DNA from: an uncultured Acidobacteriota bacterium
Lineage (GTDB): Bacteria > Acidobacteriota > Vicinamibacteria > Vicinamibacterales > CAVVIG01
Length of the DNA: 64,000 nucleotides
Direction: 5' to 3'
Assembly (NCBI GenBank): GCA_963711505.1
Contig: CAVQEJ010000003.1
Coordinates: 2,439,720 to 2,503,719 of the forward strand
The position numbers and the translations under genes are program-made. The notes under the pieces were generated by a model. That model was not told the origin of the DNA. It ran no database searches and saw only the letters and a list, made by a program, of their open reading frames with translations. Below, piece by piece: positions 1-64,000 of the stretch; the first letter of the stretch is position 1, and every line of letters starts with the position of its first letter.

Positions 1-917
1 AAGGCGAGGCCGCAGAGGCCGGTGAGGGCGCCGCCCGCGGTCATCTTGATCCAGTGCGGCGTCGACAGGCGGATGACGAGGGTTCTGATGCGGCGGAACG
101 CAAGGTCGAAGGCCATCGTGACCAGTCCGCAGATGACGCCGAGCAGCGCCGCCCAGAACAGATCGCGCCGCGCGAACGTGCCACCGGTCGAGAAGTCGAA
201 CAGCGGGCCGGGGCCGAGGAACCAGGCGAGGGTGGCGTACGAGACCACCGACGCGATGAGCGACGGCAGCAGCGCTTCGTGGGCGAGGTCGTCCTTGTAC
301 GGCATCTCGAGGGCGAAGACGAGGCCGGTGAGGGGCGCCCGGAAGACCGCGGCCATGCCGGCGGCGGCTCCGCTGATCAGCATGATGCGGCGATCGCGCG
401 GGTCGAGCCGGAACCGCCGCAGCTTCGTCCAGAGCCACGATCCGATGGCCCCGCCGCCGTAGATGCTCGGCCCTTCGAGCGCGGCACTGCCGCCGGTGCC
501 AACCGTGGCAATCGCGGCGAGCAGCTTCGGCAGGAACGGGCGCAGGTCGATCTCGCCCAGGTGCTCGTGGTACGAGCGGATGACCTCCTCGGTGGAGTGC
601 TCGTCCGGATCCGGCGTCAGGTGCTGCATGATCAGCCCGGCCACGGCGAAGCCGGCGGCAATACCCGGCACGATCGTCAGCGGGTGATCCAGGAAGACGC
701 GCAGCAGCGGCGGCCACATCCACTGCAGGATGATCGTGGCGATCAGCGTGATCACCAGCCCCGTGACGATGCCGACGATGGGCGCGACGACGAGCCACTT
801 GTGCAGATCGCGCGAATAGGTGGCCGCGAGATCGTCGCGCACCAGCGCCGCATACCTGCGCAGCCGGGGATGCCGCCACCGGGGTGATGCCTCCGAGGTT
901 CCGACCGACTTGTTCAT
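1..917 (-). CDS. ClC-family voltage-gated chloride channel, N-terminal ~305 codons (3' end runs off the left edge)
   Basis: My own reverse-strand translation; it is absent from the ORF track because there is no in-window stop. It reads MNKSVGTSEA...APIVGIVTGLVITLIATIILQW...AAIATVGTGGSAALEGPSIYGGGAIGSW...ISGAAAGMAAVFRAPLTGLVFALEMPY. The xEGP-like and APLTG..FALE motifs and several hydrophobic helices are typical of ClC channels. A GGAG-type SD precedes the ATG at 917. Confidence 0.75.
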   Translation of the reverse strand, partial: MNKSVGTSEASPRWRHPRLRRYAALVRDDLAATYSRDLHKWLVVAPIVGIVTGLVITLIATIILQWMWPPLLRVFLDHPLTIVPGIAAGFAVAGLIMQHLTPDPDEHSTEEVIRSYHEHLGEIDLRPFLPKLLAAIATVGTGGSAALEGPSIYGGGAIGSWLWTKLRRFRLDPRDRRIMLISGAAAGMAAVFRAPLTGLVFALEMPYKDDLAHEALLPSLIASVVSYATLAWFLGPGPLFDFSTGGTFARRDLFWAALLGVICGLVTMAFDLAFRRIRTLVIRLSTPHWIKMTAGGALTGLCGLA

Positions 918-1156
918 GACCGATCCACCACTCCCGCCCCGGAGCGGTGCCGTATGCTGCCCGCCACCCGGGACTCCGACCAGACCGGCCATTATATCGT
1001 TTCACGACATAAAATCATTCTCCCCTGGACGCACGTTCACGCCGCCCGGCCCGATTCGACCGCAAGAATCGCCACGACCAGACGCGCGCGCGCGTCTAAG
1101 ATGAATATCCAGATCGTCCGCGGCCCTGGGCCCGGGGCGATGAAACGAGGTCCGAC

Positions 1157-2143
1157 ATGCCGACCCCTCTCGATGCCGCCATTCAGGATCAACTCGTGGA
1201 GCGGCGGGAGCGCGTCGAGGCCGCCCTGGCGTCGACGCCCGGTGGCCCTCCCGGAGCGCTGCAGGCGCTGCTGACCGAAATCGATCAGGCGCTCGACCGG
1301 CTGGCCGGCGGATCGTTCGGCCTGTGCGAGGTGTGCCACGACCCGATCGAGTCCGATCGGATCGTCAACGATCCGCTCGTCCGCTTCTGCCTCGACCACC
1401 TCTCGGCATCCGAACAGCGAGCGCTCGAGCGTGACCTGCAGCTCGCCTCGCAGATTCAGACCGGCCTGCTGCCCCAGACCGACGTGCGCCATGGGCGCTG
1501 GCGGGCGGCGCGGCACTACCGGCCGCTCGGCCCGGTGAGCGGCGACTACTGCGACCTGGTGCCGGAGGCCGAGGGCCACGTCTTCTTCATGCTGGGCGAC
1601 GTGTCGGGCAAAGGGGTCGCCGCCTCGATGCTGATGGTCCACCTCCACGCGATGTTCCGGACGCTGATCTCGGTCGGCATGCCGCTGACGTCGATGCTGG
1701 AGCGGGCCAGCAGCCTGTTCTGCGAGAGCACGCTCGCCGGGCAGTACGCCACGCTCATCTGCGTGCGCGCCGATGCGGACGGCCTGGTCGAGATCGGCAA
1801 TGCCGGCCATCCGCCGCTGCTGCTCGTCGAGTCGGGCGGCGGCGTCCGGCAGATCGCGGCGACGGGCCTGCCGCTCGGCATGTTCTGCACCGGTCAGTTC
1901 ACCGTGCACGAGGCGCGGCTCGCGCCAGGCGACGCGCTGCTGCTGTACAGCGACGGACTCACCGAAGCCTGCAACCGCGACGGCGAACAGCTCGGCCTCG
2001 ATCGCCTGACCGCAGTCGCCCGCCAGCACGCCGGCCGCCCGGTGCCGGCTCTCGTCCAGGGCTGCCTGGACGCTCTGACGGGCTTCGCCTCCGGCGCGCC
2101 GCTCGAGGACGACCTGACGCTGATGGCGATCGGGAGGGAATAG
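1157..2143 (+). CDS. SpoIIE/PP2C-family protein phosphatase with N-terminal DksA/TraR-type zinc finger
   Basis: ORF 1157..2143 (328 aa). The N-terminus carries GLCEVCHDPIESDRIVNDPLVRFCLDH, i.e. C-x2-C-x17-C-x2-H, which is the DksA/TraR spacing. The C-terminal ~230 aa has SpoIIE motifs (GDYCDL, FFMLGDVSGKGVAASMLM, LLLYSDGLTEA). A GAGG SD lies upstream. Confidence 0.85.
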   Translation: MPTPLDAAIQDQLVERRERVEAALASTPGGPPGALQALLTEIDQALDRLAGGSFGLCEVCHDPIESDRIVNDPLVRFCLDHLSASEQRALERDLQLASQIQTGLLPQTDVRHGRWRAARHYRPLGPVSGDYCDLVPEAEGHVFFMLGDVSGKGVAASMLMVHLHAMFRTLISVGMPLTSMLERASSLFCESTLAGQYATLICVRADADGLVEIGNAGHPPLLLVESGGGVRQIAATGLPLGMFCTGQFTVHEARLAPGDALLLYSDGLTEACNRDGEQLGLDRLTAVARQHAGRPVPALVQGCLDALTGFASGAPLEDDLTLMAIGRE

Positions 2144-2294
2144 GGGATACTTGTGACGTGCCGGGTGCAAGGTGCACCGTGCGACGTGAACGTCGCCGAA
2201 GGCCATGCCGAGCCGAGGACCTGCGAATCCGAGGCGAGGCATCGGCGTCAGTTCCGCGCGGGGGTGGGGCCCCGCGCGCATTGAAAGAGGCCGC

Positions 2295-3206
2295 ATGACC
2301 ACCCCCGCTGACGCCTGGCCGTCCCTCCCGCTCGACTCGTGGCAGGACACCTACGACACGCTGCACATGTGGCTGCAGATCGTCGGCAAGATCCGCATGG
2401 CGCTGACGCCGCACGTGAACCACTGGTGGGAAGTGCCGCTGTACATCACGTCGCGCGGCCTGACGACCTCGCCCATTCCGCACGGGACGCGCACGTTCGC
2501 CCTGACGTTCGACTTCATCGATCACGTCCTGCGCATCGAGGCGAGCGACGGACGGACCGACGCGCAGCCACTGGCGCCGATGACCGTCGCCGACTTCCAT
2601 CGCGACCTCATGGCCCGGCTGCACCGCCTCGGGCTCGACGTCACGATCAACACGCTGCCGTGCGAGGTGCCGTCGCCCATCCGGTTCGAAGAGGATCGGA
2701 CGCACGCGGCCTACGACGCGGCCGCGGCCGCCCGCTGCTGGCAGATCCTGCTGCAGGCCGATCGCGTCTTCAAGACGTTCCGCGCCCGGTTCACCGGCAA
2801 GGTGAGTCCGGTGCATCTGTTCTGGGGCGCGTTCAATCTCGCCGTCACCCGCTTCAGCGGACGCCCCGCGCCGGCGCGCGAATGGCCGCAGCTGGCGGCC
2901 GTGATGCGTGACGCGTACTCGCACGAGGTCATCAGTGCGGGCTTCTGGTTCGGGGGCGGAGGCATCGACGAGCCGGCCTTCTACGCGTACGCCGCGCCCG
3001 AGCCGGCCGGCTTCGGCGCGGCGGCGGTCCGGCCCGACGCCGCCCGCTACGTCCCCGAACTCGGTGAGTTCGTCCTGCCGTACGAAGCGGTCCGGACGTC
3101 CGCCTCGCCCGACGAGACGCTGCTCGAGTTCCTGCAGAGCACCTACGAGGCGGGCGCCAATCTCGGCCACTGGGATCGCCCGGCGCTCGAGCGGCCGCTC
3201 GTATAA
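2295..3206 (+). CDS. conserved hypothetical protein, DUF5996-like (family assignment from memory)
   Basis: ORF 2205..3206, with the start moved to the in-frame ATG at 2295 (GAAAGAGG SD just upstream). [55 protein letters not shown] resembles the DUF5996/Ava_C0101-like family. Composition is protein-like. Confidence 0.65.
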
Positions 3207-3213
3207 TGCCGTC

Positions 3214-3888
3214 ATGACGATGGACGAAGGCCTGACCGGCCCACGGGTCGCTGAGCCCGCGGCCGCGTGCCACAATGCTGCCGTGGCCCGCCTCCTCCTC
3301 TTCCACAAGCCGTACGGCGTGCTCTGCCAGTTCACCGATGCCGGTGGACGGCCGACGCTCGCCGACTTCATTCCCGTTCCTGGCGTCTACGCGGCCGGCC
3401 GTCTCGACGCCGACAGCGAAGGGCTGCTCCTGCTGACCGACGATGGCCGGCTGCAGCAGCGGATTGCCGACCCGCGCTTCAAGATCGAGAAGACGTACTG
3501 GGTGCAGGTGGATGGGGAGCCGGACGACGCCGCACTCGACGCGCTGCGGCGCGGCGTGCGGCTGAAGGACGGCCTCACACGTCCGGCCCGCGTGCGGCGG
3601 ATCGCCGATCCGCCGATCGGACCGCGTGAACCGCCCATCCGCGTGCGACGCCACATTCCGACGAGCTGGCTGGCCCTGACGATCGGCGAGGGCCGCAACC
3701 GTCAGGTGCGCCGGATGACGGCCGCCGTCGGCCATCCGACGCTGCGCCTCGTGCGGGTCGCCGTTGGTGGATGGCGCCTCGACGGACTGGGTCCGGGCGA
3801 ATGGCGGGACGTGCCGGCCGTGCTGCCCGCGTCAGCCCGACGCCCGCCGTCGGCGGGCCGCGACCGACCCGGGCGCCGCAGCCGGTGA
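3214..3888 (+). CDS. RsuA/RluE-type pseudouridine synthase
   Basis: In-frame ATG at 3214 within ORF 2908..3888. Motifs are [33 protein letters not shown] (catalytic Asp motif), EKTYWVQV and [11 protein letters not shown]. Confidence 0.85.
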
Positions 3889-3892
3889 CGGA

Positions 3893-4696
3893 TCAGCGGC
3901 GGGAACCGGCACCGCGCGCGTCGGGCGGGACCACATGCGCCATCTCGGCGAACAGGCCCGACGGATCGTGGTCGAAGTGGTACACCTTCGCCACCTCGAT
4001 CTCCAGGCCCCGGACCCGCGCAGCCGGTGCACCAGCCAGCCGAGCACTGCGCCGACCGCGGGACCAAGCCAGTACACCCACCAGGTCCTGCCAGGCACCG
4101 GCGGCAATCTCGGGGCCGAGCGTCCGTGCCGGATTCGTGCTCGTCCCCGACACCGGCGCCTCGAGATAGACCATGAGCGCGTAGAGCGGCGGGAACAGCA
4201 GCGGCGTGTACGGCCGCAGCCGCCGGTGCCCCAGGAAGACGAACAGCAGCACCACCAGCGCCAGCGTCGTGACGACCTCGCCGGCGAGCGCCGTCAGCGG
4301 GCCGAAGCCAGGGCCCGGCAGCGTCGCACCGTAGGTCACCGAGGCGCCGGCCCGCCCCCAGACCAGCAGCGCCGCGCCGCCCAGGGCCGCCCCCGCGCAC
4401 TGCGCCACCACGTAGGCGACGGCGTGCCCCGCCGGCATCCGTCCCCGCAGCCAGAACGCGAAGGTGACCGCCGGATTGATGTGGGCGCCGCTGACCCGCC
4501 CGACCCCCGACACGGTAATGAGCGCACCGGTCGTGCCGAACAGGAATCCGGTGAGCAGGCGCCGCGTACCCGCGTCCGGCACGAGCTGGACGAACGGACT
4601 GCCGCGGAAGCCCGCGAAGATGACGAGGGAGACGCCGAGGGCGACGAGCAGCGCCGTCCCCCAGGCCTCGGCGAGACAGGCCTTCAGAAGTGACAT
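3893..4696 (-). CDS. MIP/aquaporin-family channel with an internal compensated frame disturbance
   Basis: ORF 3893..4696 (267 aa) has two NPA boxes (HINPAVT, STNPART). The canonical last helix WWVYWLGPAVGAVLGWLV is readable only in another frame (ORF 3832..4107) between ~4084 and ~4010. That implies +1 nt then +2 nt disturbances that cancel out. Confidence 0.8.
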   Translation of the reverse strand: MSLLKACLAEAWGTALLVALGVSLVIFAGFRGSPFVQLVPDAGTRRLLTGFLFGTTGALITVSGVGRVSGAHINPAVTFAFWLRGRMPAGHAVAYVVAQCAGAALGGAALLVWGRAGASVTYGATLPGPGFGPLTALAGEVVTTLALVVLLFVFLGHRRLRPYTPLLFPPLYALMVYLEAPVSGTSTNPARTLGPEIAAGAWQDLVGVLAWSRGRRSARLAGAPAARVRGLEIEVAKVYHFDHDPSGLFAEMAHVVPPDARGAGSRR

Positions 4697-4787
4697 GGCA
4701 TGAACCCGACCGGATTCTACGGCGTTTCGTGCCGTCCCGCGAGTCCAGGCCGCCCCCCTTGACGTCCAGCCCGCAGCGGATCTAGCT

Positions 4788-4818
4788 TTAGACCATACGG
4801 TCTGACCGGATGGTCTAA
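4788..4818. promoter_or_regulatory. 31-bp near-perfect palindrome, putative TetR operator
   Basis: TTAGACCATACGGTCTGACCGGATGGTCTAA. Fourteen of 15 arm positions pair around centre 4803. It lies 33-63 nt upstream of the TetR ATG, and a TTGACG -35-like hexamer sits at ~4759. Confidence 0.45.
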
Positions 4819-4850
4819 GCTTGGATCTTCCCGCTCAGTCCCTGCTGCCC

Positions 4851-5525
4851 ATGCCGCGCCCCCGCTTCGACCGACTCGACGCCGAGAAGCGCCAGCACAT
4901 CCTGGCGGTCGCCGCCGAGGAGTTCGCCACCCACGGCTTCGCCGGTGCCTCGCTGAACCGGATCATCGAGCAGGCCGGCATCAGCAAGGGGGCCGCGTAC
5001 TACTACTTCGACGACAAGGCCGATCTGTTCGGCACCGTCCTCCACTCCGGCATGGAAGCGTTCCGGCCGGACGCCGACGCCATCCTCGACCTCGACCGCC
5101 TCGACCACGACACGTTCTGGCCGGCCGTGCTGCGCAGCTACCAGAGCCTGCTCGACGCAATCCGGCGTCAGCCCTGGCTGACGGCGCTCGGCAAGATGTT
5201 CTACGGCCCGCCGCCCTCCCCCACGCTGGGCTCGCTCGTCGAGGAACAGCTGACGATGGCGCGCGACTGGCTGGGCCAGCTGGTCGCGCGCGGCCAGCAG
5301 GTCGGAGCGGTCCGGACGGACCTGCCGGGCGATCTGCTGTTGACGGTGCTGGCGGCGGCAGGCGAGGCGGCCGACCGGTGGTTCGTCTCGAACCGCGATC
5401 GGCTGGATGCGGAACAGGCCGATGCGGTCGCGCTCGTGCTGTTCGACGCGCTGCGCCGGATGGCGGAGCCGGCGAGCCTGTCGCCACGCGCGGCAACGCG
5501 GCAGCTGCCAGGATCCGGAGCGTGA
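4851..5525 (+). CDS. TetR/AcrR-family transcriptional regulator
   Basis: ORF 4821..5525 (TTG), with ATG 4851 preferred. The HTH is QHILAVAAEEFATHGFAGASLNRIIEQAGISKGAAYYYFDDKADLF. Confidence 0.85.
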   Translation: MPRPRFDRLDAEKRQHILAVAAEEFATHGFAGASLNRIIEQAGISKGAAYYYFDDKADLFGTVLHSGMEAFRPDADAILDLDRLDHDTFWPAVLRSYQSLLDAIRRQPWLTALGKMFYGPPPSPTLGSLVEEQLTMARDWLGQLVARGQQVGAVRTDLPGDLLLTVLAAAGEAADRWFVSNRDRLDAEQADAVALVLFDALRRMAEPASLSPRAATRQLPGSGA

Positions 5526-5568
5526 GCGACGGCCAGGCGTGGGGGTGGGCCCCCACGCGAATTGACCT

Positions 5569-6306
5569 ATGCGGACAGAAACCATGAACGGCGCCCCGCC
5601 GCGCGAAGCGGTCTTCCAGATCCGTGGCCTGAGCAAGGTCTACCACATGGGTGAAGTCGAGGTGCAGGCGCTGCGCGGCGTCGACCTCGACATCTACGAC
5701 GGCGAGTTCCTGGTGCTGCTCGGCCACTCGGGCAGCGGCAAGTCGACGCTGCTGAACATCGTCGGCGGCCTCGACACGGCGACGACCGGCACGGTGCGGT
5801 ACCGCGATCACGAGCTGACGCACGCCGACGACGCGGCGCTGACCCTGTTCCGGCGCGACCACGTCGGGTTCGTCTTCCAGTTCTACAACCTCATTCCCAG
5901 CCTGACGGCGCTCGAGAACGTCGAGCTGGTCACCGAGATCGCCGAGCACCCGATGAAGCCGGCCGACGCCCTGCGACTGGTCGGCCTGGGCGATCGGATC
6001 GAACACTTCCCGGCGCAGATGTCGGGCGGCGAGCAGCAGCGGGTCGCGATCGCCCGGGCGATCGCGAAGCGTCCCGAGGTCCTGCTGTGCGACGAACCGA
6101 CGGGCGCCCTCGACATCACGACGGGCTCGGCGGTGCTGAAGGCGATCGCGACGGTGAACGACGAGCTGAAGACCACGGTCGTCGTCATCACCCACAATGC
6201 GGCGATCGCGGAGATGGCCGACCGGGTGCTGACGCTCTCCGACGGACGGATCGCCAGCGAGCGGCGGAATCCGGTGCGGCAGCCGGTGGAGAGCATCCGA
6301 TGGTGA
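5569..6306 (+). CDS. ABC transporter ATP-binding protein (MacB/LolD-like)
   Basis: Walker A is GHSGSGKST, the signature is [14 protein letters not shown] and Walker B is [11 protein letters not shown]. An alternative start is ATG 5584. Confidence 0.9.
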
Positions 6307-6349
6307 GCGGCCGCGGCGAACGCGGACCGCGGACGGGCGGGAGCTGAGC

Positions 6350-8713
6350 ATGCGCGCGATCACCCGCAAGCTGCTGCGCGACCTGTTCCACATCCGGAGC
6401 CAGGCCATCGCCATCGCGCTGGTCATCGGCGCGGGCGTGGCGATGTACGTGCTCATGCTCAGCACGTTCGACTCGCTCGCGCTCACGCAGCACACCTATT
6501 ACCAGCGGTACCGCTTCGCCGACGTCTTCGCCTCGCTCAAGCGGGCGCCGCTCTGGCTGGCCGACGACATCGCGCGCATCCCGGGCGTGGCCGAGGTCGA
6601 CACGCGCGTGGTCGTCAACGTGACCCTCGACGTGCCCGACGTCGAGGCGCCCGTCACGGGCCGGCTCATCTCGATTCCCGAGGAGCACCGGCCCGCCCTG
6701 AACGACCTGGCGCTGATGACCGGCCGCTGGATCGAGCCCGGCCGGTCGGACGAGATCATCGCGAACGAGAAGTTCGCCACCGCCAACCACCTGACGGTCG
6801 GCGACACGATCGGCGCCATCATCAACGGCCGGCGCCGCGAGCTTCGCATCGTGGGGCTCGCGCTCTCGCCCGAGTACGTCTACGCGGTCCGCCCGGGCGA
6901 GCTGGTCGGCGACGACGCCCGGTTCGGGATCCTGTGGATGGGCCGCCGGGCACTGGCCAACGCGTTCCAGATGGAAGGCGGCTTCAACGACGTGACGCTC
7001 TCGCTGATGCCGGGCGCCTCGTCGCAGGAGGTCATCGCCCGGCTCGACCGGCTGATCGAGCCCTACGGCGGGCTCGGCGCGATCCCGCGGTCGCGCCAGC
7101 TCTCGCACTTCTTCCTGCAGAGCGAGCTCGATTCGCTGCACGGCATCGGGCGCGTCGTCCCGATCATCTTCCTCGCCGTCGCGGCGTTCCTGCTCCACAT
7201 CGTGCTCAGCCGGATCGTGACCATCCAGCGCCAGGAGATCGCGGCCCTGAAGGCGCTCGGCTACGGCAACTGGGAGGTGGCGCAGCACTACGTCCAGCTG
7301 AGCCTGCTGGTGGGGGCCGCCGGCTCGATCGCCGGTGTCGTCGCGGGCGCCTGGATGGGCCGCGGCATGACGCAGATCTACACACGGTTCTTCCAGTTCC
7401 CGCTGCTCGAGTACCGGCTGCCGGCCCCGGTGGTCATCGAGTCGGTGGCGATCGGCCTGGCCGCCGCCGCGGCGAGCGCGCTCGACGCGGTGCGGCGCAT
7501 CCTCCGCCTGCCGCCCGCCGAGGCCATGCGGCCCGAGCCCCCGGCGACCTACCGCGTCAGCCTGCTCGAGCGGGTCGGCATCCGCCACTGGCTGTCGCAG
7601 CCGAGCCGCATCGTGCTGCGCAACATCCAGCGGCATCCCGGCCGATCGCTGCTGTCGACCATCGGCATCGCGTTCGGCGGCGCCATCATGGTCGTCGGGC
7701 TGTTCACGATCGACTCGTTCAACCACGTGATGGACGTGCAGTTCAACCTCGCCCAGCTCTACAACGCGATGGTGACCTTCGTCGAGCCGGTCTCCTCGTC
7801 GGCCGTGCAGGAGGTCGACCGGCTGCCCGGCGTCGTGCAGGCCGAGGCGTTCCGGTCGGTGCCGGTCAAGATCATCGCCGGCCAGCGGTCGCGGTACCTC
7901 GCCATCACCGGCCTGCCCGCCCCCTCCCGGCTGAACCGCATCATCGGCGCCGCGGACCACGTCGTCACGCTGCCACCCGATGGCCTGGTGTTGTCGACGA
8001 AACTGGCCTCCGTCCTGCACGTCCGTCCCGGCGACCGCGTCACGCTCGACGTGCTCGAAGGGGCGCGGCCGGTGCGCCAGGCCGTCGTGGCCGGCCTCGT
8101 GGACGAGTACATCGGCACCAACGCGTACATGCGCATCGATGCGCTGCACCGGCTGATGCGCGAGGGCGGCAGCGTGTCGGGCGCCTACCTGCTGACCGAT
8201 CCGCAGCACCTCGACCGGTTGTACACGACGCTGAAGGCGACGCCGAAGGTCGCGGGCGTCAGCCTGAAGGCCGCCGAGCGGGAGAACTACCAGAAGACGC
8301 TGCTCGAGAGCATCGGCATCACCCGGACGGTGACCATCATCTTCGCGATGATCATCGCCTTCGGTGTCGTCTACAACACGGCCCGCATCGGCCTGTCGGA
8401 GCGGGCGCGCGAGCTCGGCACGCTGCGCGTCATCGGGTTCTCGCGCCCCGAGGTCGCCTACATCCTGCTCGGCGAACTGGCGGTCATCACGCTCATCGCG
8501 CTGCCGCTGAGCCTGCTCATCGGCTACGGCATGGCGGCCGGCGTCGTCCGCGTGTACGACACCGAGGTGTACCGGATTCCGCTCATCTTCACCGCCCGCA
8601 CGTCGCTCGAGGCGCTGGCCACGACCGTCATCGCCACGCTCGTCTCCGGCTGGCTCGTCCGCCGTCGGCTGAACCGGCTCGACCTGATCGCCGTGCTGAA
8701 AACCCGGGAGTGA
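6350..8713 (+). CDS. ABC transporter permease with two FtsX-type modules
   Basis: Intact 787-aa ORF. It has an N-terminal TM helix (IAIALVIGAGVAMYVLML) and two repeated halves, each ending in a cluster of TM helices. It sits directly after the ATPase. Confidence 0.9.
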   Translation: MRAITRKLLRDLFHIRSQAIAIALVIGAGVAMYVLMLSTFDSLALTQHTYYQRYRFADVFASLKRAPLWLADDIARIPGVAEVDTRVVVNVTLDVPDVEAPVTGRLISIPEEHRPALNDLALMTGRWIEPGRSDEIIANEKFATANHLTVGDTIGAIINGRRRELRIVGLALSPEYVYAVRPGELVGDDARFGILWMGRRALANAFQMEGGFNDVTLSLMPGASSQEVIARLDRLIEPYGGLGAIPRSRQLSHFFLQSELDSLHGIGRVVPIIFLAVAAFLLHIVLSRIVTIQRQEIAALKALGYGNWEVAQHYVQLSLLVGAAGSIAGVVAGAWMGRGMTQIYTRFFQFPLLEYRLPAPVVIESVAIGLAAAAASALDAVRRILRLPPAEAMRPEPPATYRVSLLERVGIRHWLSQPSRIVLRNIQRHPGRSLLSTIGIAFGGAIMVVGLFTIDSFNHVMDVQFNLAQLYNAMVTFVEPVSSSAVQEVDRLPGVVQAEAFRSVPVKIIAGQRSRYLAITGLPAPSRLNRIIGAADHVVTLPPDGLVLSTKLASVLHVRPGDRVTLDVLEGARPVRQAVVAGLVDEYIGTNAYMRIDALHRLMREGGSVSGAYLLTDPQHLDRLYTTLKATPKVAGVSLKAAERENYQKTLLESIGITRTVTIIFAMIIAFGVVYNTARIGLSERARELGTLRVIGFSRPEVAYILLGELAVITLIALPLSLLIGYGMAAGVVRVYDTEVYRIPLIFTARTSLEALATTVIATLVSGWLVRRRLNRLDLIAVLKTRE

Positions 8714-8715
8714 GT

Positions 8716-9931
8716 ATGTCTGCGCAGACCCGCCGAACCCGCAACCGCGTGATCGCCTGGACGGCCGTCGCCCTCGTCACCGCCGCGCTGATCGTCGCCG
8801 CGCTGATGCCGAGCGCCACGGCGGTCGACCTCGCCGCCGTCACGCGCGGCGACCTGCAGGTGACGCTCGACCACCAGGGCAAGACGCACGTGCGGCACCG
8901 CTACACCGTGTCGGCGCCGGTCGCCGGCCGCGTGCTGCGGATCGACCTGGAGCCGGGTACCCCGGTGGAAGCCGGCCGGACGGTCGTCGCCACGTTCCGT
9001 CCCGCCACCTCGCCGCTCATCGACGCGCGCAGCCGGCGCGAGAGCCAGGCGCGCGTGCAGGCGGCCCAGGCGTCGGCCGACCAGGCGAAGGCCGAGCTCG
9101 CCCGCATCCGCGCGCAGCGCGCCTATGCCGATCAGCAGCTCAAGCGAACCCAGAACATGTCCGAGGAGGGGATCGCCACGAAGGACGCGCTCGACGCGGC
9201 GGTGTCGAACGCCCGCGCGCTCGCCCAGAGCGAGGACGCCGCGGCGTACGCCCTGCGCACCGCCCAGCACGAGATCGAGGCCGCCCGCGCGGCCCTGCTG
9301 CCGCCGCAGACGGGCGACCGGGCGGGCGGCGACCTGGAGATCCGCGCCCCGGTCACCGGCGTCGTCCTGCAGCGCCTCCACGAGAGCGAGACGGTGGTGC
9401 CGGCCGGCGAGCCGCTGATGGAAATCGCCGATCCCGCCGACCTCGAAATCGTCTCCGACTACCTCTCGACCGACGCCGTGCAGATGCGCCCCGGCATGCC
9501 CGTCGACATCGACCGCTGGGGCGGCCCGCAACCGCTGCGCGGCCGCGTCCGGCTCGTCGAGCCCTACGGCTTCATGAAGGTCTCGGCCCTCGGCGTCGAG
9601 GAGCAGCGGGTGAACGTCCACATCGAGTTCGAGGATCCGCGCGCGGCGTGGCAGAAGCTGGGCGACGGCTACCGGGTGGAGACCCGCGTCGTCATCTGGC
9701 AGCGGACGAACGTCCTGAAGGTGCCGACGAGCGCGATGTTCCGCAAGGGCGACGGCTGGGCCGTGTTACGTGGACGAGAACGGCCGCGCACGGCTGCGGA
9801 CGATCGCGATCGGCGAACGCAGCGGCCTCGAAGCGGAGGTCACCAACGGGCTGAAGGAAGGCGACCGCGTCGTCCTGCACCCACCCGACACGCTGACCGA
9901 TGGCACGCGGATCGAGGAGAGCGGGGAGTGA
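8716..9931 (+). CDS. HlyD/MacA-type periplasmic adaptor (membrane-fusion protein), one +1 frame change near 9767
   Basis: In-frame ATG at 8716 within ORF 6934..9963. It has a signal anchor, a coiled-coil (QASADQAKAELARIRAQRAYADQQLKR) and barrel motifs (IRAPVTGVV). After GDGWAV the real continuation YVDENGRARLRTIAIGERSGLEAEVTNGLKEGDRVVLHPPDTLTDGTRIEESGE* is in the +1 frame, with its stop at ~9929-9931. Confidence 0.8.
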
Positions 9932-9939
9932 GAGTGAGT

Positions 9940-10076
9940 GAATTCGAAGAATTGAAGAATTGAAGAAAGAACGCTGGACGAAGCGACAGGTCACGACTCA
10001 TTGGCCCCATGAAGAACGCAGGCAAGAGTCCACACTCCGCCATTCTTGAATTCTTCAATTCCCATTCTTCAATTCG
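9940..10076. repeat. AT-rich inverted repeat between convergent genes (possible bidirectional terminator or small palindromic element)
   Basis: GAATTGAAGAA occurs twice at 9949-9967. Its reverse complement TTCTTCAATTC occurs twice at 10051-10076, ~80 nt away. The region is strikingly AT-rich for this sequence. Confidence 0.45.
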
Positions 10077-10093
10077 CGCACTCGTCCATGCCC

Positions 10094-12647
10094 CTACTCC
10101 GCCCGCAGCGCGTCGAGCGGCACGACGCGGGTAGCGCGGCGGGCCGGAACGTAGCTGGCCGCCAGGGCGGCGAGGGCCAGGACGAGCGGGGCGACGACGA
10201 ACACGAGCGGGTCGAAGGCGCTCGACCCCGTAGAGCATGCTGCTCACCAGCTTCGCCAGTCCCGCCGACAGCAGCAGGCCGATGCCCAGGCCGAGGCCGG
10301 TCAGCACGAGCCCTTCCTTCAGCATCATCCAGAGCACGTCGCGCGGCTCGGCGCCCAGCGCCATCCGGATGCCGATCTCGCGCGTCCGGCGCGAGACCAC
10401 GTAGGCCTTCACGCCGTAGACGCCGACGGCCGCGAGCAGCAGCGCCAGCGCGCCGAACAGCGTGAACATCCGCGCGCCCGTCTCGGATCAGCCACAAGTC
10501 GATGCTGTCCGTCGCGGTAGCTGGGTCATCGATCTGCAGCGAGACAGGACCGGCAGCGTCGGATCGACGTCGCGGATCGCGCGGCGGACGGACGCCGAGC
10601 ATCGCCGCCTCGCCGGCGCGGGCCGCCGGCCGCGACGCGCAGGTGAATGAACAGGTTCGACCGGTAGTTCGCGCCGAACGGCACGTAGACGTGCGGCACC
10701 GGCGCCGGATCGAGCAGCTCCTGCCGGACGCCCGGCACCACGCCGACGATCGCCGACCAGCTCCGCGCTTCCGTGCCGTTCTCGCCGGGCCGATCTGCAG
10801 CTGGCTCGCCGACCGGGTTCGCGGCCTGGAAACAGAGTCTTCGCCAGGGGCTCGTCGATGATCGCGGCGCCGTGCGGGCGTCGGTGACGACTGCTCCTCG
10901 GCCGCGGTGAACCCGCGGCCGCGCAGCACCGGGAGCCCCAGCGTCGCGGAAGTAGTCAGTGCCGACGACCGTCAGGATCGACGGCGACCTGCTCGTGCCG
11001 CGGCGCCTCCGCGCCGCCGGCCCGACTGGCCGGGCACGGGACACACGTCCTCGGTGAAGTCGCCGAACGACACCGACGAGGCCGTGCTCGCCGACTCGAC
11101 ACCCGGGCAGCGCCCGCAACCGGGCCAGCAGCCGCTGGTAGACCGCCCGCCCCTGCGCCTCGTCTGGTCCCGGCCAGACCCGGGTCGACGTTGACGAGCA
11201 GCTGGTGATCGAGCCGATAACCGGGATCCGCCGACGCGGCCAGCAGCGCGCCACGCGCGAACAGGCCGCCGGCCACCAGCAGCGCGAGCGCGAGGGCGAT
11301 CTGCCCGACGACCATGGCGTTGCGTCCCGACAGCCGGCCGCGCAGTCCCGCTCGTGCGCTCGCCGGCGGCCTTCGAGTCGGTCACGACGTCGGTCCGCGT
11401 CAGCCGCCAGGCCGGTCCGAGTCCGAAGAACAGCGTGCTGCCGACGGCGAACAGCAGCGTCGCGGCCAGCACGCTGATATCCGGCAGTCGGCGAGAAGGC
11501 GATCGCCAGCGGCAGCCGGCTGCCCGACAGCGACGCGACGAGCACCCGTATGGCGCCGTACGCCAGCGCCAGGCCGATCGCCCCGCCGGCCAGCGACAAC
11601 AGCATCCCCTCGGTGAGCAACTGACGCACGATCCGCCACGCGTCCCGCGCCCAGCGCCAGTTGCACGGCCACGTCGCGCCGGCGGCCGGCGCCCCGCGCG
11701 CAGCATCATGTTCGCCAGGTTCAGGCAGGCGATCAGCAGGACGGCCGCCGGCCATCGCCATCAGCAGGGCGCCGACGTGCGTCGAAGGGGCCGTTGATCC
11801 GCGAGCTCAGGCTGACGCCGAGCCGCGGCAGCTTCGCCACCGTCAGAGTGATACCCCTTGCTGGCGGGGTCCTGCCCGGCGAGGCCGGCCGCCAGCGCCT
11901 CCAGCCGCGGCCGCGCCGACGCCATTGTCAGGCCGGGCGCCAGCCGTCCGGCCAGAATCAGCGCGCGCGTCCGCGGGTCGGCCAGCTTGCCGCTCTGACC
12001 GTTCGTCAACATGTCGTTCGTGACGTGATCGTGGACGCCGAGCGGCAGCCACACCTCGGGGCCGATCAGCCCCATCGTGCCCTCGAACCCGCGGTTCCGT
12101 GACGCCGACGATCGTGAACGGGCGGCTGTTGATGCGGAGCGTCTGGCCGACCAGGTCCGGGTCGGATCCATGCGCACGCCAGTACGCGTCGGTGACGATC
12201 ACGACCGGGATGTTGGCGCCGGGCTTCTCCTCGTCCGCGGTGAACGTCCGGCCGCGCGCCAGCGGGGAGTCGAGGACCTGAAAGAAGTTCGACGAGACGA
12301 TACCGGCGAACGCGCGGTGCGTCTTGTCGCCTTCGTTGAGTCCCACCAGCGTGAAGGCTCTGCGCCATCAGGCCGGCGAACAGGTCGTGCCGGGATCGAA
12401 TCGCGGTGTATTCGGCGTAGGTGAACCTGCGATAGCTGTGCGTCTGCTTCGGATCGTGCGAGTAGAGTCCGACGAGCCGCTCGGGGTGGCCGGCCGGCTG
12501 CTGGAACAGCAGGGCGTTGACCAGCGTGAACATGGCCGTGTTCACGCCGATCCCCAGCGACAGGACGATCAACGCGACGGCCGTGAAGCCCGGGCTCTTC
12601 CGCAGCGCCCTGAGGGTAATCCGGAGATCCTGAAGGAAGGTGTGCAT
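10094..12647 (-). pseudogene. ADOP-family duplicated permease (MacB_PCD/FtsX x2), heavily frame-disrupted paralogue
   Basis: Homologous segments of the intact neighbour are spread over at least nine ORF-track fragments (12066..12647, 11843..12346, 11761..12177, 10526..11761, 10972..11709, 11400..11672, 10956..11315, 10069..10929, 9840..10469). That requires at least 15 frame switches. The N-terminus MHTFLQDLRITLRALRKSPGFT and the C-terminus ...VPLDALRAE* (stop 10094-10096) are preserved. Confidence 0.8.
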
Positions 12648-12651
12648 GACG

Positions 12652-15180
12652 CTATTCCACCCGCAGCGCCTCGAGCGGCACGACGCGCGTGGCGCGGCGC
12701 GCCGGCACGTAACTCGCCGCCAGGGCGGCCAGGGCGAGCACGAGCGGGGCCACGAGGAACACCAGCGGGTCGAACGCGCCGACCTGATAGAGCATGCCGC
12801 TCACGAGCTTCGCCAGGCCGGCCGACAGCAGCAGGCCGATGCCCAGGCCCAGGCCGGTCAGCACGAAGCCTTCCCTCAGCATCATCCACAGCACGTCGCG
12901 CGGCTCGGCCCCCAGCGCCATCCGGATGCCGATCTCGCGCGTCCGGCGCGACACCACGTACGCCTTCACGCCGTAGACGCCGACGGCCGCGAGCAGCAGC
13001 GCCAGCGCGCCGAACAGCGTGAACATCCGCGCCCCGGCCTGCACCACCCAGAGCTCGATGTTCGCGTCCCGGTGCTGCGCCATCGTCTGCAGCGCGACGA
13101 TCGGCAGCTCCGGATCCACCTCGCGGACCGCGCGGCGGACCACGCCCAGCATGGCCGCCTCCCCGGCCGGGTCGCCGGCCGCGACGCGCAGATGGACGAA
13201 CTGGTTCGACTGGTAGTGCGCGCCAAATGGCAGGTAGACGTGCGACACCGGCGCCAGGTCGAACAGGTTGTGACGCACGCCGGGGACCACGCCCACGATC
13301 TGCGCGATCTCCGCCTTGCGGTCGTTCTCATTGGTGCCGATCCGAATCTGCCGCCCCACCGCATCGCGCCCCGGGAACAGCTTCTTTGCGAGCGGCTCGT
13401 CAATGATGGCGATCCGCGCGCCACCAGTGGACGGCTGCTCTTCCGCCGTGGTGAACTCGCGGCCGCGCAACACGGGCAGCCCGAGCGTCCGGAAGTACGC
13501 GGCTCCGATCGTCGTGTCGATCGCCGAAATCCGGCTGCCGGTGGCCTGCCCGTCCCGGCCGTCGGTTGACTCCCCCGGCACCGAGACCGTGCGGCTCTTG
13601 GTGATATCGCCGAACGAGACCTGCGAGGCCACGCTCGCCGATTCCACGCCCGGGAGCGCGCGCAGCCGCTCCAGCAGCCGGCGATAGGTCTCTCTGCCCT
13701 CCGTATCGTTCGCCCCCGCCAGGCCCGGATCGACGTTCAGCAGCAGCTCGTGGTCCAGCCGGTAGCCCGGGTCGGCCGATGCCGCCAGCAGCGCGCCCCG
13801 CGCGAACAGCCCGCCGGTCACCAGCAGCGCCAGCGCCAGCGCGATCTGGCCAACGACCATCGCATTGCGGCCCGACAGCCGTCCGAGCTGCTCGCTCGCC
13901 CGCTCGCCGGCGCCCTTCAGGTCGGAGACGACATTGCGCCGTGTCAGCCGCCAGGCCGGCCCGAGCCCGAAGAACAGCGTGCTGCCCACCGCGAACAGCA
14001 GCGTCGCAATCAGCACGTGTGCGTCGGGCGCCGGGGAGAAGACGAGGACGAGCGGCAGGTGGCTCGACAGCGACGCGACGAGCAGTCGCATCGCCCCGTA
14101 CGCCAGGCCGAGTCCGACGCCGCCGCCCAGCAGTGAGAGCACCAGTCCCTCGGTCAGCAGCTGCCGGACGATCCGCCAGCGCCCGGCGCCAAGCGCCAGC
14201 TGCACGGCGACATCGCGCCGGCGGCCGGCGCCCCGCGCGAGCATCATGTTCGCCAGATTCAGGCAGACGATGAGCAGGACGGCACCAGCCATCGCCAGGA
14301 GCAGTGCGCCGAGCGTGGCCACCTGATTGTCGGTCTCGGGCGCGTCGCTCACGCCCAGACGCGACAGCTTGGCCACCGTCAGCTCATAGCCCTTGTTCGC
14401 AGGATCCTGCGCGACCAGACCGGCGGCGAGCGCCTCGAGCCGGGGCCGCGCCGACGCCATCGTCAGGCCCGGGGCCAGCCGTCCGGCGGGAATCAGCGCG
14501 CGCGTACGGGCATCGCCCAGCCCGCCCTGCTGGCCGTCCCGGAACATGTCGTTCACAACGTGCTCGTAGACGCCGAGCGGCAGCCAGACCTCCGGTCCGA
14601 GCAGCCCCATCGTCCCCGCGAACCCCGGCTCCGTAATGCCGACGATCGTGAACGGCCGGTTGTTGATCCGGAGCGTCTGCCCCACCAGATGCGGATCGGA
14701 TCCGTGCGCGCGCCAGTACGGATCGCCGACGATCACGACCGGGATGTTGCTGCCCGGCTTCTCCTCGCCGGCGGTGAACCCCCGGCCGGCCTCGAGTGGC
14801 GAGTCGAGCACCTGGAAGTAGTTCGACGACACGATGCCGGCGAACGCCCGATGTGTGGCCTGGCCCTCGCCGACGCCCACCATCGCGAACGTCTGCACCA
14901 TCAGACCGGAGAACAGATCGTGGCGATCCCGGATCGCGGAGAATTCGGCGTAGGTGAAGTCGCGATAACTGCCGGGCCGCTTCGGGTCGTGCGAGTAGAG
15001 GCCGACGAGCCGCTCGGGATGACCGGCCGGCTGCTGGAAGAGCAGCGCATTGACGAGGCTGAAGACCGCCGCGTTCACGCCGATGCCGAGCGACAGGATG
15101 ACGAGCGCGACGACCGTAAAGCCGGGGCTCTTGCGGAGCCCCCGGAAGGTGACACGGAGATCCTGGAGGAATGTCTGCAT
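12652..15180 (-). CDS. ADOP-family (acidobacterial duplicated orphan permease) ABC-type permease
   Basis: Intact 842-aa ORF. The hallmark N-terminus is MQTFLQDLRVTFRGLRKSPGFTVVALVILSLGIGVNAAVFSLVNALLF. It has two FtsX-like halves, and the C-terminal half is ...VSRRTREIGIRMALGAEPRDVLWMML.... Confidence 0.9.
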   Translation of the reverse strand: MQTFLQDLRVTFRGLRKSPGFTVVALVILSLGIGVNAAVFSLVNALLFQQPAGHPERLVGLYSHDPKRPGSYRDFTYAEFSAIRDRHDLFSGLMVQTFAMVGVGEGQATHRAFAGIVSSNYFQVLDSPLEAGRGFTAGEEKPGSNIPVVIVGDPYWRAHGSDPHLVGQTLRINNRPFTIVGITEPGFAGTMGLLGPEVWLPLGVYEHVVNDMFRDGQQGGLGDARTRALIPAGRLAPGLTMASARPRLEALAAGLVAQDPANKGYELTVAKLSRLGVSDAPETDNQVATLGALLLAMAGAVLLIVCLNLANMMLARGAGRRRDVAVQLALGAGRWRIVRQLLTEGLVLSLLGGGVGLGLAYGAMRLLVASLSSHLPLVLVFSPAPDAHVLIATLLFAVGSTLFFGLGPAWRLTRRNVVSDLKGAGERASEQLGRLSGRNAMVVGQIALALALLVTGGLFARGALLAASADPGYRLDHELLLNVDPGLAGANDTEGRETYRRLLERLRALPGVESASVASQVSFGDITKSRTVSVPGESTDGRDGQATGSRISAIDTTIGAAYFRTLGLPVLRGREFTTAEEQPSTGGARIAIIDEPLAKKLFPGRDAVGRQIRIGTNENDRKAEIAQIVGVVPGVRHNLFDLAPVSHVYLPFGAHYQSNQFVHLRVAAGDPAGEAAMLGVVRRAVREVDPELPIVALQTMAQHRDANIELWVVQAGARMFTLFGALALLLAAVGVYGVKAYVVSRRTREIGIRMALGAEPRDVLWMMLREGFVLTGLGLGIGLLLSAGLAKLVSGMLYQVGAFDPLVFLVAPLVLALAALAASYVPARRATRVVPLEALRVE

Positions 15181-15366
15181 GCTTGGGACTCTTGCCTCGG
15201 CGTTCGGGGGCTCGGCGCTCGGGAGCTCGGGGCTGCTGGAGTGGACGGAAGAGCCGGCCCCGAAGTTCCGGCGCGGCGTTCCCGGGGGTTTCGCGTCGAT
15301 CGGCTCTCGGATAAACTGGCCGCAGATGTCTGCGCCAATCCCTCACGTCTGAGCCCGTAGCCCATC

Positions 15367-16311
15367 ATGAATCTACGCTCCCTCGGTCCGTCCGGTCTGC
15401 GAGTCTCCATCGTCGGCCTCGGCTGCAACAACTTCGGCGGCCGCTGCGATTTCGAGGCGACACAGCGTGTCGTCCACAAGGCCCTCGACCTCGGCATCAC
15501 GCTGTTCGACACGGCCGATATGTACGGCAATCGCGGCGGCTCGGAAGAGCTGCTCGGGCGCATCCTCGGCGATCGGCGCCAGGAGATCGTGCTGGCCACG
15601 AAGTTCGGCTGGGAGATGAGTGACGACGGCACCCGGCAGGGTGGGTCGCGCCGCTACATCATGCGCGCGGTCGAGGACAGCCTGCGCCGCCTCCGGACCG
15701 ACTGGATCGACCTCTATCAACTCCACAAGTTCGATCCGCTCACGCCCATCGAGGAGACCCTGCGGGCGCTCGACGACCTCGTGCACCAGGGCAAGGTCCG
15801 CTACATCGGCTGCTCGAACCTGCCCGCCTGGCGCGTCATCGATGCGCAATGGACGTCGCGGCAGCTCAACCTGAACCGCTTCATCTCCTGCCAGGACGAG
15901 TACAGCCTGCTCGCGCGCGGCCTCGAGCGCGAGCTGCTGCCCGCGGTCGAGGCCTACGGCCTGGGTCTTCTGCCGTTCTTCCCGCTGGCGAGCGGCCTGC
16001 TCACCGGCAAGTACCGGAAGAACGCGCCGTTGCCCGAGGGCACGCGTCTGGCGGGTGCACAGGGACTGGCGGATCGCTACCTGACGGACGCGAACTGGCA
16101 GGTCGTCGAGCGGCTCGAGCGGTTCTCGGCCGACCGGGGCCACACGCTGCTGGAACTGGCGTTCAGCTGGCTGCTGTCGCATCCGCCGGTCGCCAGCGTC
16201 ATCGCGGGTGCGACGAAACCGGAGCAGCTCGAACAGAACGTGAAGGCGGTCGACTGGGAGCTGACCGCAGAGGACCTGGCGGCCATCGACGAAGCGTGCG
16301 GCACGGCCTAG
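15367..16311 (+). CDS. aldo/keto reductase
   Basis: 314-aa ORF with LGCNNFGG, LFDTADMYGNRGGSEELLG, LATKFG and YIGCSNL motifs. Confidence 0.9.
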   Translation: MNLRSLGPSGLRVSIVGLGCNNFGGRCDFEATQRVVHKALDLGITLFDTADMYGNRGGSEELLGRILGDRRQEIVLATKFGWEMSDDGTRQGGSRRYIMRAVEDSLRRLRTDWIDLYQLHKFDPLTPIEETLRALDDLVHQGKVRYIGCSNLPAWRVIDAQWTSRQLNLNRFISCQDEYSLLARGLERELLPAVEAYGLGLLPFFPLASGLLTGKYRKNAPLPEGTRLAGAQGLADRYLTDANWQVVERLERFSADRGHTLLELAFSWLLSHPPVASVIAGATKPEQLEQNVKAVDWELTAEDLAAIDEACGTA

Positions 16312-16446
16312 TCGCAGCGCGTCACGCTGGATTCCGGCTCTCGCGGGCATGACGCCGGCCGGCATGGCTCGTCTCCGCCAGCCAGCCCCCCGCACAGAAC
16401 AGGGAGCGCGACGGCAACGCGCAGGAGGCCACGGGCGGTCGGCCGA

Positions 16447-16914
16447 TCAGGCGGGGTCGATGCCGAGCTCGCGCCGTACGCGCGCGACCGCGTCGGGCAC
16501 GGCCGCCGCCACGGCCTCCGAGAGCGGCGCGCCGGTATCGAACGACTTGCCTTCGATGGCGTAGACCACCAGGCTCGCCGGCAGGTTGCCGAGCGCCCGC
16601 CCCAGTTCCACGGCCTCCACGAGTCCGAACGCATGCGTCGACAGGGGGAACGCGGCCGCCGGCAGCGGTTCCCGCGCGGCATCGAACCGCCGGATCGTCC
16701 CGGGCGCGGCGCCGGAGACCATGGCGTCGATCACGATGACGGCGCGCGCGCCGTCCCAGGCCTCCATCAGCCGCTCGCCGTCGCCGTCCTCTTCGATCAC
16801 GGTCACCGTCGGTCCGCCGCCGGCGCCGATCCGGCGCGCGATCTCCCGGCCCGCGCCGTCGTCGCCGCGGAACGGGTTGCCGACGCCGATCACCACGGCC
16901 GTCCCGGCGCTCAC
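16447..16914 (-). CDS. [NiFe]-hydrogenase maturation endopeptidase
   Basis: GTG 16914 is in frame with ORF 16447..17898. It reads [23 protein letters not shown]...VIVIDAM. The start overlaps the large-subunit stop as GTGA. Confidence 0.85.
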
Positions 16915-18209
16915 GCCCGATCGATCTCCAGCTTCAGGAAATGGGTCGAGCACGACAGGCAGGGATCGTAGTTCCGCACGACCTGTTCGCACTGCCGCCG
17001 CAGTTCGGGCTCGGGCAGGTCGAGGCGCCCGGGCACGAACGCGCGCAGATCGTCCTCGACGGCCTTCTGGTTCTGCGAGGTCGGCGGGACGATCTTCGCC
17101 TCGAGGATCGCGCCGTGCCCGTCGATCCGGTAGCGGTGGTACAGGAGCCCGCGCGGCGCCTCGGTGCAGCTGTACCCGACACCCGGCCGCACGGGCACGT
17201 CGACGGCGGGCCGATCGGGCGGTTCGTATCCCTCGATGATCCGCAGCGCCTCGTCGCAGACCTGCACGAGTTCGACGCTGCGCACGACGATGCTCTGGAA
17301 CGGGTTCCGGCAGACGGGCCCCAGGCCGGCGTCGGTCGCCGCCTGGCGGGCCAGGGGCGACAGCCGGTCGAAGTTCAGACTGTAGCGCGCGAGCGGACCG
17401 ACCAGGTAGGCGCCGGTGCCGTCGAGCACGGAGTGCAGGGCGTTCGTGTAGCCGACGTGCTCCTCGTGGAAGTGCCGCTCGTACTCGCGGGCGGCGATGT
17501 CCAGCCCGCCACTGGAGACGATGTGTCCCTCGTTGAAGGGATATTCGTCGGGGTGGCGCAGGGCGACGAACACGTACGGCTGTTCGAGGGACGGGCACGG
17601 CAGCGACGCCGTCCAGCGGACGGTCTCGAGCGCGGCGTCGCGCGCCCATTTCAGCCGCTCGGCCAGCGGCGCCAGTTCGGCCCGCGACGGCGTCCGGAAG
17701 AAGCCGCCGACCTTCACGTTCACGGGATGGATCGCGCGGCCGCCGAGCCGCTCCAGGATCGCGTTGCCGACCTTCTTCATCTGCAGGCCGCGCTGCACGA
17801 TCGCCGGCTGGTCCTTCGCGAGCCGGATGGCGTCGGGATAGCCGAGGAAATCGGGCGCGTGCAGCAGGTACACGTGCAGCGCGTGGCTCTCGATCCACTC
17901 GCCGCAGTCCAGGAGCCGCCGCAGCGCGCGCAGGGTCCCCTCCACGGTGATCCCGAGCGCGTTCTCCATCGCGTGCACGGCGCTCATCTGGTAGGCGACC
18001 GGACAGATGCCGCAGATGCGGGCGGTGATGTCGGGCGCCTCGCGGAAGTCGCGGCCGCGCAGCAGCGCCTCGAAGAAGCGCGGCGGCTCGATAATCTTCA
18101 GCTTCACGTCGGTGACGGCGCCGTCCTTCACGCGCACGTACAGCGCGCCCTCGCCCTCGACGCGCGCCAGCAGGTCGACCTTAACGGTGCCGGTCTTCAT
18201 GCGCTTCAC
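16911..18209 (-). CDS. [NiFe]-hydrogenase large (alpha) subunit, group 3 type
   Basis: 432 aa. The N-terminal motif is [10 protein letters not shown] and the C-terminal motif is DPCLSCSTH, the Ni-Fe ligand motifs. Confidence 0.9.
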
Positions 18210-18969
18210 TCTCGCGCCGGAACGCCTCGGCGCCGGCGTTGAACGTGCGGAAGACCCGGACCAGGTTCTCCCGGGACAGGCCCAGCTCCCAGCACCGGGC
18301 GGCCAGCGCCGGCGTATTGGGCGTCTCCATCGGCCCGAAACAGCCGTAGCACCCGCGGTCGAACGAGGGGCAGATGGCGCCGCAGCCGGCCTGCGTGACC
18401 GGGCCGAGGCACGGCGTCCCGTCGGCGACCATCACGCACACCGTGCCGCGCCGCTTGCACTGCAGGCAGACGCTCGACGCCGGCGTCTGCGGCCGCCGCC
18501 CGATCAGGAACGCGCCGATCACCTCGAGCAGCTGTCGCCGATCGATCGGACAGCCGCGCAGCTCGAAGTCCACCCGGACGTGGTCGGCGATCGGCGTCGA
18601 ACGCGCGAGGCTCTCGATGTAGCGCGGCTGCGCGTACACGAGCGCGATGAACTCCTTCACGTCGCCGAAGTTCCTGAGCGCCTGGATGCCGCCGGCGGTC
18701 GCGCACGCCCCGATCGTCACCAGCGTCTTCGAGGCGCGCCGGACCTGGTGGATCCGTTCGGCCTCCTCCGGTGTCGTGATCGAGCCCTCGACGAGCGACA
18801 GATCGTAGGGCCCGCGCACGCTCGCGCGGGACGCCTCGGGAAAATGGGCGATCTCCACCTGCTCGGCCACGGCCAGCAGATCGTCCTCGCAGTCGAGCAG
18901 CGTGAGCTGACACCCGTCGCACGAGGAGAACTTCCAGACGGCCAGCTTCGGCCGGCGCCTCCTGCTCAT
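18181..18969 (-). CDS. [NiFe]-hydrogenase small (delta) subunit, NuoB-like Fe-S protein
   Basis: 262 aa with [24 protein letters not shown], a C-rich C-terminal part ([30 protein letters not shown]). Confidence 0.9.
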
Positions 18970-18970
18970 C

Positions 18971-19825
18971 TCACACCTCGCGCACGGCCATCCGCGCCAG
19001 GATCCGATCGGCGGTCATCACCGGGCCGTCGCGGCAGATGAAGTCGGAACCGAACTGGCAGTGGCCGCAGAACCCGACGGCGCACTGCATGTTGCGCTCC
19101 ATCGACAGGAAGATCCGCGAGCCGTCCAGCCCGCAGTGCTCGAGCTCGCGCGTCGTGTACCGCATCATGATCTCCGGCCCGCAGGTCATCGCGACCGTCC
19201 GCGCCGGCTCGATCGGCAGCCGGGACAACAGCTGCGTGGGGACGCCGACCGCCCCCGGCCATCCCGACGGCGCCCGGTCCACCATGACGGACACCTCGAT
19301 CGCCGCCTCGCGCTGCCAGCGCTCCACTTCCTGCCGGTACAGCAGATCGTCGGGCGTCCGCGCGCCGTACAGCAGCCAGACGCGGCCGAACCGCGCCCGG
19401 TGCGCCAGCAGGTGATAAATCGCCGGCCGCAGCGGCGCGAGGCCGACGCCGCCGGCCACGACGACGACGTCCTGGCCTTCGGCCGCCGCCACGGGCCAGC
19501 CGGTGCCGAACGGTCCGCGAATGCCGACCTCGTCGCCCCGCTTCAGCGCGCCGATGGCCTTCGATACCGCCCCGACGCCACGCACGGTGTGCACGAGCCG
19601 GTCCGTTCGCGCGGGGTCACCGGTGATCGACATCGGCACCTCGCCGACGCCGAAGACGTAGACCATCGTGAACTGGCCCGGCGCAAACGTCAGCCCCGGG
19701 GGGCCGCCGACCGCCTCCAGCTCGATCGTCTTCGTCTCGGCCGTCTCCCGCCGCAGGTGCCGCACGCGGAACGGCCGCGGCAGCATCGGGTCGGGCGGCA
19801 GTTCAGCCGTGCTCGTCATAGGCAT
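18971..19825 (-). CDS. hydrogenase gamma subunit, FAD/NAD(P)-binding oxidoreductase with C-terminal 2Fe-2S motif
   Basis: 284 aa with a ferredoxin-reductase-like fold (RPFRV...[21 protein letters not shown]). The C-terminal motif is [10 protein letters not shown]. Confidence 0.85.
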
Positions 19826-20261
19826 TCAGCAGTTGCAGGCGTGTCGCGTGCAGGCGCTGCTCGACCATGAGGGCGAACTGCTTCAGCAGCTCGTACCCGA
19901 GATCGTGGTCGGCCTCGCTCTTGGTCCGCAGGCAGCGGCCGTCGAGCGCGATGGCGCGCACGGGCTCGAGGGCCCGCGCGTCGAACTTCCACTCGTAGGG
20001 CGGGAACAGCCACGACCAGCCGAGCACTTCGCCGGCCCCGATGGTCATGATCGTCAGCGTCGCGGTCGCGGTCGCCACCTCCAGCGCGACGCGCCCCTCG
20101 CGGATCAGGTAGAACGCATCGGCGTCCTGCCCTTCGCGGAACACGAACTGCCCGGTGTCGAACCGGACGTTGCGGGCGCAGCCGACGAGCAGCTGCACGT
20201 GCGCCTGCGACAGGTGGCGCGCGAACGGGTGGGCGGCAATCAGCGGTTCAAGCGTCTCCAT
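19803..20261 (-). CDS. stand-alone cyclic-nucleotide-binding-domain protein embedded in the hydrogenase operon
   Basis: 152 aa: FDTGQFVFREGQDADAFYLIREGRVALEV...IGAGEVLGWSWLF...DARALEPVRAIALD. This is a cNMP/CAP-effector-domain pattern with no HTH. It overlaps the upstream gene by 14 nt and the downstream gene by 23 nt. Confidence 0.8.
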   Translation of the reverse strand: METLEPLIAAHPFARHLSQAHVQLLVGCARNVRFDTGQFVFREGQDADAFYLIREGRVALEVATATATLTIMTIGAGEVLGWSWLFPPYEWKFDARALEPVRAIALDGRCLRTKSEADHDLGYELLKQFALMVEQRLHATRLQLLNAYDEHG

Positions 20262-21399
20262 CGTGATGCTCCGCAGTGCGGGCCGTCCGGGGCGCCGACG
20301 CCCGGATGGCCCGGACTTCTTCCGTGATGTCGATTCCGACCGGACACCAGGTGATGCAGCGGCCGCACCCGACGCACCCCGAGCTGCCGAACTGATCGAA
20401 CCAGGTCGACAGCTTGTGCGTCATCCATTGCCGGTAGCGGGACTTCGTCGAGCGGCGCACGCTGCCGCCGTGCACGTACCAGAAGCCCATCGTGAAGCAG
20501 GAATCCCAGTGCTGCCAGCGCTCGGCGTGCTCGCCTTTGAGGTCGCTGACCTCTTCGGTACTCGTGCAGAAGCAGGTGGGACAGACCATCGTGCAGTTGC
20601 CGCACGCCAGGCAGCGCGACGCCACGTCGTCCCACCGGGGATGATCGGCATTCTGCTGCAGCAGATCGCGGATGCCGGTCGTGTCCATCTGCCGGCCCAT
20701 CTGCCGCGTGGCGTTCTCGTGCCGTCGCGCCGCCTCCTCGAGCTCGCCCGGCGCCGCCTCGCGATGCGGCAGTCCGTCCAGCACCTCGTGGCCGGCCGGC
20801 GTCCCCGGCTCGACGACGAAGTAGTGCTCGCCGTCGCCGATGACCTCGGTCAGCGCGAGATCGAAGCCGCCCGACGCCTGCGGTCCCGTGCCCATCGACG
20901 TGCAGAAACAGGTGCGCGCCGCCTGGCCGCAGTTGACGGCCACCACGAACGCGTTCCGGCGCCCGGCCGCATACCGCTGGTCGACGACCGCTCCGCGCAG
21001 AAAGACGGTGTCCTGGATCGCAATGGCATGCAGGTCGCAGGCCCGGGCGCCGATGAGCGCCGTCTTCGGCTCGGTGAGCGGCTCGGCTTCCATCCGCAGG
21101 CCGTCCGCATCGCGCGTCGCCCGCCAGAGACGGACCGACGGCGGATGGAACACCTGCTTCCACGAGTGCGGACCGACGGTGTACCCGAACAGCGCCGCGT
21201 CGTCGCGCCGCTTCAGCCGGTAGGTGCCGCCCTCCTGCTCGTCGGTCCAGCCGATCGGCAGGTCGTCGACGCCCGACAGCTCCGCGTACACGATCGCCCC
21301 GTCGCGCACGGTCGGCCCCACGAGGCGATAGCCTCGGGCGCGTAGCGCCGCCAGGAGCCCGGGGAACTCGAGGCGCTGCAGCACGAACTGGGCAGGCAT
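20248..21399 (-). CDS. hydrogenase beta subunit-like 4Fe-4S dicluster protein (AsrA/HydB-like)
   Basis: 383 aa with [16 protein letters not shown] and [12 protein letters not shown] ferredoxin motifs. Confidence 0.85.
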
Positions 21400-21528
21400 G
21401 CCCTCATGATATACGCGATGGGCAAGGAGGGGCCGGCGGACACGGGGCGCGCATCAGATGGCCGCCGGACTCACGCATCTCGCAGGAGCGGCCCGAAGCG
21501 GATTCCGCGCGGCATGGCCGCCCCGGGC

Positions 21529-22485
21529 TCAGTCTCCCCGGGGATCGGCGGGAGGCGGGTCGGTGAACCGGACGGCCGGCTTCGGCCGCTCGTCCACCGA
21601 CAACGAGAACACGTCCGGACGGGCGTAGTGGCCGACCACGTCGAAGTCGTACTTGCCGCGCGCGATGTCGTCGCCGTTCAGCTCGGCCACCAGCACGCCC
21701 TCGCCGTCGCGCAGCGGGCCGGCCATCACCTGCCCGAGCGGGGAGACGATGACGCTGCCCCCCTTGATGAGCACCGTGTCCGGCTCGTCGCCCTGGATGG
21801 CGCGATAGTCGGCCGGACAGTCGGCCCGCCGCAGATACTGGCAGGCGCTCAGCACGAAGCAGCGTCCCTCCATGGCGATGTGCCGCACCGTCGGCAGCCA
21901 GGTCTCGCGATCGTCGACGGTCGGCGCGCACCAGTGCGTCACGCCCTTGGCGTACATGGCGGTGCGGAACAGCGGCATGTAGTTCTCCCAGCAGATCGCC
22001 ATGCCGATCGTGCCCCGTCCGAACGGCACCGCCGGCAGGGTCGAACCGTCGCCGAACCCCCAGATGAGCCGCTCCGACGCCGTCGGCATCAGCTTGCGGT
22101 GCCGGCCCAGCAGGGCGCCGTCGGGCCCGAAGCAGAGCGACGTGCAGTACAGCGTGCCGCCGGCGCGCTCGATGACGCCGATGACCAGGTGCAGCCGGCT
22201 CTCGGCCGCCATCTCCCCGAGCGCGACCGTCTCGGGGCCGGGCACCGCAATGGCCGCCTCCCAGTACCGGCGGAAGTCGTCGCGCCCGTCCGGCGATCGC
22301 GAGCCGACCCGCGCGCCGAAATCGAGCCCCTTCGGGTAGCCCCCGATGAACGCCTCGGGAAAGACCGCCAGCGTGGCGCCCGCCGCCGCCGCCCGCTTCA
22401 CGAATCCCCGCGCCTTCTCCAGGGTCCGGCTCGTCTCGAAGACGAGCGACCCGGCCTGCACCACCGCCGCTTTCACCTTGTTCAT
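21529..22485 (-). CDS. nitrilase / carbon-nitrogen hydrolase family protein
   Basis: 318 aa with FPEAFIGGYP, RKLMPT and the MAICWENYMP catalytic Cys context. Confidence 0.85.
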   Translation of the reverse strand: MNKVKAAVVQAGSLVFETSRTLEKARGFVKRAAAAGATLAVFPEAFIGGYPKGLDFGARVGSRSPDGRDDFRRYWEAAIAVPGPETVALGEMAAESRLHLVIGVIERAGGTLYCTSLCFGPDGALLGRHRKLMPTASERLIWGFGDGSTLPAVPFGRGTIGMAICWENYMPLFRTAMYAKGVTHWCAPTVDDRETWLPTVRHIAMEGRCFVLSACQYLRRADCPADYRAIQGDEPDTVLIKGGSVIVSPLGQVMAGPLRDGEGVLVAELNGDDIARGKYDFDVVGHYARPDVFSLSVDERPKPAVRFTDPPPADPRGD

Positions 22486-22632
22486 GGAACGTTCACTCCG
22501 CCTGAGATTCCGTGGTGCGCCTATTGTGTGCCGGAGGCGAGGCCGCTGTCACAGCCGGGACGACCGGCCGGAGGGATCTCCGGCCGGCGCCGGGTCGTCG
22601 GCGGGCGGCTGGACGACGCGGGACGCGCCGCC

Positions 22633-25105
22633 TCAGGCCGCGTGCGTTCTCGCCAGCATCCCCGAGTGCTCGGGGGCCAGCACCTTGTAGGCGAGGATCT
22701 TCACCTGGTCGGTCAGCAGGAACCACGCGAGCGCATAGCCCCAGACGACGAGCGCCCAGTTCCAGCCGATGGCCGGCATCAGGAGGCCGTAGACGGCGAT
22801 GAGCGTCGCCAGCGCCTGCGTGCCGAGGACGGCCACGACCAGGATCCGCGCCGGGCGGCTGGCCCAGAAGCGCTTGCGCGTGCGGGTGATGAAGATCGTG
22901 AGATGACCGGCGACCGAGAGCTTCAGGTACATGAGCGTCTGGATCGTGCTCCGGTCGAGGTGCCAGACGCGCTCGCCCAGATAGAACAGGCCGAACGAGG
23001 CGAGCACGCCGGTGATGCCGAGGATCGTGGCGATCCCGAGCACCATCCGCATGTTCCAGGCTTCGGGCTGGTCCGAATAGTGCACGCGGTCGTACGCGAT
23101 CGACAGGATGGCGCCGTCGTTGAGCAGCGCCAGCAGCACGATCATGACGGCCGTCACCGGGTAGAAGTTGAACACCAGGATCGACAGCGTCATGAACAGC
23201 AGCACGCGCATCGTCTCGGCGATGCGGTAGATCGCGTAGCTGGTCATCCGCTGGAAGATCTTCCGGCTCTCCTTGATCGCGTCGATGATGACCGACAGCC
23301 CGGGCGTCGTCAGCACGATGTCGGCGGCAGCCCGCGCGGCGTCGGTCGCCCCGGCCACGGCAATGCCGGCGTCGGCCTTCTTCAGGGCGGGGGCGTCGTT
23401 GACGCCGTCCCCCGTCATCCCGACGATATGTCCTCGCTGCTGCAGGAACTCCACGAGGTGATACTTGTGCTCGGGAAAGACCTGCGCGAAACCATCGGCC
23501 TGCTCGATCTGCTCGGCGATCCGCCCATCGAGCGGCACCGGGCGGTCCTTGCTGCCAAACAGGCTCGCATCGAGGATGTTCGCCCGCATGCCGAGCTGCT
23601 GCGCGATCTGCTTCGCGATGGCCAGCTGATCGCCGGTGACCATCTTGAGACGGATGCCCATCTTCCCCGCCGTCTCGATGGTCGACTTCGAGTCCTCGCG
23701 CGGCGGATCGTAGAGGGGCAGCACGCCGAGGAACTGCCAGGCGCCGCCGCCGTCCTTGCGCGCCACGCCAAGCGCGCGATAGCCCTTCTTCGCGAAGCCC
23801 TCGACGGCCCGATCGACATCGGCCTTCACGTCGTTCGCGTTGGCCGCCAGCGCCAGGATGACCTGCGGCGCCCCTTTCGTCGTCACGAACGTCCGGCCGT
23901 CCTTCGCCTTCACCGTCGCTTCGGTCCGCTTGTGCACCGGATCGAACGGCTGGAAGTGCTGCACCTCGGCTCCCGGCGGCGGCCACTCGCCGTCGACGCT
24001 GTTCAGCACCGCCAGGTCGATCGTGTCGTTGTCCTCGCGGCGCGAGGCCCACGCGCCCGCCTCGATCACCGCCCGCGGCTCGACGCCGGACACCGCGAAG
24101 GGATCGCCGAGCGTCAGCTTGTTCTGCGTCAGCGTGCCCGTCTTGTCCGAGCAGAGCAGGTCCATCCCCGCCAGCTCCTCGATCGACGCCAGGCGACTGA
24201 CGATCGCCTGCTTGCCCGCCAGCAGTCGCGCCCCGACCGCCATGGTCACCGAGAGCACGGCCGGCATCGCCACCGGGATCGCGGCCACCGTCAGCACCAG
24301 CGCGAACTGCAGCGTCGTCATCATCGGGTCGCCGCGGAACAGGGCGACGATGAGGATGATCGCCACCAGGACGATCGCCATGACGATGAGGTAGTCACCG
24401 ATCTTGAGGACCGCGCGCTGGAAGTGGCTCGCGGTGTGGGCCTCCTCGACGAGCCGCGCGGTCCGGCCGAAGTAGGTCTGCTGGCCCGTCGACTGCACGA
24501 TCGCGTCGACCTCGCCCTGCGTCAGCACCGAGCCCGAGTAGACGACCTCGCCCGTCGCATGCGTCACCGGCAGCGATTCCCCTGTCAGCGCCGACTGATC
24601 GACCTCGACGGGATCACCCGCCTTCAGCGTCGCATCGGCCGGGACGATGTCGCCGATGCGCAGCCGGACGAGATCGCCCGGCACCAGCTCGCGCGCCGGC
24701 ACCGTCGTCCACGCGCCGCCGCGCCGGACGCGGGCCTTGAGGGCCAGCGTCGCCTTGAGGGCCGCAATCGCATTGCCGGCCTGGTACTCCTCCCAGAAGC
24801 CGACGACGGCGTTCATCACCAGCAGCGCGCCGATGATCCAGAAGTCCTCCCAGTGGTGCACGACGACCGACAGCACCGCCGCCGCCTCGATCATCCAGGC
24901 GATCGGCCCCCAGAAGTACGACAGGAACTTGAGGATGGGGTTGACCGAGGCCTCCGGCAGCTCGTTGTAGCCGGTACTGCTCGAGGCGCCGCGACGCCTC
25001 CTCGGGCGTGAGCCCCTCGGGGGGCGTCTCCGGCAACGTCGGTGGCTCCGGCTGAGCCGCGGCGGCAGCTCCGCCGCCCGGCCTGGTATCCGCGCGTCCC
25101 GTCAT
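22633..25105 (-). CDS. P-type ATPase, plasma-membrane H+-ATPase-like (type III), one +1 frame change near 24972
   Basis: ORF 22633..24894 carries CSDKTGTLTQNKL, MVTGDQ and MTGDGVNDAPALKKADAGIAV. The N-terminus MTGRADT...GLTPEEASRRLEQY is in ORF 24614..25360. Removing one base from TACCGGCTAC restores EQYGYNELPEASVNPILKFLSYFWGPIAWMIEAAA. A GGAGG SD precedes ATG 25105. Confidence 0.85.
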
Positions 25106-25431
25106 CGCGGCCTCCTTCTCTCGCTCACGACCTGAACGATTGAACGGCTGTGCGGTATCGCAACGCCCGATGGATCCGAAGCAGGACGCGTACCGCCACG
25201 ACGGCATCCCGACGGCGGCCGGATACCGGCGGCCGGGTGCGCCGGCGCAGGAATCCCAGTCGGGAATCGGGGGATTTTCAGCGTGCTGCCCGGAGCGTCT
25301 CCTCCCGGCTCCGATGTGCCCGAGGCGGACCGCGCTGTCACCGTTCGCCGCGACCTGCATCTCTGAGGAAGCGGGCCGACGCCCGTTCGTCAGGCATGCC
25401 CGGATGATCGGGCGGAAAGGAAGTCAGACCG

Positions 25432-26167
25432 ATGCCTCTGCTCAATGCCGAGTCGGAAAAGCAGGTGCGCGCTGCGCTCGCCGAGCTCACCGCGCCGGTC
25501 ACGCTGGTCCTCTTCACGCAGGGCCAGGGCGGCGCGCTGGAGTGCGACTACTGCACCGAGACGCGCGAACTCGTCGAAGAACTGGCCGCACTGTCCGACA
25601 AGATTACGGTAGAGGTCCGCGACTTCGTCGGCGACACGGACGAAGTCCGGAAGTACGGCGATCGACAAGCTTCCCGCGCTCGTCGTGATGCGCGGCGGTG
25701 CGGAGCCGAAGGACTATGGCATCCGCCTCTACGGCATTCCGGCCGGCTACGAGTTCGCCACGCTGCTCGAGGACATCCGCATGGTGAGCCGCGGCGAGCC
25801 GGCGCTGCGGCCCGAGACGCTCGAGGCGCTCGGGCGACTGACGGGGCCGGTACGCGTGCAGGTGTTCGTCACGCCGACCTGCCCGTACTGCCCGCGCGCC
25901 GTGCTGCTGGCGCACAAGCTGGCGATGGCCAGCGACCTGGTGACCGGCGAGATGGTGGAAGCCACCGAGTTCCCGCACCTCGCCCAGCGGTACCACGTGC
26001 AGGGCGTGCCGCGCACGGTCATCAACGAGGTCGTTCACGTCGAGGGGGCGGTGCCCGAGCAGCAGCTCATCATGGAGCTGATGACGACCACCGACCAGGC
26101 GGCGATGAAGGGGCTCGAGGCCGAGTGGGCGGCCCACGATCACAGTCACCACGCGCACGCGCATTGA
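25432..26167 (+). CDS. PDO/glutaredoxin-like double thioredoxin-fold protein with His-rich tail, one +1 frame change at ~25660
   Basis: The first half is in ORF 25432.. (LECDYCTET) and the second half in ORF 25685..26167 ([21 protein letters not shown], tail [10 protein letters not shown]). The junction EVRKYG[g][13 protein letters not shown] is restored by deleting one base. Confidence 0.75.
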
Positions 26168-26205
26168 CCGGGCGGGCCGCCAGGCCCACACGGACGAGCC
26201 GACAA

Positions 26206-26228
26206 GGCGCCCGGCGCGGCCGGGCGCC
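26206..26228. terminator. perfect 10-bp GC hairpin between convergent genes
   Basis: GGCGCCCGGC-gcg-GCCGGGCGCC, located between the PDO-like stop (26167) and the DUF423 stop (26238). Confidence 0.45.
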
Positions 26229-26237
26229 GCGCGCCTC

Positions 26238-26609
26238 TCAGCCCTTCAGGCCGAAAATCGCGAGACAGACCCAGCCGGCGAGGAAGGCGAGACCGCCGAG
26301 CGGCGTGATCGCCCCCAGCCAGGCGACGCCCGAGGTCGCCAGCAGGTACAGGCTCCCCGAGAAGAGGACCGTGCCGACGACGAACAGCCAGCCGGCCGCC
26401 ACGGGCAGCGCGGCTCCCGGCCAGCGCGCGACCATCCAGGCGACCGCGAACAGCGCGAGCGCATGGTACATCTGGTAGCGCACGCCGGTTTCCCACACCT
26501 CCAGCATCTCCGGCGACAGGCGCATCTTCAACGCGTGCGCGCCGAACGCACCAAGGGCGACGGCGAGGCCGGCCAGCACGCTTCCCGCGAACAGCAGCGT
26601 TCGATCCAT
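26238..26609 (-). CDS. DUF423 (YgdD/TMEM256-like) small membrane protein
   Basis: Internal ATG 26609 of ORF 26238..27449 is preceded by an AGGAAGGA SD. The protein is 123 aa and reads [28 protein letters not shown]...[13 protein letters not shown], with four hydrophobic helices. Confidence 0.8.
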
Positions 26610-28062
26610 GTCCCGTCCTTCCTGCGCGGGGCTCAGCGCGACCGGTTGCCGCCGCCCGGCCCCTTCCGTCCGCCGTGGACGAGGACGGCCGCCCGGCGAT
26701 CCGCCCGGCCGGTGGCCCTGGGGCGACGAGGCGCCGCGGCTGTTCCTGGTCGTCGGCGCCTGACGCGCGCCGGCCGGGCGCTCCGGCCGCGCCGCCGGCC
26801 GACCCGGTTGCCGCCCGGCTTCCTGCGCCGCTCGCCGCTCGGTCTTGGCGCGCGCGCGGGCCCGCTCCTCCGCCTTGCGCGCCCGGATGGCCGCGATCCG
26901 CTCGGCGAGCGGAATCTCCAGGCTGCCGGACGGCTTCGCCGTGTAATCGAAATCGGGCACCGTGACGCGGGGCAGCCGCCGGCCGATCGCCTTCTCGATC
27001 TGCCGCAGGTCCGACTCCTCGTCGGGCGCGACGAACGTGAAGGCGCTGCCGGTGGCGCCGGCGCGTGCCGTGCGGCCCACGCGGTGGATGTAGTCCTCGG
27101 GCACCATCGGCACGTCGAAATTGACGACGTGCCCGAGCTCCTCCACGTCGATCCCGCGGGCGGCGATGTCGGTCGCCACGAGCACGCGGTAGCGGCCGCT
27201 CTTGAACCCGGCCAGCGCCTGCGTGCGCTGCGGCTGCGACCGGTTGCCGTGAATCCGCTCGGCCTCGATCCCCTCGCGCACCAGGTGCTTCATCAGGCGA
27301 TCGGTCCGGTGCTTCGTCCGGGTGAACACCAGCGCTTCCTGCATCTCGCCGCTCCGCAGCAGCGCCAGCAGCAGCGACGCCTTCAGCTCGCGCGGCACGG
27401 GGTACACAGCCTGCGTGATGCCGACGGCCGGCGCCGACTGCCGCTCCACGTTGATCGTCAGCGGGATCGCGCAGCATCTCGCGGCTCAGCGCCGCGATCG
27501 GCGGCGGCATGGTGGCGCTGAAGAACAGCGTCTGGCGGCGCGGCGGCAGGTGGCGGAGGATCTTGCGGATCTCCGGCAGGAAACCCATGTCGAGCATCCG
27601 GTCCGCTTCGTCGAGCACCAGGTACTCCAGCCCGGACAGCTTCGCGTACGGCGACCGGAAGTGATCGAGCAGGCGTCCCGGCGTGGCGATGATGACGTCG
27701 ACGCCGCTGCGGAACGCATGTTCCTGCGGCCCCATGCCGACGCCGCCGAAGACCGGCGCACCCGTGATGGGCGTGTGCACCGCCAGATCCTTCAGGTCCC
27801 CGTGCACCTGCGCGGCCAGCTCGCGCGTCGGCGTCAGCACCAGGGCCCTCGTCGTCCCCCGCGGACGGCCGATCAGCTGATGCAGGATCGGCAGCAGGAA
27901 GGCGGCCGTCTTGCCGCTGCCCGTCATCGCGCAGGCCAGCACGTCCTTCCCCGCCAGCGCGGCCGGAATGGCGTCGGATTGAATCGGCGTGGGGCGGACG
28001 AACCCCAGTTCCTTGATCCCTTTGAGCAGGTCGGGATGCAGATCGAGCTGAGTGAATGGCAC
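26610..28062 (-). CDS. DEAD-box ATP-dependent RNA helicase, +1 frame change at ~27460; 3' end unresolved
   Basis: The GTG 28062 start gives (M)PFTQLDLHPDLLKGI. Motifs are AMTGSGKTAAF, PTRELA, VLDEADRMLDMGF and SAT, then in ORF 26238..27449 ARGIDV and HRVGRTARAG followed by a basic R/G/P-rich tail. The tail either reads through into DUF423 or, with one more +1 insertion, stops at TGA 26633-26635. Confidence 0.8.
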
Positions 28063-28226
28063 AGAACTCTCGTGGAAAGCAGCCGCGCCGGACCGCCGGA
28101 GGATCCGGCGATCGGACGCGGCTCGACCCTCTATTATCCCCCATCTTCCGGAGAAGGGCCGCCACGGCAGGGCATCCGCGGCCGGGCGGGCCCGATGCCC
28201 GAACCGGCCGCCGACGGGCCCGCGGC

Positions 28227-30049
28227 TCAGTCGATGATCAGCACGCCGGCGTCGGGCACCGGCGCGTACGAGGCGTTCGACCTCGCCCGGCCGGCCGGTC
28301 AGCACGGCGCGCTGGTTGATGTAGCCCTTGTCGGTGATCTCGCCGCGGTCGACCGACGGCGGCTCCTGCAGGAAGAGCACGCGCGCGACGCGCGTGCTCG
28401 CACCCGGATGCTCCCGGTTGTGGGCGCGCAGGGCGGCGCGCACGGCGCCGCGGATGTCGTCCGCCGCGGTCCCGGGGACGGCGAACAGCAGCGCCCCGAG
28501 CTCGTCGCGATCGTGCCCGGCGACGACGAGATCCTGAACATGCGGCGCGCAGGCGTTCACGAGCCGCACGCGCAGCTCGCCGACCGACACCCACGTCCCC
28601 GACGACAGCTTGAAGTTCTCGGCGGTTCGGCCGTCGAAGACGACACCGTCGATCGGCGAGGCCGGATCCGCGAGCCGGCCGGCGTCGCCCGTCGCCAGGA
28701 ACCCGTCCTCGTCGACCTCGGCCGGCTGCACCCGTCCGCCCCGCTGCCAGCAGCCCGGCGTCACGTTCGGGCCGCGCACGCGCATCTCCAGCTTGTCGAG
28801 CGACGGCACGAACTTCAGTTCGCAGCCGGGCGCCGGCAGGCCGATCACGCCGGCGCGATCGATCGGGAAGTGGACCGACGTGACGAGCGGCGCGGTCTCG
28901 GTCGAGCCCCAGGCCGACACGAACGGCACGGGCGGCCGGCCGCCGCGGACGCGGGCGCCCAGTGTCTCCAGCCGCGTCCAGAGATGCTGCGGCAGCGCCG
29001 CCGCCGCATAGAACACGAGGTCGAGCTCCGCGAAGAACGAAGCCGCGAGCGCCTCGTCGCCTTCGAGCAGCGGCAAGAGCATGGCGTAGCCGCGCGGCAC
29101 GTTGAAGTAGATCGTCGGCGACACCGTCACGCAGGTTCGCCGCCGTGGTCTCGATCCCGGCCGGCGTGGGGCGGCCGCGATCGATGTGCAGCGTGCCGCC
29201 GTTGCGCAGCACGAGGTTGAAGTTGTGATTGCCGCCGAAGGTGTGGCTCCAGGGCAGCCAGTCGACGACCACCGGCGGGCGGCGCTCGACGAACGGCCAG
29301 ATCTGCGCGATCGCCTGCTGGTTCGAGCAGAGCATCCGCTGCGTGTTCACGATGCCCTTCGGCGACCCGGTCGAGCCCGACGTGAACAGGATCTTCGCGA
29401 TCGTCCCGGGGCCCACCGCCTCGAAGGCCCGCCGCGCCCGGTCGCCGGGTGTCGTCGACGCCAGCTCCCGCACCGTCCGGGCCGCACGGCCCGCCGGCGG
29501 CCGGCGGCTGACGATGAGCGGCACGTCCGGCAGGTCGAGGGCGTCGAGCGCCCGGCCGAAGAGGGCGGCATCCTCCGCGTACACCGCGCCCGGACCGACG
29601 CAGGCGGTCACGTCGCGCAGCTTGCCGAAATCGTGAGAGGCCAGCGAATAGGCTGAGGACACCGGTGCCGCGGGAATGCCCGCGTGCATCGCCGCCAGCT
29701 GCAGCAGCGCGTGGTCGATGCCGTTGTCAGACAACAGCAGCAGCGGCCGATCGGGCGCCGCCCCCAGATCGAGCAGTGCCTGGGCGAGCGCGCGCACCAC
29801 GGTGCCGGCCTCGCCATAGCCGACCTCGCGCCGGGCGCCGCCCGCCTCCCGGGCAACCAGGAACGGCCGGGCCGGGGCGCGGGCCGCCCAGGTCTCGAGC
29901 CAGTCACCGACGCACCGGGCGAACGGCTGCAGCGCATGGCCCGACCGCAGCAGGAACCCGCCGCCGGGCCGCCTGTCCATCTCGACCGCTGGCGGGGCGA
30001 AATGTGAGGCGGTCCGGCTCGCCGCACCGGAACGTTCTTCGTTGCCCAT
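28227..30049 (-). CDS. AMP-dependent acyl-CoA synthetase, feruloyl-CoA-synthase-like; two +1 frame changes (~29131, ~28269)
   Basis: The N-terminal half is in ORF 28238..30049 (LFTSGSTGSPKGIVNTQRML, WLPWSHTFGGNHNF). The C-terminal half is at the start of ORF 26146..29130 (PTIYFNVPRGY...WGSTETAP...ITDKGYINQRAV). The last residues ERLYAPVPDAGVLIID* are in a third frame. Confidence 0.8.
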
Positions 30050-30188
30050 ACCGCTTCATCGTATCCGCCGCGACCGGCGATCCCGTCGCCGACGGGCTCG
30101 CCCGGGCCGGCGGTCTGCCTTACCATAGCTCACCCACCGTCCCTGCCATCGGGACGGCGCGTGCCCTCATTCCGACAGGAGCGGTTCC

Positions 30189-31403
30189 ATGCCCGACCGG
30201 CGCGAGTTCCTCGGCCTGCTGTCGTCGATTCCGCTGCTCTCCGCGGCGCGGCTGCGGCCGCTGCCAGCCGATGACCACGCCTACGACCTGGTGATCAAGG
30301 GCGGGCACGTCATCGATCCGGCCTCCGGCCTCTCCGGCGTGCGTGACGTGGCGATCCGGGAGGCACGGATTGCCGCCGTCGCACCCGACATCCCGCCGTC
30401 GAGGGCACGGGTCCTGTTCGACGCGGCGGGACGCATCGTCACGCCGGGGCTCATCGACGTGCACGTGCACGTCTTCGAGGGGATTGCGGGCGTGGCGATG
30501 TCGGCCGACGCCGGCTCGCTGGCCCACGGGGCCACGACCGTCGTCGATGCCGGCTCGGCCGGCGCCACGACGTTCGCCGGCTTCCGCCGGTACATCGTGC
30601 AGCCGTCGGTCACCCGCATCTACGCCGCGTTGAACATCTCGACCATCGGCCTCGTGTCACTGGACGAGCTGAGCAATCCCGCGTTCATCGATACGAAGGC
30701 GGCGATCGAGACCATCGAGCAGAACCGGGATCTGATCGTCGCCGTCAAGGTGCGGTTGACGCCGGCACTGATCGGCCGACGCGATCTCGACGTCCTGCAG
30801 CGCGCGCGCGACGTGTCCGATGCGACGGGCGTTCCACTGATGGTGCACATCGGCGGGTCGCCGTCACCGCTGCGGGACCTGCTCGCGACACTGCGACGCG
30901 GCGACATGGTGACGCACGTCCTGCGGGAGCGGCCGCACGGCGTCATCGACGCCGGGGGGCGCGTGCGGGACGAGTTCCAGGATGCGCGTGCGCGGGGCGT
31001 GGTGATGGACGTCGGGCATGGATCCGGCAACTTCTCGTGGGAGACGGCCGAGGCGGCGGCCGCACAACACTGGTGGCCCGACACGATCTCGAGTGACCTG
31101 CATTCGCGGAACGCGAATGGGCCGGTCTTCGATCTGGCCACCACCCTGTCCAAGTTCCTGCTGCTCGGCCTTCCGCTGGAGCAGGTCGTCGCCCGGGCGA
31201 CGGTGGCGCCGGCCGCCATCTATCCGTTTCCGGACGGATGCGGCACATTGCGCCCGGGTGCGCCGGCTGACGTGGCGGTCTTCCGCTTCGACGACACGTC
31301 GTTCACGTTCACTGATTCTCGACGCCAGACGCGGGTCGGCAAACGCGGCCTGATCCCCGACGCGACGTTCAAACAGGGTGTGCGAATCCGCACAGCGCGT
31401 TGA
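30189..31403 (+). CDS. amidohydrolase/deacetylase-family metallohydrolase with Tat-like signal
   Basis: 404 aa: MPDRREFLGLLSSIPLL, LVIKGGHVIDP and GLIDVHVHVF (metal-binding HxH). Confidence 0.85.
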   Translation: MPDRREFLGLLSSIPLLSAARLRPLPADDHAYDLVIKGGHVIDPASGLSGVRDVAIREARIAAVAPDIPPSRARVLFDAAGRIVTPGLIDVHVHVFEGIAGVAMSADAGSLAHGATTVVDAGSAGATTFAGFRRYIVQPSVTRIYAALNISTIGLVSLDELSNPAFIDTKAAIETIEQNRDLIVAVKVRLTPALIGRRDLDVLQRARDVSDATGVPLMVHIGGSPSPLRDLLATLRRGDMVTHVLRERPHGVIDAGGRVRDEFQDARARGVVMDVGHGSGNFSWETAEAAAAQHWWPDTISSDLHSRNANGPVFDLATTLSKFLLLGLPLEQVVARATVAPAAIYPFPDGCGTLRPGAPADVAVFRFDDTSFTFTDSRRQTRVGKRGLIPDATFKQGVRIRTAR

Positions 31404-31505
31404 ACGCACGCGGCCGGGCTACCAATCGAGTGTCAGACAAACACTGACTACCAAGCCTGTCGGTTTACCGTCATACTGAGGGCCGATCTGCGGCGGATCA
31501 ATTCC

Positions 31506-31901
31506 ATGCCCACCATCATGGCCAGGTCGGAGAAATCCGAGACCGAGACACGGCGTTGCCCGTTCGATGGCCAGCCCCTGCGCCGGCACAGGGTCACTTC
31601 GATCGGCGGTGCGTCGGAGCGCACGAGCTGGGTGTGCCTGCGCCATCAGTGCTCGTACGCCGAACCGGACGATCCGCAGGCGCTGTTCCGGCTGTCATGG
31701 CTCCGGCCGATCTACCGGGCCCTGTGCACGCGTGCCGAATTCCGCGAGCGCTCGCTCGCCGAACAGTGGACGGTTCTGCGGCAGGCCGCGCGCCAGATCA
31801 GCGAAAGCCAGCCCGACAACGAGCGCTACGATCTGAGCGACGAGAATCCCGCCGAGGTCCTGAGCTGGCTCGAAGCGGCACGGCGCCGCACACAGAACTG
31901 A
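31506..31901 (+). CDS. hypothetical protein
   Basis: 131-aa ORF with balanced amino-acid composition and high third-position GC, unlike the Arg/Pro/Gly-rich shadow ORFs. I recognise no family. Confidence 0.5.
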   Translation: MPTIMARSEKSETETRRCPFDGQPLRRHRVTSIGGASERTSWVCLRHQCSYAEPDDPQALFRLSWLRPIYRALCTRAEFRERSLAEQWTVLRQAARQISESQPDNERYDLSDENPAEVLSWLEAARRRTQN

Positions 31902-31941
31902 CCGGCGATCCCCGCCTCCCCTCCGCTGCTTCCCGCCACGA

Positions 31942-32658
31942 TCAGAACCGCTCGGCACAGTTGACGCGCTCGTAGAGACGTCCGCTGCCGATGTCGAGGG
32001 CCCGGGTGCGGAAGGCCTCGACGTACTGCGACTCGCGTCCCGGCGACTTCTCCATCTGCGTCCGGTGCGTCCGGATCGCGCGCACCTTCGTCTCCCACTG
32101 CTCCGTGATGTCGATGGCCGTGGCCCCGTCGATGCTCACCGTCCAGACGTGCGGCGTCCGGTGGGCCGGTTCGGGCAGGTCGGCCGGGAAGTAGTTCGGC
32201 AGCCGCGCAAACACGACGCTGTCGAGCGCCGCGTACGCCGTCGTCCGATGGTCGGGGTGATAGCCCATCGAGAAGCGGGCCTGGCTGGCGGGATCGTGCG
32301 TGACCAGCAGGTCCGGGCGCACGCGGCGGATCGCCCGGACGAGGCGGATGCGGAAGTCGCGCGGCGGCTCCAGCTGCAGCTCGCAGTCCCGCAAGCCGAG
32401 AAACGTCGTGTCGCTGACACCGAGCAGCGCGTTCGCCTGCCGCTCCTCTTCCTCGCGGCGCTTTGCCAGCGTCTCCATCGAGAGCTCGCCGTACGTCCCC
32501 TTGTCACCGAAGGTGGCCACGACCGCGTGCAGGCGATGGCCACGATCCGCCAGCCGGCGGGCCGTGCCGCCCATCGCGAACGTGATGTCGTCGGGGTGCG
32601 AGAAGATCAGCAGAACCGTGGCGGGCTCGGCATCCGGTGCGAGAAATCGATCGACCAT
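31942..32658 (-). CDS. PIG-L/LmbE-family deacetylase
   Basis: In-frame ATG 32658 of ORF 31942..32880. Motifs are VLLIFSHPDDITFAMGG, RREEEERQA and HPDHRTT. Confidence 0.8.
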   Translation of the reverse strand: MVDRFLAPDAEPATVLLIFSHPDDITFAMGGTARRLADRGHRLHAVVATFGDKGTYGELSMETLAKRREEEERQANALLGVSDTTFLGLRDCELQLEPPRDFRIRLVRAIRRVRPDLLVTHDPASQARFSMGYHPDHRTTAYAALDSVVFARLPNYFPADLPEPAHRTPHVWTVSIDGATAIDITEQWETKVRAIRTHRTQMEKSPGRESQYVEAFRTRALDIGSGRLYERVNCAERF

Positions 32659-33115
32659 GGCGCGGGAAGACGGGAGGCCGCTCCGGACGCGCATCACGCC
32701 GCAACGACTCAACGGCGTGCGGACCGGCACGAGCGTGGAACGAACGTGAACCAGATTCAGTATAGCGCCCGAAACCGGGACCCAGCTCAGCCGCCGCGAC
32801 ACCAGCCGATCCGATCCGGTGCCTCCGGGAATCCCGACGGAACATCCAACAGAGCTGCACGGGACTGCGCGCCCGGGCAAGCGCTCCGGAGCGCGCGCCG
32901 CACGCCCCGGGTGTCGAGACAGGCTCGGGGTGTCGTCCTTCCGACAGCCTGCGCGGGCCCTCCACCGCCATTTCGCCAGGTTTCAGGCCTGAAATCGACG
33001 CCCTCCCGTCCGGACCGCTCCTTGCTGCCCTCCTCGACCGGAATCAGTGTCGGTGGGAACCGGCCGCAGCTCTCCAGTTGTCGCCCGTGTCCGCCTTCGG
33101 CATTTCCAGCTCGCC

Positions 33116-34586
33116 ATGACAGAACGAACGCCCTCGCACGCGCTCGATCCGGCGAACCCCGCCGAGTGGGAAGACCTGCGCGTCCAGGGGCACCGGATGC
33201 TCGATGATATGTTCGACTACATCGAGCGGATCCGGGAGCGCCCGGTCTGGCGGCCGATTCCGGCCGACGTGCGCGCCGCGTTCCACGAGCCGCTGCCCCG
33301 GACCCCCACCGATCTGTCGACCGCCCACGACGCCTTCCTGCGCGACGTCCTGCCGTTCGCCGTCGGCAATGCACACCCGGGCTTCATGGGCTGGGTGCAC
33401 GGTGGCGGTACGGCGGTCGGCATGCTCGCCGAGATGCTCGCCGCCGGTCTGAACGCGAACCTGGGCGGACGCAATCAGATGCCCGTCGAGGTGGAGCGGC
33501 AGATCGTCCGCTGGATGCGCGAGCTGTTCGACTTTCCCGAGACGGCGAGTGGCCTGTTCGTCACGGGCACGTCGATGGGCAATCTCGTCGCGGTGCTGGT
33601 CGCCCGCGCCGCCGCACTCGGCGTCGACAGCCGGCAGTCCGGCGTGGCCGCCGACGGGCGCCGGCTCGTGGCGTACACCTCGGCCGCCGCCCACGGCTGC
33701 ATCGCGCAGGCGATGGACCTCTCGGGACTCGGGAGCGACGCCCTTCGGCTGGTGCCCGTGACCGTGGATCACCGGATGGACGTCGGGGCGCTGGCCGGCG
33801 CGATTGCCGAGGACCGGCGGGCGGGCTTCACGCCATTCCTGGTGGCCGGCACGGCCGGCACGGTCGACATCGGCGCGATCGACGACCTCGAGGCGCTCGC
33901 CGATCTGGCGCGGCGCCAGGATCTGTGGTTCCACGTCGACGGCGCCTACGGTGCGCTCGCCCTCTTCGCGCCCGATCTGGCGCCACGCCTGCACGGCATC
34001 GAGCGCGCCGATTCGGTCGCGTTCGACTTCCACAAGTGGGGGCAGGTGCCGTACGACGCCGGATTCGTCCTCGTACGGGACGGCCGGCTCCACCTCGACA
34101 CGTTCGCCACGACGGCCGCCTATCTCAGGCGCGACCGCGCGCGGCCTGGCGGCGGGCTCTCCCTGGCCGTGCGACCTCGGTCCCGATCTCTCGCGCGGCT
34201 TCCGGGCGCTGAAGACCTGGTTCACGCTGAAGGTGTACGGCACCGAGCGCCTCGGCCGGATGATTTCGGGCACATGCGCCCTCGCGCGTGACATGGCGCG
34301 CCGCATCGAGGCGACGCCAGAGCTGGAGCTCCTCGCCCCCGTCCCGCTGAACATCGTCTGCTTCCGGTACCGGTGCGAAGCCGCGGACCACGTCAACGCG
34401 GCGATCGTCGCGTCCCTGCAGGAATCGGGCGTGGCGGCTCCCTCGACGACCACCATCAACGGCCGGCTCGCGATCCGCGCGGCCATCGTCAATCACCGCA
34501 CGACCGCCGACGACATCGACGCCCTCCTGCGGGCGACGGTGACGCTGGGCGATACCGCGACCACCGGGTTCAGAAAGGCATCATGA
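33116..34586 (+). CDS. group II pyridoxal-phosphate-dependent decarboxylase, one +1 frame change near 34135
   Basis: ATG 33116 lies in ORF 33047..34291. Motifs are HPGFMGWV, TGTSMGNLVA, WFHVDGAYGA and DFHKWG (PLP lysine). The C-terminal part DLGPDLSRGFRALKTWFTLKVYG... is in ORF 33804..34586. Confidence 0.85.
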
Positions 34587-35827
34587 ACGCCGAATCCCCC
34601 GCGTCCTTTCCGCTCCTCGGCTTCGCCCGGCTCTTCCGAATGGCGATGGCCGGTCAGGATCTCGTCCCGCTGCGCACGGAGCTGATCCAGCGCGCCGCCG
34701 AGCATCCCGACGATGCGAATACGCTGCTGGACGTGTCGTACCTGCTGCAGCTCACCTGGGAGCGGGAGGTGGCACTCGAGGTCCAGGCGCAGGCGCTGAA
34801 GATGCAGCAGCTCTATCACCTGCCGGCGCCGTCGGGGCGGACGGGCCTGCGCCTGCTCGCCCTGATGGCCCCGGGCGACCTGATGGCCAACACGCCGCTC
34901 GAGTGCCTGCTGGAGGAGTCCGACGTCGCGCTGGACGTCCTCTACCTGGGTCCCGATCTGCCCTGGCCGCAGACGATTCCCGACCACGACGCCCTCATCG
35001 TCGCCATCGGCGAGAACGATCGGAACCGGCCCCTGCTGAAGCAGGTCGAGGAGCGGCTCCAGGACTGGCCGCGGCCCGTCCTGAACCGACCCGAGCGTAT
35101 TCTGTGGCTGTCGCGCGAAGGGGTCTGCGACCGGCTGCACGCCGCGCCGGGCATCGCCATGCCGATCACCGCGCGCGTCCCGCGCGGCACGCTCGCCGAG
35201 ATCGGCACGGGCGAGGTGCCGCTGACCGACGCGCTCGCCGACGGCGCCTTCCCGCTCATCATCCGGCCCGCCGGCTCGCACGCCGGCCAGGGACTGCAGA
35301 AGATCGACGAGCCGGCTTCCGTCGCCGCCTACCTGCGCGACCAGGCGGACGAGGCGTTCTGCATCACCCGCTTCGTCGACTACCGCGAACCGGACGGGCT
35401 GTTCCGGAAGTACCGGATCACGATGATCGACGGCCGTCCCTTCGTGGCGCATGTCGGCATCGCCACCCACTGGATGATCCACTACCTGAACGCCGGCATG
35501 GCCGAGAGCGCCGGCAAGCGCGCCGAGGAAGCCCGCATCATGGAGACCTTCGACGAGGACTTCGCGCGGCGCCACGCCGCGGCGTTCCGCGCCATCCACG
35601 AGCGGCTGCGCATGGACTACCTCGGTGTCGACTGCGGCGAGACACCGGACGGAAGGCTCCTCGTCTTCGAGGCCGACAACTGCATGGTCGTGCACGCGAT
35701 GGACCCGGTCGACGTCTTCCCCTACAAGCAGCCGCAGATGCGGAAGATCTTCACGGCATTCCATGGCATGCTGACCGGGGCCTCCCTTGACGGCCAGCAG
35801 GCCGAGGGCCGACGGCGGCTCGCCTGA
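34583..35827 (+). CDS. ATP-grasp-like ligase with N-terminal helical (TPR-like) region
   Basis: In-frame ATG 34583 of ORF 34373..35827 overlaps the decarboxylase stop as ATGA. The C-terminal half (PLIIRPAGSHAGQGLQKI..., FRKYRITMIDGRPFVAHV, LLVFEADNCMVVH) resembles RimK/GshB-type ATP-grasp enzymes. That functional call is moderate. Confidence 0.65.
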   Translation: MNAESPASFPLLGFARLFRMAMAGQDLVPLRTELIQRAAEHPDDANTLLDVSYLLQLTWEREVALEVQAQALKMQQLYHLPAPSGRTGLRLLALMAPGDLMANTPLECLLEESDVALDVLYLGPDLPWPQTIPDHDALIVAIGENDRNRPLLKQVEERLQDWPRPVLNRPERILWLSREGVCDRLHAAPGIAMPITARVPRGTLAEIGTGEVPLTDALADGAFPLIIRPAGSHAGQGLQKIDEPASVAAYLRDQADEAFCITRFVDYREPDGLFRKYRITMIDGRPFVAHVGIATHWMIHYLNAGMAESAGKRAEEARIMETFDEDFARRHAAAFRAIHERLRMDYLGVDCGETPDGRLLVFEADNCMVVHAMDPVDVFPYKQPQMRKIFTAFHGMLTGASLDGQQAEGRRRLA

Positions 35828-36064
35828 GCCGCCACGCGCCCTCGCTTCGCCTCTTCTTCTCCCCACCTTCACCCCGGCAACGACGCGGCCTGGAGGACCG
35901 GAGCTGCCCGGCCCGAACGGGTTTGCAGCTGAGCCTGACAGGCGATATGCTGCGTGCGGGCCTCGACCGGCCCGTCCCCGGGCAACCATGGGCGCGCCAG
36001 CCGGCGGCCCCCTGCGGCGGTCCCCCGGGGATCGCGGATTCCAGGAACAACAGGAGATCCAGGC

Positions 36065-36571
36065 ATGCGGTTCGAACTGACGGTCAACGGGCGATCCCAT
36101 TCGGTGGATGTGTCCCCCGACACGCCGCTCTTGTGGGTGCTCCGGGACGTTCTCAATCTCAAGGGAACCAAGTACGGCTGCGGGATCGGCCAGTGCGCCG
36201 CCTGCACCGTTCACCTGGGAGGCCGCCCGGTGCACTCGTGCCAGGTCCCGGTCGAGCGGGCGGTGCACGCGCCGATTACGACGCTCGAAGGGCTGTCGGC
36301 CGACGGCTCGCACCCCGTGCAGCGCGCGTGGGAGGAGATGGACGTGCCGCAGTGCGGCTACTGTCAGGCCGGCCAGATCATGGCGGCGGCCGCCCTCCTC
36401 ACCCAGACGCCGAAGCCGACCGACGCGGACATCGACGCCGCGATGAGCGGCCACCTCTGCCGGTGCGGCACCTATCTGCGCATCCGCGAGGCGGTGCACA
36501 AGGCGGCCGCGCTCGCCTCCGGCACTTCAACCGAACCCCAGCACGCCGGCCGGACCGGCGGCGGCGAATAG
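36065..36571 (+). CDS. (2Fe-2S)-binding small subunit of an IorAB/aldehyde-oxidase-type molybdoenzyme
   Basis: ATG 36065 lies in ORF 35954..36571. Motifs are [22 protein letters not shown] and LCRCGTY. Confidence 0.9.
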
Positions 36572-36589
36572 AGGAGGCGTGAGCAGACC

Positions 36590-38814
36590 ATGCAGATGAA
36601 CCGACGCGCCTTCCTTCGCGTGACCTCCCTGGCCGGCGGCGGCCTGCTGATCGCACTACACAGCCGGCCGTCCCTGTTCGCCCAGGCCAGCCGCTCGGGC
36701 CCCGCGCTCGAACCGGACGCCTTCATCCACATCGCCGCGGACGGCACCGTCACCCTGATGGCCAAGGATCCCGAGATCGGCCAGGGTGTGAAGACGATGC
36801 TGCCGATGCTGATCGCCGAGGAGCTCGACGCCGACTGGGCGACCGTGAAGATCGAGCAGGCCGATTTCGACCCGGCGAAGTACGCGGGCCAGTTCACCGG
36901 CGGCAGCACGGCCACGCCGAACAACTGGGATCCGATGCGCCGCGTCGGCGCGGCCGGCCGGCAGATGCTCGTCGCCGCCGCCGCGCAGACGTGGGGCGTG
37001 CCGGCCTCGTCCTGCTCGACGACCGCGGGCCGGGTCCACCACCGCGCCTCGAAGCGGTCGCTCGGTTACGGCGAGCTCGCCGCCCGCGCGGTGAAGATGC
37101 CCGTTCCCGACGTGGAGACGGTCCCGCTGAAGGATCCGAAGGACTACCGGATCATCGGCCAGACGAAGCGCGGCTCCGACGTTCCGGCGATCGTCCGGGG
37201 CGAGCCGATCTTCGGCATCGACATGGTACGGCCCGGCATGCTGTACGCCGTGTACCAGAAGTGTCCGGTGCTTCGGCGGGCGCGTGGTCAGCGCCAACGT
37301 CGAGGCGATCCGGCAGGAGCCGGGGGTCCGGCACGCCTTCGTCGTGGAGGGGTCGGTGCCGCAGGGCGACGTCGTCCCCGGCGACCCGGGCCTGCTGCCC
37401 GGCGTGGCGATCGTGGCCGACTCGTGGTGGCAGGCGCAGTCGGCGCGCAAGAAGCTGCAGGTGAAGTGGGACGAGGGCAAGGGGGCGTCGCAGAGCAGCG
37501 AGGCCTTCGCGCAGCATGCCGACGAGCTGTCGAAGCAGCCGCCGGCCAACGTGCTGCGGCACGACGGTGACGTCGAAGCGGCGCTGAAGGGCGCGGCGGC
37601 GACGGCCGAAGGCGCCTATTCGTACCCGTTCATCGCGCACGCCCCGCTCGAGCCGCAGAACTGCACGGCTCACGAGTCCAACGGCCACATGGAGATCTGG
37701 TCGAACACCCAGACGCCGGGCAGCGGACGCAGTCTGGTCGCGAAGACGCTCGGCATCCCGGAAGGCAACATCACCATCCATCTCCTCCGGGCGGGCGGCG
37801 GCTTCGGCCGGCGCCTGACGAACGACTACATGGTGGAGGCCGCCTGGATTGCCAAGACCGTCGGCGTCCCGGTGAAGCTGCTGTGGGCGCGCGAGGACGA
37901 TATGACGAACGATTACTATCGTCCCGGCGGCTTCCAGTACCCTGAAGGGCGGCGTCGACGCCTCCGGCCGGCTCGTGGCCTGGCAGAACCACTTCGTCAC
38001 CTACGGCCACGGCACCGACTACGCCCGGTCGGCCACGCTGTCTCCGCTGGAGTTCCCCGCCCGCTACGTGCCGAACTTCGCGCTCGGCACCTCGGTGCAG
38101 GAGCTCTGGCTGAAGACCGGCGCGCTGCGCGCCCCCGGCAGCAACGCGATCGCGTTCGTCATCCAGTCGTTCATCGACGAGCTGGCCCATGCCGCCGGCA
38201 AGGACCCGGTGGACTTCCGGCTCGCCCTGCTCGGCACGACGCCGCTGCCCGATGCGGAGGCGGCCCGCCAGCCGGCGGTTCGGCGGTTCGATGCCGGCCG
38301 GATGCGCGGCGTGCTGGAGCTCGTCGCGGAGAAGTCGGGCTGGAAGGCGCGGAAGGCGGAGAAGGGCCGCGCGCTCGGCGTCGCCTTCCACTTCAGCCAT
38401 CTCGGCTACTTCGCCGAAGTGGCCGACGTGAGCGTGTCGGCCGACAAGCGCGTCAAGGTCCACAAGGTGTGGGTCGCGGCCGACATCGGCAGCCAGGTCA
38501 TCAATCCCGGCGCCGCGCAGAACATGGTGCAGGGGGCGATCGTCGACGGCCTGAGCGAGCTGATGGCCCAGGAGATCACTCTCGAGCACGGCCGCGTCGT
38601 GCAGACGAACTACGATCACTTCCCGCTCGTCCGCATGATGCAGGCGCCGGGCGCCATCGAGATCATCTGGCACAAGACCGATCATGCGCCAACCGGCCTG
38701 GGCGAGCCGGCGCTGCCGCCGCTCCTCCCGGCCGTCTGCAACGCGATCTTCTCGGCCAGCGGCACGCGCATCCGCACGCTGCCGCTCAAGAAGAGCGGCT
38801 TCAGCTGGGCGTAG
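36590..38814 (+). CDS. molybdopterin-binding large subunit (isoquinoline 1-oxidoreductase beta/aldehyde oxidase family), Tat signal; two +1 frame changes (37271, ~37941)
   Basis: The gene joins three ORF fragments, 36590..37570, 37284..39047 and 37975..38814. It starts [18 protein letters not shown]. The junctions CPV[c][11 protein letters not shown] and FQY[c][16 protein letters not shown] are restored by deleting one base each. Confidence 0.85.
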
Positions 38815-38831
38815 GCCGCCGTACAGACCAC

Positions 38832-38863
38832 GTGCCGGGCGGACCCTGCGGTCCGTCCGGCAC
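38832..38863. terminator. 14-bp-stem hairpin between convergent genes
   Basis: GTGCCGGGCGGACC-ctgc-GGTCCGTCCGGCAC, with one G-T pair. Confidence 0.35.
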
Positions 38864-38899
38864 GCCATCGCCTTCCATCGATTCCAGTCCTTCTTCCGC

Positions 38900-40255
38900 C
38901 TACTTCGCCGCGGCCGTCAGCGTCGCCGCGAACTCCGGCTTCGTGTCCCGCAGGATGCCCAGAATCGCCGTCCGATCGGACGGGTTCAGGTCCGTGAAGT
39001 CCCCGTTCGGATCCTGGCCGTTCAGAACCTCGTCCAGCCGCTTGTAGACGTAGCGCTTCACCACGTCCGGCAGGTCGTTGAACGAGTCCGAATAGATCAG
39101 GTAACTCAACGGATACCTGAAGAGCCGCGTCTTCAGGTCCAGGTCGCGCAGCGACCGACCGAGATGATCGTGCGGTCCCACCTTCACGAAGTCGGCCGCA
39201 AACGTCGAGTCACCCTTGATCGGCGCGGTGAGCGGCGCCTCCCGCGCGTACAGCAGCCCCCGCACCAGCCGTTCGGCCGCGCCGCGGATGCGGACCATCG
39301 CGCCTTCGGAGACCCCGTCCGTGCCGCCCGTCGCCGACGCGAGCTGGTCGTCGTAGACCGCCTTGCGCGCCTCGTAGCCGGCGATGGTGATCAGATTGTG
39401 GATGTAGGTCTGGTCGGCCAGCACCATCAGCGCCACGGCGTCGCTGTACGGGCTCAGGTAGGGCTCGGTGTCGAACCGGCTGCTCAGGTCGGTCACGTTC
39501 AGGTTCGGCCCGATCTTCATCTTCGCGAGATAGGCATCCGGGTCGCCGACATCATGAGCCGACACCGGCGCCATCAGGTTGCCGAGGTGCGGCTGGTTCC
39601 CCGTCGTTCCGGTCACGTACCAGCCGCCCCAGCGCTCGGCAATCGGCGTCTGCTGCGTCGTCGCCGCCACCGGCGAGGAGATCGGGTACCCCATCTTGTC
39701 GGCGAACACCGATCGCATGATGAAGCCCGGCACGCCGCCCGTCGACGAGGACGAGTCGTGGCACTGCAGGCAGGTCGAAAACTGCCGCTGGAACTTCGGG
39801 TGCGCGGTCGGCTGCTGGTCGAGCGTGTAGAAGACCCCGCCCAGGTGGGGATCGACCGAGGCGATCTCCATGATCGGCCCGTTCTGGACCCAGCCGACGT
39901 ACACGTCGTCGTTGAAGTAGACGGCGCGCGGCGACCAGGGGGCGATGTGATCCACCTGCAGGCTGGTCCGCGAGAAGACGAGCCCCTGGGAGGACACCGG
40001 CACGTGCAGCGCCTTCAGCACCGCCGGCAGGTACCCGTGGGCCGGGTCGAACGCCAGCGTCACCTGCCCGCTGTCGATCTGCTGCTGGAGGCGGGCGACC
40101 GCGTCGGTCGGCGCCGTCGAGGCGTACGCAATGACGTCGTCATCGTTCGAGAACTGCCCCGCGGCCAGGACGGCCACCGACAGGAGCAGCACGAGCGCGG
40201 CGAGGGCCAGCGGGAACGTCCGCAACCGGGCGCCGGATGTCGAGTCACCGATCAT
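38900..40255 (-). CDS. secreted mono-haem (CxxCH) protein of unknown family
   Basis: In-frame ATG 40255 of ORF 38900..40570. The signal peptide is [33 protein letters not shown] and there is a single CLQCH motif. The protein is 451 aa with normal composition. Confidence 0.7.
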
Positions 40256-40511
40256 GAGCAGCACACTCCGCGAGGACCTGGGAGACGAGGCGCGGGACGC
40301 ACGCGTGAACACTCTCCACACTATGCGCCTTGCCCGGGCGACCGTATGACACCCGTCATACCAGACAGGTAAAAGATTGTCGCCGATTGTCAGTCGATGT
40401 GGAGGGGGCCCTGGCGCGGGATCGAAGGCGGCCTGAGACGGCACTGCCGCGGGCGAGGGGCCGGAATCCGGCCTTCGCCCGCGGCAGGCATATGGAGCGG
40501 AACTCAGGACC

Positions 40512-42419
40512 CTAGCCGCAGGAGAGGCACTTGTGAGCCAGCTTGGCCCCCAGCTTCTGCAGCAGGGCAATCGTCTCGGGGAACGGGCTGATCCGCTGCA
40601 CCGGGCCGTTGGCCAGGTCGGGAATCGTCTGCCCCTTCCGGTTGACGGCCTTCACGTTGGCGCCCTTGGAGACGAGATACAGGATCATCTCGTTGTCCCC
40701 ATGGGCCGCGGCGTTGTGCAGCGCCGTGTTGCCGTCGGCGTCCGCCTCGTTCACGTCCGCGTGCAGCTCCTCGACGAGGTACTTCACGGCCGCCAGCATG
40801 CCTGTCGGCGCGTAGCGGTGATGGTTCGCCGTGAAGCTGGAGCCGTAGGCCTCGCCCGATGCCGCGAGCAGCGGCGTCACGTCCGGCCCTCCGATCGCCA
40901 CCGGCGGACGACCCGACGGATCCTTCTTCGCCTTGGCGGCGGCCGCGTCGTCCAGGTTGCCCGTACCCGTCGGACGGCGGCCCTTCGGCTTCTTCGTCGT
41001 GATCGTCGGATCGGCCCCGTGCGCCATCAGCAGCTTCATCGCCGCGATGTCATCGGCCCACGCCGCCCGGAAGAACGGAGTCGCCCCCGTCTCGTCGACG
41101 CCCGACTGGTCGAAGTTGTAGCCCTGGTACCAGACCTTTTCCTTCAGCCGGACGTTCGGCTTCGCTCCGCGGTCCAGCAGATCCTGCATGAGCTGCAGGT
41201 AGGCCGTCTTCTGCTGCTTGTAGGCGGTCGGCTGCGGATACAGCGTGCGCGGCGCCCAGACACAGTTCAGCACCGCGTAGAGCGGCGTCACGCCGTTGAC
41301 CTGCGCCGCGTTCGGATCGGCGCCCTTGGCGAGCAGCTCCTCGGCGAGGTCGAAGTGGCCGTTGATGATCGCGCTCAGCAGCGGGCTGGTGTGGTCGGCC
41401 GGATTGACCTCGTTGACATCCGCGCCGGCGGCGAGCAGCGCCCGCACCGACTCGACGTTCCCCTGCCGCGTGGCGAACTCCAGCGCCGTCAGGCCGCCCT
41501 GCGTCCCCACCAGCTTCACGTAGCCGCCGGTGAAGTCGAACGCCGGGGGCTGCGCCTTCTTCTTCGCCGGCGTCTCGCCGGGAATGCCGGCGGGCTTGGC
41601 GCCCGGCTCGACCGCGGCGTCCTCGTCCTCGTCCTCGTCCGGCTGTGCCTGCGACTTCGCCTCGGCCGCGGGCTTCACTGCCGCTTCCGCCGCCGGCTTG
41701 CCCTCCGTCTTCGGCTTCGCCTCGGGCTTCTCTTCCGGCTTGGCCGCGCTGGCCGCCGCTCCCGATGACTGGCGGCGTCCGAAGCTCGGCAGCCGCGGAT
41801 CGTCCTTCGGCAGCTTCGTCCAGTCGAGCACCTTCGTCGTGAGCTTCACGTCGGCCCCGTGCTGGAGCAGCACGTTGAGGGCACCGGTGCGGTTGTAGGC
41901 GGCGGCGAACATCAGCGCCGTCTCGCCCTTGGCCGATTCGCGGGCGTTCACCTCGGCGCCGTGCGCGATCAGCGCCTCCACGGACGGCGTGCTGCCGGCA
42001 GCGGCCGCCAGCATGAGGGCCGTCGCGCCCGACGACGTGACCGTCTTCGGGTTGGCGCCCGCCTTCAGCAGGGCCTCGACGACGTCGGGGTGGGCGTTCT
42101 TCGCCGCCATGTGGAGGGGCGTGTAGGCGCCCAGCCGCGTGGTGGCGCCGACGTCGCCGCCGGCGTAGATCAGCATCTGCACGAGGTCCAGGTTGCCGTC
42201 CAGCGCCGCCCAGTGCAGGGCGGTCATGCCGTCGCCCTGGGCCGCGTTGACGTCGCCGCCCTGCTGGAGCAGCGTCTTCACGACCGCCGTGTCGTGCCGC
42301 TGAGCGGCATCGGCCACCGGCGAGTCGCTGGACGCGGCGCCCAGCAGCGCCGTGCAGCAGAGCGCCGCGACGGCGCTCAGCGAGACGCCACGGATCAGTC
42401 TGCGGGTCATGCTCGCCAT
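40512..42419 (-). CDS. secreted ankyrin-repeat protein, cassette 1
   Basis: In-frame ATG 42419 of ORF 40512..42635. The signal peptide is MASMTRRLIRGVSLSAVAALCCTALLGAASS. ANK repeats include DGMTALHWAALDGNLDLVQMLIYAGGDV and GNTALHNAAAHGDNEMILYLVSKGANV. A K/A/P/E-rich linker divides the protein, and the C-terminus is KLAHKCLSCG*. Confidence 0.85.
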   Translation of the reverse strand: MASMTRRLIRGVSLSAVAALCCTALLGAASSDSPVADAAQRHDTAVVKTLLQQGGDVNAAQGDGMTALHWAALDGNLDLVQMLIYAGGDVGATTRLGAYTPLHMAAKNAHPDVVEALLKAGANPKTVTSSGATALMLAAAAGSTPSVEALIAHGAEVNARESAKGETALMFAAAYNRTGALNVLLQHGADVKLTTKVLDWTKLPKDDPRLPSFGRRQSSGAAASAAKPEEKPEAKPKTEGKPAAEAAVKPAAEAKSQAQPDEDEDEDAAVEPGAKPAGIPGETPAKKKAQPPAFDFTGGYVKLVGTQGGLTALEFATRQGNVESVRALLAAGADVNEVNPADHTSPLLSAIINGHFDLAEELLAKGADPNAAQVNGVTPLYAVLNCVWAPRTLYPQPTAYKQQKTAYLQLMQDLLDRGAKPNVRLKEKVWYQGYNFDQSGVDETGATPFFRAAWADDIAAMKLLMAHGADPTITTKKPKGRRPTGTGNLDDAAAAKAKKDPSGRPPVAIGGPDVTPLLAASGEAYGSSFTANHHRYAPTGMLAAVKYLVEELHADVNEADADGNTALHNAAAHGDNEMILYLVSKGANVKAVNRKGQTIPDLANGPVQRISPFPETIALLQKLGAKLAHKCLSCG

Positions 42420-42421
42420 CG

Positions 42422-43852
42422 TCAGACCCCCTGCGCCTTGTCGGCCGCCGTCGTGGTCTGCTGGACCGGATTCAGCTCCATGACCGCCGAGCTGTCGCCG
42501 AACTTGTCCTTCTCGATGCCCAGCTTCTGGACCATCGCCAGCATCGCGTTGGCCATCGGCGTGTCGACCGGCACGCGGACGTGGTTGTTGCCCGTCAGCT
42601 GGCCATTCGCGTGCCCCAGCACCATCAGCGGGCACCGCTTGTGGTTGTGCAGGTTCGAGTCGCCCATCGGTGAGCCGTAGATGATGAGCGAGTGCTCCAG
42701 CAGGTTGCCGTCGCCGTCCGGCGTGTTCTTCAGCTTGGACAGGAAGTACGGCAGCATGCTCACGTGGTACGAGTTGATCTTCTGGAACGCGCGCAGCCGC
42801 TCTTCCTTCTCCTGGTGGTGCGACGCGTTGTGGAAGCCGGTCGTGACGCCGCTGGCCGGGTAGACGCGGCCCGATCCGTCACGTCCCATCTTGAACGAGA
42901 AGACGCGCGTCAGGTCCGACTGCAGCGCGAGCGCCTGCAGGTCGAACATCAGGTGCACGTGCTCCTCGAACGAGTCGGGCACGCCGATCGGCGCTTCCGG
43001 CAGGTCGCGCGGCTCGCCGCTCCGGTTGTGCGCCTCGATGTTCTGGATGCGCCGCTCGATCTCGCGGATGTCGTCGAGGTAGTTGCCCAGCTTCGCCCGG
43101 TCGTCCGACCCGAGGTGCTTCCGCAGATCCGCGACCTGCGTCCCGACCCAGTCGAGGATGCTGGCGTTCGCCTTCCGCCGCGCCGACCGATTCTCGGGGG
43201 TCGTCCCTTCGCCGAACAGCTGATCGAAGACCGCGCGCGGGTCGCGGATCATCGGCAGCGGCTCGGTCGGCGACGCCCAGGAGATGCTGTCCGTGTAGAC
43301 GCAGGCGTAGCCATAGGCGCAGCCGCCGGCCTGGTCGACCGGCTCGATGCAGAGCTGCATCGACGGAATCGCCGTGTCCTGCCCGAACTGCTTCGCGTAG
43401 AGCTGGTCCAGCGAGATGCCGGCGTGGATGTCCGACCCCTCCGTCTGCTTCGGGTGCGACTGCGTCAGGTAGGTCGCGCTCGACCGGAAGTGGTCGCCGC
43501 CGACCTCCGGCGCCGACCACGCCTCGGCGGAGTGGTCGCTGGTGCCGCTGATGATCGTGAGGTACTCGCGATAGGGCTCGAGCGACCGCAGGCTCGTCGG
43601 GGCCAGGTCGAAGCCCGTACCGGCCGCTGCCGGCGACCACATGTTCTCGCGAATCCCGATCTCCGTTGCGCCGGCCGACCCGTGCACCATTTCGATCGCG
43701 ATCAGGCGCGTCTTCGCCGCCGACTTGGCGGCGGTCGTCTTCGCCCAGGCCGTCCCGGCCGGCACCATCGCATCCAGCATCGGCAGCGCCAGCGTCACGC
43801 CCATGCCCTTCAGAACCGTGCGGCGCGAGATGTGCTTCTTCGTGATGAACAT
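42422..43852 (-). CDS. DUF1552 (HxxSHH) family protein with twin-arginine signal, cassette 1
   Basis: Intact 476-aa ORF. It starts MFITKKHISRRTVLKGMGVTLALP and carries the FHNASHHQEKEER motif. A GAGGAGGGAG SD lies upstream. Confidence 0.9.
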   Translation of the reverse strand: MFITKKHISRRTVLKGMGVTLALPMLDAMVPAGTAWAKTTAAKSAAKTRLIAIEMVHGSAGATEIGIRENMWSPAAAGTGFDLAPTSLRSLEPYREYLTIISGTSDHSAEAWSAPEVGGDHFRSSATYLTQSHPKQTEGSDIHAGISLDQLYAKQFGQDTAIPSMQLCIEPVDQAGGCAYGYACVYTDSISWASPTEPLPMIRDPRAVFDQLFGEGTTPENRSARRKANASILDWVGTQVADLRKHLGSDDRAKLGNYLDDIREIERRIQNIEAHNRSGEPRDLPEAPIGVPDSFEEHVHLMFDLQALALQSDLTRVFSFKMGRDGSGRVYPASGVTTGFHNASHHQEKEERLRAFQKINSYHVSMLPYFLSKLKNTPDGDGNLLEHSLIIYGSPMGDSNLHNHKRCPLMVLGHANGQLTGNNHVRVPVDTPMANAMLAMVQKLGIEKDKFGDSSAVMELNPVQQTTTAADKAQGV

Positions 43853-43895
43853 CGCCTGTCTCCCTCCTCGAATGTCCCCGGCGCGGGATACGAGC

Positions 43896-46701
43896 CTACT
43901 GCTGCGCCGCCGTGCTCAATGTCTGTGTCGTCGCCCGGCTCATCCGGAACGCAGGACTGTTGACGATTCCCAGGACGTAGGAGTCGAACCGGTTCCCGTT
44001 CGTCCCCGCCTTCCGGATGATCGTCCGGACCGTCGGCATGTCGTAGGTCCTCGACCCGGCGGCCCAGCGCGTAGGCCATCAGGTTCTCCGTGAACACGCG
44101 CAGGAACGTGTCCTGATGGTGCAGCAGGGCCTGTTCCAGCCCCGTCAGCCCCGTCATCTTCGTCCCGTCGTACAGGTCGCCCGTCGAGTCGACCGGCGCG
44201 CCGCTGTCCTTGATCCGGTACCGGCCCGTCGGGTCGAAGTTCTCGAGCGACAGCCCAATCGGATCGATGACCTTGTGGCAGGAGGCGCAGAACGGGTTCT
44301 TCCGGTGCTCCTCCATCCGTTCGCGCACCGTCAGCACGCGTCCGCCGGCGACCGAGCCCTCGTCGTCCAGGGCCGGCACGTTGGGCGGGGGCGGGGGCGG
44401 CGGCTGACCGAGCAGGACTTCCAGCACCCACTTGCCGCGCTGCACCGGCGAGGTCCGGTCGGCCACCGAGGTCAGCACCAGCACGCTGCCCTGCCCGAGG
44501 ATCCCGCGGCGGTGCGTGCCGTCCAGCGACACCTTCCGGAAGTCGGGGCCGGCGACACCGGCGATGCCGTAGTGCCGCGCCAGCCGCTCGTTCACGAACG
44601 TATAGTCGGCCGTCAGCAGGTCGAGCACGTTCTGGTCGCCCTTGACGATGCTGTCGAACAGCAGCTGCGTCTCGCGCACCATCGCCTCGCCGAGCGTGGC
44701 GTCGTAGTACGGATAGGTGATCGCGTCGGGATGCATCTTGCTGACGTCCTGCAGCCGCAGCCACTGCGACGCGAACCGCGTCGCCAGCGCCTCCGACTTC
44801 GGGTCCTTCAGCATCCGCTTGACCTGCCGGTCGAGCACCGCCGGCTGCTCCAGCGTGCCCGACGAGGCCACCTTCAGCAGCTCCGCGTCGGGCGGCGCCG
44901 CCCACAGGAAGTAGGACAGCCGCGACGCGAGATCGACGCTGTCGATCCTGTAGTTCTGCCCCGCGCGCACCGTGTCGGGCTGCTCCTCGATGCGGAACAG
45001 GAAGTGCGGACTGACCAGCAGCGCCTGCAGCGCCAGCCGGACGCCCGACTCGAAGTCGCCGTCCTTCCGGCCCTGCCCGTAGAAGTTCATCAGCGCGTCG
45101 ACCTCCGCGGCCGTCACCGGACGGCGGTAGGCCTGGGTCGCCAGCCGCGTCACGATCGAGCGGGCGCACGGCGTCTCCTCGCCCGGCGTCGTCGGCCGGC
45201 ACGTGAAGATCCGCCGGCGGCTCACCGTATCGGAGACGCCGGTCGCCCGGTACGGCCCGGAGACCGTCATGTCGCGCAGGTGCGGCAGCGTCGTGACGCC
45301 GGCCGCGTCGCCGATCTGCGTGTCGGCCAGCGTGTGCTCGTGCGGCTCGAGCATGTCGTCGATCGGGCCGTCGAACCGCTTCAGGAACGCCGCCGAGACC
45401 CGCCGCGGACCGGCCTGCACCTCGATCGGCTCCGTCGTCAGCGTCAGGCCGTTCGGATCCGATTCGTCCATCGACGGCTCGATGTCGAGCAGCGCGACGC
45501 GCCGGCCGTCGATCGACACCTCAATCTGCTCGCCGAGCACCGTCTTGCCGAACAGCTGTCCGGTCGGCGTCCCGTGGAACAGCATCTTGAAGCGGTAGGT
45601 CCCGTCGGCCGGGAACACGTGGACGACCGACAGCCCGCCGCGCGTGCCGAACGGCGCGCCGTCGACGTGCGCCATCTGCGACGCGGTCCGGTCGACCGAG
45701 TAGGTCTCCGAGGTCGCGCCGGCGTCGGGGTCGCCCACGGCCAGGCGGCTGATCGCGTCGGCCGCGCCCAGGTAGCCCTGCAGCAGCGTCGGCGAGAAGT
45801 TCTGCACTTCCGCGATGTTGTCGAAGTTGTGGCTCATCGTGTCGGGCGGGAGCCACTGGCTGACGTCGACGTCGAGCCCGAGCATCACGTCGATCGACTC
45901 GGCGTACTCGGCGCGGTTCAGCCGCTGGAAGGTCCGCCGGCCCGGATCGGGACGCAGCGCGGCCTCCCGGTCGATCCGCCGCTCGAGCGAGACAACGAAC
46001 GCCTGGGCGCTCGCCGCGTCGGGCCGCTTGGCCGCGCCCATCTTCGGCATCATGCCGGCGCGCACCTTCGCAATCATCTGCTCGACCAGTTCGGCGTGCG
46101 CTGCGGCCTTCGCCGCGTCGAACGACGTCATCGAGACGCCGCCCGCCTTCTGCTTGTCGTTGTGGCACTGCGCGCAGATCTCGTGGACGAGCGCGTTCTG
46201 CGTGGCGACCGTCATCGTGTCGCCGGTGTGGGGGAACGTCACGACTTGCTGCACGACCGGCGCCGCCGCCGCCACTGCCGCCGCATTCCCGGAGCCCGGA
46301 ATCGCGCGCGACTGCAGCACGTCGACGAATGCGCTGACGGTCGCCTCGTCGGGCTTCGGCATGCCGGCCGGCGGCATCTGGCCGGCCTTCAGCTTGCGGA
46401 CCATCATGCCGGCGATGTTCGGCGCGATCGATTCCGTCCCCGTGAAGTGCTCCAGGCTGACGCCGCCTGGCATCTGCGCATCGTCGTGGCACCCGATGCA
46501 GTACTCCTGCACCACCTTGACCTGCGCGGCGACCGGCATCGCCCCCGATTCGTGCGACACGGCCGGCGTCGGTCTGGCTGACGACGGCGCGGCGGCCGGC
46601 GCCTGAGCGGCCTGGCCGTGTCTGCCCTCGGCGGACAGACTGAAGCTCAGCGCCGCCACGAGCGCAGCGGTACCGAGAATCCTGAACGTCGAATTCTTCA
46701 T
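43896..46701 (-). CDS. tri-haem DUF1587/DUF1592/DUF1595/DUF1588/DUF1585-family cytochrome, cassette 1; one +1 frame change near 44046
   Basis: ORF 43810..46743, with likely start ATG 46701 (MKNSTFRILGTAALVAALSFSLSA); ATG 46743 is the alternative. Motifs are CIGCH, CAQCH, FCASCHKVIDP, FQRLNRAEY, SPHFLFRIE, SRLSYFLW and QWLRLQD. After AYALGRRVED the true C-terminus YDMPTVRTIIRKAGTNGNRFDSYVLGIVNSPAFRMSRATTQTLSTAAQQ* is in the +1-shifted frame. Confidence 0.85.
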
Positions 46702-47128
46702 TCCCTCGTCCCCCGTCTCCGGTCCAGACAAAAATGTACTCATCAGTATACGGATGAACCGCAGATAAACTCGGCCATTTCTTGCAAGGGATTGTCTCCA
46801 TTTGTCTGCGACGGATGACCTGGCAGGACGTACAGGCCGCCTGGAAGCCCGGAGGCAGGCGTGAATTCCACCAAATGGACCTATTTATGGTCGATCGGGA
46901 GGGAAGAGCGGGTGACCGGCGATCTCGCGGGTGGCGCCGGACGGGGGCCCGGCCCGCGCCGCAGGCGCCTCACCCGTCGGGGTGGAACCGGCGCCGACCG
47001 GGGACGGGCCACGGGCGGGCTGTCCGGTGACAGGACCCGCCGGATGACCGAACGCGCCAGGTGGCGGCGCCGTCATCCGCCGTCAATCGTCAATCGTCGA
47101 GATCAGTCGAATCGGGGCGACGGCCGGT

Positions 47129-48940
47129 CTAGCCGCCGCACGACAGGCACTTGTGGAGCAGCTTGCCGCCGAGCCGCTCCACCAGCGCAATCGTCTTCGG
47201 ATACGGATTGACGCGCTGCACCGGGCCGTTGGCCATGTCGGCGACCGACTGGCCGTTGCGGTTGATCGCGGCGATGTCGGCCCCCTTCGACACGAGGAAC
47301 AGGATCATCGCGTTGTCGCCGCGGGCGGCGGCGTTGTGCAGCGCGGTATTGCCGTCGGCATCGCGGGCGTTCACGTTGACGTGCAGGTCGTCGACGAGGT
47401 ACTTCACGGCCCTCAGCGCCCCGGTCGGTGCGAAGCGGTGCTGATTCGACGTCAGGCTCCACCCGTATCCCTCACCGGCCGCCGCCAGCAGCGGCGAGAT
47501 GTCGGGGCCGCCCACCGCCACCGGCGCGAGGCCGGAGTGATCCTTCTTGGAGATGCTGTGATAGAAGCTGGCCGACGATTCCGGCTTCTTCGTCCAGACG
47601 TGCGGATTGGCGCCATGGGCCACGAGCATCTTCATCGCCGGCACGTCGGCGGCATAGGCGGCACGCCAGAACGGCGTCGCGCCCGTCTCGTCCAGCCCCG
47701 ACAGGTCGAAGTTGTAGCCCGAGTACCAGACCTTCTCCTTCAGCCGGGCGTTCGGGTTCGCCCCGTGGTCGAGCAGATCCTGGAGCAGCGTCAGGTAGCT
47801 CGTCTTCTGCTGCTTGTAGGCGGTCGGCTGCGGATAGTCCACCTTCGACGACCACTGGCAGTTGAGCACGGCGTAGAGCGGCGTGACGCCGTTGTTGGAC
47901 TCGGCGAGATTCGGATCGGCCCCGTGGGCGAGCAGTTGCTCCGCGAGATCGTAGTGCCCGTTGATGATGGCGACGAGCAGCGGGCTGGAGTGATCGCCCG
48001 GATCGACCTCGTTGACGTCCGCGCCGTGCGCCAGCAGCGCCTGCGCCGCGTCGCCGTAACCCTGGCGGGCGGCGAACAGCAGGGCGCTCAGCCCGCCCTG
48101 CGTGCCGACGAGCTTCCAGTACGGCGTCCGCCGCGGCCGGCGGTTCGCCGGCTTCCGGCCGGCACCGGTATTGGCGGCCGTGCCCGGCCCCTCGCCCGTC
48201 TTTCCGGCGGGCGCCTTCGCCGGTGCCGTCTTCGCGCCGGCCGGCTTCGCCCCTGCCGTCTTCCCGTCGGCGCCCTTGGCCTTCGTCGCGCCGAATCCGC
48301 CGAAGTGCGGCAGGCGCGGATCGCTCGCCGGCAGCTTCGCCCAGTCGAGCACCTTGCTGGTCGGCTTCCAGTCGGCGCCGTGCGCGAGCAGCACCTGCAT
48401 GGCGTCGGTCCGGTCGTAGGCCGCGGCCAGCATCAGCGCCGTCTCGCCCCGAACGTGCTCCCGGGCGTTGACGTCGGCACCCGCCTCGACGAGCGCGGTC
48501 ACGGCCGGCACGCTGCCCGAGGCGGCGGCCAGCATGAGGGGCGTCGTGCCGTACGCATCGACCTGTCCCGGATCGGCACCGGCCTTCAGCAGCGCCGCGA
48601 CCAGGTCGGCGTGGCCGTCCTTGGCCGCGATGTCCAGGGCCGTGTAGCCGCCGATCCGGGTCGTCGCCCCGGTGTTGGCTCCGGCGTAGATCAGCATCTG
48701 CGCCATCGGCACGTCGCCCTCGAGCGCCGCCCAGTGCAGCGCCGTCATGCCGTCATTCTGCGCGGCGTTGACGTCGGTGCCCTGTTCCAGCAGGCTCTTC
48801 ACGGCGGCCCGATCGCCACGCATCGCCGCGTCGGCCACCGGAGAATCGCCCGGCGCTGCCGCCAGCATCGCCGTGGCGGACACCGCTACGGCCGCCACGA
48901 CCAGACTCGCGCCCAGTCCGCTCATCACTCGACGAAGCAT
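47129..48940 (-). CDS. secreted ankyrin-repeat protein, cassette 2
   Basis: In-frame ATG 48940 of ORF 47129..49009. The signal peptide is MLRRVMSGLGASLVVAAVAVSATAMLAAA, ANK repeats run throughout, and the C-terminus is KLLHKCLSCGG*. Confidence 0.85.
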   Translation of the reverse strand: MLRRVMSGLGASLVVAAVAVSATAMLAAAPGDSPVADAAMRGDRAAVKSLLEQGTDVNAAQNDGMTALHWAALEGDVPMAQMLIYAGANTGATTRIGGYTALDIAAKDGHADLVAALLKAGADPGQVDAYGTTPLMLAAASGSVPAVTALVEAGADVNAREHVRGETALMLAAAYDRTDAMQVLLAHGADWKPTSKVLDWAKLPASDPRLPHFGGFGATKAKGADGKTAGAKPAGAKTAPAKAPAGKTGEGPGTAANTGAGRKPANRRPRRTPYWKLVGTQGGLSALLFAARQGYGDAAQALLAHGADVNEVDPGDHSSPLLVAIINGHYDLAEQLLAHGADPNLAESNNGVTPLYAVLNCQWSSKVDYPQPTAYKQQKTSYLTLLQDLLDHGANPNARLKEKVWYSGYNFDLSGLDETGATPFWRAAYAADVPAMKMLVAHGANPHVWTKKPESSASFYHSISKKDHSGLAPVAVGGPDISPLLAAAGEGYGWSLTSNQHRFAPTGALRAVKYLVDDLHVNVNARDADGNTALHNAAARGDNAMILFLVSKGADIAAINRNGQSVADMANGPVQRVNPYPKTIALVERLGGKLLHKCLSCGG

Positions 48941-49265
48941 CCCGCGTTCCTCCCGTCGGGCCCGGCCACTGCGGCCGGGCAGTCCGCGCTCAGCGACTCT
49001 TCCCGGCATCCCTGGTCCCGTCGGCCTGGCTGCTGTCGGCGCTCAGCGCGCCCGCCCGGCTCATCCGGAACGCCGGACTGTTCACGATCCCCAGGACGAA
49101 CGAGGAGAACCGGTTCCCCTGGCGCGCCGCCCGGTGCACGACGGTGCGCACGGTCGGCATGTCGTAGTAGTGGATCCGCCGGCCGAGCGCGTAGGCCATC
49201 AGATTCTCGGTGAACACGTTCAGGAACGTCTCCTGATGCCCGACCATCGCGTGCTCCAGCCCGGG

Positions 49266-49690
49266 CAGGCCCACCATCTTCGTGCCGTCATAGAGCGTCG
49301 TCGAGGCATCCACCGGCACGCCGTTGTCCTTGATCCGCCAGTGCCCGGTCGGATCGAAGTTCTCGAGCGACAGCCCGATCGGATCGATCACCGAGTGGCA
49401 GGAGGCACAGAACGGATTGGCGCGGTGCTCCTCCATCTGCTGGCGCACCGACAGCGGCTTGCCGTTCTGCACCGACGGCGCCGTGTCGTCCAGGTTCGTG
49501 TTGACGCCGGGCGGCGGCGGGGGCGGCGGTTGTCCGAGCAGCACCTCCAGCACCCACTTGCCGCGCAGCACCGGGTCGCTCCGGTTGGCCACCGAGGTCT
49601 CGACCAGGATGCTCCCCTCACCGAGGATCCCGCGGCGATGCGTCCCCTCGAGCGAGACCTTCCGGAACTGCGGCCCCGCCACGTCGGGGA
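49266..49690. repeat. near-identical block B shared with 55692..56116
   Basis: Off-frame ORF pairs 49288..49557/55714..55983 (1 difference in 89 aa) and 49324..49698/55750..56124 (3 differences in 124 aa) imply about 99% nucleotide identity. Boundaries are approximate. Confidence 0.7.
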
Positions 49691-50857
49691 TGCCGTAGAA
49701 GGCGGCGAGCTGCTGATTGACGTAGGTGTAGTCGGCCGTCAGCAGGTCCATCACGTCGCGGTCGCCCTTGACGATGCTGTCGAAGAAGAGCTCGGTCTCC
49801 TTCTTCATCGAGGCGCCGAGCGTGGTGTCGTACTGCGGGTACATCAGATCGTCCGGCGCCACCTTGTCGACGTCCTGCAGCCGCAGCCACTGGGCCGCGA
49901 ACCGGGTCGACAAGCGCCGTCGATCGCGGAGTCCTTCAGCATCCGCTTGCACCTGCGCGTCCAGCACCTGCGGCTCGTGCAGCCGCCCCTGCTGCGCCAG
50001 CTTCACCAGCTCGCCGCATCGGGCGGCGTGGCCCAGAGGAAGTACGACAGCCGCGAGGCGAGCGCCAGGTCGCCGATCCGGTAGTCCTGTCCCGGCCGCA
50101 CCGCCACCGGCTCGCGCTCGAGCCGGAAGAGGAAGTGCGGGCTGGCCAGCACCGCCTGCAGCGCCATCCGGACGCCGTTCTCGAAGTCCCCCTGCTTGCG
50201 GCCGAGCCGGTAGAAGCGCATCAGCGCCTGCAGCTCGCCGGGCGTCACGGGCCGCCGGTAGGCCTCGGTCGCCAGATTCGTCACGATCTTCGTGGCGCAC
50301 GGCGTCTCGCCGGCAGCCGTCACGGGCCGACAGACGAAGATCTTCCGGCGGCTCACGGTGTTCGACACGCCGGTCACGTGGAACGGGCCGACGACGGTCA
50401 TCGTCCGCAGATGCGGCAGCGTCGTGATGCCCTGGGCGCTGCCGATGTCGAGATCGGCGAGCGTGTGGCTCTCGGGTTCGAGCAGGTCGTCGATGGCGGC
50501 ATCCGACCGCTTCGGAAAGGCGGCCGACACGCGGTGGGGACCGGCCGCCACCTCGATCGGCGGCGTCTGCAGCATGAGGCCATGGGGATCCGACTCGCTC
50601 ATCTGCGGATTGATCGGCAGCAGCGCCGCCCGGCGGCCGTCGATCGACAGCTCGATCTTCTCGTCCTTCACGGTCGAACCGTAGAGCTCGCCGGTGGAGA
50701 CGCCGAACAGCAGCAGCTTGAAGCGGTAGGAGCCGTCGGCCGGGAAGATGTGCACGACCGACAGGCCGCCGCGCGTGCCGTACGGCGCCCCGGCGACGTA
50801 GTGCATCTGCGACGCCAGAGAATTGGCGGCATAGGTGGTCGATGCCGCCGCCGCGCG

Positions 50858-51799
50858 GGGGTCACCGACGGCGAGGCGGGAGATCTGGTCGGCCGCGTCC
50901 AGGTAGCTCTGGAGCAGCGTCGGCGAGAACGTCTGCACGTTCGCGATGTTGTCGAAGTTGTGGCTCATCGTGTCCGGCGGCAGCCACTGGCTCACGTCCA
51001 CGTCCAGCCCCAGCATCGACTCCACCGACGAGGTGTACTCCGCCCGGTTCAGCCGCTGGAACGTCCGGAACCCGGGGTCGGGATGCGCCGCGGCCGCCTT
51101 GTCGATCCGGTTCTCCAGCGACACCGCCAGCGCGTGGAGCGTCGGCCGGTCCGGCCGCTTCGGCGCGCTCGCCTTCGGCATCATCCCGGCCAGCAGCTTC
51201 GCGATCATGTCCTCGACCAGCTTCGGGTGCTGGGGCGCCGTCGCCAGGTCGAAGTGTTCGAACGACACCCCTCCCGGCTTCCGCTTGTCGGTATGGCACT
51301 GCGTGCAGATCGTGTGCACCAGCTTGTTCTGCGTCGCCACCGACATGTAGTCGCCCTGGTGCGCGAACGCGACGATCGTCGGCTTGAACGCCTCCGGACG
51401 ACGCGGCCTGGCCCGTCGCATGGCTCGGCATCGGCAGCCCGACCGCCTCGGTCGACAGCGTCTCCAGGAACGCCGACAGCGTCGCCGCATCCGGCCGCGG
51501 CATGCCGGCCGGCGGCATCGCCCCCGCCTTCAGCTTGCCGATCATCATCGTGATGATGTGCATGTCCGGCTTGGCGCCGTCGAACTTCTCGAGCGACAGC
51601 CCGCCGGTCACCTGCGCATCGTCGTGGCAGGGCACGCAGGTACCTGCTGCACCAGCTTGTTCTGCTGCGCCACCGGCATCGCGCGCCGGGGCGGCCGCGC
51701 GCTCTGCAACCCCGCGGCGCTCGCGTCCACCGTCAAGCCGACACTCAGCCCCAGGCCGAGCAGCAACGCGCTCAGAAATCCGAACGTACGCTTCCGCAT
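50858..51799. repeat. near-identical block A shared with 57279..58242
   Basis: ORF pair 50946..51350/57367..57771 differs at 3 of 134 residues. The encoded N-terminal ~300 aa of DUF1592 copies 2 and 3 are almost identical. Boundaries are approximate. Confidence 0.7.
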
Positions 51800-51960
51800 C
51801 CGGTGGTCTCCGCGCTCAGCCGGCCCATCGAAGCGCCGTACCTCTCGCCGGTGAGCGGTCAGATGTCGAGATCAAATACGAAGAAGAGGCCCGGCGGACA
51901 ATCCGCCGCGCCTCGGTCCGGCGCCGGGAATTCCTCGAGAACGAATGCCGGATGAGTGCG

Positions 51961-52022
51961 CGGACCGCCGGGGCACTCCGGGGCGGTCCGGCGGCGGGAG
52001 GCCGGCGACGCGGCCTCCCGCC
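51961..52022 (-). terminator. two tandem GC-rich hairpins just downstream of the cassette-3 ankyrin gene
   Basis: The first is CGGACCGCC...GGCGGTCCG (9-bp stem, 51961-51990). The second is GGCGGGAGGCCG-gcgacg-CGGCCTCCCGCC (perfect 12-bp stem, 51993-52022). The stop codon is at 52032-52034 and there is no U-tract. Confidence 0.45.
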
Positions 52023-52031
52023 TTCAGTTGT

Positions 52032-53963
52032 CTAGCCGCCGCACGACACGCACTTGTGCAGCAGCTTCGCGCCGAGCCGCTCGGCCAGCGCGATGGTCTT
52101 CGGGTAGGGGCTCACGCGCTGCACCGGGCCGTTGGCCATGTCGGCGACCGACTGGCCGCTGCGGTTGAGCGCCTTGATGTTCGCCCCCCTGGACACGAGA
52201 TACAGGATCATCGCGTTGTCCCCGCGGGCGGCGGCGTTGTGGAGGGCGCTATTGCCGTCGGCGTCGCGGGCGTTCACGTCGGCGTGAAGATCCTCGACGA
52301 GGTACTTCACGGCCGCCAGCATGCCCGTGGGCGCGTAGCGGTGATGGTTCGACGTCAGGCTCCAGCCGTAGCCCTCACCCGAGGCCGCGAGCAGCGGCGA
52401 GACGTCCGGTCCGCCGTCGGGCACCGGCGCCATCCCCGACGGGTCCTTCGGGAGGGCCTTCTGCTTGTTGTAGAAGCCGGCCCGGGCCTTCGGCTTCTTG
52501 GTCCAGATGTTCGGGTTCGCGCCGTACTTCACGAGCAGCTTCATGGCCGGCACGTCGTCGCCGTAGGCCGCGCGCCAGAAGGGCGTCGCGCCGGTGGCAT
52601 CCAGCCCGCGCTGATCGAAGTTGTAGGCGGCGTACCAGACCGGCTCCTTCAGCCGCACGTTGGGGTTCGCGCCGTGCTTCAGCAGATCCCGCATCAGCGT
52701 GATGTGGTCGGTCTGCTGCTGCTTGTAGGCGGTCGGCTGCGGATACAGCGCCTTGTCGGACCAGACGCAGTTCAGCACCGCGTAGAGCGGCGTGACGCCG
52801 TTCTTCTGCGCCAGATTCGGGTTGGCGCCGGCCTGCAGCAGCTTCTCGGCCAGGTCGAAGCGGCCGTTGATGACCGCGATGAGCAGCGGGCTCGTGTTGT
52901 CGCCCGGGTCGACCTCGTTCACGTCGGCGCCGTGCTTGAGCAGCGCCTCCACCGTGTCGGTGTAGCCCTGGCGCGAGGCGAACAGCAGCGCCGTCAGTCC
53001 GCCCTGCTTGCCGACCAGCCGCGGGTACTGCAGGAACGGGTTGCTCCCGGCGCCGCCGCCGGCGCCGGCCTGCTGGCCACGGTTGGGCAGCGCGACGACC
53101 GCGTCGCTGGCCCCGTCCTTCTTCGCCTTGCCATCCGCCTTCTTCGGCATGGCGAGCTTGGCGTCCTTCGGCGCGGCCTCGGTCGCGGCCTTCGGGCTCG
53201 CATTCGCCGCGGCGTTGTTCTCGGCCTTGGGCGCGTTGGCGGCCGACTTCTTCGCATCCGCCTTCCGGCCGGCGCCCCCTTGCGTCGGCCCCTTCTTCGC
53301 GCCGGCCTTGCCGCCGCTCTTGAAGTACCGCGAGAAGTCCGGCAGGCGCGGGTCGCCCTTCGGCAGATGCGCCCAGTCGACGGTGCTGGTCGCGGGCTTC
53401 CAGTCGGCCCCGTGGTCGAGCAGCGCGTTGACGACATCGGTCCGCCCGTTGGCGGACGCGAACATCAGCGCCGTCTCGTGCTTCACCTGCTCGGTGGCGT
53501 TGACCTTCGCGCCGGCAGCGAGCAGGTCGTTGACCGCCTGCACGCTGCCCGACTCGGCGGCCAGCATCAGCGGCGTCGTGCCGTGCACGTCGGTGCCGTT
53601 CGCGTCGGCGCCGCCCTTCAGCAGCGCCTCGACCATGGCCGCGTGGCCGTCCTTGGCGGCGATGTCGAGCGCCGTGAAACCGCCCACGCGGGTCGACGCG
53701 CTCACGTCGGCGCCGGCGTAGAGCAGCATCTTCGCCAGATCGACGTCACCGTTGATCGCGGCCCAGTGCAGCGCGGTCATGCCGTCCTGCTGGGCCGCGT
53801 TCACGTCGGCCCCGTGCGTCAGCAGGGACCGGACGGTCGCCACGTTCCCCACCATCGCGGCATCCGCGACCGGTGTGTGGCTGGGGGCGGCGGCCAGGAG
53901 CACGGAACAGCACAGCGCTCCCGCCAGCCCGAGTCCGATACCGCTCATCATTCTCCGCAACAT
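52032..53963 (-). CDS. secreted ankyrin-repeat protein, cassette 3
   Basis: Intact 643-aa ORF. The signal peptide is MLRRMMSGIGLGLAGALCCSVLLAAA, followed by ANK repeats and a long K/A/G-rich linker. The C-terminus is KLLHKCVSCGG*. Confidence 0.9.
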   Translation of the reverse strand: MLRRMMSGIGLGLAGALCCSVLLAAAPSHTPVADAAMVGNVATVRSLLTHGADVNAAQQDGMTALHWAAINGDVDLAKMLLYAGADVSASTRVGGFTALDIAAKDGHAAMVEALLKGGADANGTDVHGTTPLMLAAESGSVQAVNDLLAAGAKVNATEQVKHETALMFASANGRTDVVNALLDHGADWKPATSTVDWAHLPKGDPRLPDFSRYFKSGGKAGAKKGPTQGGAGRKADAKKSAANAPKAENNAAANASPKAATEAAPKDAKLAMPKKADGKAKKDGASDAVVALPNRGQQAGAGGGAGSNPFLQYPRLVGKQGGLTALLFASRQGYTDTVEALLKHGADVNEVDPGDNTSPLLIAVINGRFDLAEKLLQAGANPNLAQKNGVTPLYAVLNCVWSDKALYPQPTAYKQQQTDHITLMRDLLKHGANPNVRLKEPVWYAAYNFDQRGLDATGATPFWRAAYGDDVPAMKLLVKYGANPNIWTKKPKARAGFYNKQKALPKDPSGMAPVPDGGPDVSPLLAASGEGYGWSLTSNHHRYAPTGMLAAVKYLVEDLHADVNARDADGNSALHNAAARGDNAMILYLVSRGANIKALNRSGQSVADMANGPVQRVSPYPKTIALAERLGAKLLHKCVSCGG

Positions 53964-53981
53964 AGCCTCTCTGCTCCCTGC

Positions 53982-55412
53982 CTACGCGGCGGTCGTCGTC
54001 ATCGTGGTCGGGTTCAGTTCAATCGCGGCGGTGCTGTTCTGGAACTTCTCCTTGTGCACCCCGAGCATGTTGAGCGCGGTCAGCCAGACGTTCGCCATCG
54101 GGGTGTTGTCGGGCGCCATCACGTGGTTGCCCCCCCTCAAGGCGCCGTTCGCGTGGCCGAGCATGAAGAGCGGCAGCCGGAAGTGGTTGTGCAGGTTCGA
54201 GTCGCCCATCGGCGATCCGTAGATGAGCATCGACTTCTCCAGCAGGTTCTTGTCGCCCTCCTGGATGCTCTTCAGCTTGTTGGCCAGATACGGCACCATG
54301 CTCACGTGGTAGGAGTTGATCCCCTTGAAGACCTCCAGCCGGTCCTTCTTCTCCTGGTGGTGCGACGTCGGGTGGAAGGCCGCATTCGCCGACTTGGGGT
54401 TGAACTGCGCGGCCCCCGGATAGACACGGCCCGACGCATCGCGGCCCAGCTTGAAGGCGAAGACGCGCGTCAGATCCGACTGGAACGCCGCCGCCATGAG
54501 GTCCATCATCAGGTGGACGTGCTCGTGGAACGAGTCGGGCACGCCGATCGGCGCCTCCGGCAGGTCACGCTGCGCGCCGCTGCTGTTGTGCGCCTCGACG
54601 TTCTGGATGCGGCGCTCGATCTCCCGGACGTTGTCGAGGTAGTCGCCCAGCTTCACCCGGTCCTGCGGACCGAGCTGATTCTTCAGCTGCGCCACCTGGC
54701 CGTTGATCCAGTCCAGGATGCTCGCGTTCGCCTCGCGGCGCTGCGCCCGGTCCTGCGGCGTGCTGCCGAGCCCGAACAGCTGGTTGAACACGGCCCGCGG
54801 GTCGCGGATCATCGGCAGCGGCTCGGTGGACGACGCCCACGAGATCGTGTCCATGTAGACGCAGGCGTAGCCGTAGGCGCAGCCGCCGCCCTGGTCCACC
54901 GGCTCGATGCACAGCTGGATCGACGGGATGGCGCTGTCCTGCCCGTACTCCTTCGCGTAGATCTGGTCGATCGACATCCCCGCGTGGATGTCCGACCCCT
55001 CGGTCTGCTTCGGATGGGCCTGCGTCAGGTAGGTGGCGCTCGACCGGAAGTGATCGCCGCCGATCTCCGGCGCCGACCACGCCTCGGCGGCGTGGTTCCG
55101 CGTGTTGCTGACGATCGTCAGATACTCACGCAGCGGCTCGAGTGACTTGAGGCTCGACGGCGAGAGATCGAAGTCGGTGCCGACGCCGGCCGGCGACCAC
55201 ATGTTCTCCTCCCAGCCGATCTTCGCGCTCCCGGCGCAGCCGTGCACCATCTCCATCGCGACCAGCCGCGGCCGCTCCATCGCCTTGCCCGCCGGGGTCT
55301 TGGCCCACGCGGTCCCCGCGGGGACCATCGCGTCGAGGAAGGGAAGGGCCATGGTCACGCCCATGCCCTTCAGAACCGCCCGTCGGGAGATGTGCTTCTT
55401 GGTAATGAACAT
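53982..55412 (-). CDS. DUF1552 (HxxSHH) family protein with twin-arginine signal, cassette 3
   Basis: Intact 476-aa ORF. It starts MFITKKHISRRAVLKGMGVTMALP and carries FHPTSHHQEKKDR. The upstream gene's stop is linked as TGA-GGAGGAGCG-ATG. Confidence 0.9.
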   Translation of the reverse strand: MFITKKHISRRAVLKGMGVTMALPFLDAMVPAGTAWAKTPAGKAMERPRLVAMEMVHGCAGSAKIGWEENMWSPAGVGTDFDLSPSSLKSLEPLREYLTIVSNTRNHAAEAWSAPEIGGDHFRSSATYLTQAHPKQTEGSDIHAGMSIDQIYAKEYGQDSAIPSIQLCIEPVDQGGGCAYGYACVYMDTISWASSTEPLPMIRDPRAVFNQLFGLGSTPQDRAQRREANASILDWINGQVAQLKNQLGPQDRVKLGDYLDNVREIERRIQNVEAHNSSGAQRDLPEAPIGVPDSFHEHVHLMMDLMAAAFQSDLTRVFAFKLGRDASGRVYPGAAQFNPKSANAAFHPTSHHQEKKDRLEVFKGINSYHVSMVPYLANKLKSIQEGDKNLLEKSMLIYGSPMGDSNLHNHFRLPLFMLGHANGALRGGNHVMAPDNTPMANVWLTALNMLGVHKEKFQNSTAAIELNPTTMTTTAA

Positions 55413-55421
55413 CGCTCCTCC

Positions 55422-58242
55422 TCAGAACCCTTTCTTCACGTGCTGGTCGGGTTGGCTGCTGTCCGCGCTCAGCGCGCCCGCCCTGCTCATCCGGAAGGCC
55501 GGGCTGTTGACGACCCCCAGGACGAACGAAGAGAAGCGGTTCCCGTTGAGTGCCGCCTTGTGATCGATTTCGCGCACGGTCGGCATGTCGTAGTAGTGGA
55601 TCCGCCGGCCGATCGCGTAGGCCATCAGGTTCTCCGTGAACACGTTCAGGAACGTGGTCTTGTGCTCCGTCATGGCCTGCACCAGTCCGGACAGGCCCAC
55701 CATCTTCGTGCCGTCATAGAGCGTCGTCGAGGCATCCACCGGCACGCCGTTGTCCTTGATCCGCCAGTGCCCGGTCGGATCGAAGTTCTCGAGCGACAGC
55801 CCGATCGGATCGATCACCGAGTGGCAGGAGGCACAGAACGGATTGGCGCGGTGCTCCTCCATCTGCTGCCGCACCGACAGCGGCTTGCCGTTCTGCACCG
55901 ACGGCGCCGTGTCGTCCAGGTTCGTGTTGACGCCGGGCGGCGGCGGGGGCGGCGGTTGTCCGAGCAGCACCTCCAGCACCCACTTGCCGCGCAGCACCGG
56001 GTCGCTCCGGTTGGCCACCGAGGTCTCGACCAGGACGCTCCCCTCACCGAGGATCCCGCGGCGATGCGTCCCCTCGAGCGAGACCTTCCGGAACTGCGAG
56101 CCCGCCACGTCCGGAATGCCGTAGAACCTCGCCAGCGGTCCGTTCACGTACGTGTAGTCGGCCGTCAGCAGGTCCATCACGTCGCGATCGCCCTTGACGA
56201 TGCTGTCGAAGAAGTGCTCCGTCTCCTCCTTCATGTCGTCACCGAGCGTCGCGTCGTATTGCGGATACGCCAGCGCATCCGGCCGGACCTTGTCGACGTC
56301 CTGCAGCCGGAGCCACTGGGCGACGAACCGGGTCGACAGCGCATACGAGCGCGGATCCTTCAGCATCCGCTTCACCTGCGCGTCGAGCACCTGCGGCTCG
56401 TGCAGCCGCCCCTGCTGCGCCAGCTTCACCAGTTCCGCATCCGGCGGCGTGGCCCAGAGGAAGTACGACAGCCGCGAGGCCAGCGCCAGGTCGCCGATCC
56501 GGTAGTCCTGCCCCGGCTGCGCCGACACCGGCTCGCGCTCGAGGCGGAAGAGGAAGTGCGGGCTGGCCAGCACCGCCTGCAGCGCCATCCGGACGCCGTT
56601 CTCGAAGTCGCCCTGCTTGCGGCCGAGCTGATAGAAGTGCATCAGCGCCTGCAGCTCGTCGCGTGTCACCGGCCGCCGGTACGCCTCGGTCGCCAGGTGG
56701 TTGACGATCTTCGTGGCGCACGGCGCCTCGTCGGCCTGCGTCACCGGCCGGCAGATGAAGATCTTCCGGCGGCTCACGGTGTCCGACACGCCCGTCACGT
56801 GGAACGGGCCGGTGACGGTCAGATCCCGCACGTGCGGCAGCGTCGTCACGCCCGGGCCGTCGCCGATCTGCGTGTCGGCCAGCGTGTAGCGGTGCGGCGA
56901 CAGCAGGTCATCGATCGGGCCGTCGAAGTCGCTGAGGAAGGCGGCCGCGATCCGGTGCGGCCCGGCCGTCACCTCGATCTTCGGCGTGATGACGTTGAGT
57001 CCGTGCTTGTCGGACTCGCTCATGTGCGGATTGATCGTGAAGAGCGCCACCCGCCGGCCGTCGACCGAGAGCTCCATCTTCTCGCCCTTGACGGTCGAGC
57101 CGTAGAGCTCTCCGGTCGGAACGGCGAAGAACAGCACGTCGAACGTGTAGCTCCCGTCGGCCGGGAAGACCTTCACGACCGACAGGCCGCCGCGCGTGCC
57201 GTACGGCGCGCCCGGCACGTGCCCCATCTGGGAAGCCGTCGTGCTCGCCGCGTAGGTGGTGGCCGACGCCGTGGCGTTCGGGTCGCCGACGGCGAGGCGG
57301 GAGATCTGGTCGGCCGCGTCCAGGTAGCTCTGGAGCAGCGTCGGCGAGAACGTCTGCACGTTCGCGATGTTGTCGAAGTTGTGGCTCATCGTGTCCGGCG
57401 GCAGCCACTGGCTCACGTCCACGTCCAGCCCCAGCATCGACTCCACCGACGAGGTGTACTCCGCCCGGTTCAGCCGCTGGAACGTCCGGAACCCGGGGTC
57501 GGGATGCGCCGCCGCCGACTTGTCGATCCGGTTCTCCAGCGACACCGCCAGCGCGTGGAGCGTCGGCCGGTCCGGCCGCTTCGGCGCGCTCGCCTTCGGC
57601 ATCATCCCGGCCAGCAGCTTCGCGATCATGTCCTCGACCAGCTTCGGGTGCCGGGGCGCCGTCGCCAGATCGAAGTGCTCGAACGACACCCCGCCCGGCT
57701 TCCGCTTGTCGGTATGGCACTGCGTGCAGATCGTGTGCACCAGCGTGTTCTGCGTCGCCACCGACATGTAGTCGCCCTGGTGCGCGAACGCGACGATCGT
57801 CGGCTTGAACGCACCCGACGACGCGGACGACGACGCAGCCTGGCCCGTCGCATGGCTCGGCATCGGCAGCCCGACCGCCTCGGTCGACAGCGTCTCCAGG
57901 AACGCCGACAGCGTCGCCGCATCCGGCCGCGGCATCCCGGCCGGCGGCATCGCCCCCGCCTTCAGCTTGCCGATCATCATCGTGATGATGTGCATGTCCG
58001 GGTTGGCGCCGTCGAACTTCTCGAGCGACAGCCCGCCGGTCACCTGCGCATCGTCGTGGCAGGGCACGCAGTACCTGCTGCACCAGCTTGTTCTGCTGCG
58101 CCACCGGCATCGCGCCCGAGGCGGCCGGCATCGGCGCCGCCGGCGTCTGCAACCCCGCGGCGCTCGCGTCCACCGTCAAGCCGACACTCACGCCCAGGCC
58201 GAGCAGCAACGCGCTCAGAAATCCGAACGTACGCTTCGTCAT
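55422..58242 (-). CDS. tri-haem DUF1592-family cytochrome, cassette 3; one +1 frame change at ~58074 just before the first CxxCH
   Basis: The main ORF is 55422..58067 (881 aa) with CTQCH, FCASCHSVIDP, FQRLNRAEY, SPHFLFRLE and SRLSYFLW. The signal peptide MTKRTFGFLSALLLGLGVSVGLTVDASA...NKLVQQ is in ORF 56908..58329 (ATG 58242). Deleting one base restores QQ-YCVPCHDDAQVTGG. Confidence 0.85.
55692..56116. repeat. near-identical block B, partner of 49266..49690
   Basis: See the partner entry. The offset is about 6426 nt. Confidence 0.7.
57279..58242. repeat. near-identical block A, partner of 50858..51799
   Basis: See the partner entry. The offset is about 6421 nt. Confidence 0.7.
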
Positions 58243-58650
58243 CCGTTCCCCCGTGACGGTCTTCTGAACCCTTGAATACTGCGACAGAATACGGCTCTTT
58301 ATTCGTGAATTCAGCTGGAGATTTTGCACTTTGTTTTCACGAAATGTCAGTGTTTGTTAACCCATAAATATAAGTAACTGAATAGGTTGTAGTTACGGCA
58401 ACAGACTCAGCCGTAGCGGCGGACATGGCGACGCGAGTACCATTCCCGGCAATTCGTCGCTCATAACTAGCTGATAACAAACGACAAATGTGACACGGGC
58501 CCGCGAAGTTTCAGCCGATAAGCTGAACCGTATCTCTCGAAAATATTCAGGGAATTGCTGAGTTCTCGGCGGCGGCGTGCGGGGGATCGGGAGCAGCGAA
58601 CGGAGGCGGATGGTCGGGCGGCCGGCGTGCACCGGCCGCCCGGACTGGCG
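58243..58650 (-). promoter_or_regulatory. AT-rich intergenic region upstream of cassette 3 with a candidate sigma70-like promoter
   Basis: About 300 nt (58260-58560) are far more AT-rich than the surrounding sequence. On the minus strand CTGACA-18 nt-CAAAAT spans 58350..58321. Small hairpins include TTCAGC-cgataa-GCTGAA at ~58509-58526. Confidence 0.3.
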
Positions 58651-59226
58651 CTATTTCGAGCCGCCCTGCCCCTTCTTGCCACCCTTGTTGTCGGGCGGCG
58701 GCATGGGCGTCGGCGTCGAGAATCCCGTGTGGCCGTACTTGCGATCGATGTCTTCGCGCATGTTGGAGACCGAGATGCCGGCTTCGTACATCTTCATCGA
58801 GTCGTAGCCGATCGACAGGCACATCGGACACATGAACCCGTGGTCCTGCCACTCGGTGACATCGCCCTTGTCGTTGCGCGCTTTCACGAAGCAATCCTCA
58901 TTGGACATGTGCCCCAACCGCTCGCATCCGCAGAAGCAGGCGATGTGGCTCAGGACTTCGGGATGCTCGGCCGCGAACTGATAGATTTGCCGGACCTGGT
59001 CCTTCGACCGCGACAGCTGGAACTTCGGCAGCTCGAGCGGCGGCAGCGCCGCCTGCGCATGCGGACCGGGTGTCCCCGGCGTCTTCGCCGCGGGCGGCTG
59101 CGCGGTCCGCGCGGCCGCGTTCACGTCGGCGCCCTGCCCGTTCCACGGGCCCGCCCAGATCGTCAGCCCCGCGATGACCGCGGCGGCCAGCCAGAGCGTC
59201 ACGCGTGCCGGCGTCATCTTCTTCAT
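58651..59226 (-). CDS. PCYCGC-motif family protein (secreted or membrane-anchored)
   Basis: In-frame ATG 59226 of ORF 58651..59307. The signal/anchor is MKKMTPARVTLWLAAAVIAGLTIWA. The motif IACFCGCERLGH matches the PCYCGC family pattern, and there is an additional CPMC. Confidence 0.75.
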   Translation of the reverse strand: MKKMTPARVTLWLAAAVIAGLTIWAGPWNGQGADVNAAARTAQPPAAKTPGTPGPHAQAALPPLELPKFQLSRSKDQVRQIYQFAAEHPEVLSHIACFCGCERLGHMSNEDCFVKARNDKGDVTEWQDHGFMCPMCLSIGYDSMKMYEAGISVSNMREDIDRKYGHTGFSTPTPMPPPDNKGGKKGQGGSK

Positions 59227-59358
59227 CGTCTGCCCCCTCACTTCGTGCCCGATCGGCGCGTCGCGCGCCACCCGCTCACGGCGCGAACGCCGCCGCCGGC
59301 ATGACACCGGCCGGCTTCTCCATCTTACGCCAGGTGCCCGCGCGGGCCCGGCGCGGCC

Positions 59359-60645
59359 TCATACCTTCCATTCGGATCCGGTAATCAGCCGCGCGCCCCG
59401 CTTCGAGAACAGGTAGCTCCACGTCCACTCGGCCAGCACGGCGACCCGGTTCCGGAAGCCGATGAGGTACAGGATGTGGATGAACAGCCAGGCGACCCAC
59501 GCCACGTAGCCGGTCAGCTTCAACCGTCCGGTAACGGCGATCGCCTTGTGCTTGCCGATCGTCGCCATGAGGCCCTTGTCGACGTACCGGAACGGCTCGC
59601 GCGCGCGTCCGTGCACCGCGGCCAGGATGTTGCGCGCGGCCGCGCGGCCGGCCTGAATCGCAACCGGCGCGAGCCCCGGCAGCGCCTCGCCGTCCTGCTC
59701 GGCGTGCGCGAGATCCCCGACGACGAACGCCTCGGGATGTCCGGGGATCGACAGGTCGGGCTCGACCTTCACGCGTCCGGCGCGGTCGAGCTCCGTGCCC
59801 AGCGTCTGCCCTATGCGCTCGGCCCGGACGCCGGCAGCCCAGAACACGCTGCGCGCCGTCACCCGATCGCCGCCGATCGCCACGCCGCCGGCGTCGACGA
59901 CGTCGACGGCCGTTCCGGTGCGGACCTCGACACCGAGATACGCGAGGTCGGCCGCCGCCCGCCGGGCCAGTGCCTCGGGAAACGCGGCGAGGATCCGCGG
60001 GCCGGCCTCGACGAGCACGACGCGGGCGCTCGCCGGATCGATCCGCCGGAAGTCGCGCACCAGCACCGTGCGGCTGATGTCGGCAATCGCGCCAGCCAGT
60101 TCGACGCCGGTCGGGCCGCCACCGACCACGACGAAGGTCAGCAGCGCCCGTTGCACCTCGCGGTCGAACTCGTTCTCGGCCGCCTCGAACGCCGACAGGA
60201 TCCGCCGCCGGATCTCGATCGCCTGCTCCAGCGTCTTCAGCCCCGGCGCGTACGCCTCCCACTCGTCCCGTCCGAAGTAACTGTGCCGGGCCCCGCAGGC
60301 GAGGATCAGGTAGTCGTACGCCAGCTCGACGTCGCGCCGCCCGTCGCTGACGGCGAGCCGGCGCCCGTCGAGGTCGACACGCGTCACCTCACCGAGGTGC
60401 ACGGCGACGTTCGGATCCGTCGAGAACTGCGACCGGATCGGCACCGCGATGTCGGCCGGGTTCAGGCCGGCCGTCGCCACCTGGTACAGCAGCGGCTGGA
60501 AGAGGTGATGGTTGCGGCGATCGACGATCGTGACGTGCACCGATCGATCCGCCGCCAGCACCTTGGCTGCCGTCAGCCCACCGAAGCCGCCGCCCACGAT
60601 CACGACCTCGCGCCGACCCGCGTCCGCCCGCCTGATGATTTTCAT
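59359..60645 (-). CDS. ndh: type II NADH dehydrogenase (NDH-2), FAD/NAD(P)-binding
   Basis: 428 aa with VVIVGGGFGGLTAAK, HLFQPLLYQVATAGL and FVVVGGGPTGVELAG. Confidence 0.9.
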   Translation of the reverse strand: MKIIRRADAGRREVVIVGGGFGGLTAAKVLAADRSVHVTIVDRRNHHLFQPLLYQVATAGLNPADIAVPIRSQFSTDPNVAVHLGEVTRVDLDGRRLAVSDGRRDVELAYDYLILACGARHSYFGRDEWEAYAPGLKTLEQAIEIRRRILSAFEAAENEFDREVQRALLTFVVVGGGPTGVELAGAIADISRTVLVRDFRRIDPASARVVLVEAGPRILAAFPEALARRAAADLAYLGVEVRTGTAVDVVDAGGVAIGGDRVTARSVFWAAGVRAERIGQTLGTELDRAGRVKVEPDLSIPGHPEAFVVGDLAHAEQDGEALPGLAPVAIQAGRAAARNILAAVHGRAREPFRYVDKGLMATIGKHKAIAVTGRLKLTGYVAWVAWLFIHILYLIGFRNRVAVLAEWTWSYLFSKRGARLITGSEWKV

Positions 60646-60822
60646 GGATGGCCTGCCGATCCGGCGCGCACGGCGCCGACAGGTTCATGATAGCCCACGC
60701 CCGCCAGACAGGACCCTAACATCATCTCTATCAACACATTACCGCAAACACCACTCCCGGTGGACACGCCGCCTGGAGCCACCGGCCTGTCACCCCGGAC
60801 GCCTGGCGTGCATCTCTGCAGC

Positions 60823-61128
60823 ATGACACCTGTACAACTCGACGAACGCCTGCACGCCGAGCGGATCGTGCCGATGCCGGCCGCCGAATGGGACACGCTG
60901 GCAGGACAGATCGAGGAGCTCGAACGCCACGACACCTTCATCGCCGGTCCCCTGCTGATCGTGAGGACGCCGGAAGGGATCGCCGCCGTCGAGCAGCCGT
61001 CTCCCGCCACGCGCGTCGTCCGCCGGATTGCGGACATGACCGAGGCCCGGTCGTTCGTCGACGGCCGGCTCGAAACCTACGACAACATGTGGAACGGCTG
61101 CGGCTGCAAGGTGGACTATTACGGGTGA
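60823..61128 (+). CDS. hypothetical protein with C-terminal GCGC motif
   Basis: In-frame ATG 60823 of ORF 60760..61128. The protein is 101 aa with balanced composition and ends ...YDNMWNGCGCKVDYYG. Confidence 0.55.
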   Translation: MTPVQLDERLHAERIVPMPAAEWDTLAGQIEELERHDTFIAGPLLIVRTPEGIAAVEQPSPATRVVRRIADMTEARSFVDGRLETYDNMWNGCGCKVDYYG

Positions 61129-61241
61129 ATGCCCTCAGGCGATAGGCGGTAGGCGATAGGCGAGGCGGGCCGGCCTTGCGGGTGGCACCAGGGATTGGGG
61201 CCGACTCCCTCCCCAATCCCTGGTGGCGGGCGTTCGCGGCG

Positions 61242-63793
61242 TCAGTGATGCAGGCCGTGGAAGATCGGCCTGGGCGGGCCGATGACCGATGGACGCCTGA
61301 AGCGTCGCAGCACGTGCTCGGGGGCGGCCCAGATGCCGCGGCCGTACGTGCCGGCCACGAGCTGGTTCTCGCCGGTGTTCAGCAGGAGATCCGTCACGGG
61401 CGAGTCGGGCAGTCCGGCGGATGCCAGCCACCGCGAGCCGCCATCGAGTCGAGATGAAGACGCCCACATCCGTGCCGACGAACAGGACGGGTGGACTGTA
61501 GCGGTTGTCGACCGCGACGGCATTCACCGGAGCATCCGGCAGATCGCCTGACGCATCGGTCCAGGTCTGCCCGGTATCGGTCGTGTGGAACAGATGTCCG
61601 GCGCCGAAGCCGCCGAGCGCGGCCCACGCCTCCGACGCCGTTCCCGGATTCACGGCCAGGTCGTTCACCGCCCGGTCTGGCAGACCGGCGCCCTGCGTCC
61701 AGTTCCCGCCGCCGTCGGCAGTCGTCTCGATGCCGGCCCCGCGCGTGCCGGCGTACACCACCTGCGGGTCGGACGAGGCGGGCGCAATCGCCGTCAGCAG
61801 CGAGTGGAAGTCGGGACTGATGATCTGCCACGAGCCGGCGGCATCCGTAGAGCGGTACACCTTCTCGGTCCCGGCGTACAGGCGATCCGGCCTGGCCAGG
61901 TCCATCACGAAGGGCGCGAAGAAGGCGCGGGACTCGGTGCCCCATCGAGGATCGCCGGCGAAGGTGAACGTCGCGCCGTCGAGGGCCTTGTAGAGGCCCA
62001 GCGACTGGACGGTGACGTACTCGGTGTCCGGGTGAGCCGGATCGACGGCGCTGAAGCTGCCGTCGCCGCTGAACACCTCGTGCCAGACCTGCGTGCCGTT
62101 GTACTGCACCGTGCCGTTGTCGATGAGGCCGGCCAGGAACGGCCCGCCGGGCACCACCGCCCCGTTGCCCTGCAACGTCCCCGCGAGGCCCGGATTCACC
62201 TGCGCGATCGACAGGTTGCCGTTCACCGACTCGAAGCTCTCATCGTCGGAGGTCCGGACGAGCCCGCCGTCGGTCCCGACATACAGGCGATGCAGCGAAT
62301 CGAAGGTCATCGCGCGGACGTCCATGTGCGCCTTGTCTCCCTGTGACAGCGGAACGACGGTGGCACCGGCGCCGTCGACGCGATAGATGAAGGCGCTGCC
62401 GAAGTACAGGCGGCTCGACTCGTACGGATCGACGGTGAGCGCCATGCCCGCCCAGTTCCCCGGCGGCGAATCGAAGGACGTCCACGACTGACCATCGTCC
62501 GCCGTCGTCCACCCTCCGAGCAGCGTCAGCGGTCCCGGCTCGGGGTTCCCCATGATGACGTAGGCGCGCGCCGGGTTCGACGGCGCGACGGCCACCTTCA
62601 CCTCGCTCATGCCGGAGGTCGGCAGGCCGCCGGCGACCTGCTGCCACGTGCCCGGCGAATCGCCGCCGCCGGCCGTCAGCAGCACGGACGCGCGGTACAG
62701 CCCCTCGCCGTGCACGCCGGCGAACACCTCGATCGCCAGGGCGTTGGTGAGCCCGGTGTCCGACACGCCGACCGGCAGCAGGCGCGCCTGGCCGAACGTC
62801 ACGTCGTCCACGCGGCTTCGCGCGAGCCAGCGGTTCCACGTGGTGCCGCCGTCGGTCGACAGATAGACGCCGCCGAGGCAGGGGGTGGCCGGTCCGCTGT
62901 ACATCGGGTCGACCGACACGGCCGCAACCATCAACTGGTCCTCCGTCGGGTAGATCTTCAGCGCGTCGAAGGCGCAGCCCTCGAACTGCGACCCGCCGAC
63001 CCGGCTCCAGTGGTTCCCCTCATCGTGCGACCGGTACAGTCCGACGCCCATGTATCCCGCGTACGCCCCGTCGTTGCCGGTGCCCGCGAAGATCGTGGCG
63101 GGATGCAGGGGATCGAGCGCGAGCGCGCCGATCGCCATCGACGGCATCCGGTCGAACAGCGGCGTCCACACGTGGCCGCCATCCCTCGTGCGCCAGACTC
63201 CGCCGCCGGGGCTGCCGATGTACATCGTGTCCGGCGCGATCGGACTGGTCGCGATGGCCGTCACGCGCCCCGTGTACGGCTGCCCGGCGCCGCTGCAGTC
63301 GGCGGTCTCGCAGAGCGGTGCGGGACCTGTACGACACCCAGGGACCGAGAACCGTGTGGTCGACGGGACGATAGAGGCTGAAGGGACCGCGGAACGGCCC
63401 ACGCAACGGGACGAAACGCCAGAACGGCGTCCGTTCGTACCGCTCGAGCGGCCGCAGAGCGACGGCCTGCCGTCGGGCGCGGATGAGGGCGCCGGCGGGA
63501 AACGCCTCGCCGGGGTAGATGCGGGACGCCGCGAACCAGGCATGGCGAAACAGGTCGAGCGACTGTTCAGCGACGTCTCCGCGATCACCGCCGACATCGG
63601 TGATGCCCTGATCCGACGATGCAATCGTGGCCTGGCCACCGGCCGGCGCCGGGGTTCGGCCCTCCGGGGTCGCACCATTCAGCAGCCAGGCGGCGCCGAC
63701 GGCGAGCAGGATGGCGGCCGCCGGCCGTGCCGCGCGCCGGCGGCCGCGGCGGACCACGAGCGCGAACGGGGCGAAGGGATCCTCCTGTGACAT
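61242..63793 (-). CDS. secreted BNR/Asp-box repeat beta-propeller protein (sialidase/Ycf48/VPS10-like fold); two +1 frame changes (~63340, 61449)
   Basis: The gene joins ORFs 63020..63793 (N-terminal anchor AAAILLAVGAAWLL), 61135..63678 and 61242..61523. Repeated SxDxGxxW boxes include TRDGGHVW, STDGGTTW, TADDGQSW, STDAAGSW, TADGGGNW, TTDTGQTW and SLDGGSRW. Confidence 0.8.
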
Positions 63794-63912
63794 GTGCCCT
63801 CCGTGGTGGGTAACGAGCGACGCGTCAGGAGTGCGGGCGAGCGAACCTCGGTTCGCGATGACGCGTCTCCGGCATGCTAGGCAGCACGCGACGCGCCGTT
63901 CAAGGCCGAATG

Positions 63913-63931
63913 TTGTGATCGCCGATCACAA
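63913..63931. promoter_or_regulatory. 19-bp perfect palindrome upstream of the BNR-repeat gene
   Basis: TTGTGATCG-C-CGATCACAA lies ~120 nt upstream of ATG 63793 and contains TGTGA...TCACA half-sites. Confidence 0.35.
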
Positions 63932-64000
63932 TCTCGCAGCCGACAGAATCGTCTCGACGGACTTCGCCGCGCACGATCCTGCAGTCGACATCGCGGGACC

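Follow-up and report, generated by a model that had tools for sequence, protein, structure and literature searches.

In Planctomycetes and Verrucomicrobia, genes for PSCyt3/PSD ("DUF1592-type," group III) cytochromes are followed directly downstream by a DUF1552 gene, a pair that is already known and unexplained. A parallel logic is seen in the PSCyt2/PSD1 (DUF1549/DUF1553) pairs with DUF1501, where a multidomain planctomycete cytochrome precedes an uncharacterized DUF gene (PMC5615132). Cbp2D of Cellvibrio japonicus is an extracytoplasmic protein with c-type haem domains, DUF1587/PSD3, and a carbohydrate-binding module, and one of its haem domains passes electrons to LPMOs (PMC8981238). The periplasmic ankyrin proteins of the AnkB-KatB (P. 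aeruginosa), Cj1386-KatA (C. jejuni), and AnkB-CatB (Xanthomonas) systems are reported to bind haem enzymes and promote their activity or haem loading (reviewed in PMC10294975).

The DNA analyzed here, a 64,000-nt stretch from an uncultured Acidobacteriota bacterium (the window), had been described in a preliminary reading as carrying three cassettes of related genes. Open reading frames and a Pfam search bear this out: three cassettes lie head-to-tail on the minus strand, running from the A1 start at 58242 to the C1 stop at 52032, from the A2 start at 51799 to the C2 stop at 47129, and from the A3 start at 46701 to the C3 stop at 40512. They are composed of genes for a PSD/PSCyt3 cytochrome (A), a DUF1552 protein (B), and an ankyrin-repeat protein (C). 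We interpret the region as a self-contained operon of three genes, present twice in complete and once in degenerate form, in which C would be a partner of the A-B pair, and we give this explanation as a whole a probability of about 0.55. The described pairs from Planctomycetes and Verrucomicrobia have the same A domains and the same position of DUF1552 but lack the ankyrin third gene, which is fixed after DUF1552 in the window and in at least 80 inspected loci of Acidobacteriota and Gemmatimonadota. We found no paper describing the trio, or a characterized function for it, in the literature searched, in agreement with the preliminary remark that such an ankyrin partner is not known to be described. 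The PSCyt2/PSD1-DUF1501 pairs belong to different Pfam families and have no reported ankyrin partner, and none of their domains was found in the window. Unlike A, Cbp2D lacks the PSCyt3/PSD4/PSD5 body, a DUF1552 partner, and an ankyrin partner.

Within cassettes, genes are separated by 2 to 46 nt with SD-like sequences. The A1-B1 junction, singled out earlier, reads TGA-GGAGGAGCG-ATG, its 9-nt gap containing an SD sequence; the other gaps are 18 nt (B1-C1), 43 nt (A3-B3), 2 nt (B3-C3), and 46 nt (A2-C2). The products may be co-translated as a complex, with C as a possible scaffold or specificity subunit. Judged by base composition, an AT-richer intergenic stretch 5′ of A3 (46702..46900, minus strand) probably serves cassette 3 as its own promoter region. 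A comparable stretch lies 5′ of A1 (58243-58400) and none upstream of A2; searches for a consensus promoter or an Rfam element gave nothing.

A1 (55422..58242, minus strand; Pfam, frames, and alignment) and A3 (43896..46701, minus strand; Pfam) encode multidomain c-type cytochromes with PSD3, PSD5, PSD4, PSCyt3, and PSD2 (DUF1587/1595/1592/1588/1585) plus cytochrome c domains. The order in A1 is two N-terminal cytochrome c modules, PSD3, a β-sandwich, PSD5, PSD4, PSCyt3, and PSD2. Its haem motifs are CVPCH/CTQCH/CASCH; the set CIGCH/CAQCH/CASCH, previously attributed to copy 1, belongs to A3. The label "tri-haem" does not extend to the family, since two CxxCH motifs are present in 85 of 91 A relatives; the third motif, in an extra N-terminal haem module, is special to the window's sub-clade and is a further difference from the planctomycete-type pair. 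In the structure model of A, residues ~325 to 483 form the β-sandwich, beside a large helical PSD/PSCyt3 body. The sandwich is CBM-like, with weak matches to CBM35/36/6 and to the carbohydrate-binding domain of BcsB (E 7e-3 or worse; local only).

B1 (53982..55412, minus strand; Pfam) and B3 (42422..43852, minus strand; Pfam, AF2, and Foldseek) are HXXSHH/DUF1552 proteins (E 5e-87 and 4e-79), both of 476 amino acids, with the Tat motifs SRRAVLKG and SRRTVLKG and the histidine motifs HPTSHH and HNASHH, respectively, much as first described. HxxSHH is present in 101 of 102 B proteins, and SRRxxLKG in the B N termini inspected. When the AF2 model of B (pTM 0.78) was searched against the PDB with Foldseek, all significant matches were sulfatases, LtaS-type enzymes, phosphonate monoester hydrolases, or ENPPs, at low scores (TM-score 0.36 to 0.40, E 3e-4). 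The predicted fold thus resembles only the alkaline-phosphatase/sulfatase superfamily. DUF1501 is likewise exported by the Tat route and is a member of the alkaline-phosphatase clan, which agrees with the fold predicted for DUF1552. Since enzymes of this superfamily are hydrolytic or transferases, not redox enzymes, the fold of B does not explain its haem partner.

The ankyrin-repeat gene had been reported in all three cassettes as encoding a signal peptide-bearing protein of 600 to 640 amino acids. We find C1 (52032..53963; 643 amino acids, ending ...HKCVSCGG), C2 (47129..48943; intact, 603 amino acids from MLRRV..., ending ...HKCLSCGG), and C3 (40512..42419; 635 amino acids, ending ...HKCLSCG; P0001, 100%), all on the minus strand and assigned by Pfam, each with a hydrophobic N-terminal leader. 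C2 is 69% identical to C1. In C1, two ANK blocks are joined by a low-complexity linker, and the family carries conserved non-ANK inserts besides the two blocks. A CxxC motif lies no more than 7 residues from the C terminus in 95 of 97 C proteins; in most family members, the terminus is exactly C-V-S-C. The leader is present in 57 of 58 C proteins, and with the Tat motif of B and the CxxCH motifs of A also kept in relatives, the export predicted earlier for all components is supported.

The C family has at least 556 loci, and the neighborhood of C was surveyed in the best 80, which come from species-representative genomes of Acidobacteriota and Gemmatimonadota. All 80 have B immediately 5′ of C and in the same orientation, and A precedes B on every contig long enough to show it; the fixed ankyrin partner proposed for the window therefore recurs well beyond it. 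Among the 106 B genes of these loci, 97 are followed by C within 500 nt, and after 5 comes another A-B pair with C behind it; 3 are at contig ends, and 1 (a divergent pair) has nothing downstream. A B-anchored look-up of Pfam-annotated gene calls gave the arrangement ABC-ABC. Among the other flanking gene families, none recurs in more than 7 of the 80 loci. In a sister clade of the pair, whose B carries HxxTHH, A is upstream in 48 of 48 loci and both CxxCH motifs are kept in 33 of 33 A proteins, and a C-family ankyrin gene is downstream in 0 of 43 loci, with no substitute third gene. Linkage in 80 of 80 loci on one side and in 0 of 43 on the other makes C a clade-specific third partner; more distant C-family members, beyond the best 80 of the at least 556 loci, may be unlinked to A-B. 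Two or more tandem cassettes are found in about a quarter of the 80 loci. The orders A-B-A-B-C, A-B-C-C, and, in the window, A-C also occur, so a 1:1:1 stoichiometry is not absolute. Soil Acidobacteria and Gemmatimonadota carry a fixed set of a haem protein, an exported sulfatase-like protein, and an exported ankyrin protein, often in several tandem copies.

The pairwise identity matrices of the three proteins correlate (0.76 for A-B, 0.75 for A-C, and 0.69 for B-C), in line with co-inheritance. As a point against the reading proposed below, swapping C between paralogous cassettes, for which five multi-cassette loci were available, lowered the A-C correlation only a little, from 0.75 to 0.70. 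C paralogues of tandem cassettes are 58 to 62% identical, approximately as diverged as A. That each tandem cassette has its own diverged C suggests cognate rather than generic pairing. We propose that C, exported by the Sec route, is a cassette-specific periplasmic binding partner whose two ANK solenoids would dock on the cognate A, B, or both. C would act there as an adaptor of fixed stoichiometry or as an assembly factor dedicated to the pair, and its near-invariant CxxC tail could carry out thiol or metal chemistry on which the complex depends. Through its haems, A, a Sec-exported c-type cytochrome, would connect the active site of B either with the respiratory chain or with a substrate that the β-sandwich holds. 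B, Tat-exported, histidine-rich, and alkaline phosphatase/sulfatase-like, would probably be the metal-dependent catalytic subunit.

The most serious competitor, which we consider possible though clearly less probable, is that C is no subunit but a transient maturation or cofactor-trafficking chaperone that leaves A or B after assembly, having delivered or stabilized haem or metal, its CxxC keeping apocytochrome cysteines reduced or carrying a metal ion. The catalase-associated ankyrins are precedents, and their genes, like that of C, stand in an operon with that of a haem protein. The terminal CxxC on a flexible tail, kept in nearly all C proteins, resembles the tails of metallochaperones or thiol relays, and in the five A-B-A-B-C cases a single C follows two A-B pairs. 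However, a diverged C of its own is usual for each cassette, beyond the need of a generic chaperone, and the sister clade, whose haem motifs are the same, does without C. The partner of the known ankyrins is a catalase, not a c-type cytochrome with a DUF1552 protein. They are also far smaller than C, with its 600 to 640 amino acids, two ANK blocks, family-specific inserts, and terminal CxxC; the likeness seen is that of the generic repeat.

Somewhat more doubtful is the view that the module serves mainly in hydrolytic glycan or ester processing, with B as the hydrolase, the β-sandwich of A binding polysaccharide, the haems accessory, and C a tether. It would fit the exclusive matches of B to alkaline phosphatase-superfamily hydrolases and those of the A β-sandwich to CBMs and BcsB. 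PSCyt proteins of Verrucomicrobia sometimes bear CBMs and adjoin sulfatases (PMC5615132), and Cbp2D, which shares PSD3 with A, is implicated in cellulose degradation (PMC8981238). Yet these structural matches are weak, no glycoside hydrolase or transporter is found among the conserved neighbors, and A retains two CxxCH motifs in both clades, which speaks for a central role of haem.

All three A genes are interrupted. The preliminary lengths of ~935 to 940 amino acids are recovered (939 for A1 and 934 for A3) after removal of one base each, but no A is an uninterrupted reading frame. In A1, an extra G at 58074, just 5′ of the first CxxCH, puts the signal peptide (58242-58075) out of frame with the remainder; in A3, an extra C at 44046, inside PSD2, throws the last ~55 codons off-frame, and the frame continues into B3. 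A2 (48990..51799, minus strand; Pfam and alignment) has 13- and 11-nt deletions and at least six insertions of 1 to 2 nt, at least eight indels over at least three frames. It shares the extra G of A1, of which it is a mosaic, with stretches of 97 to 99% and of 75 to 81% identity. No B follows A2; tblastn finds no trace of B in cassette 2, as had been noted. If these frameshifts were real, which would count against the main interpretation, the window would yield no intact A: the signal peptide would be missing from A1 and A2, and the PSD2 tail of A3 would be garbled. That the cassettes are decaying pseudogenes, in keeping with the shared G, the state of cassette 2, and the absence of an intact A3 protein recorded for the contig (best database match 87% identical), is nevertheless improbable. 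At least three unrelated genes elsewhere in the window (for a DEAD-box helicase, an AMP-binding enzyme, and an XDH-family Mo subunit) are also split between frames, as are A genes in several related MAGs (loci L014, L039, and L062), which points to probable assembly errors for most frameshifts. All 1- to 2-nt indels are insertions; systematic base-calling errors are expected to recur in identical sequence context, as with the shared G. Except for that single base, A1 and A3 each have an open and conserved frame from end to end, close relatives of A (87 and 83% identical) are intact, and so are B1, B3, and C1 to C3. The A1 and A3 frameshifts are most likely assembly errors, and cassette 2, which may be truly degenerate, is probably either a remnant in decay or a repeat that was poorly polished.

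It is highly improbable that C is a eukaryote-directed effector whose terminal CxxC acts as a CaaX-type box for prenylation, like that of some Legionella Ank effectors, despite the usual C-V-S-C ending and sub-threshold NCBIfam and PADLOC matches to these effectors and other ANK proteins, since the matches are generic repeats far below family cut-offs, C bears a signal peptide and is tied by its operon to two periplasmic proteins, in phyla that are free-living in soil and sea, and the window's three copies terminate in CLSCG, CVSCGG, and CLSCGG, out of register for a CaaX box.

With one cassette lacking B, its A heavily disrupted, and A1 and A2 mosaic, the earlier picture of a diverging triplication does not hold in the sense of three intact copies. 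Such arrays are common in relatives, where paralogues within one locus are only 57 to 74% identical, so the locus resembles a long-standing array of paralogues and not a triplication that arose locally.

Three head-to-tail units on the minus strand, from 58242 to 40512, had been proposed in the preliminary description, and both this arrangement and the family assignments held up, the former in the positions of open reading frames (ORFs) and the latter in a Pfam search. G+C makes up about 70% of the window. We refer to the multidomain PSD/PSCyt3 c-type cytochrome (DUF1587/1595/1592/1588/1585) as A, to the DUF1552/HXXSHH protein as B, and to the exported ankyrin-repeat protein as C; cassettes 1 and 3 contain all three genes, and cassette 2 contains A and C. 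In A1 and A3, matches to PSD3, PSD5, PSD4 (PF07631), PSCyt3 (PF07627), and PSD2 all exceeded the Pfam cutoffs, with further matches to Cytochrome_CBB3 and PSCyt1 in A3; the five PSD/PSCyt3 domains of A2 were spread over two frames. B1 and B3, each 476 aa long, matched HXXSHH/DUF1552 (PF07586) with E values of 4e-79 and 5e-87, and Pfam detected ankyrin repeats in the C protein of every cassette (643, 603, and 635 aa in C1, C2, and C3), each of which starts with a hydrophobic leader. B directly follows A, 9 nt past A1 (TGA-GGAGGAGCG-ATG) and 43 nt past A3; the remaining gaps are 18 nt (B1-C1), 2 nt (B3-C3), and 46 nt (A2-C2), and SD-like sequences are present within these short junctions. A search of cassette 2 for traces of B revealed no remnant, and the A-B adjacency is missing there.

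PSCyt3 genes usually adjoin DUF1552 genes, and the function of both is obscure (PMC5615132 and its supplement). The pair is recurrent in Planctomycetes and Verrucomicrobia. A-B here displays every sequence-level defining feature of this known pair and is, on that basis, a member of it.

C has thousands of full-length homologues, chiefly in Vicinamibacterales and other Acidobacteriota. An alignment of C proteins, scanned against GTDB with each species represented by a single genome, detected at least 556 encoded relatives; the best 80 of these loci were taken with 10-kb flanks, and A, B, and C were located by tblastn. In 80/80 of these best loci, C had a co-oriented B immediately before it, with A in turn preceding B wherever the contig reached far enough. 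The loci originate from Acidobacteriota (Vicinamibacterales and “Marinacidobacterales”) and Gemmatimonadota (Gemmatimonadales and Longimicrobiales), a few metagenome-assembled genomes (MAGs) being labeled as other taxa. Counted from B, C was found within 500 nt downstream of 97 of the 106 B genes present; five of the others were followed by an A-B pair and then C, three were at a contig end, and one, from a divergent pair, had nothing downstream. These two counts confirm the earlier proposal that the ankyrin gene is conserved beside DUF1592/DUF1552 genes outside this locus. Within ±10 kb, approximately a quarter of the 80 loci contained more than one cassette (ABCABC, ABCABCAB, ABCcba, CABABC, and ABCC), including tandem ankyrin genes in an A-B-C-C arrangement at 4035-7752 of locus L001, and a B-anchored look-up also returned an ABC-ABC array in Pfam-annotated gene calls.

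The genome containing locus L012 encodes, together with an ABC cassette, a strict two-gene pair (7322-10311, minus strand) whose divergent B is 41% identical to B3 and carries HxxTHH. This B was scanned against metagenome contigs, yielding 80 relatives (loci L083-L162), which we consider a sister clade: HxxTHH replaces HxxSHH in 78/78 B proteins, A is directly upstream of B in all 48 loci with sufficient sequence, and A contains two CxxCH motifs in 33/33 cases. A C-family gene was downstream of B in 0 of 43 loci, and clustering of flanking ORFs revealed no conserved substitute third gene. Since B precedes C at all 80 of the C loci inspected and C follows B at none of the 43 sister loci, the ankyrin gene is an addition specific to one clade of the known pair; it is not general to the pair, and it is no chance neighbor. 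The same clustering, applied to both clades, revealed no fourth conserved gene; other families were common to at most 7 of the 80 C loci, so A-B-C is the entire conserved unit. Overall, these results show that one clade of the DUF1592/DUF1552 pair, found in Acidobacteriota and Gemmatimonadota and often multicopy, recruited a dedicated exported ankyrin protein.

Conserved CxxCH motifs predict haem c attachment to A. Exactly two are present in 85 of 91 A relatives, one in the N-terminal cytochrome c module and the other (C-x-S-C-H) in PSCyt3. The description of A as tri-haem stands, as a motif count, for the proteins of this window, which have three motifs, and does not extend to the family: three motifs were found only here and in the closest relatives (loci L002 and L004), and the predicted tri-haem state is therefore a sub-clade trait. 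The motifs CIGCH, CAQCH, and CASCH, earlier credited to copy 1, belong to cassette 3. In the alignment, a seven-proline run in PSCyt3 (A3 residues ~757-765, LLGQPPPPPPPNVP) is invariant across the C-linked clade; runs of at least five prolines occur in 21 of 33 sister-clade A proteins.

B is the best conserved of the three proteins, with 68 to 74% identity even among paralogues and invariant residues at E54, D120-H121, H341/S344/H345/H346, and N400/H402/N403/H404. HxxSHH is present in 101 of 102 B proteins (HPTSHH in B1 and HNASHH in B3), and SRRxxLKG in every B N terminus printed (SRRAVLKG in B1 and SRRTVLKG in B3, in both cases followed by MGVT[LM]ALP). B1 and B3 thus carry a twin-arginine signal (S/T-R-R-x-F-L-K-like with a hydrophobic stretch) and are predicted to be exported by Tat; the Pfam TAT_signal model matched 24 of 35 B homologues weakly.

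The export signals attributed to C were substantiated by the leaders of C1 to C3 and of 57 of 58 relatives. C consists of two ANK blocks separated by a low-complexity Ala/Pro/Lys-rich linker and has conserved non-ANK inserts (NCxW, YPQP, VWYxxYxxD, and ANGPxxR). A feature absent from the preliminary description is a CxxC motif located at most seven residues from the C terminus in 95 of 97 C relatives, usually as a terminal K-C-V-S-C (typically NNHKCVSC-COOH). In the window, the tails are lengthened by G or GG: CVSCGG in C1 (52032-52060), CLSCGG in C2 (47129-47160), and CLSCG in C3 (40512-40540). Export via Sec is more likely than via Tat, as judged from the leaders, because the RR of C1 to C3 is not kept among homologues. 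A lipoprotein was rejected since the leader cysteines have no preceding lipobox, and a Legionella-type CaaX-box effector since no window tail has a cysteine exactly four residues from the C terminus and signal peptides and operon context indicate the periplasm.

As the sequence stands, A1, A2, and A3 all lack an uninterrupted reading frame. The signal peptide of A1 is out of frame with the sequence from the first CxxCH onward, owing to an extra G at 58074 (CAG-G-TAC); in A3, an extra C at 44046 shifts the frame of the last ~55 codons (PSD2). The A proteins of ~935 to 940 aa with three CxxCH motifs reported earlier are indeed recovered, as 939 aa (A1) and 934 aa (A3), but only after deletion of one base from each gene. 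A2 shares the extra G of A1 and additionally has two deletions, of 13 and 11 nt, and five further 1- to 2-nt insertions, i.e., at least eight indels within 2.8 kb. All 1- to 2-nt indels in the A genes are insertions. Three unrelated genes of the window, in the regions 26146-30049 (minus strand) and 37284-38814 (plus strand), are also divided between two frames: a DEAD-box helicase (minus strand; DEAD in the frame of ORF 26146-29130, Helicase_C in that of ORF 26238-27449), an AMP-binding enzyme (minus strand; N-terminal part in 28238-30049, C-terminal part in 26146-29130), and an XDH-family Mo (molybdopterin) subunit (plus strand; MoCoBD_1 in 37284-39047, remainder in 37975-38814). Single-base indels thus appear to be frequent in this assembly. 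Split A genes were also observed in several related long-read MAGs (L014, L039, and L062). Near relatives of A3, 87 and 83% identical to it, are uninterrupted. Given the unrelated split genes, the insertions-only pattern, the split A genes in related MAGs, and the intact close relatives, we consider the frameshifts in A1 and A3 most likely to be assembly errors.

Cassette 2 differs from the other two in its load of A2 indels, in the absence of any trace of B, and in its upstream region, which is AT-rich at A1 and A3 but not at A2; it is either a decaying remnant or a badly assembled repeat. At the nucleotide level, A1 (55422-58242) and A2 (48990-51799) are 97 to 99% identical over ~0.8 kb near the 5′ end and again near the 3′ end, with 75 to 81% identity in the middle, though C1 and C2 share just 69% protein identity. 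This mosaic suggests gene conversion between tandem paralogues or cross- or mis-polishing of repeats during assembly.

The AF2 model of B (pLDDT of 70.7 and pTM of 0.78) was compared to the PDB using Foldseek. All top 50 matches belong to the alkaline-phosphatase superfamily (E values of 3e-4 to 0.35 and TM scores of 0.36 to 0.40) and include choline and carrageenan sulfatases, LtaS-type enzymes, phosphonate monoester hydrolases, and autotaxin/ENPPs. At the sequence level, B matched neither the PDB nor Pfam sulfatase models. The model is consistent with an alkaline-phosphatase-like fold, to which the match is remote. The fold of A was taken from an intact homologue (P0242, 83% identical to A3), whose model (pLDDT of 76.6) has a β sandwich at ~325-483 besides helical cytochrome modules and a C-terminal body that is large and likewise helical. 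PDB neighbors were obtained for the β sandwich alone: the BcsB carbohydrate-binding domain, CBM35/36/6, and PNGase F (E values of 7e-3 to 0.3). If correct, the sulfatase-like DUF1552 fold and the CBM-like domain of the cytochrome would narrow the search for a substrate.

A-B-C is self-contained, co-oriented, and tightly spaced, all three products have predicted export signals, and C is linked to this A-B clade, with which it duplicates. Our most far-reaching proposal, with a probability of roughly 0.3, is that A-B-C is an unrecognized type of periplasmic three-subunit metallo-haem enzyme. In it, the ankyrin protein would be a genuine subunit that clamps B, as the sulfatase-fold catalytic protein, to the c-type cytochrome A; CxxC would be a redox or metal relay, and the diverged cassettes would be substrate-specific isoenzymes. 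In the preferred, more general reading, the three proteins would meet in the periplasm, where B may act as a metal-dependent catalytic subunit and A may connect it with the electron-transport chain or with a bound substrate, possibly a glycan. A DUF1587 domain is also present in Cbp2D of Cellvibrio japonicus, a protein with a c-type haem domain that is able to reduce LPMOs (PMC8981238). The ANK solenoids of C would dock on the cognate A and/or B as a stoichiometric adaptor or a dedicated assembly factor, with the terminal CxxC as a putative thiol or metal relay. If the far-reaching proposal holds, the isoenzymes from many cassettes per genome would be ecologically important for Acidobacteria and Gemmatimonadota that are abundant in soil.

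The alternative that we keep alive is that C is a generic chaperone. Five loci (L014, L021, L025, L043, and L075) have an A-B-A-B-C arrangement with one C downstream of two pairs, as a shared chaperone might, and an analogy exists in ankyrin proteins of the periplasm whose genes adjoin those of catalases: they reportedly bind the catalase and stimulate its activity or its loading with haem (PMC10294975). Like these AnkB/Cj1386-type partners, C is a signal-peptide ankyrin protein in an operon with a haem-motif protein, lying on the same strand next to a CxxCH protein in 80/80 loci; unlike theirs, its CxxCH neighbor is not a catalase, and the comparison covers the signal peptide, the repeat, and the gene context. 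The catalase-associated helpers are also small, while C is much larger. Each cassette retains its own C, with 58 to 62% identity between paralogues, a divergence close to that of A, which favors pairing of C with its cognate A-B over a generic chaperone. The matrices of pairwise identity for A, B, and C show correlations of 0.69 to 0.76, a result that fits inheritance as one unit and is no proof of contact; a mirror-tree swap test of cassette-specific coevolution of C, with five multicassette loci only, was underpowered.

In the literature on these DUF/Pfam domains and on ankyrin in these phyla, we found no ankyrin partner or function and, as expected from the preliminary description, no characterized function for the trio. 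As far as could be found, there is no earlier description of a fixed ankyrin partner with a CxxC tail, of its confinement to one clade, or of the tandem arrays that are frequent in these two phyla, both abundant in soil. The trio offers an experimental entry into a long-standing family of obscure function, within the limits of genes-only evidence and of the sequence quality of the window: a binding partner for pull-down, a CxxC tail for mutation, and the sister clade as a natural ankyrin-free control. It would also add, beyond the catalase helpers, a larger example of a periplasmic ankyrin protein acting with a haem protein.

NCBIfam had no model matching A, B, or ORF U (a reading frame downstream of C3) and gave generic ANK matches only for C; PADLOC likewise returned generic ANK matches only, and the unit is therefore not a known defense system. 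Exact-sequence look-ups of B3, C3, and a paralogous B (P0164), aimed at the source contig, matched no record. An Rfam scan of 38 to 64 kb (E≤1) revealed no riboswitch or other RNA element hinting at a cofactor. Promoter and terminator sites were no more numerous than in shuffled sequence, the three aligned A-upstream regions had no common motif, and the k-mers enriched upstream of 82 A genes all came from the coding sequence of the C genes that precede them. A candidate σ54-type promoter before A3 was dismissed by eye because its spacing is wrong.

The window's own neighbors of the cassettes (Sortilin/BNR, PCYCGC, NDH-2-like, and ORF U) each recur in no more than 2 of 160 loci. A PCYCGC/CYCXC-family protein (58651-59307, minus strand) is encoded immediately before cassette 1 in the same orientation and is adjoined by a gene for a pyridine-nucleotide-disulfide oxidoreductase, NDH-2/SQR-like (59359-60645, minus strand); this pair has a thiol- or selenium-redox flavor and does not recur beside cassettes at other loci. 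ORF U (38900-40255, minus strand, ~450 aa) lies ~256 nt past C3 in the same orientation and has no Pfam, NCBIfam, or PDB match. It has a hydrophobic N-terminal segment and a single haem-type CLQCH motif, and homologues follow the C gene in 2 of 80 loci (L015, 66% identity; L049, 43% identity).
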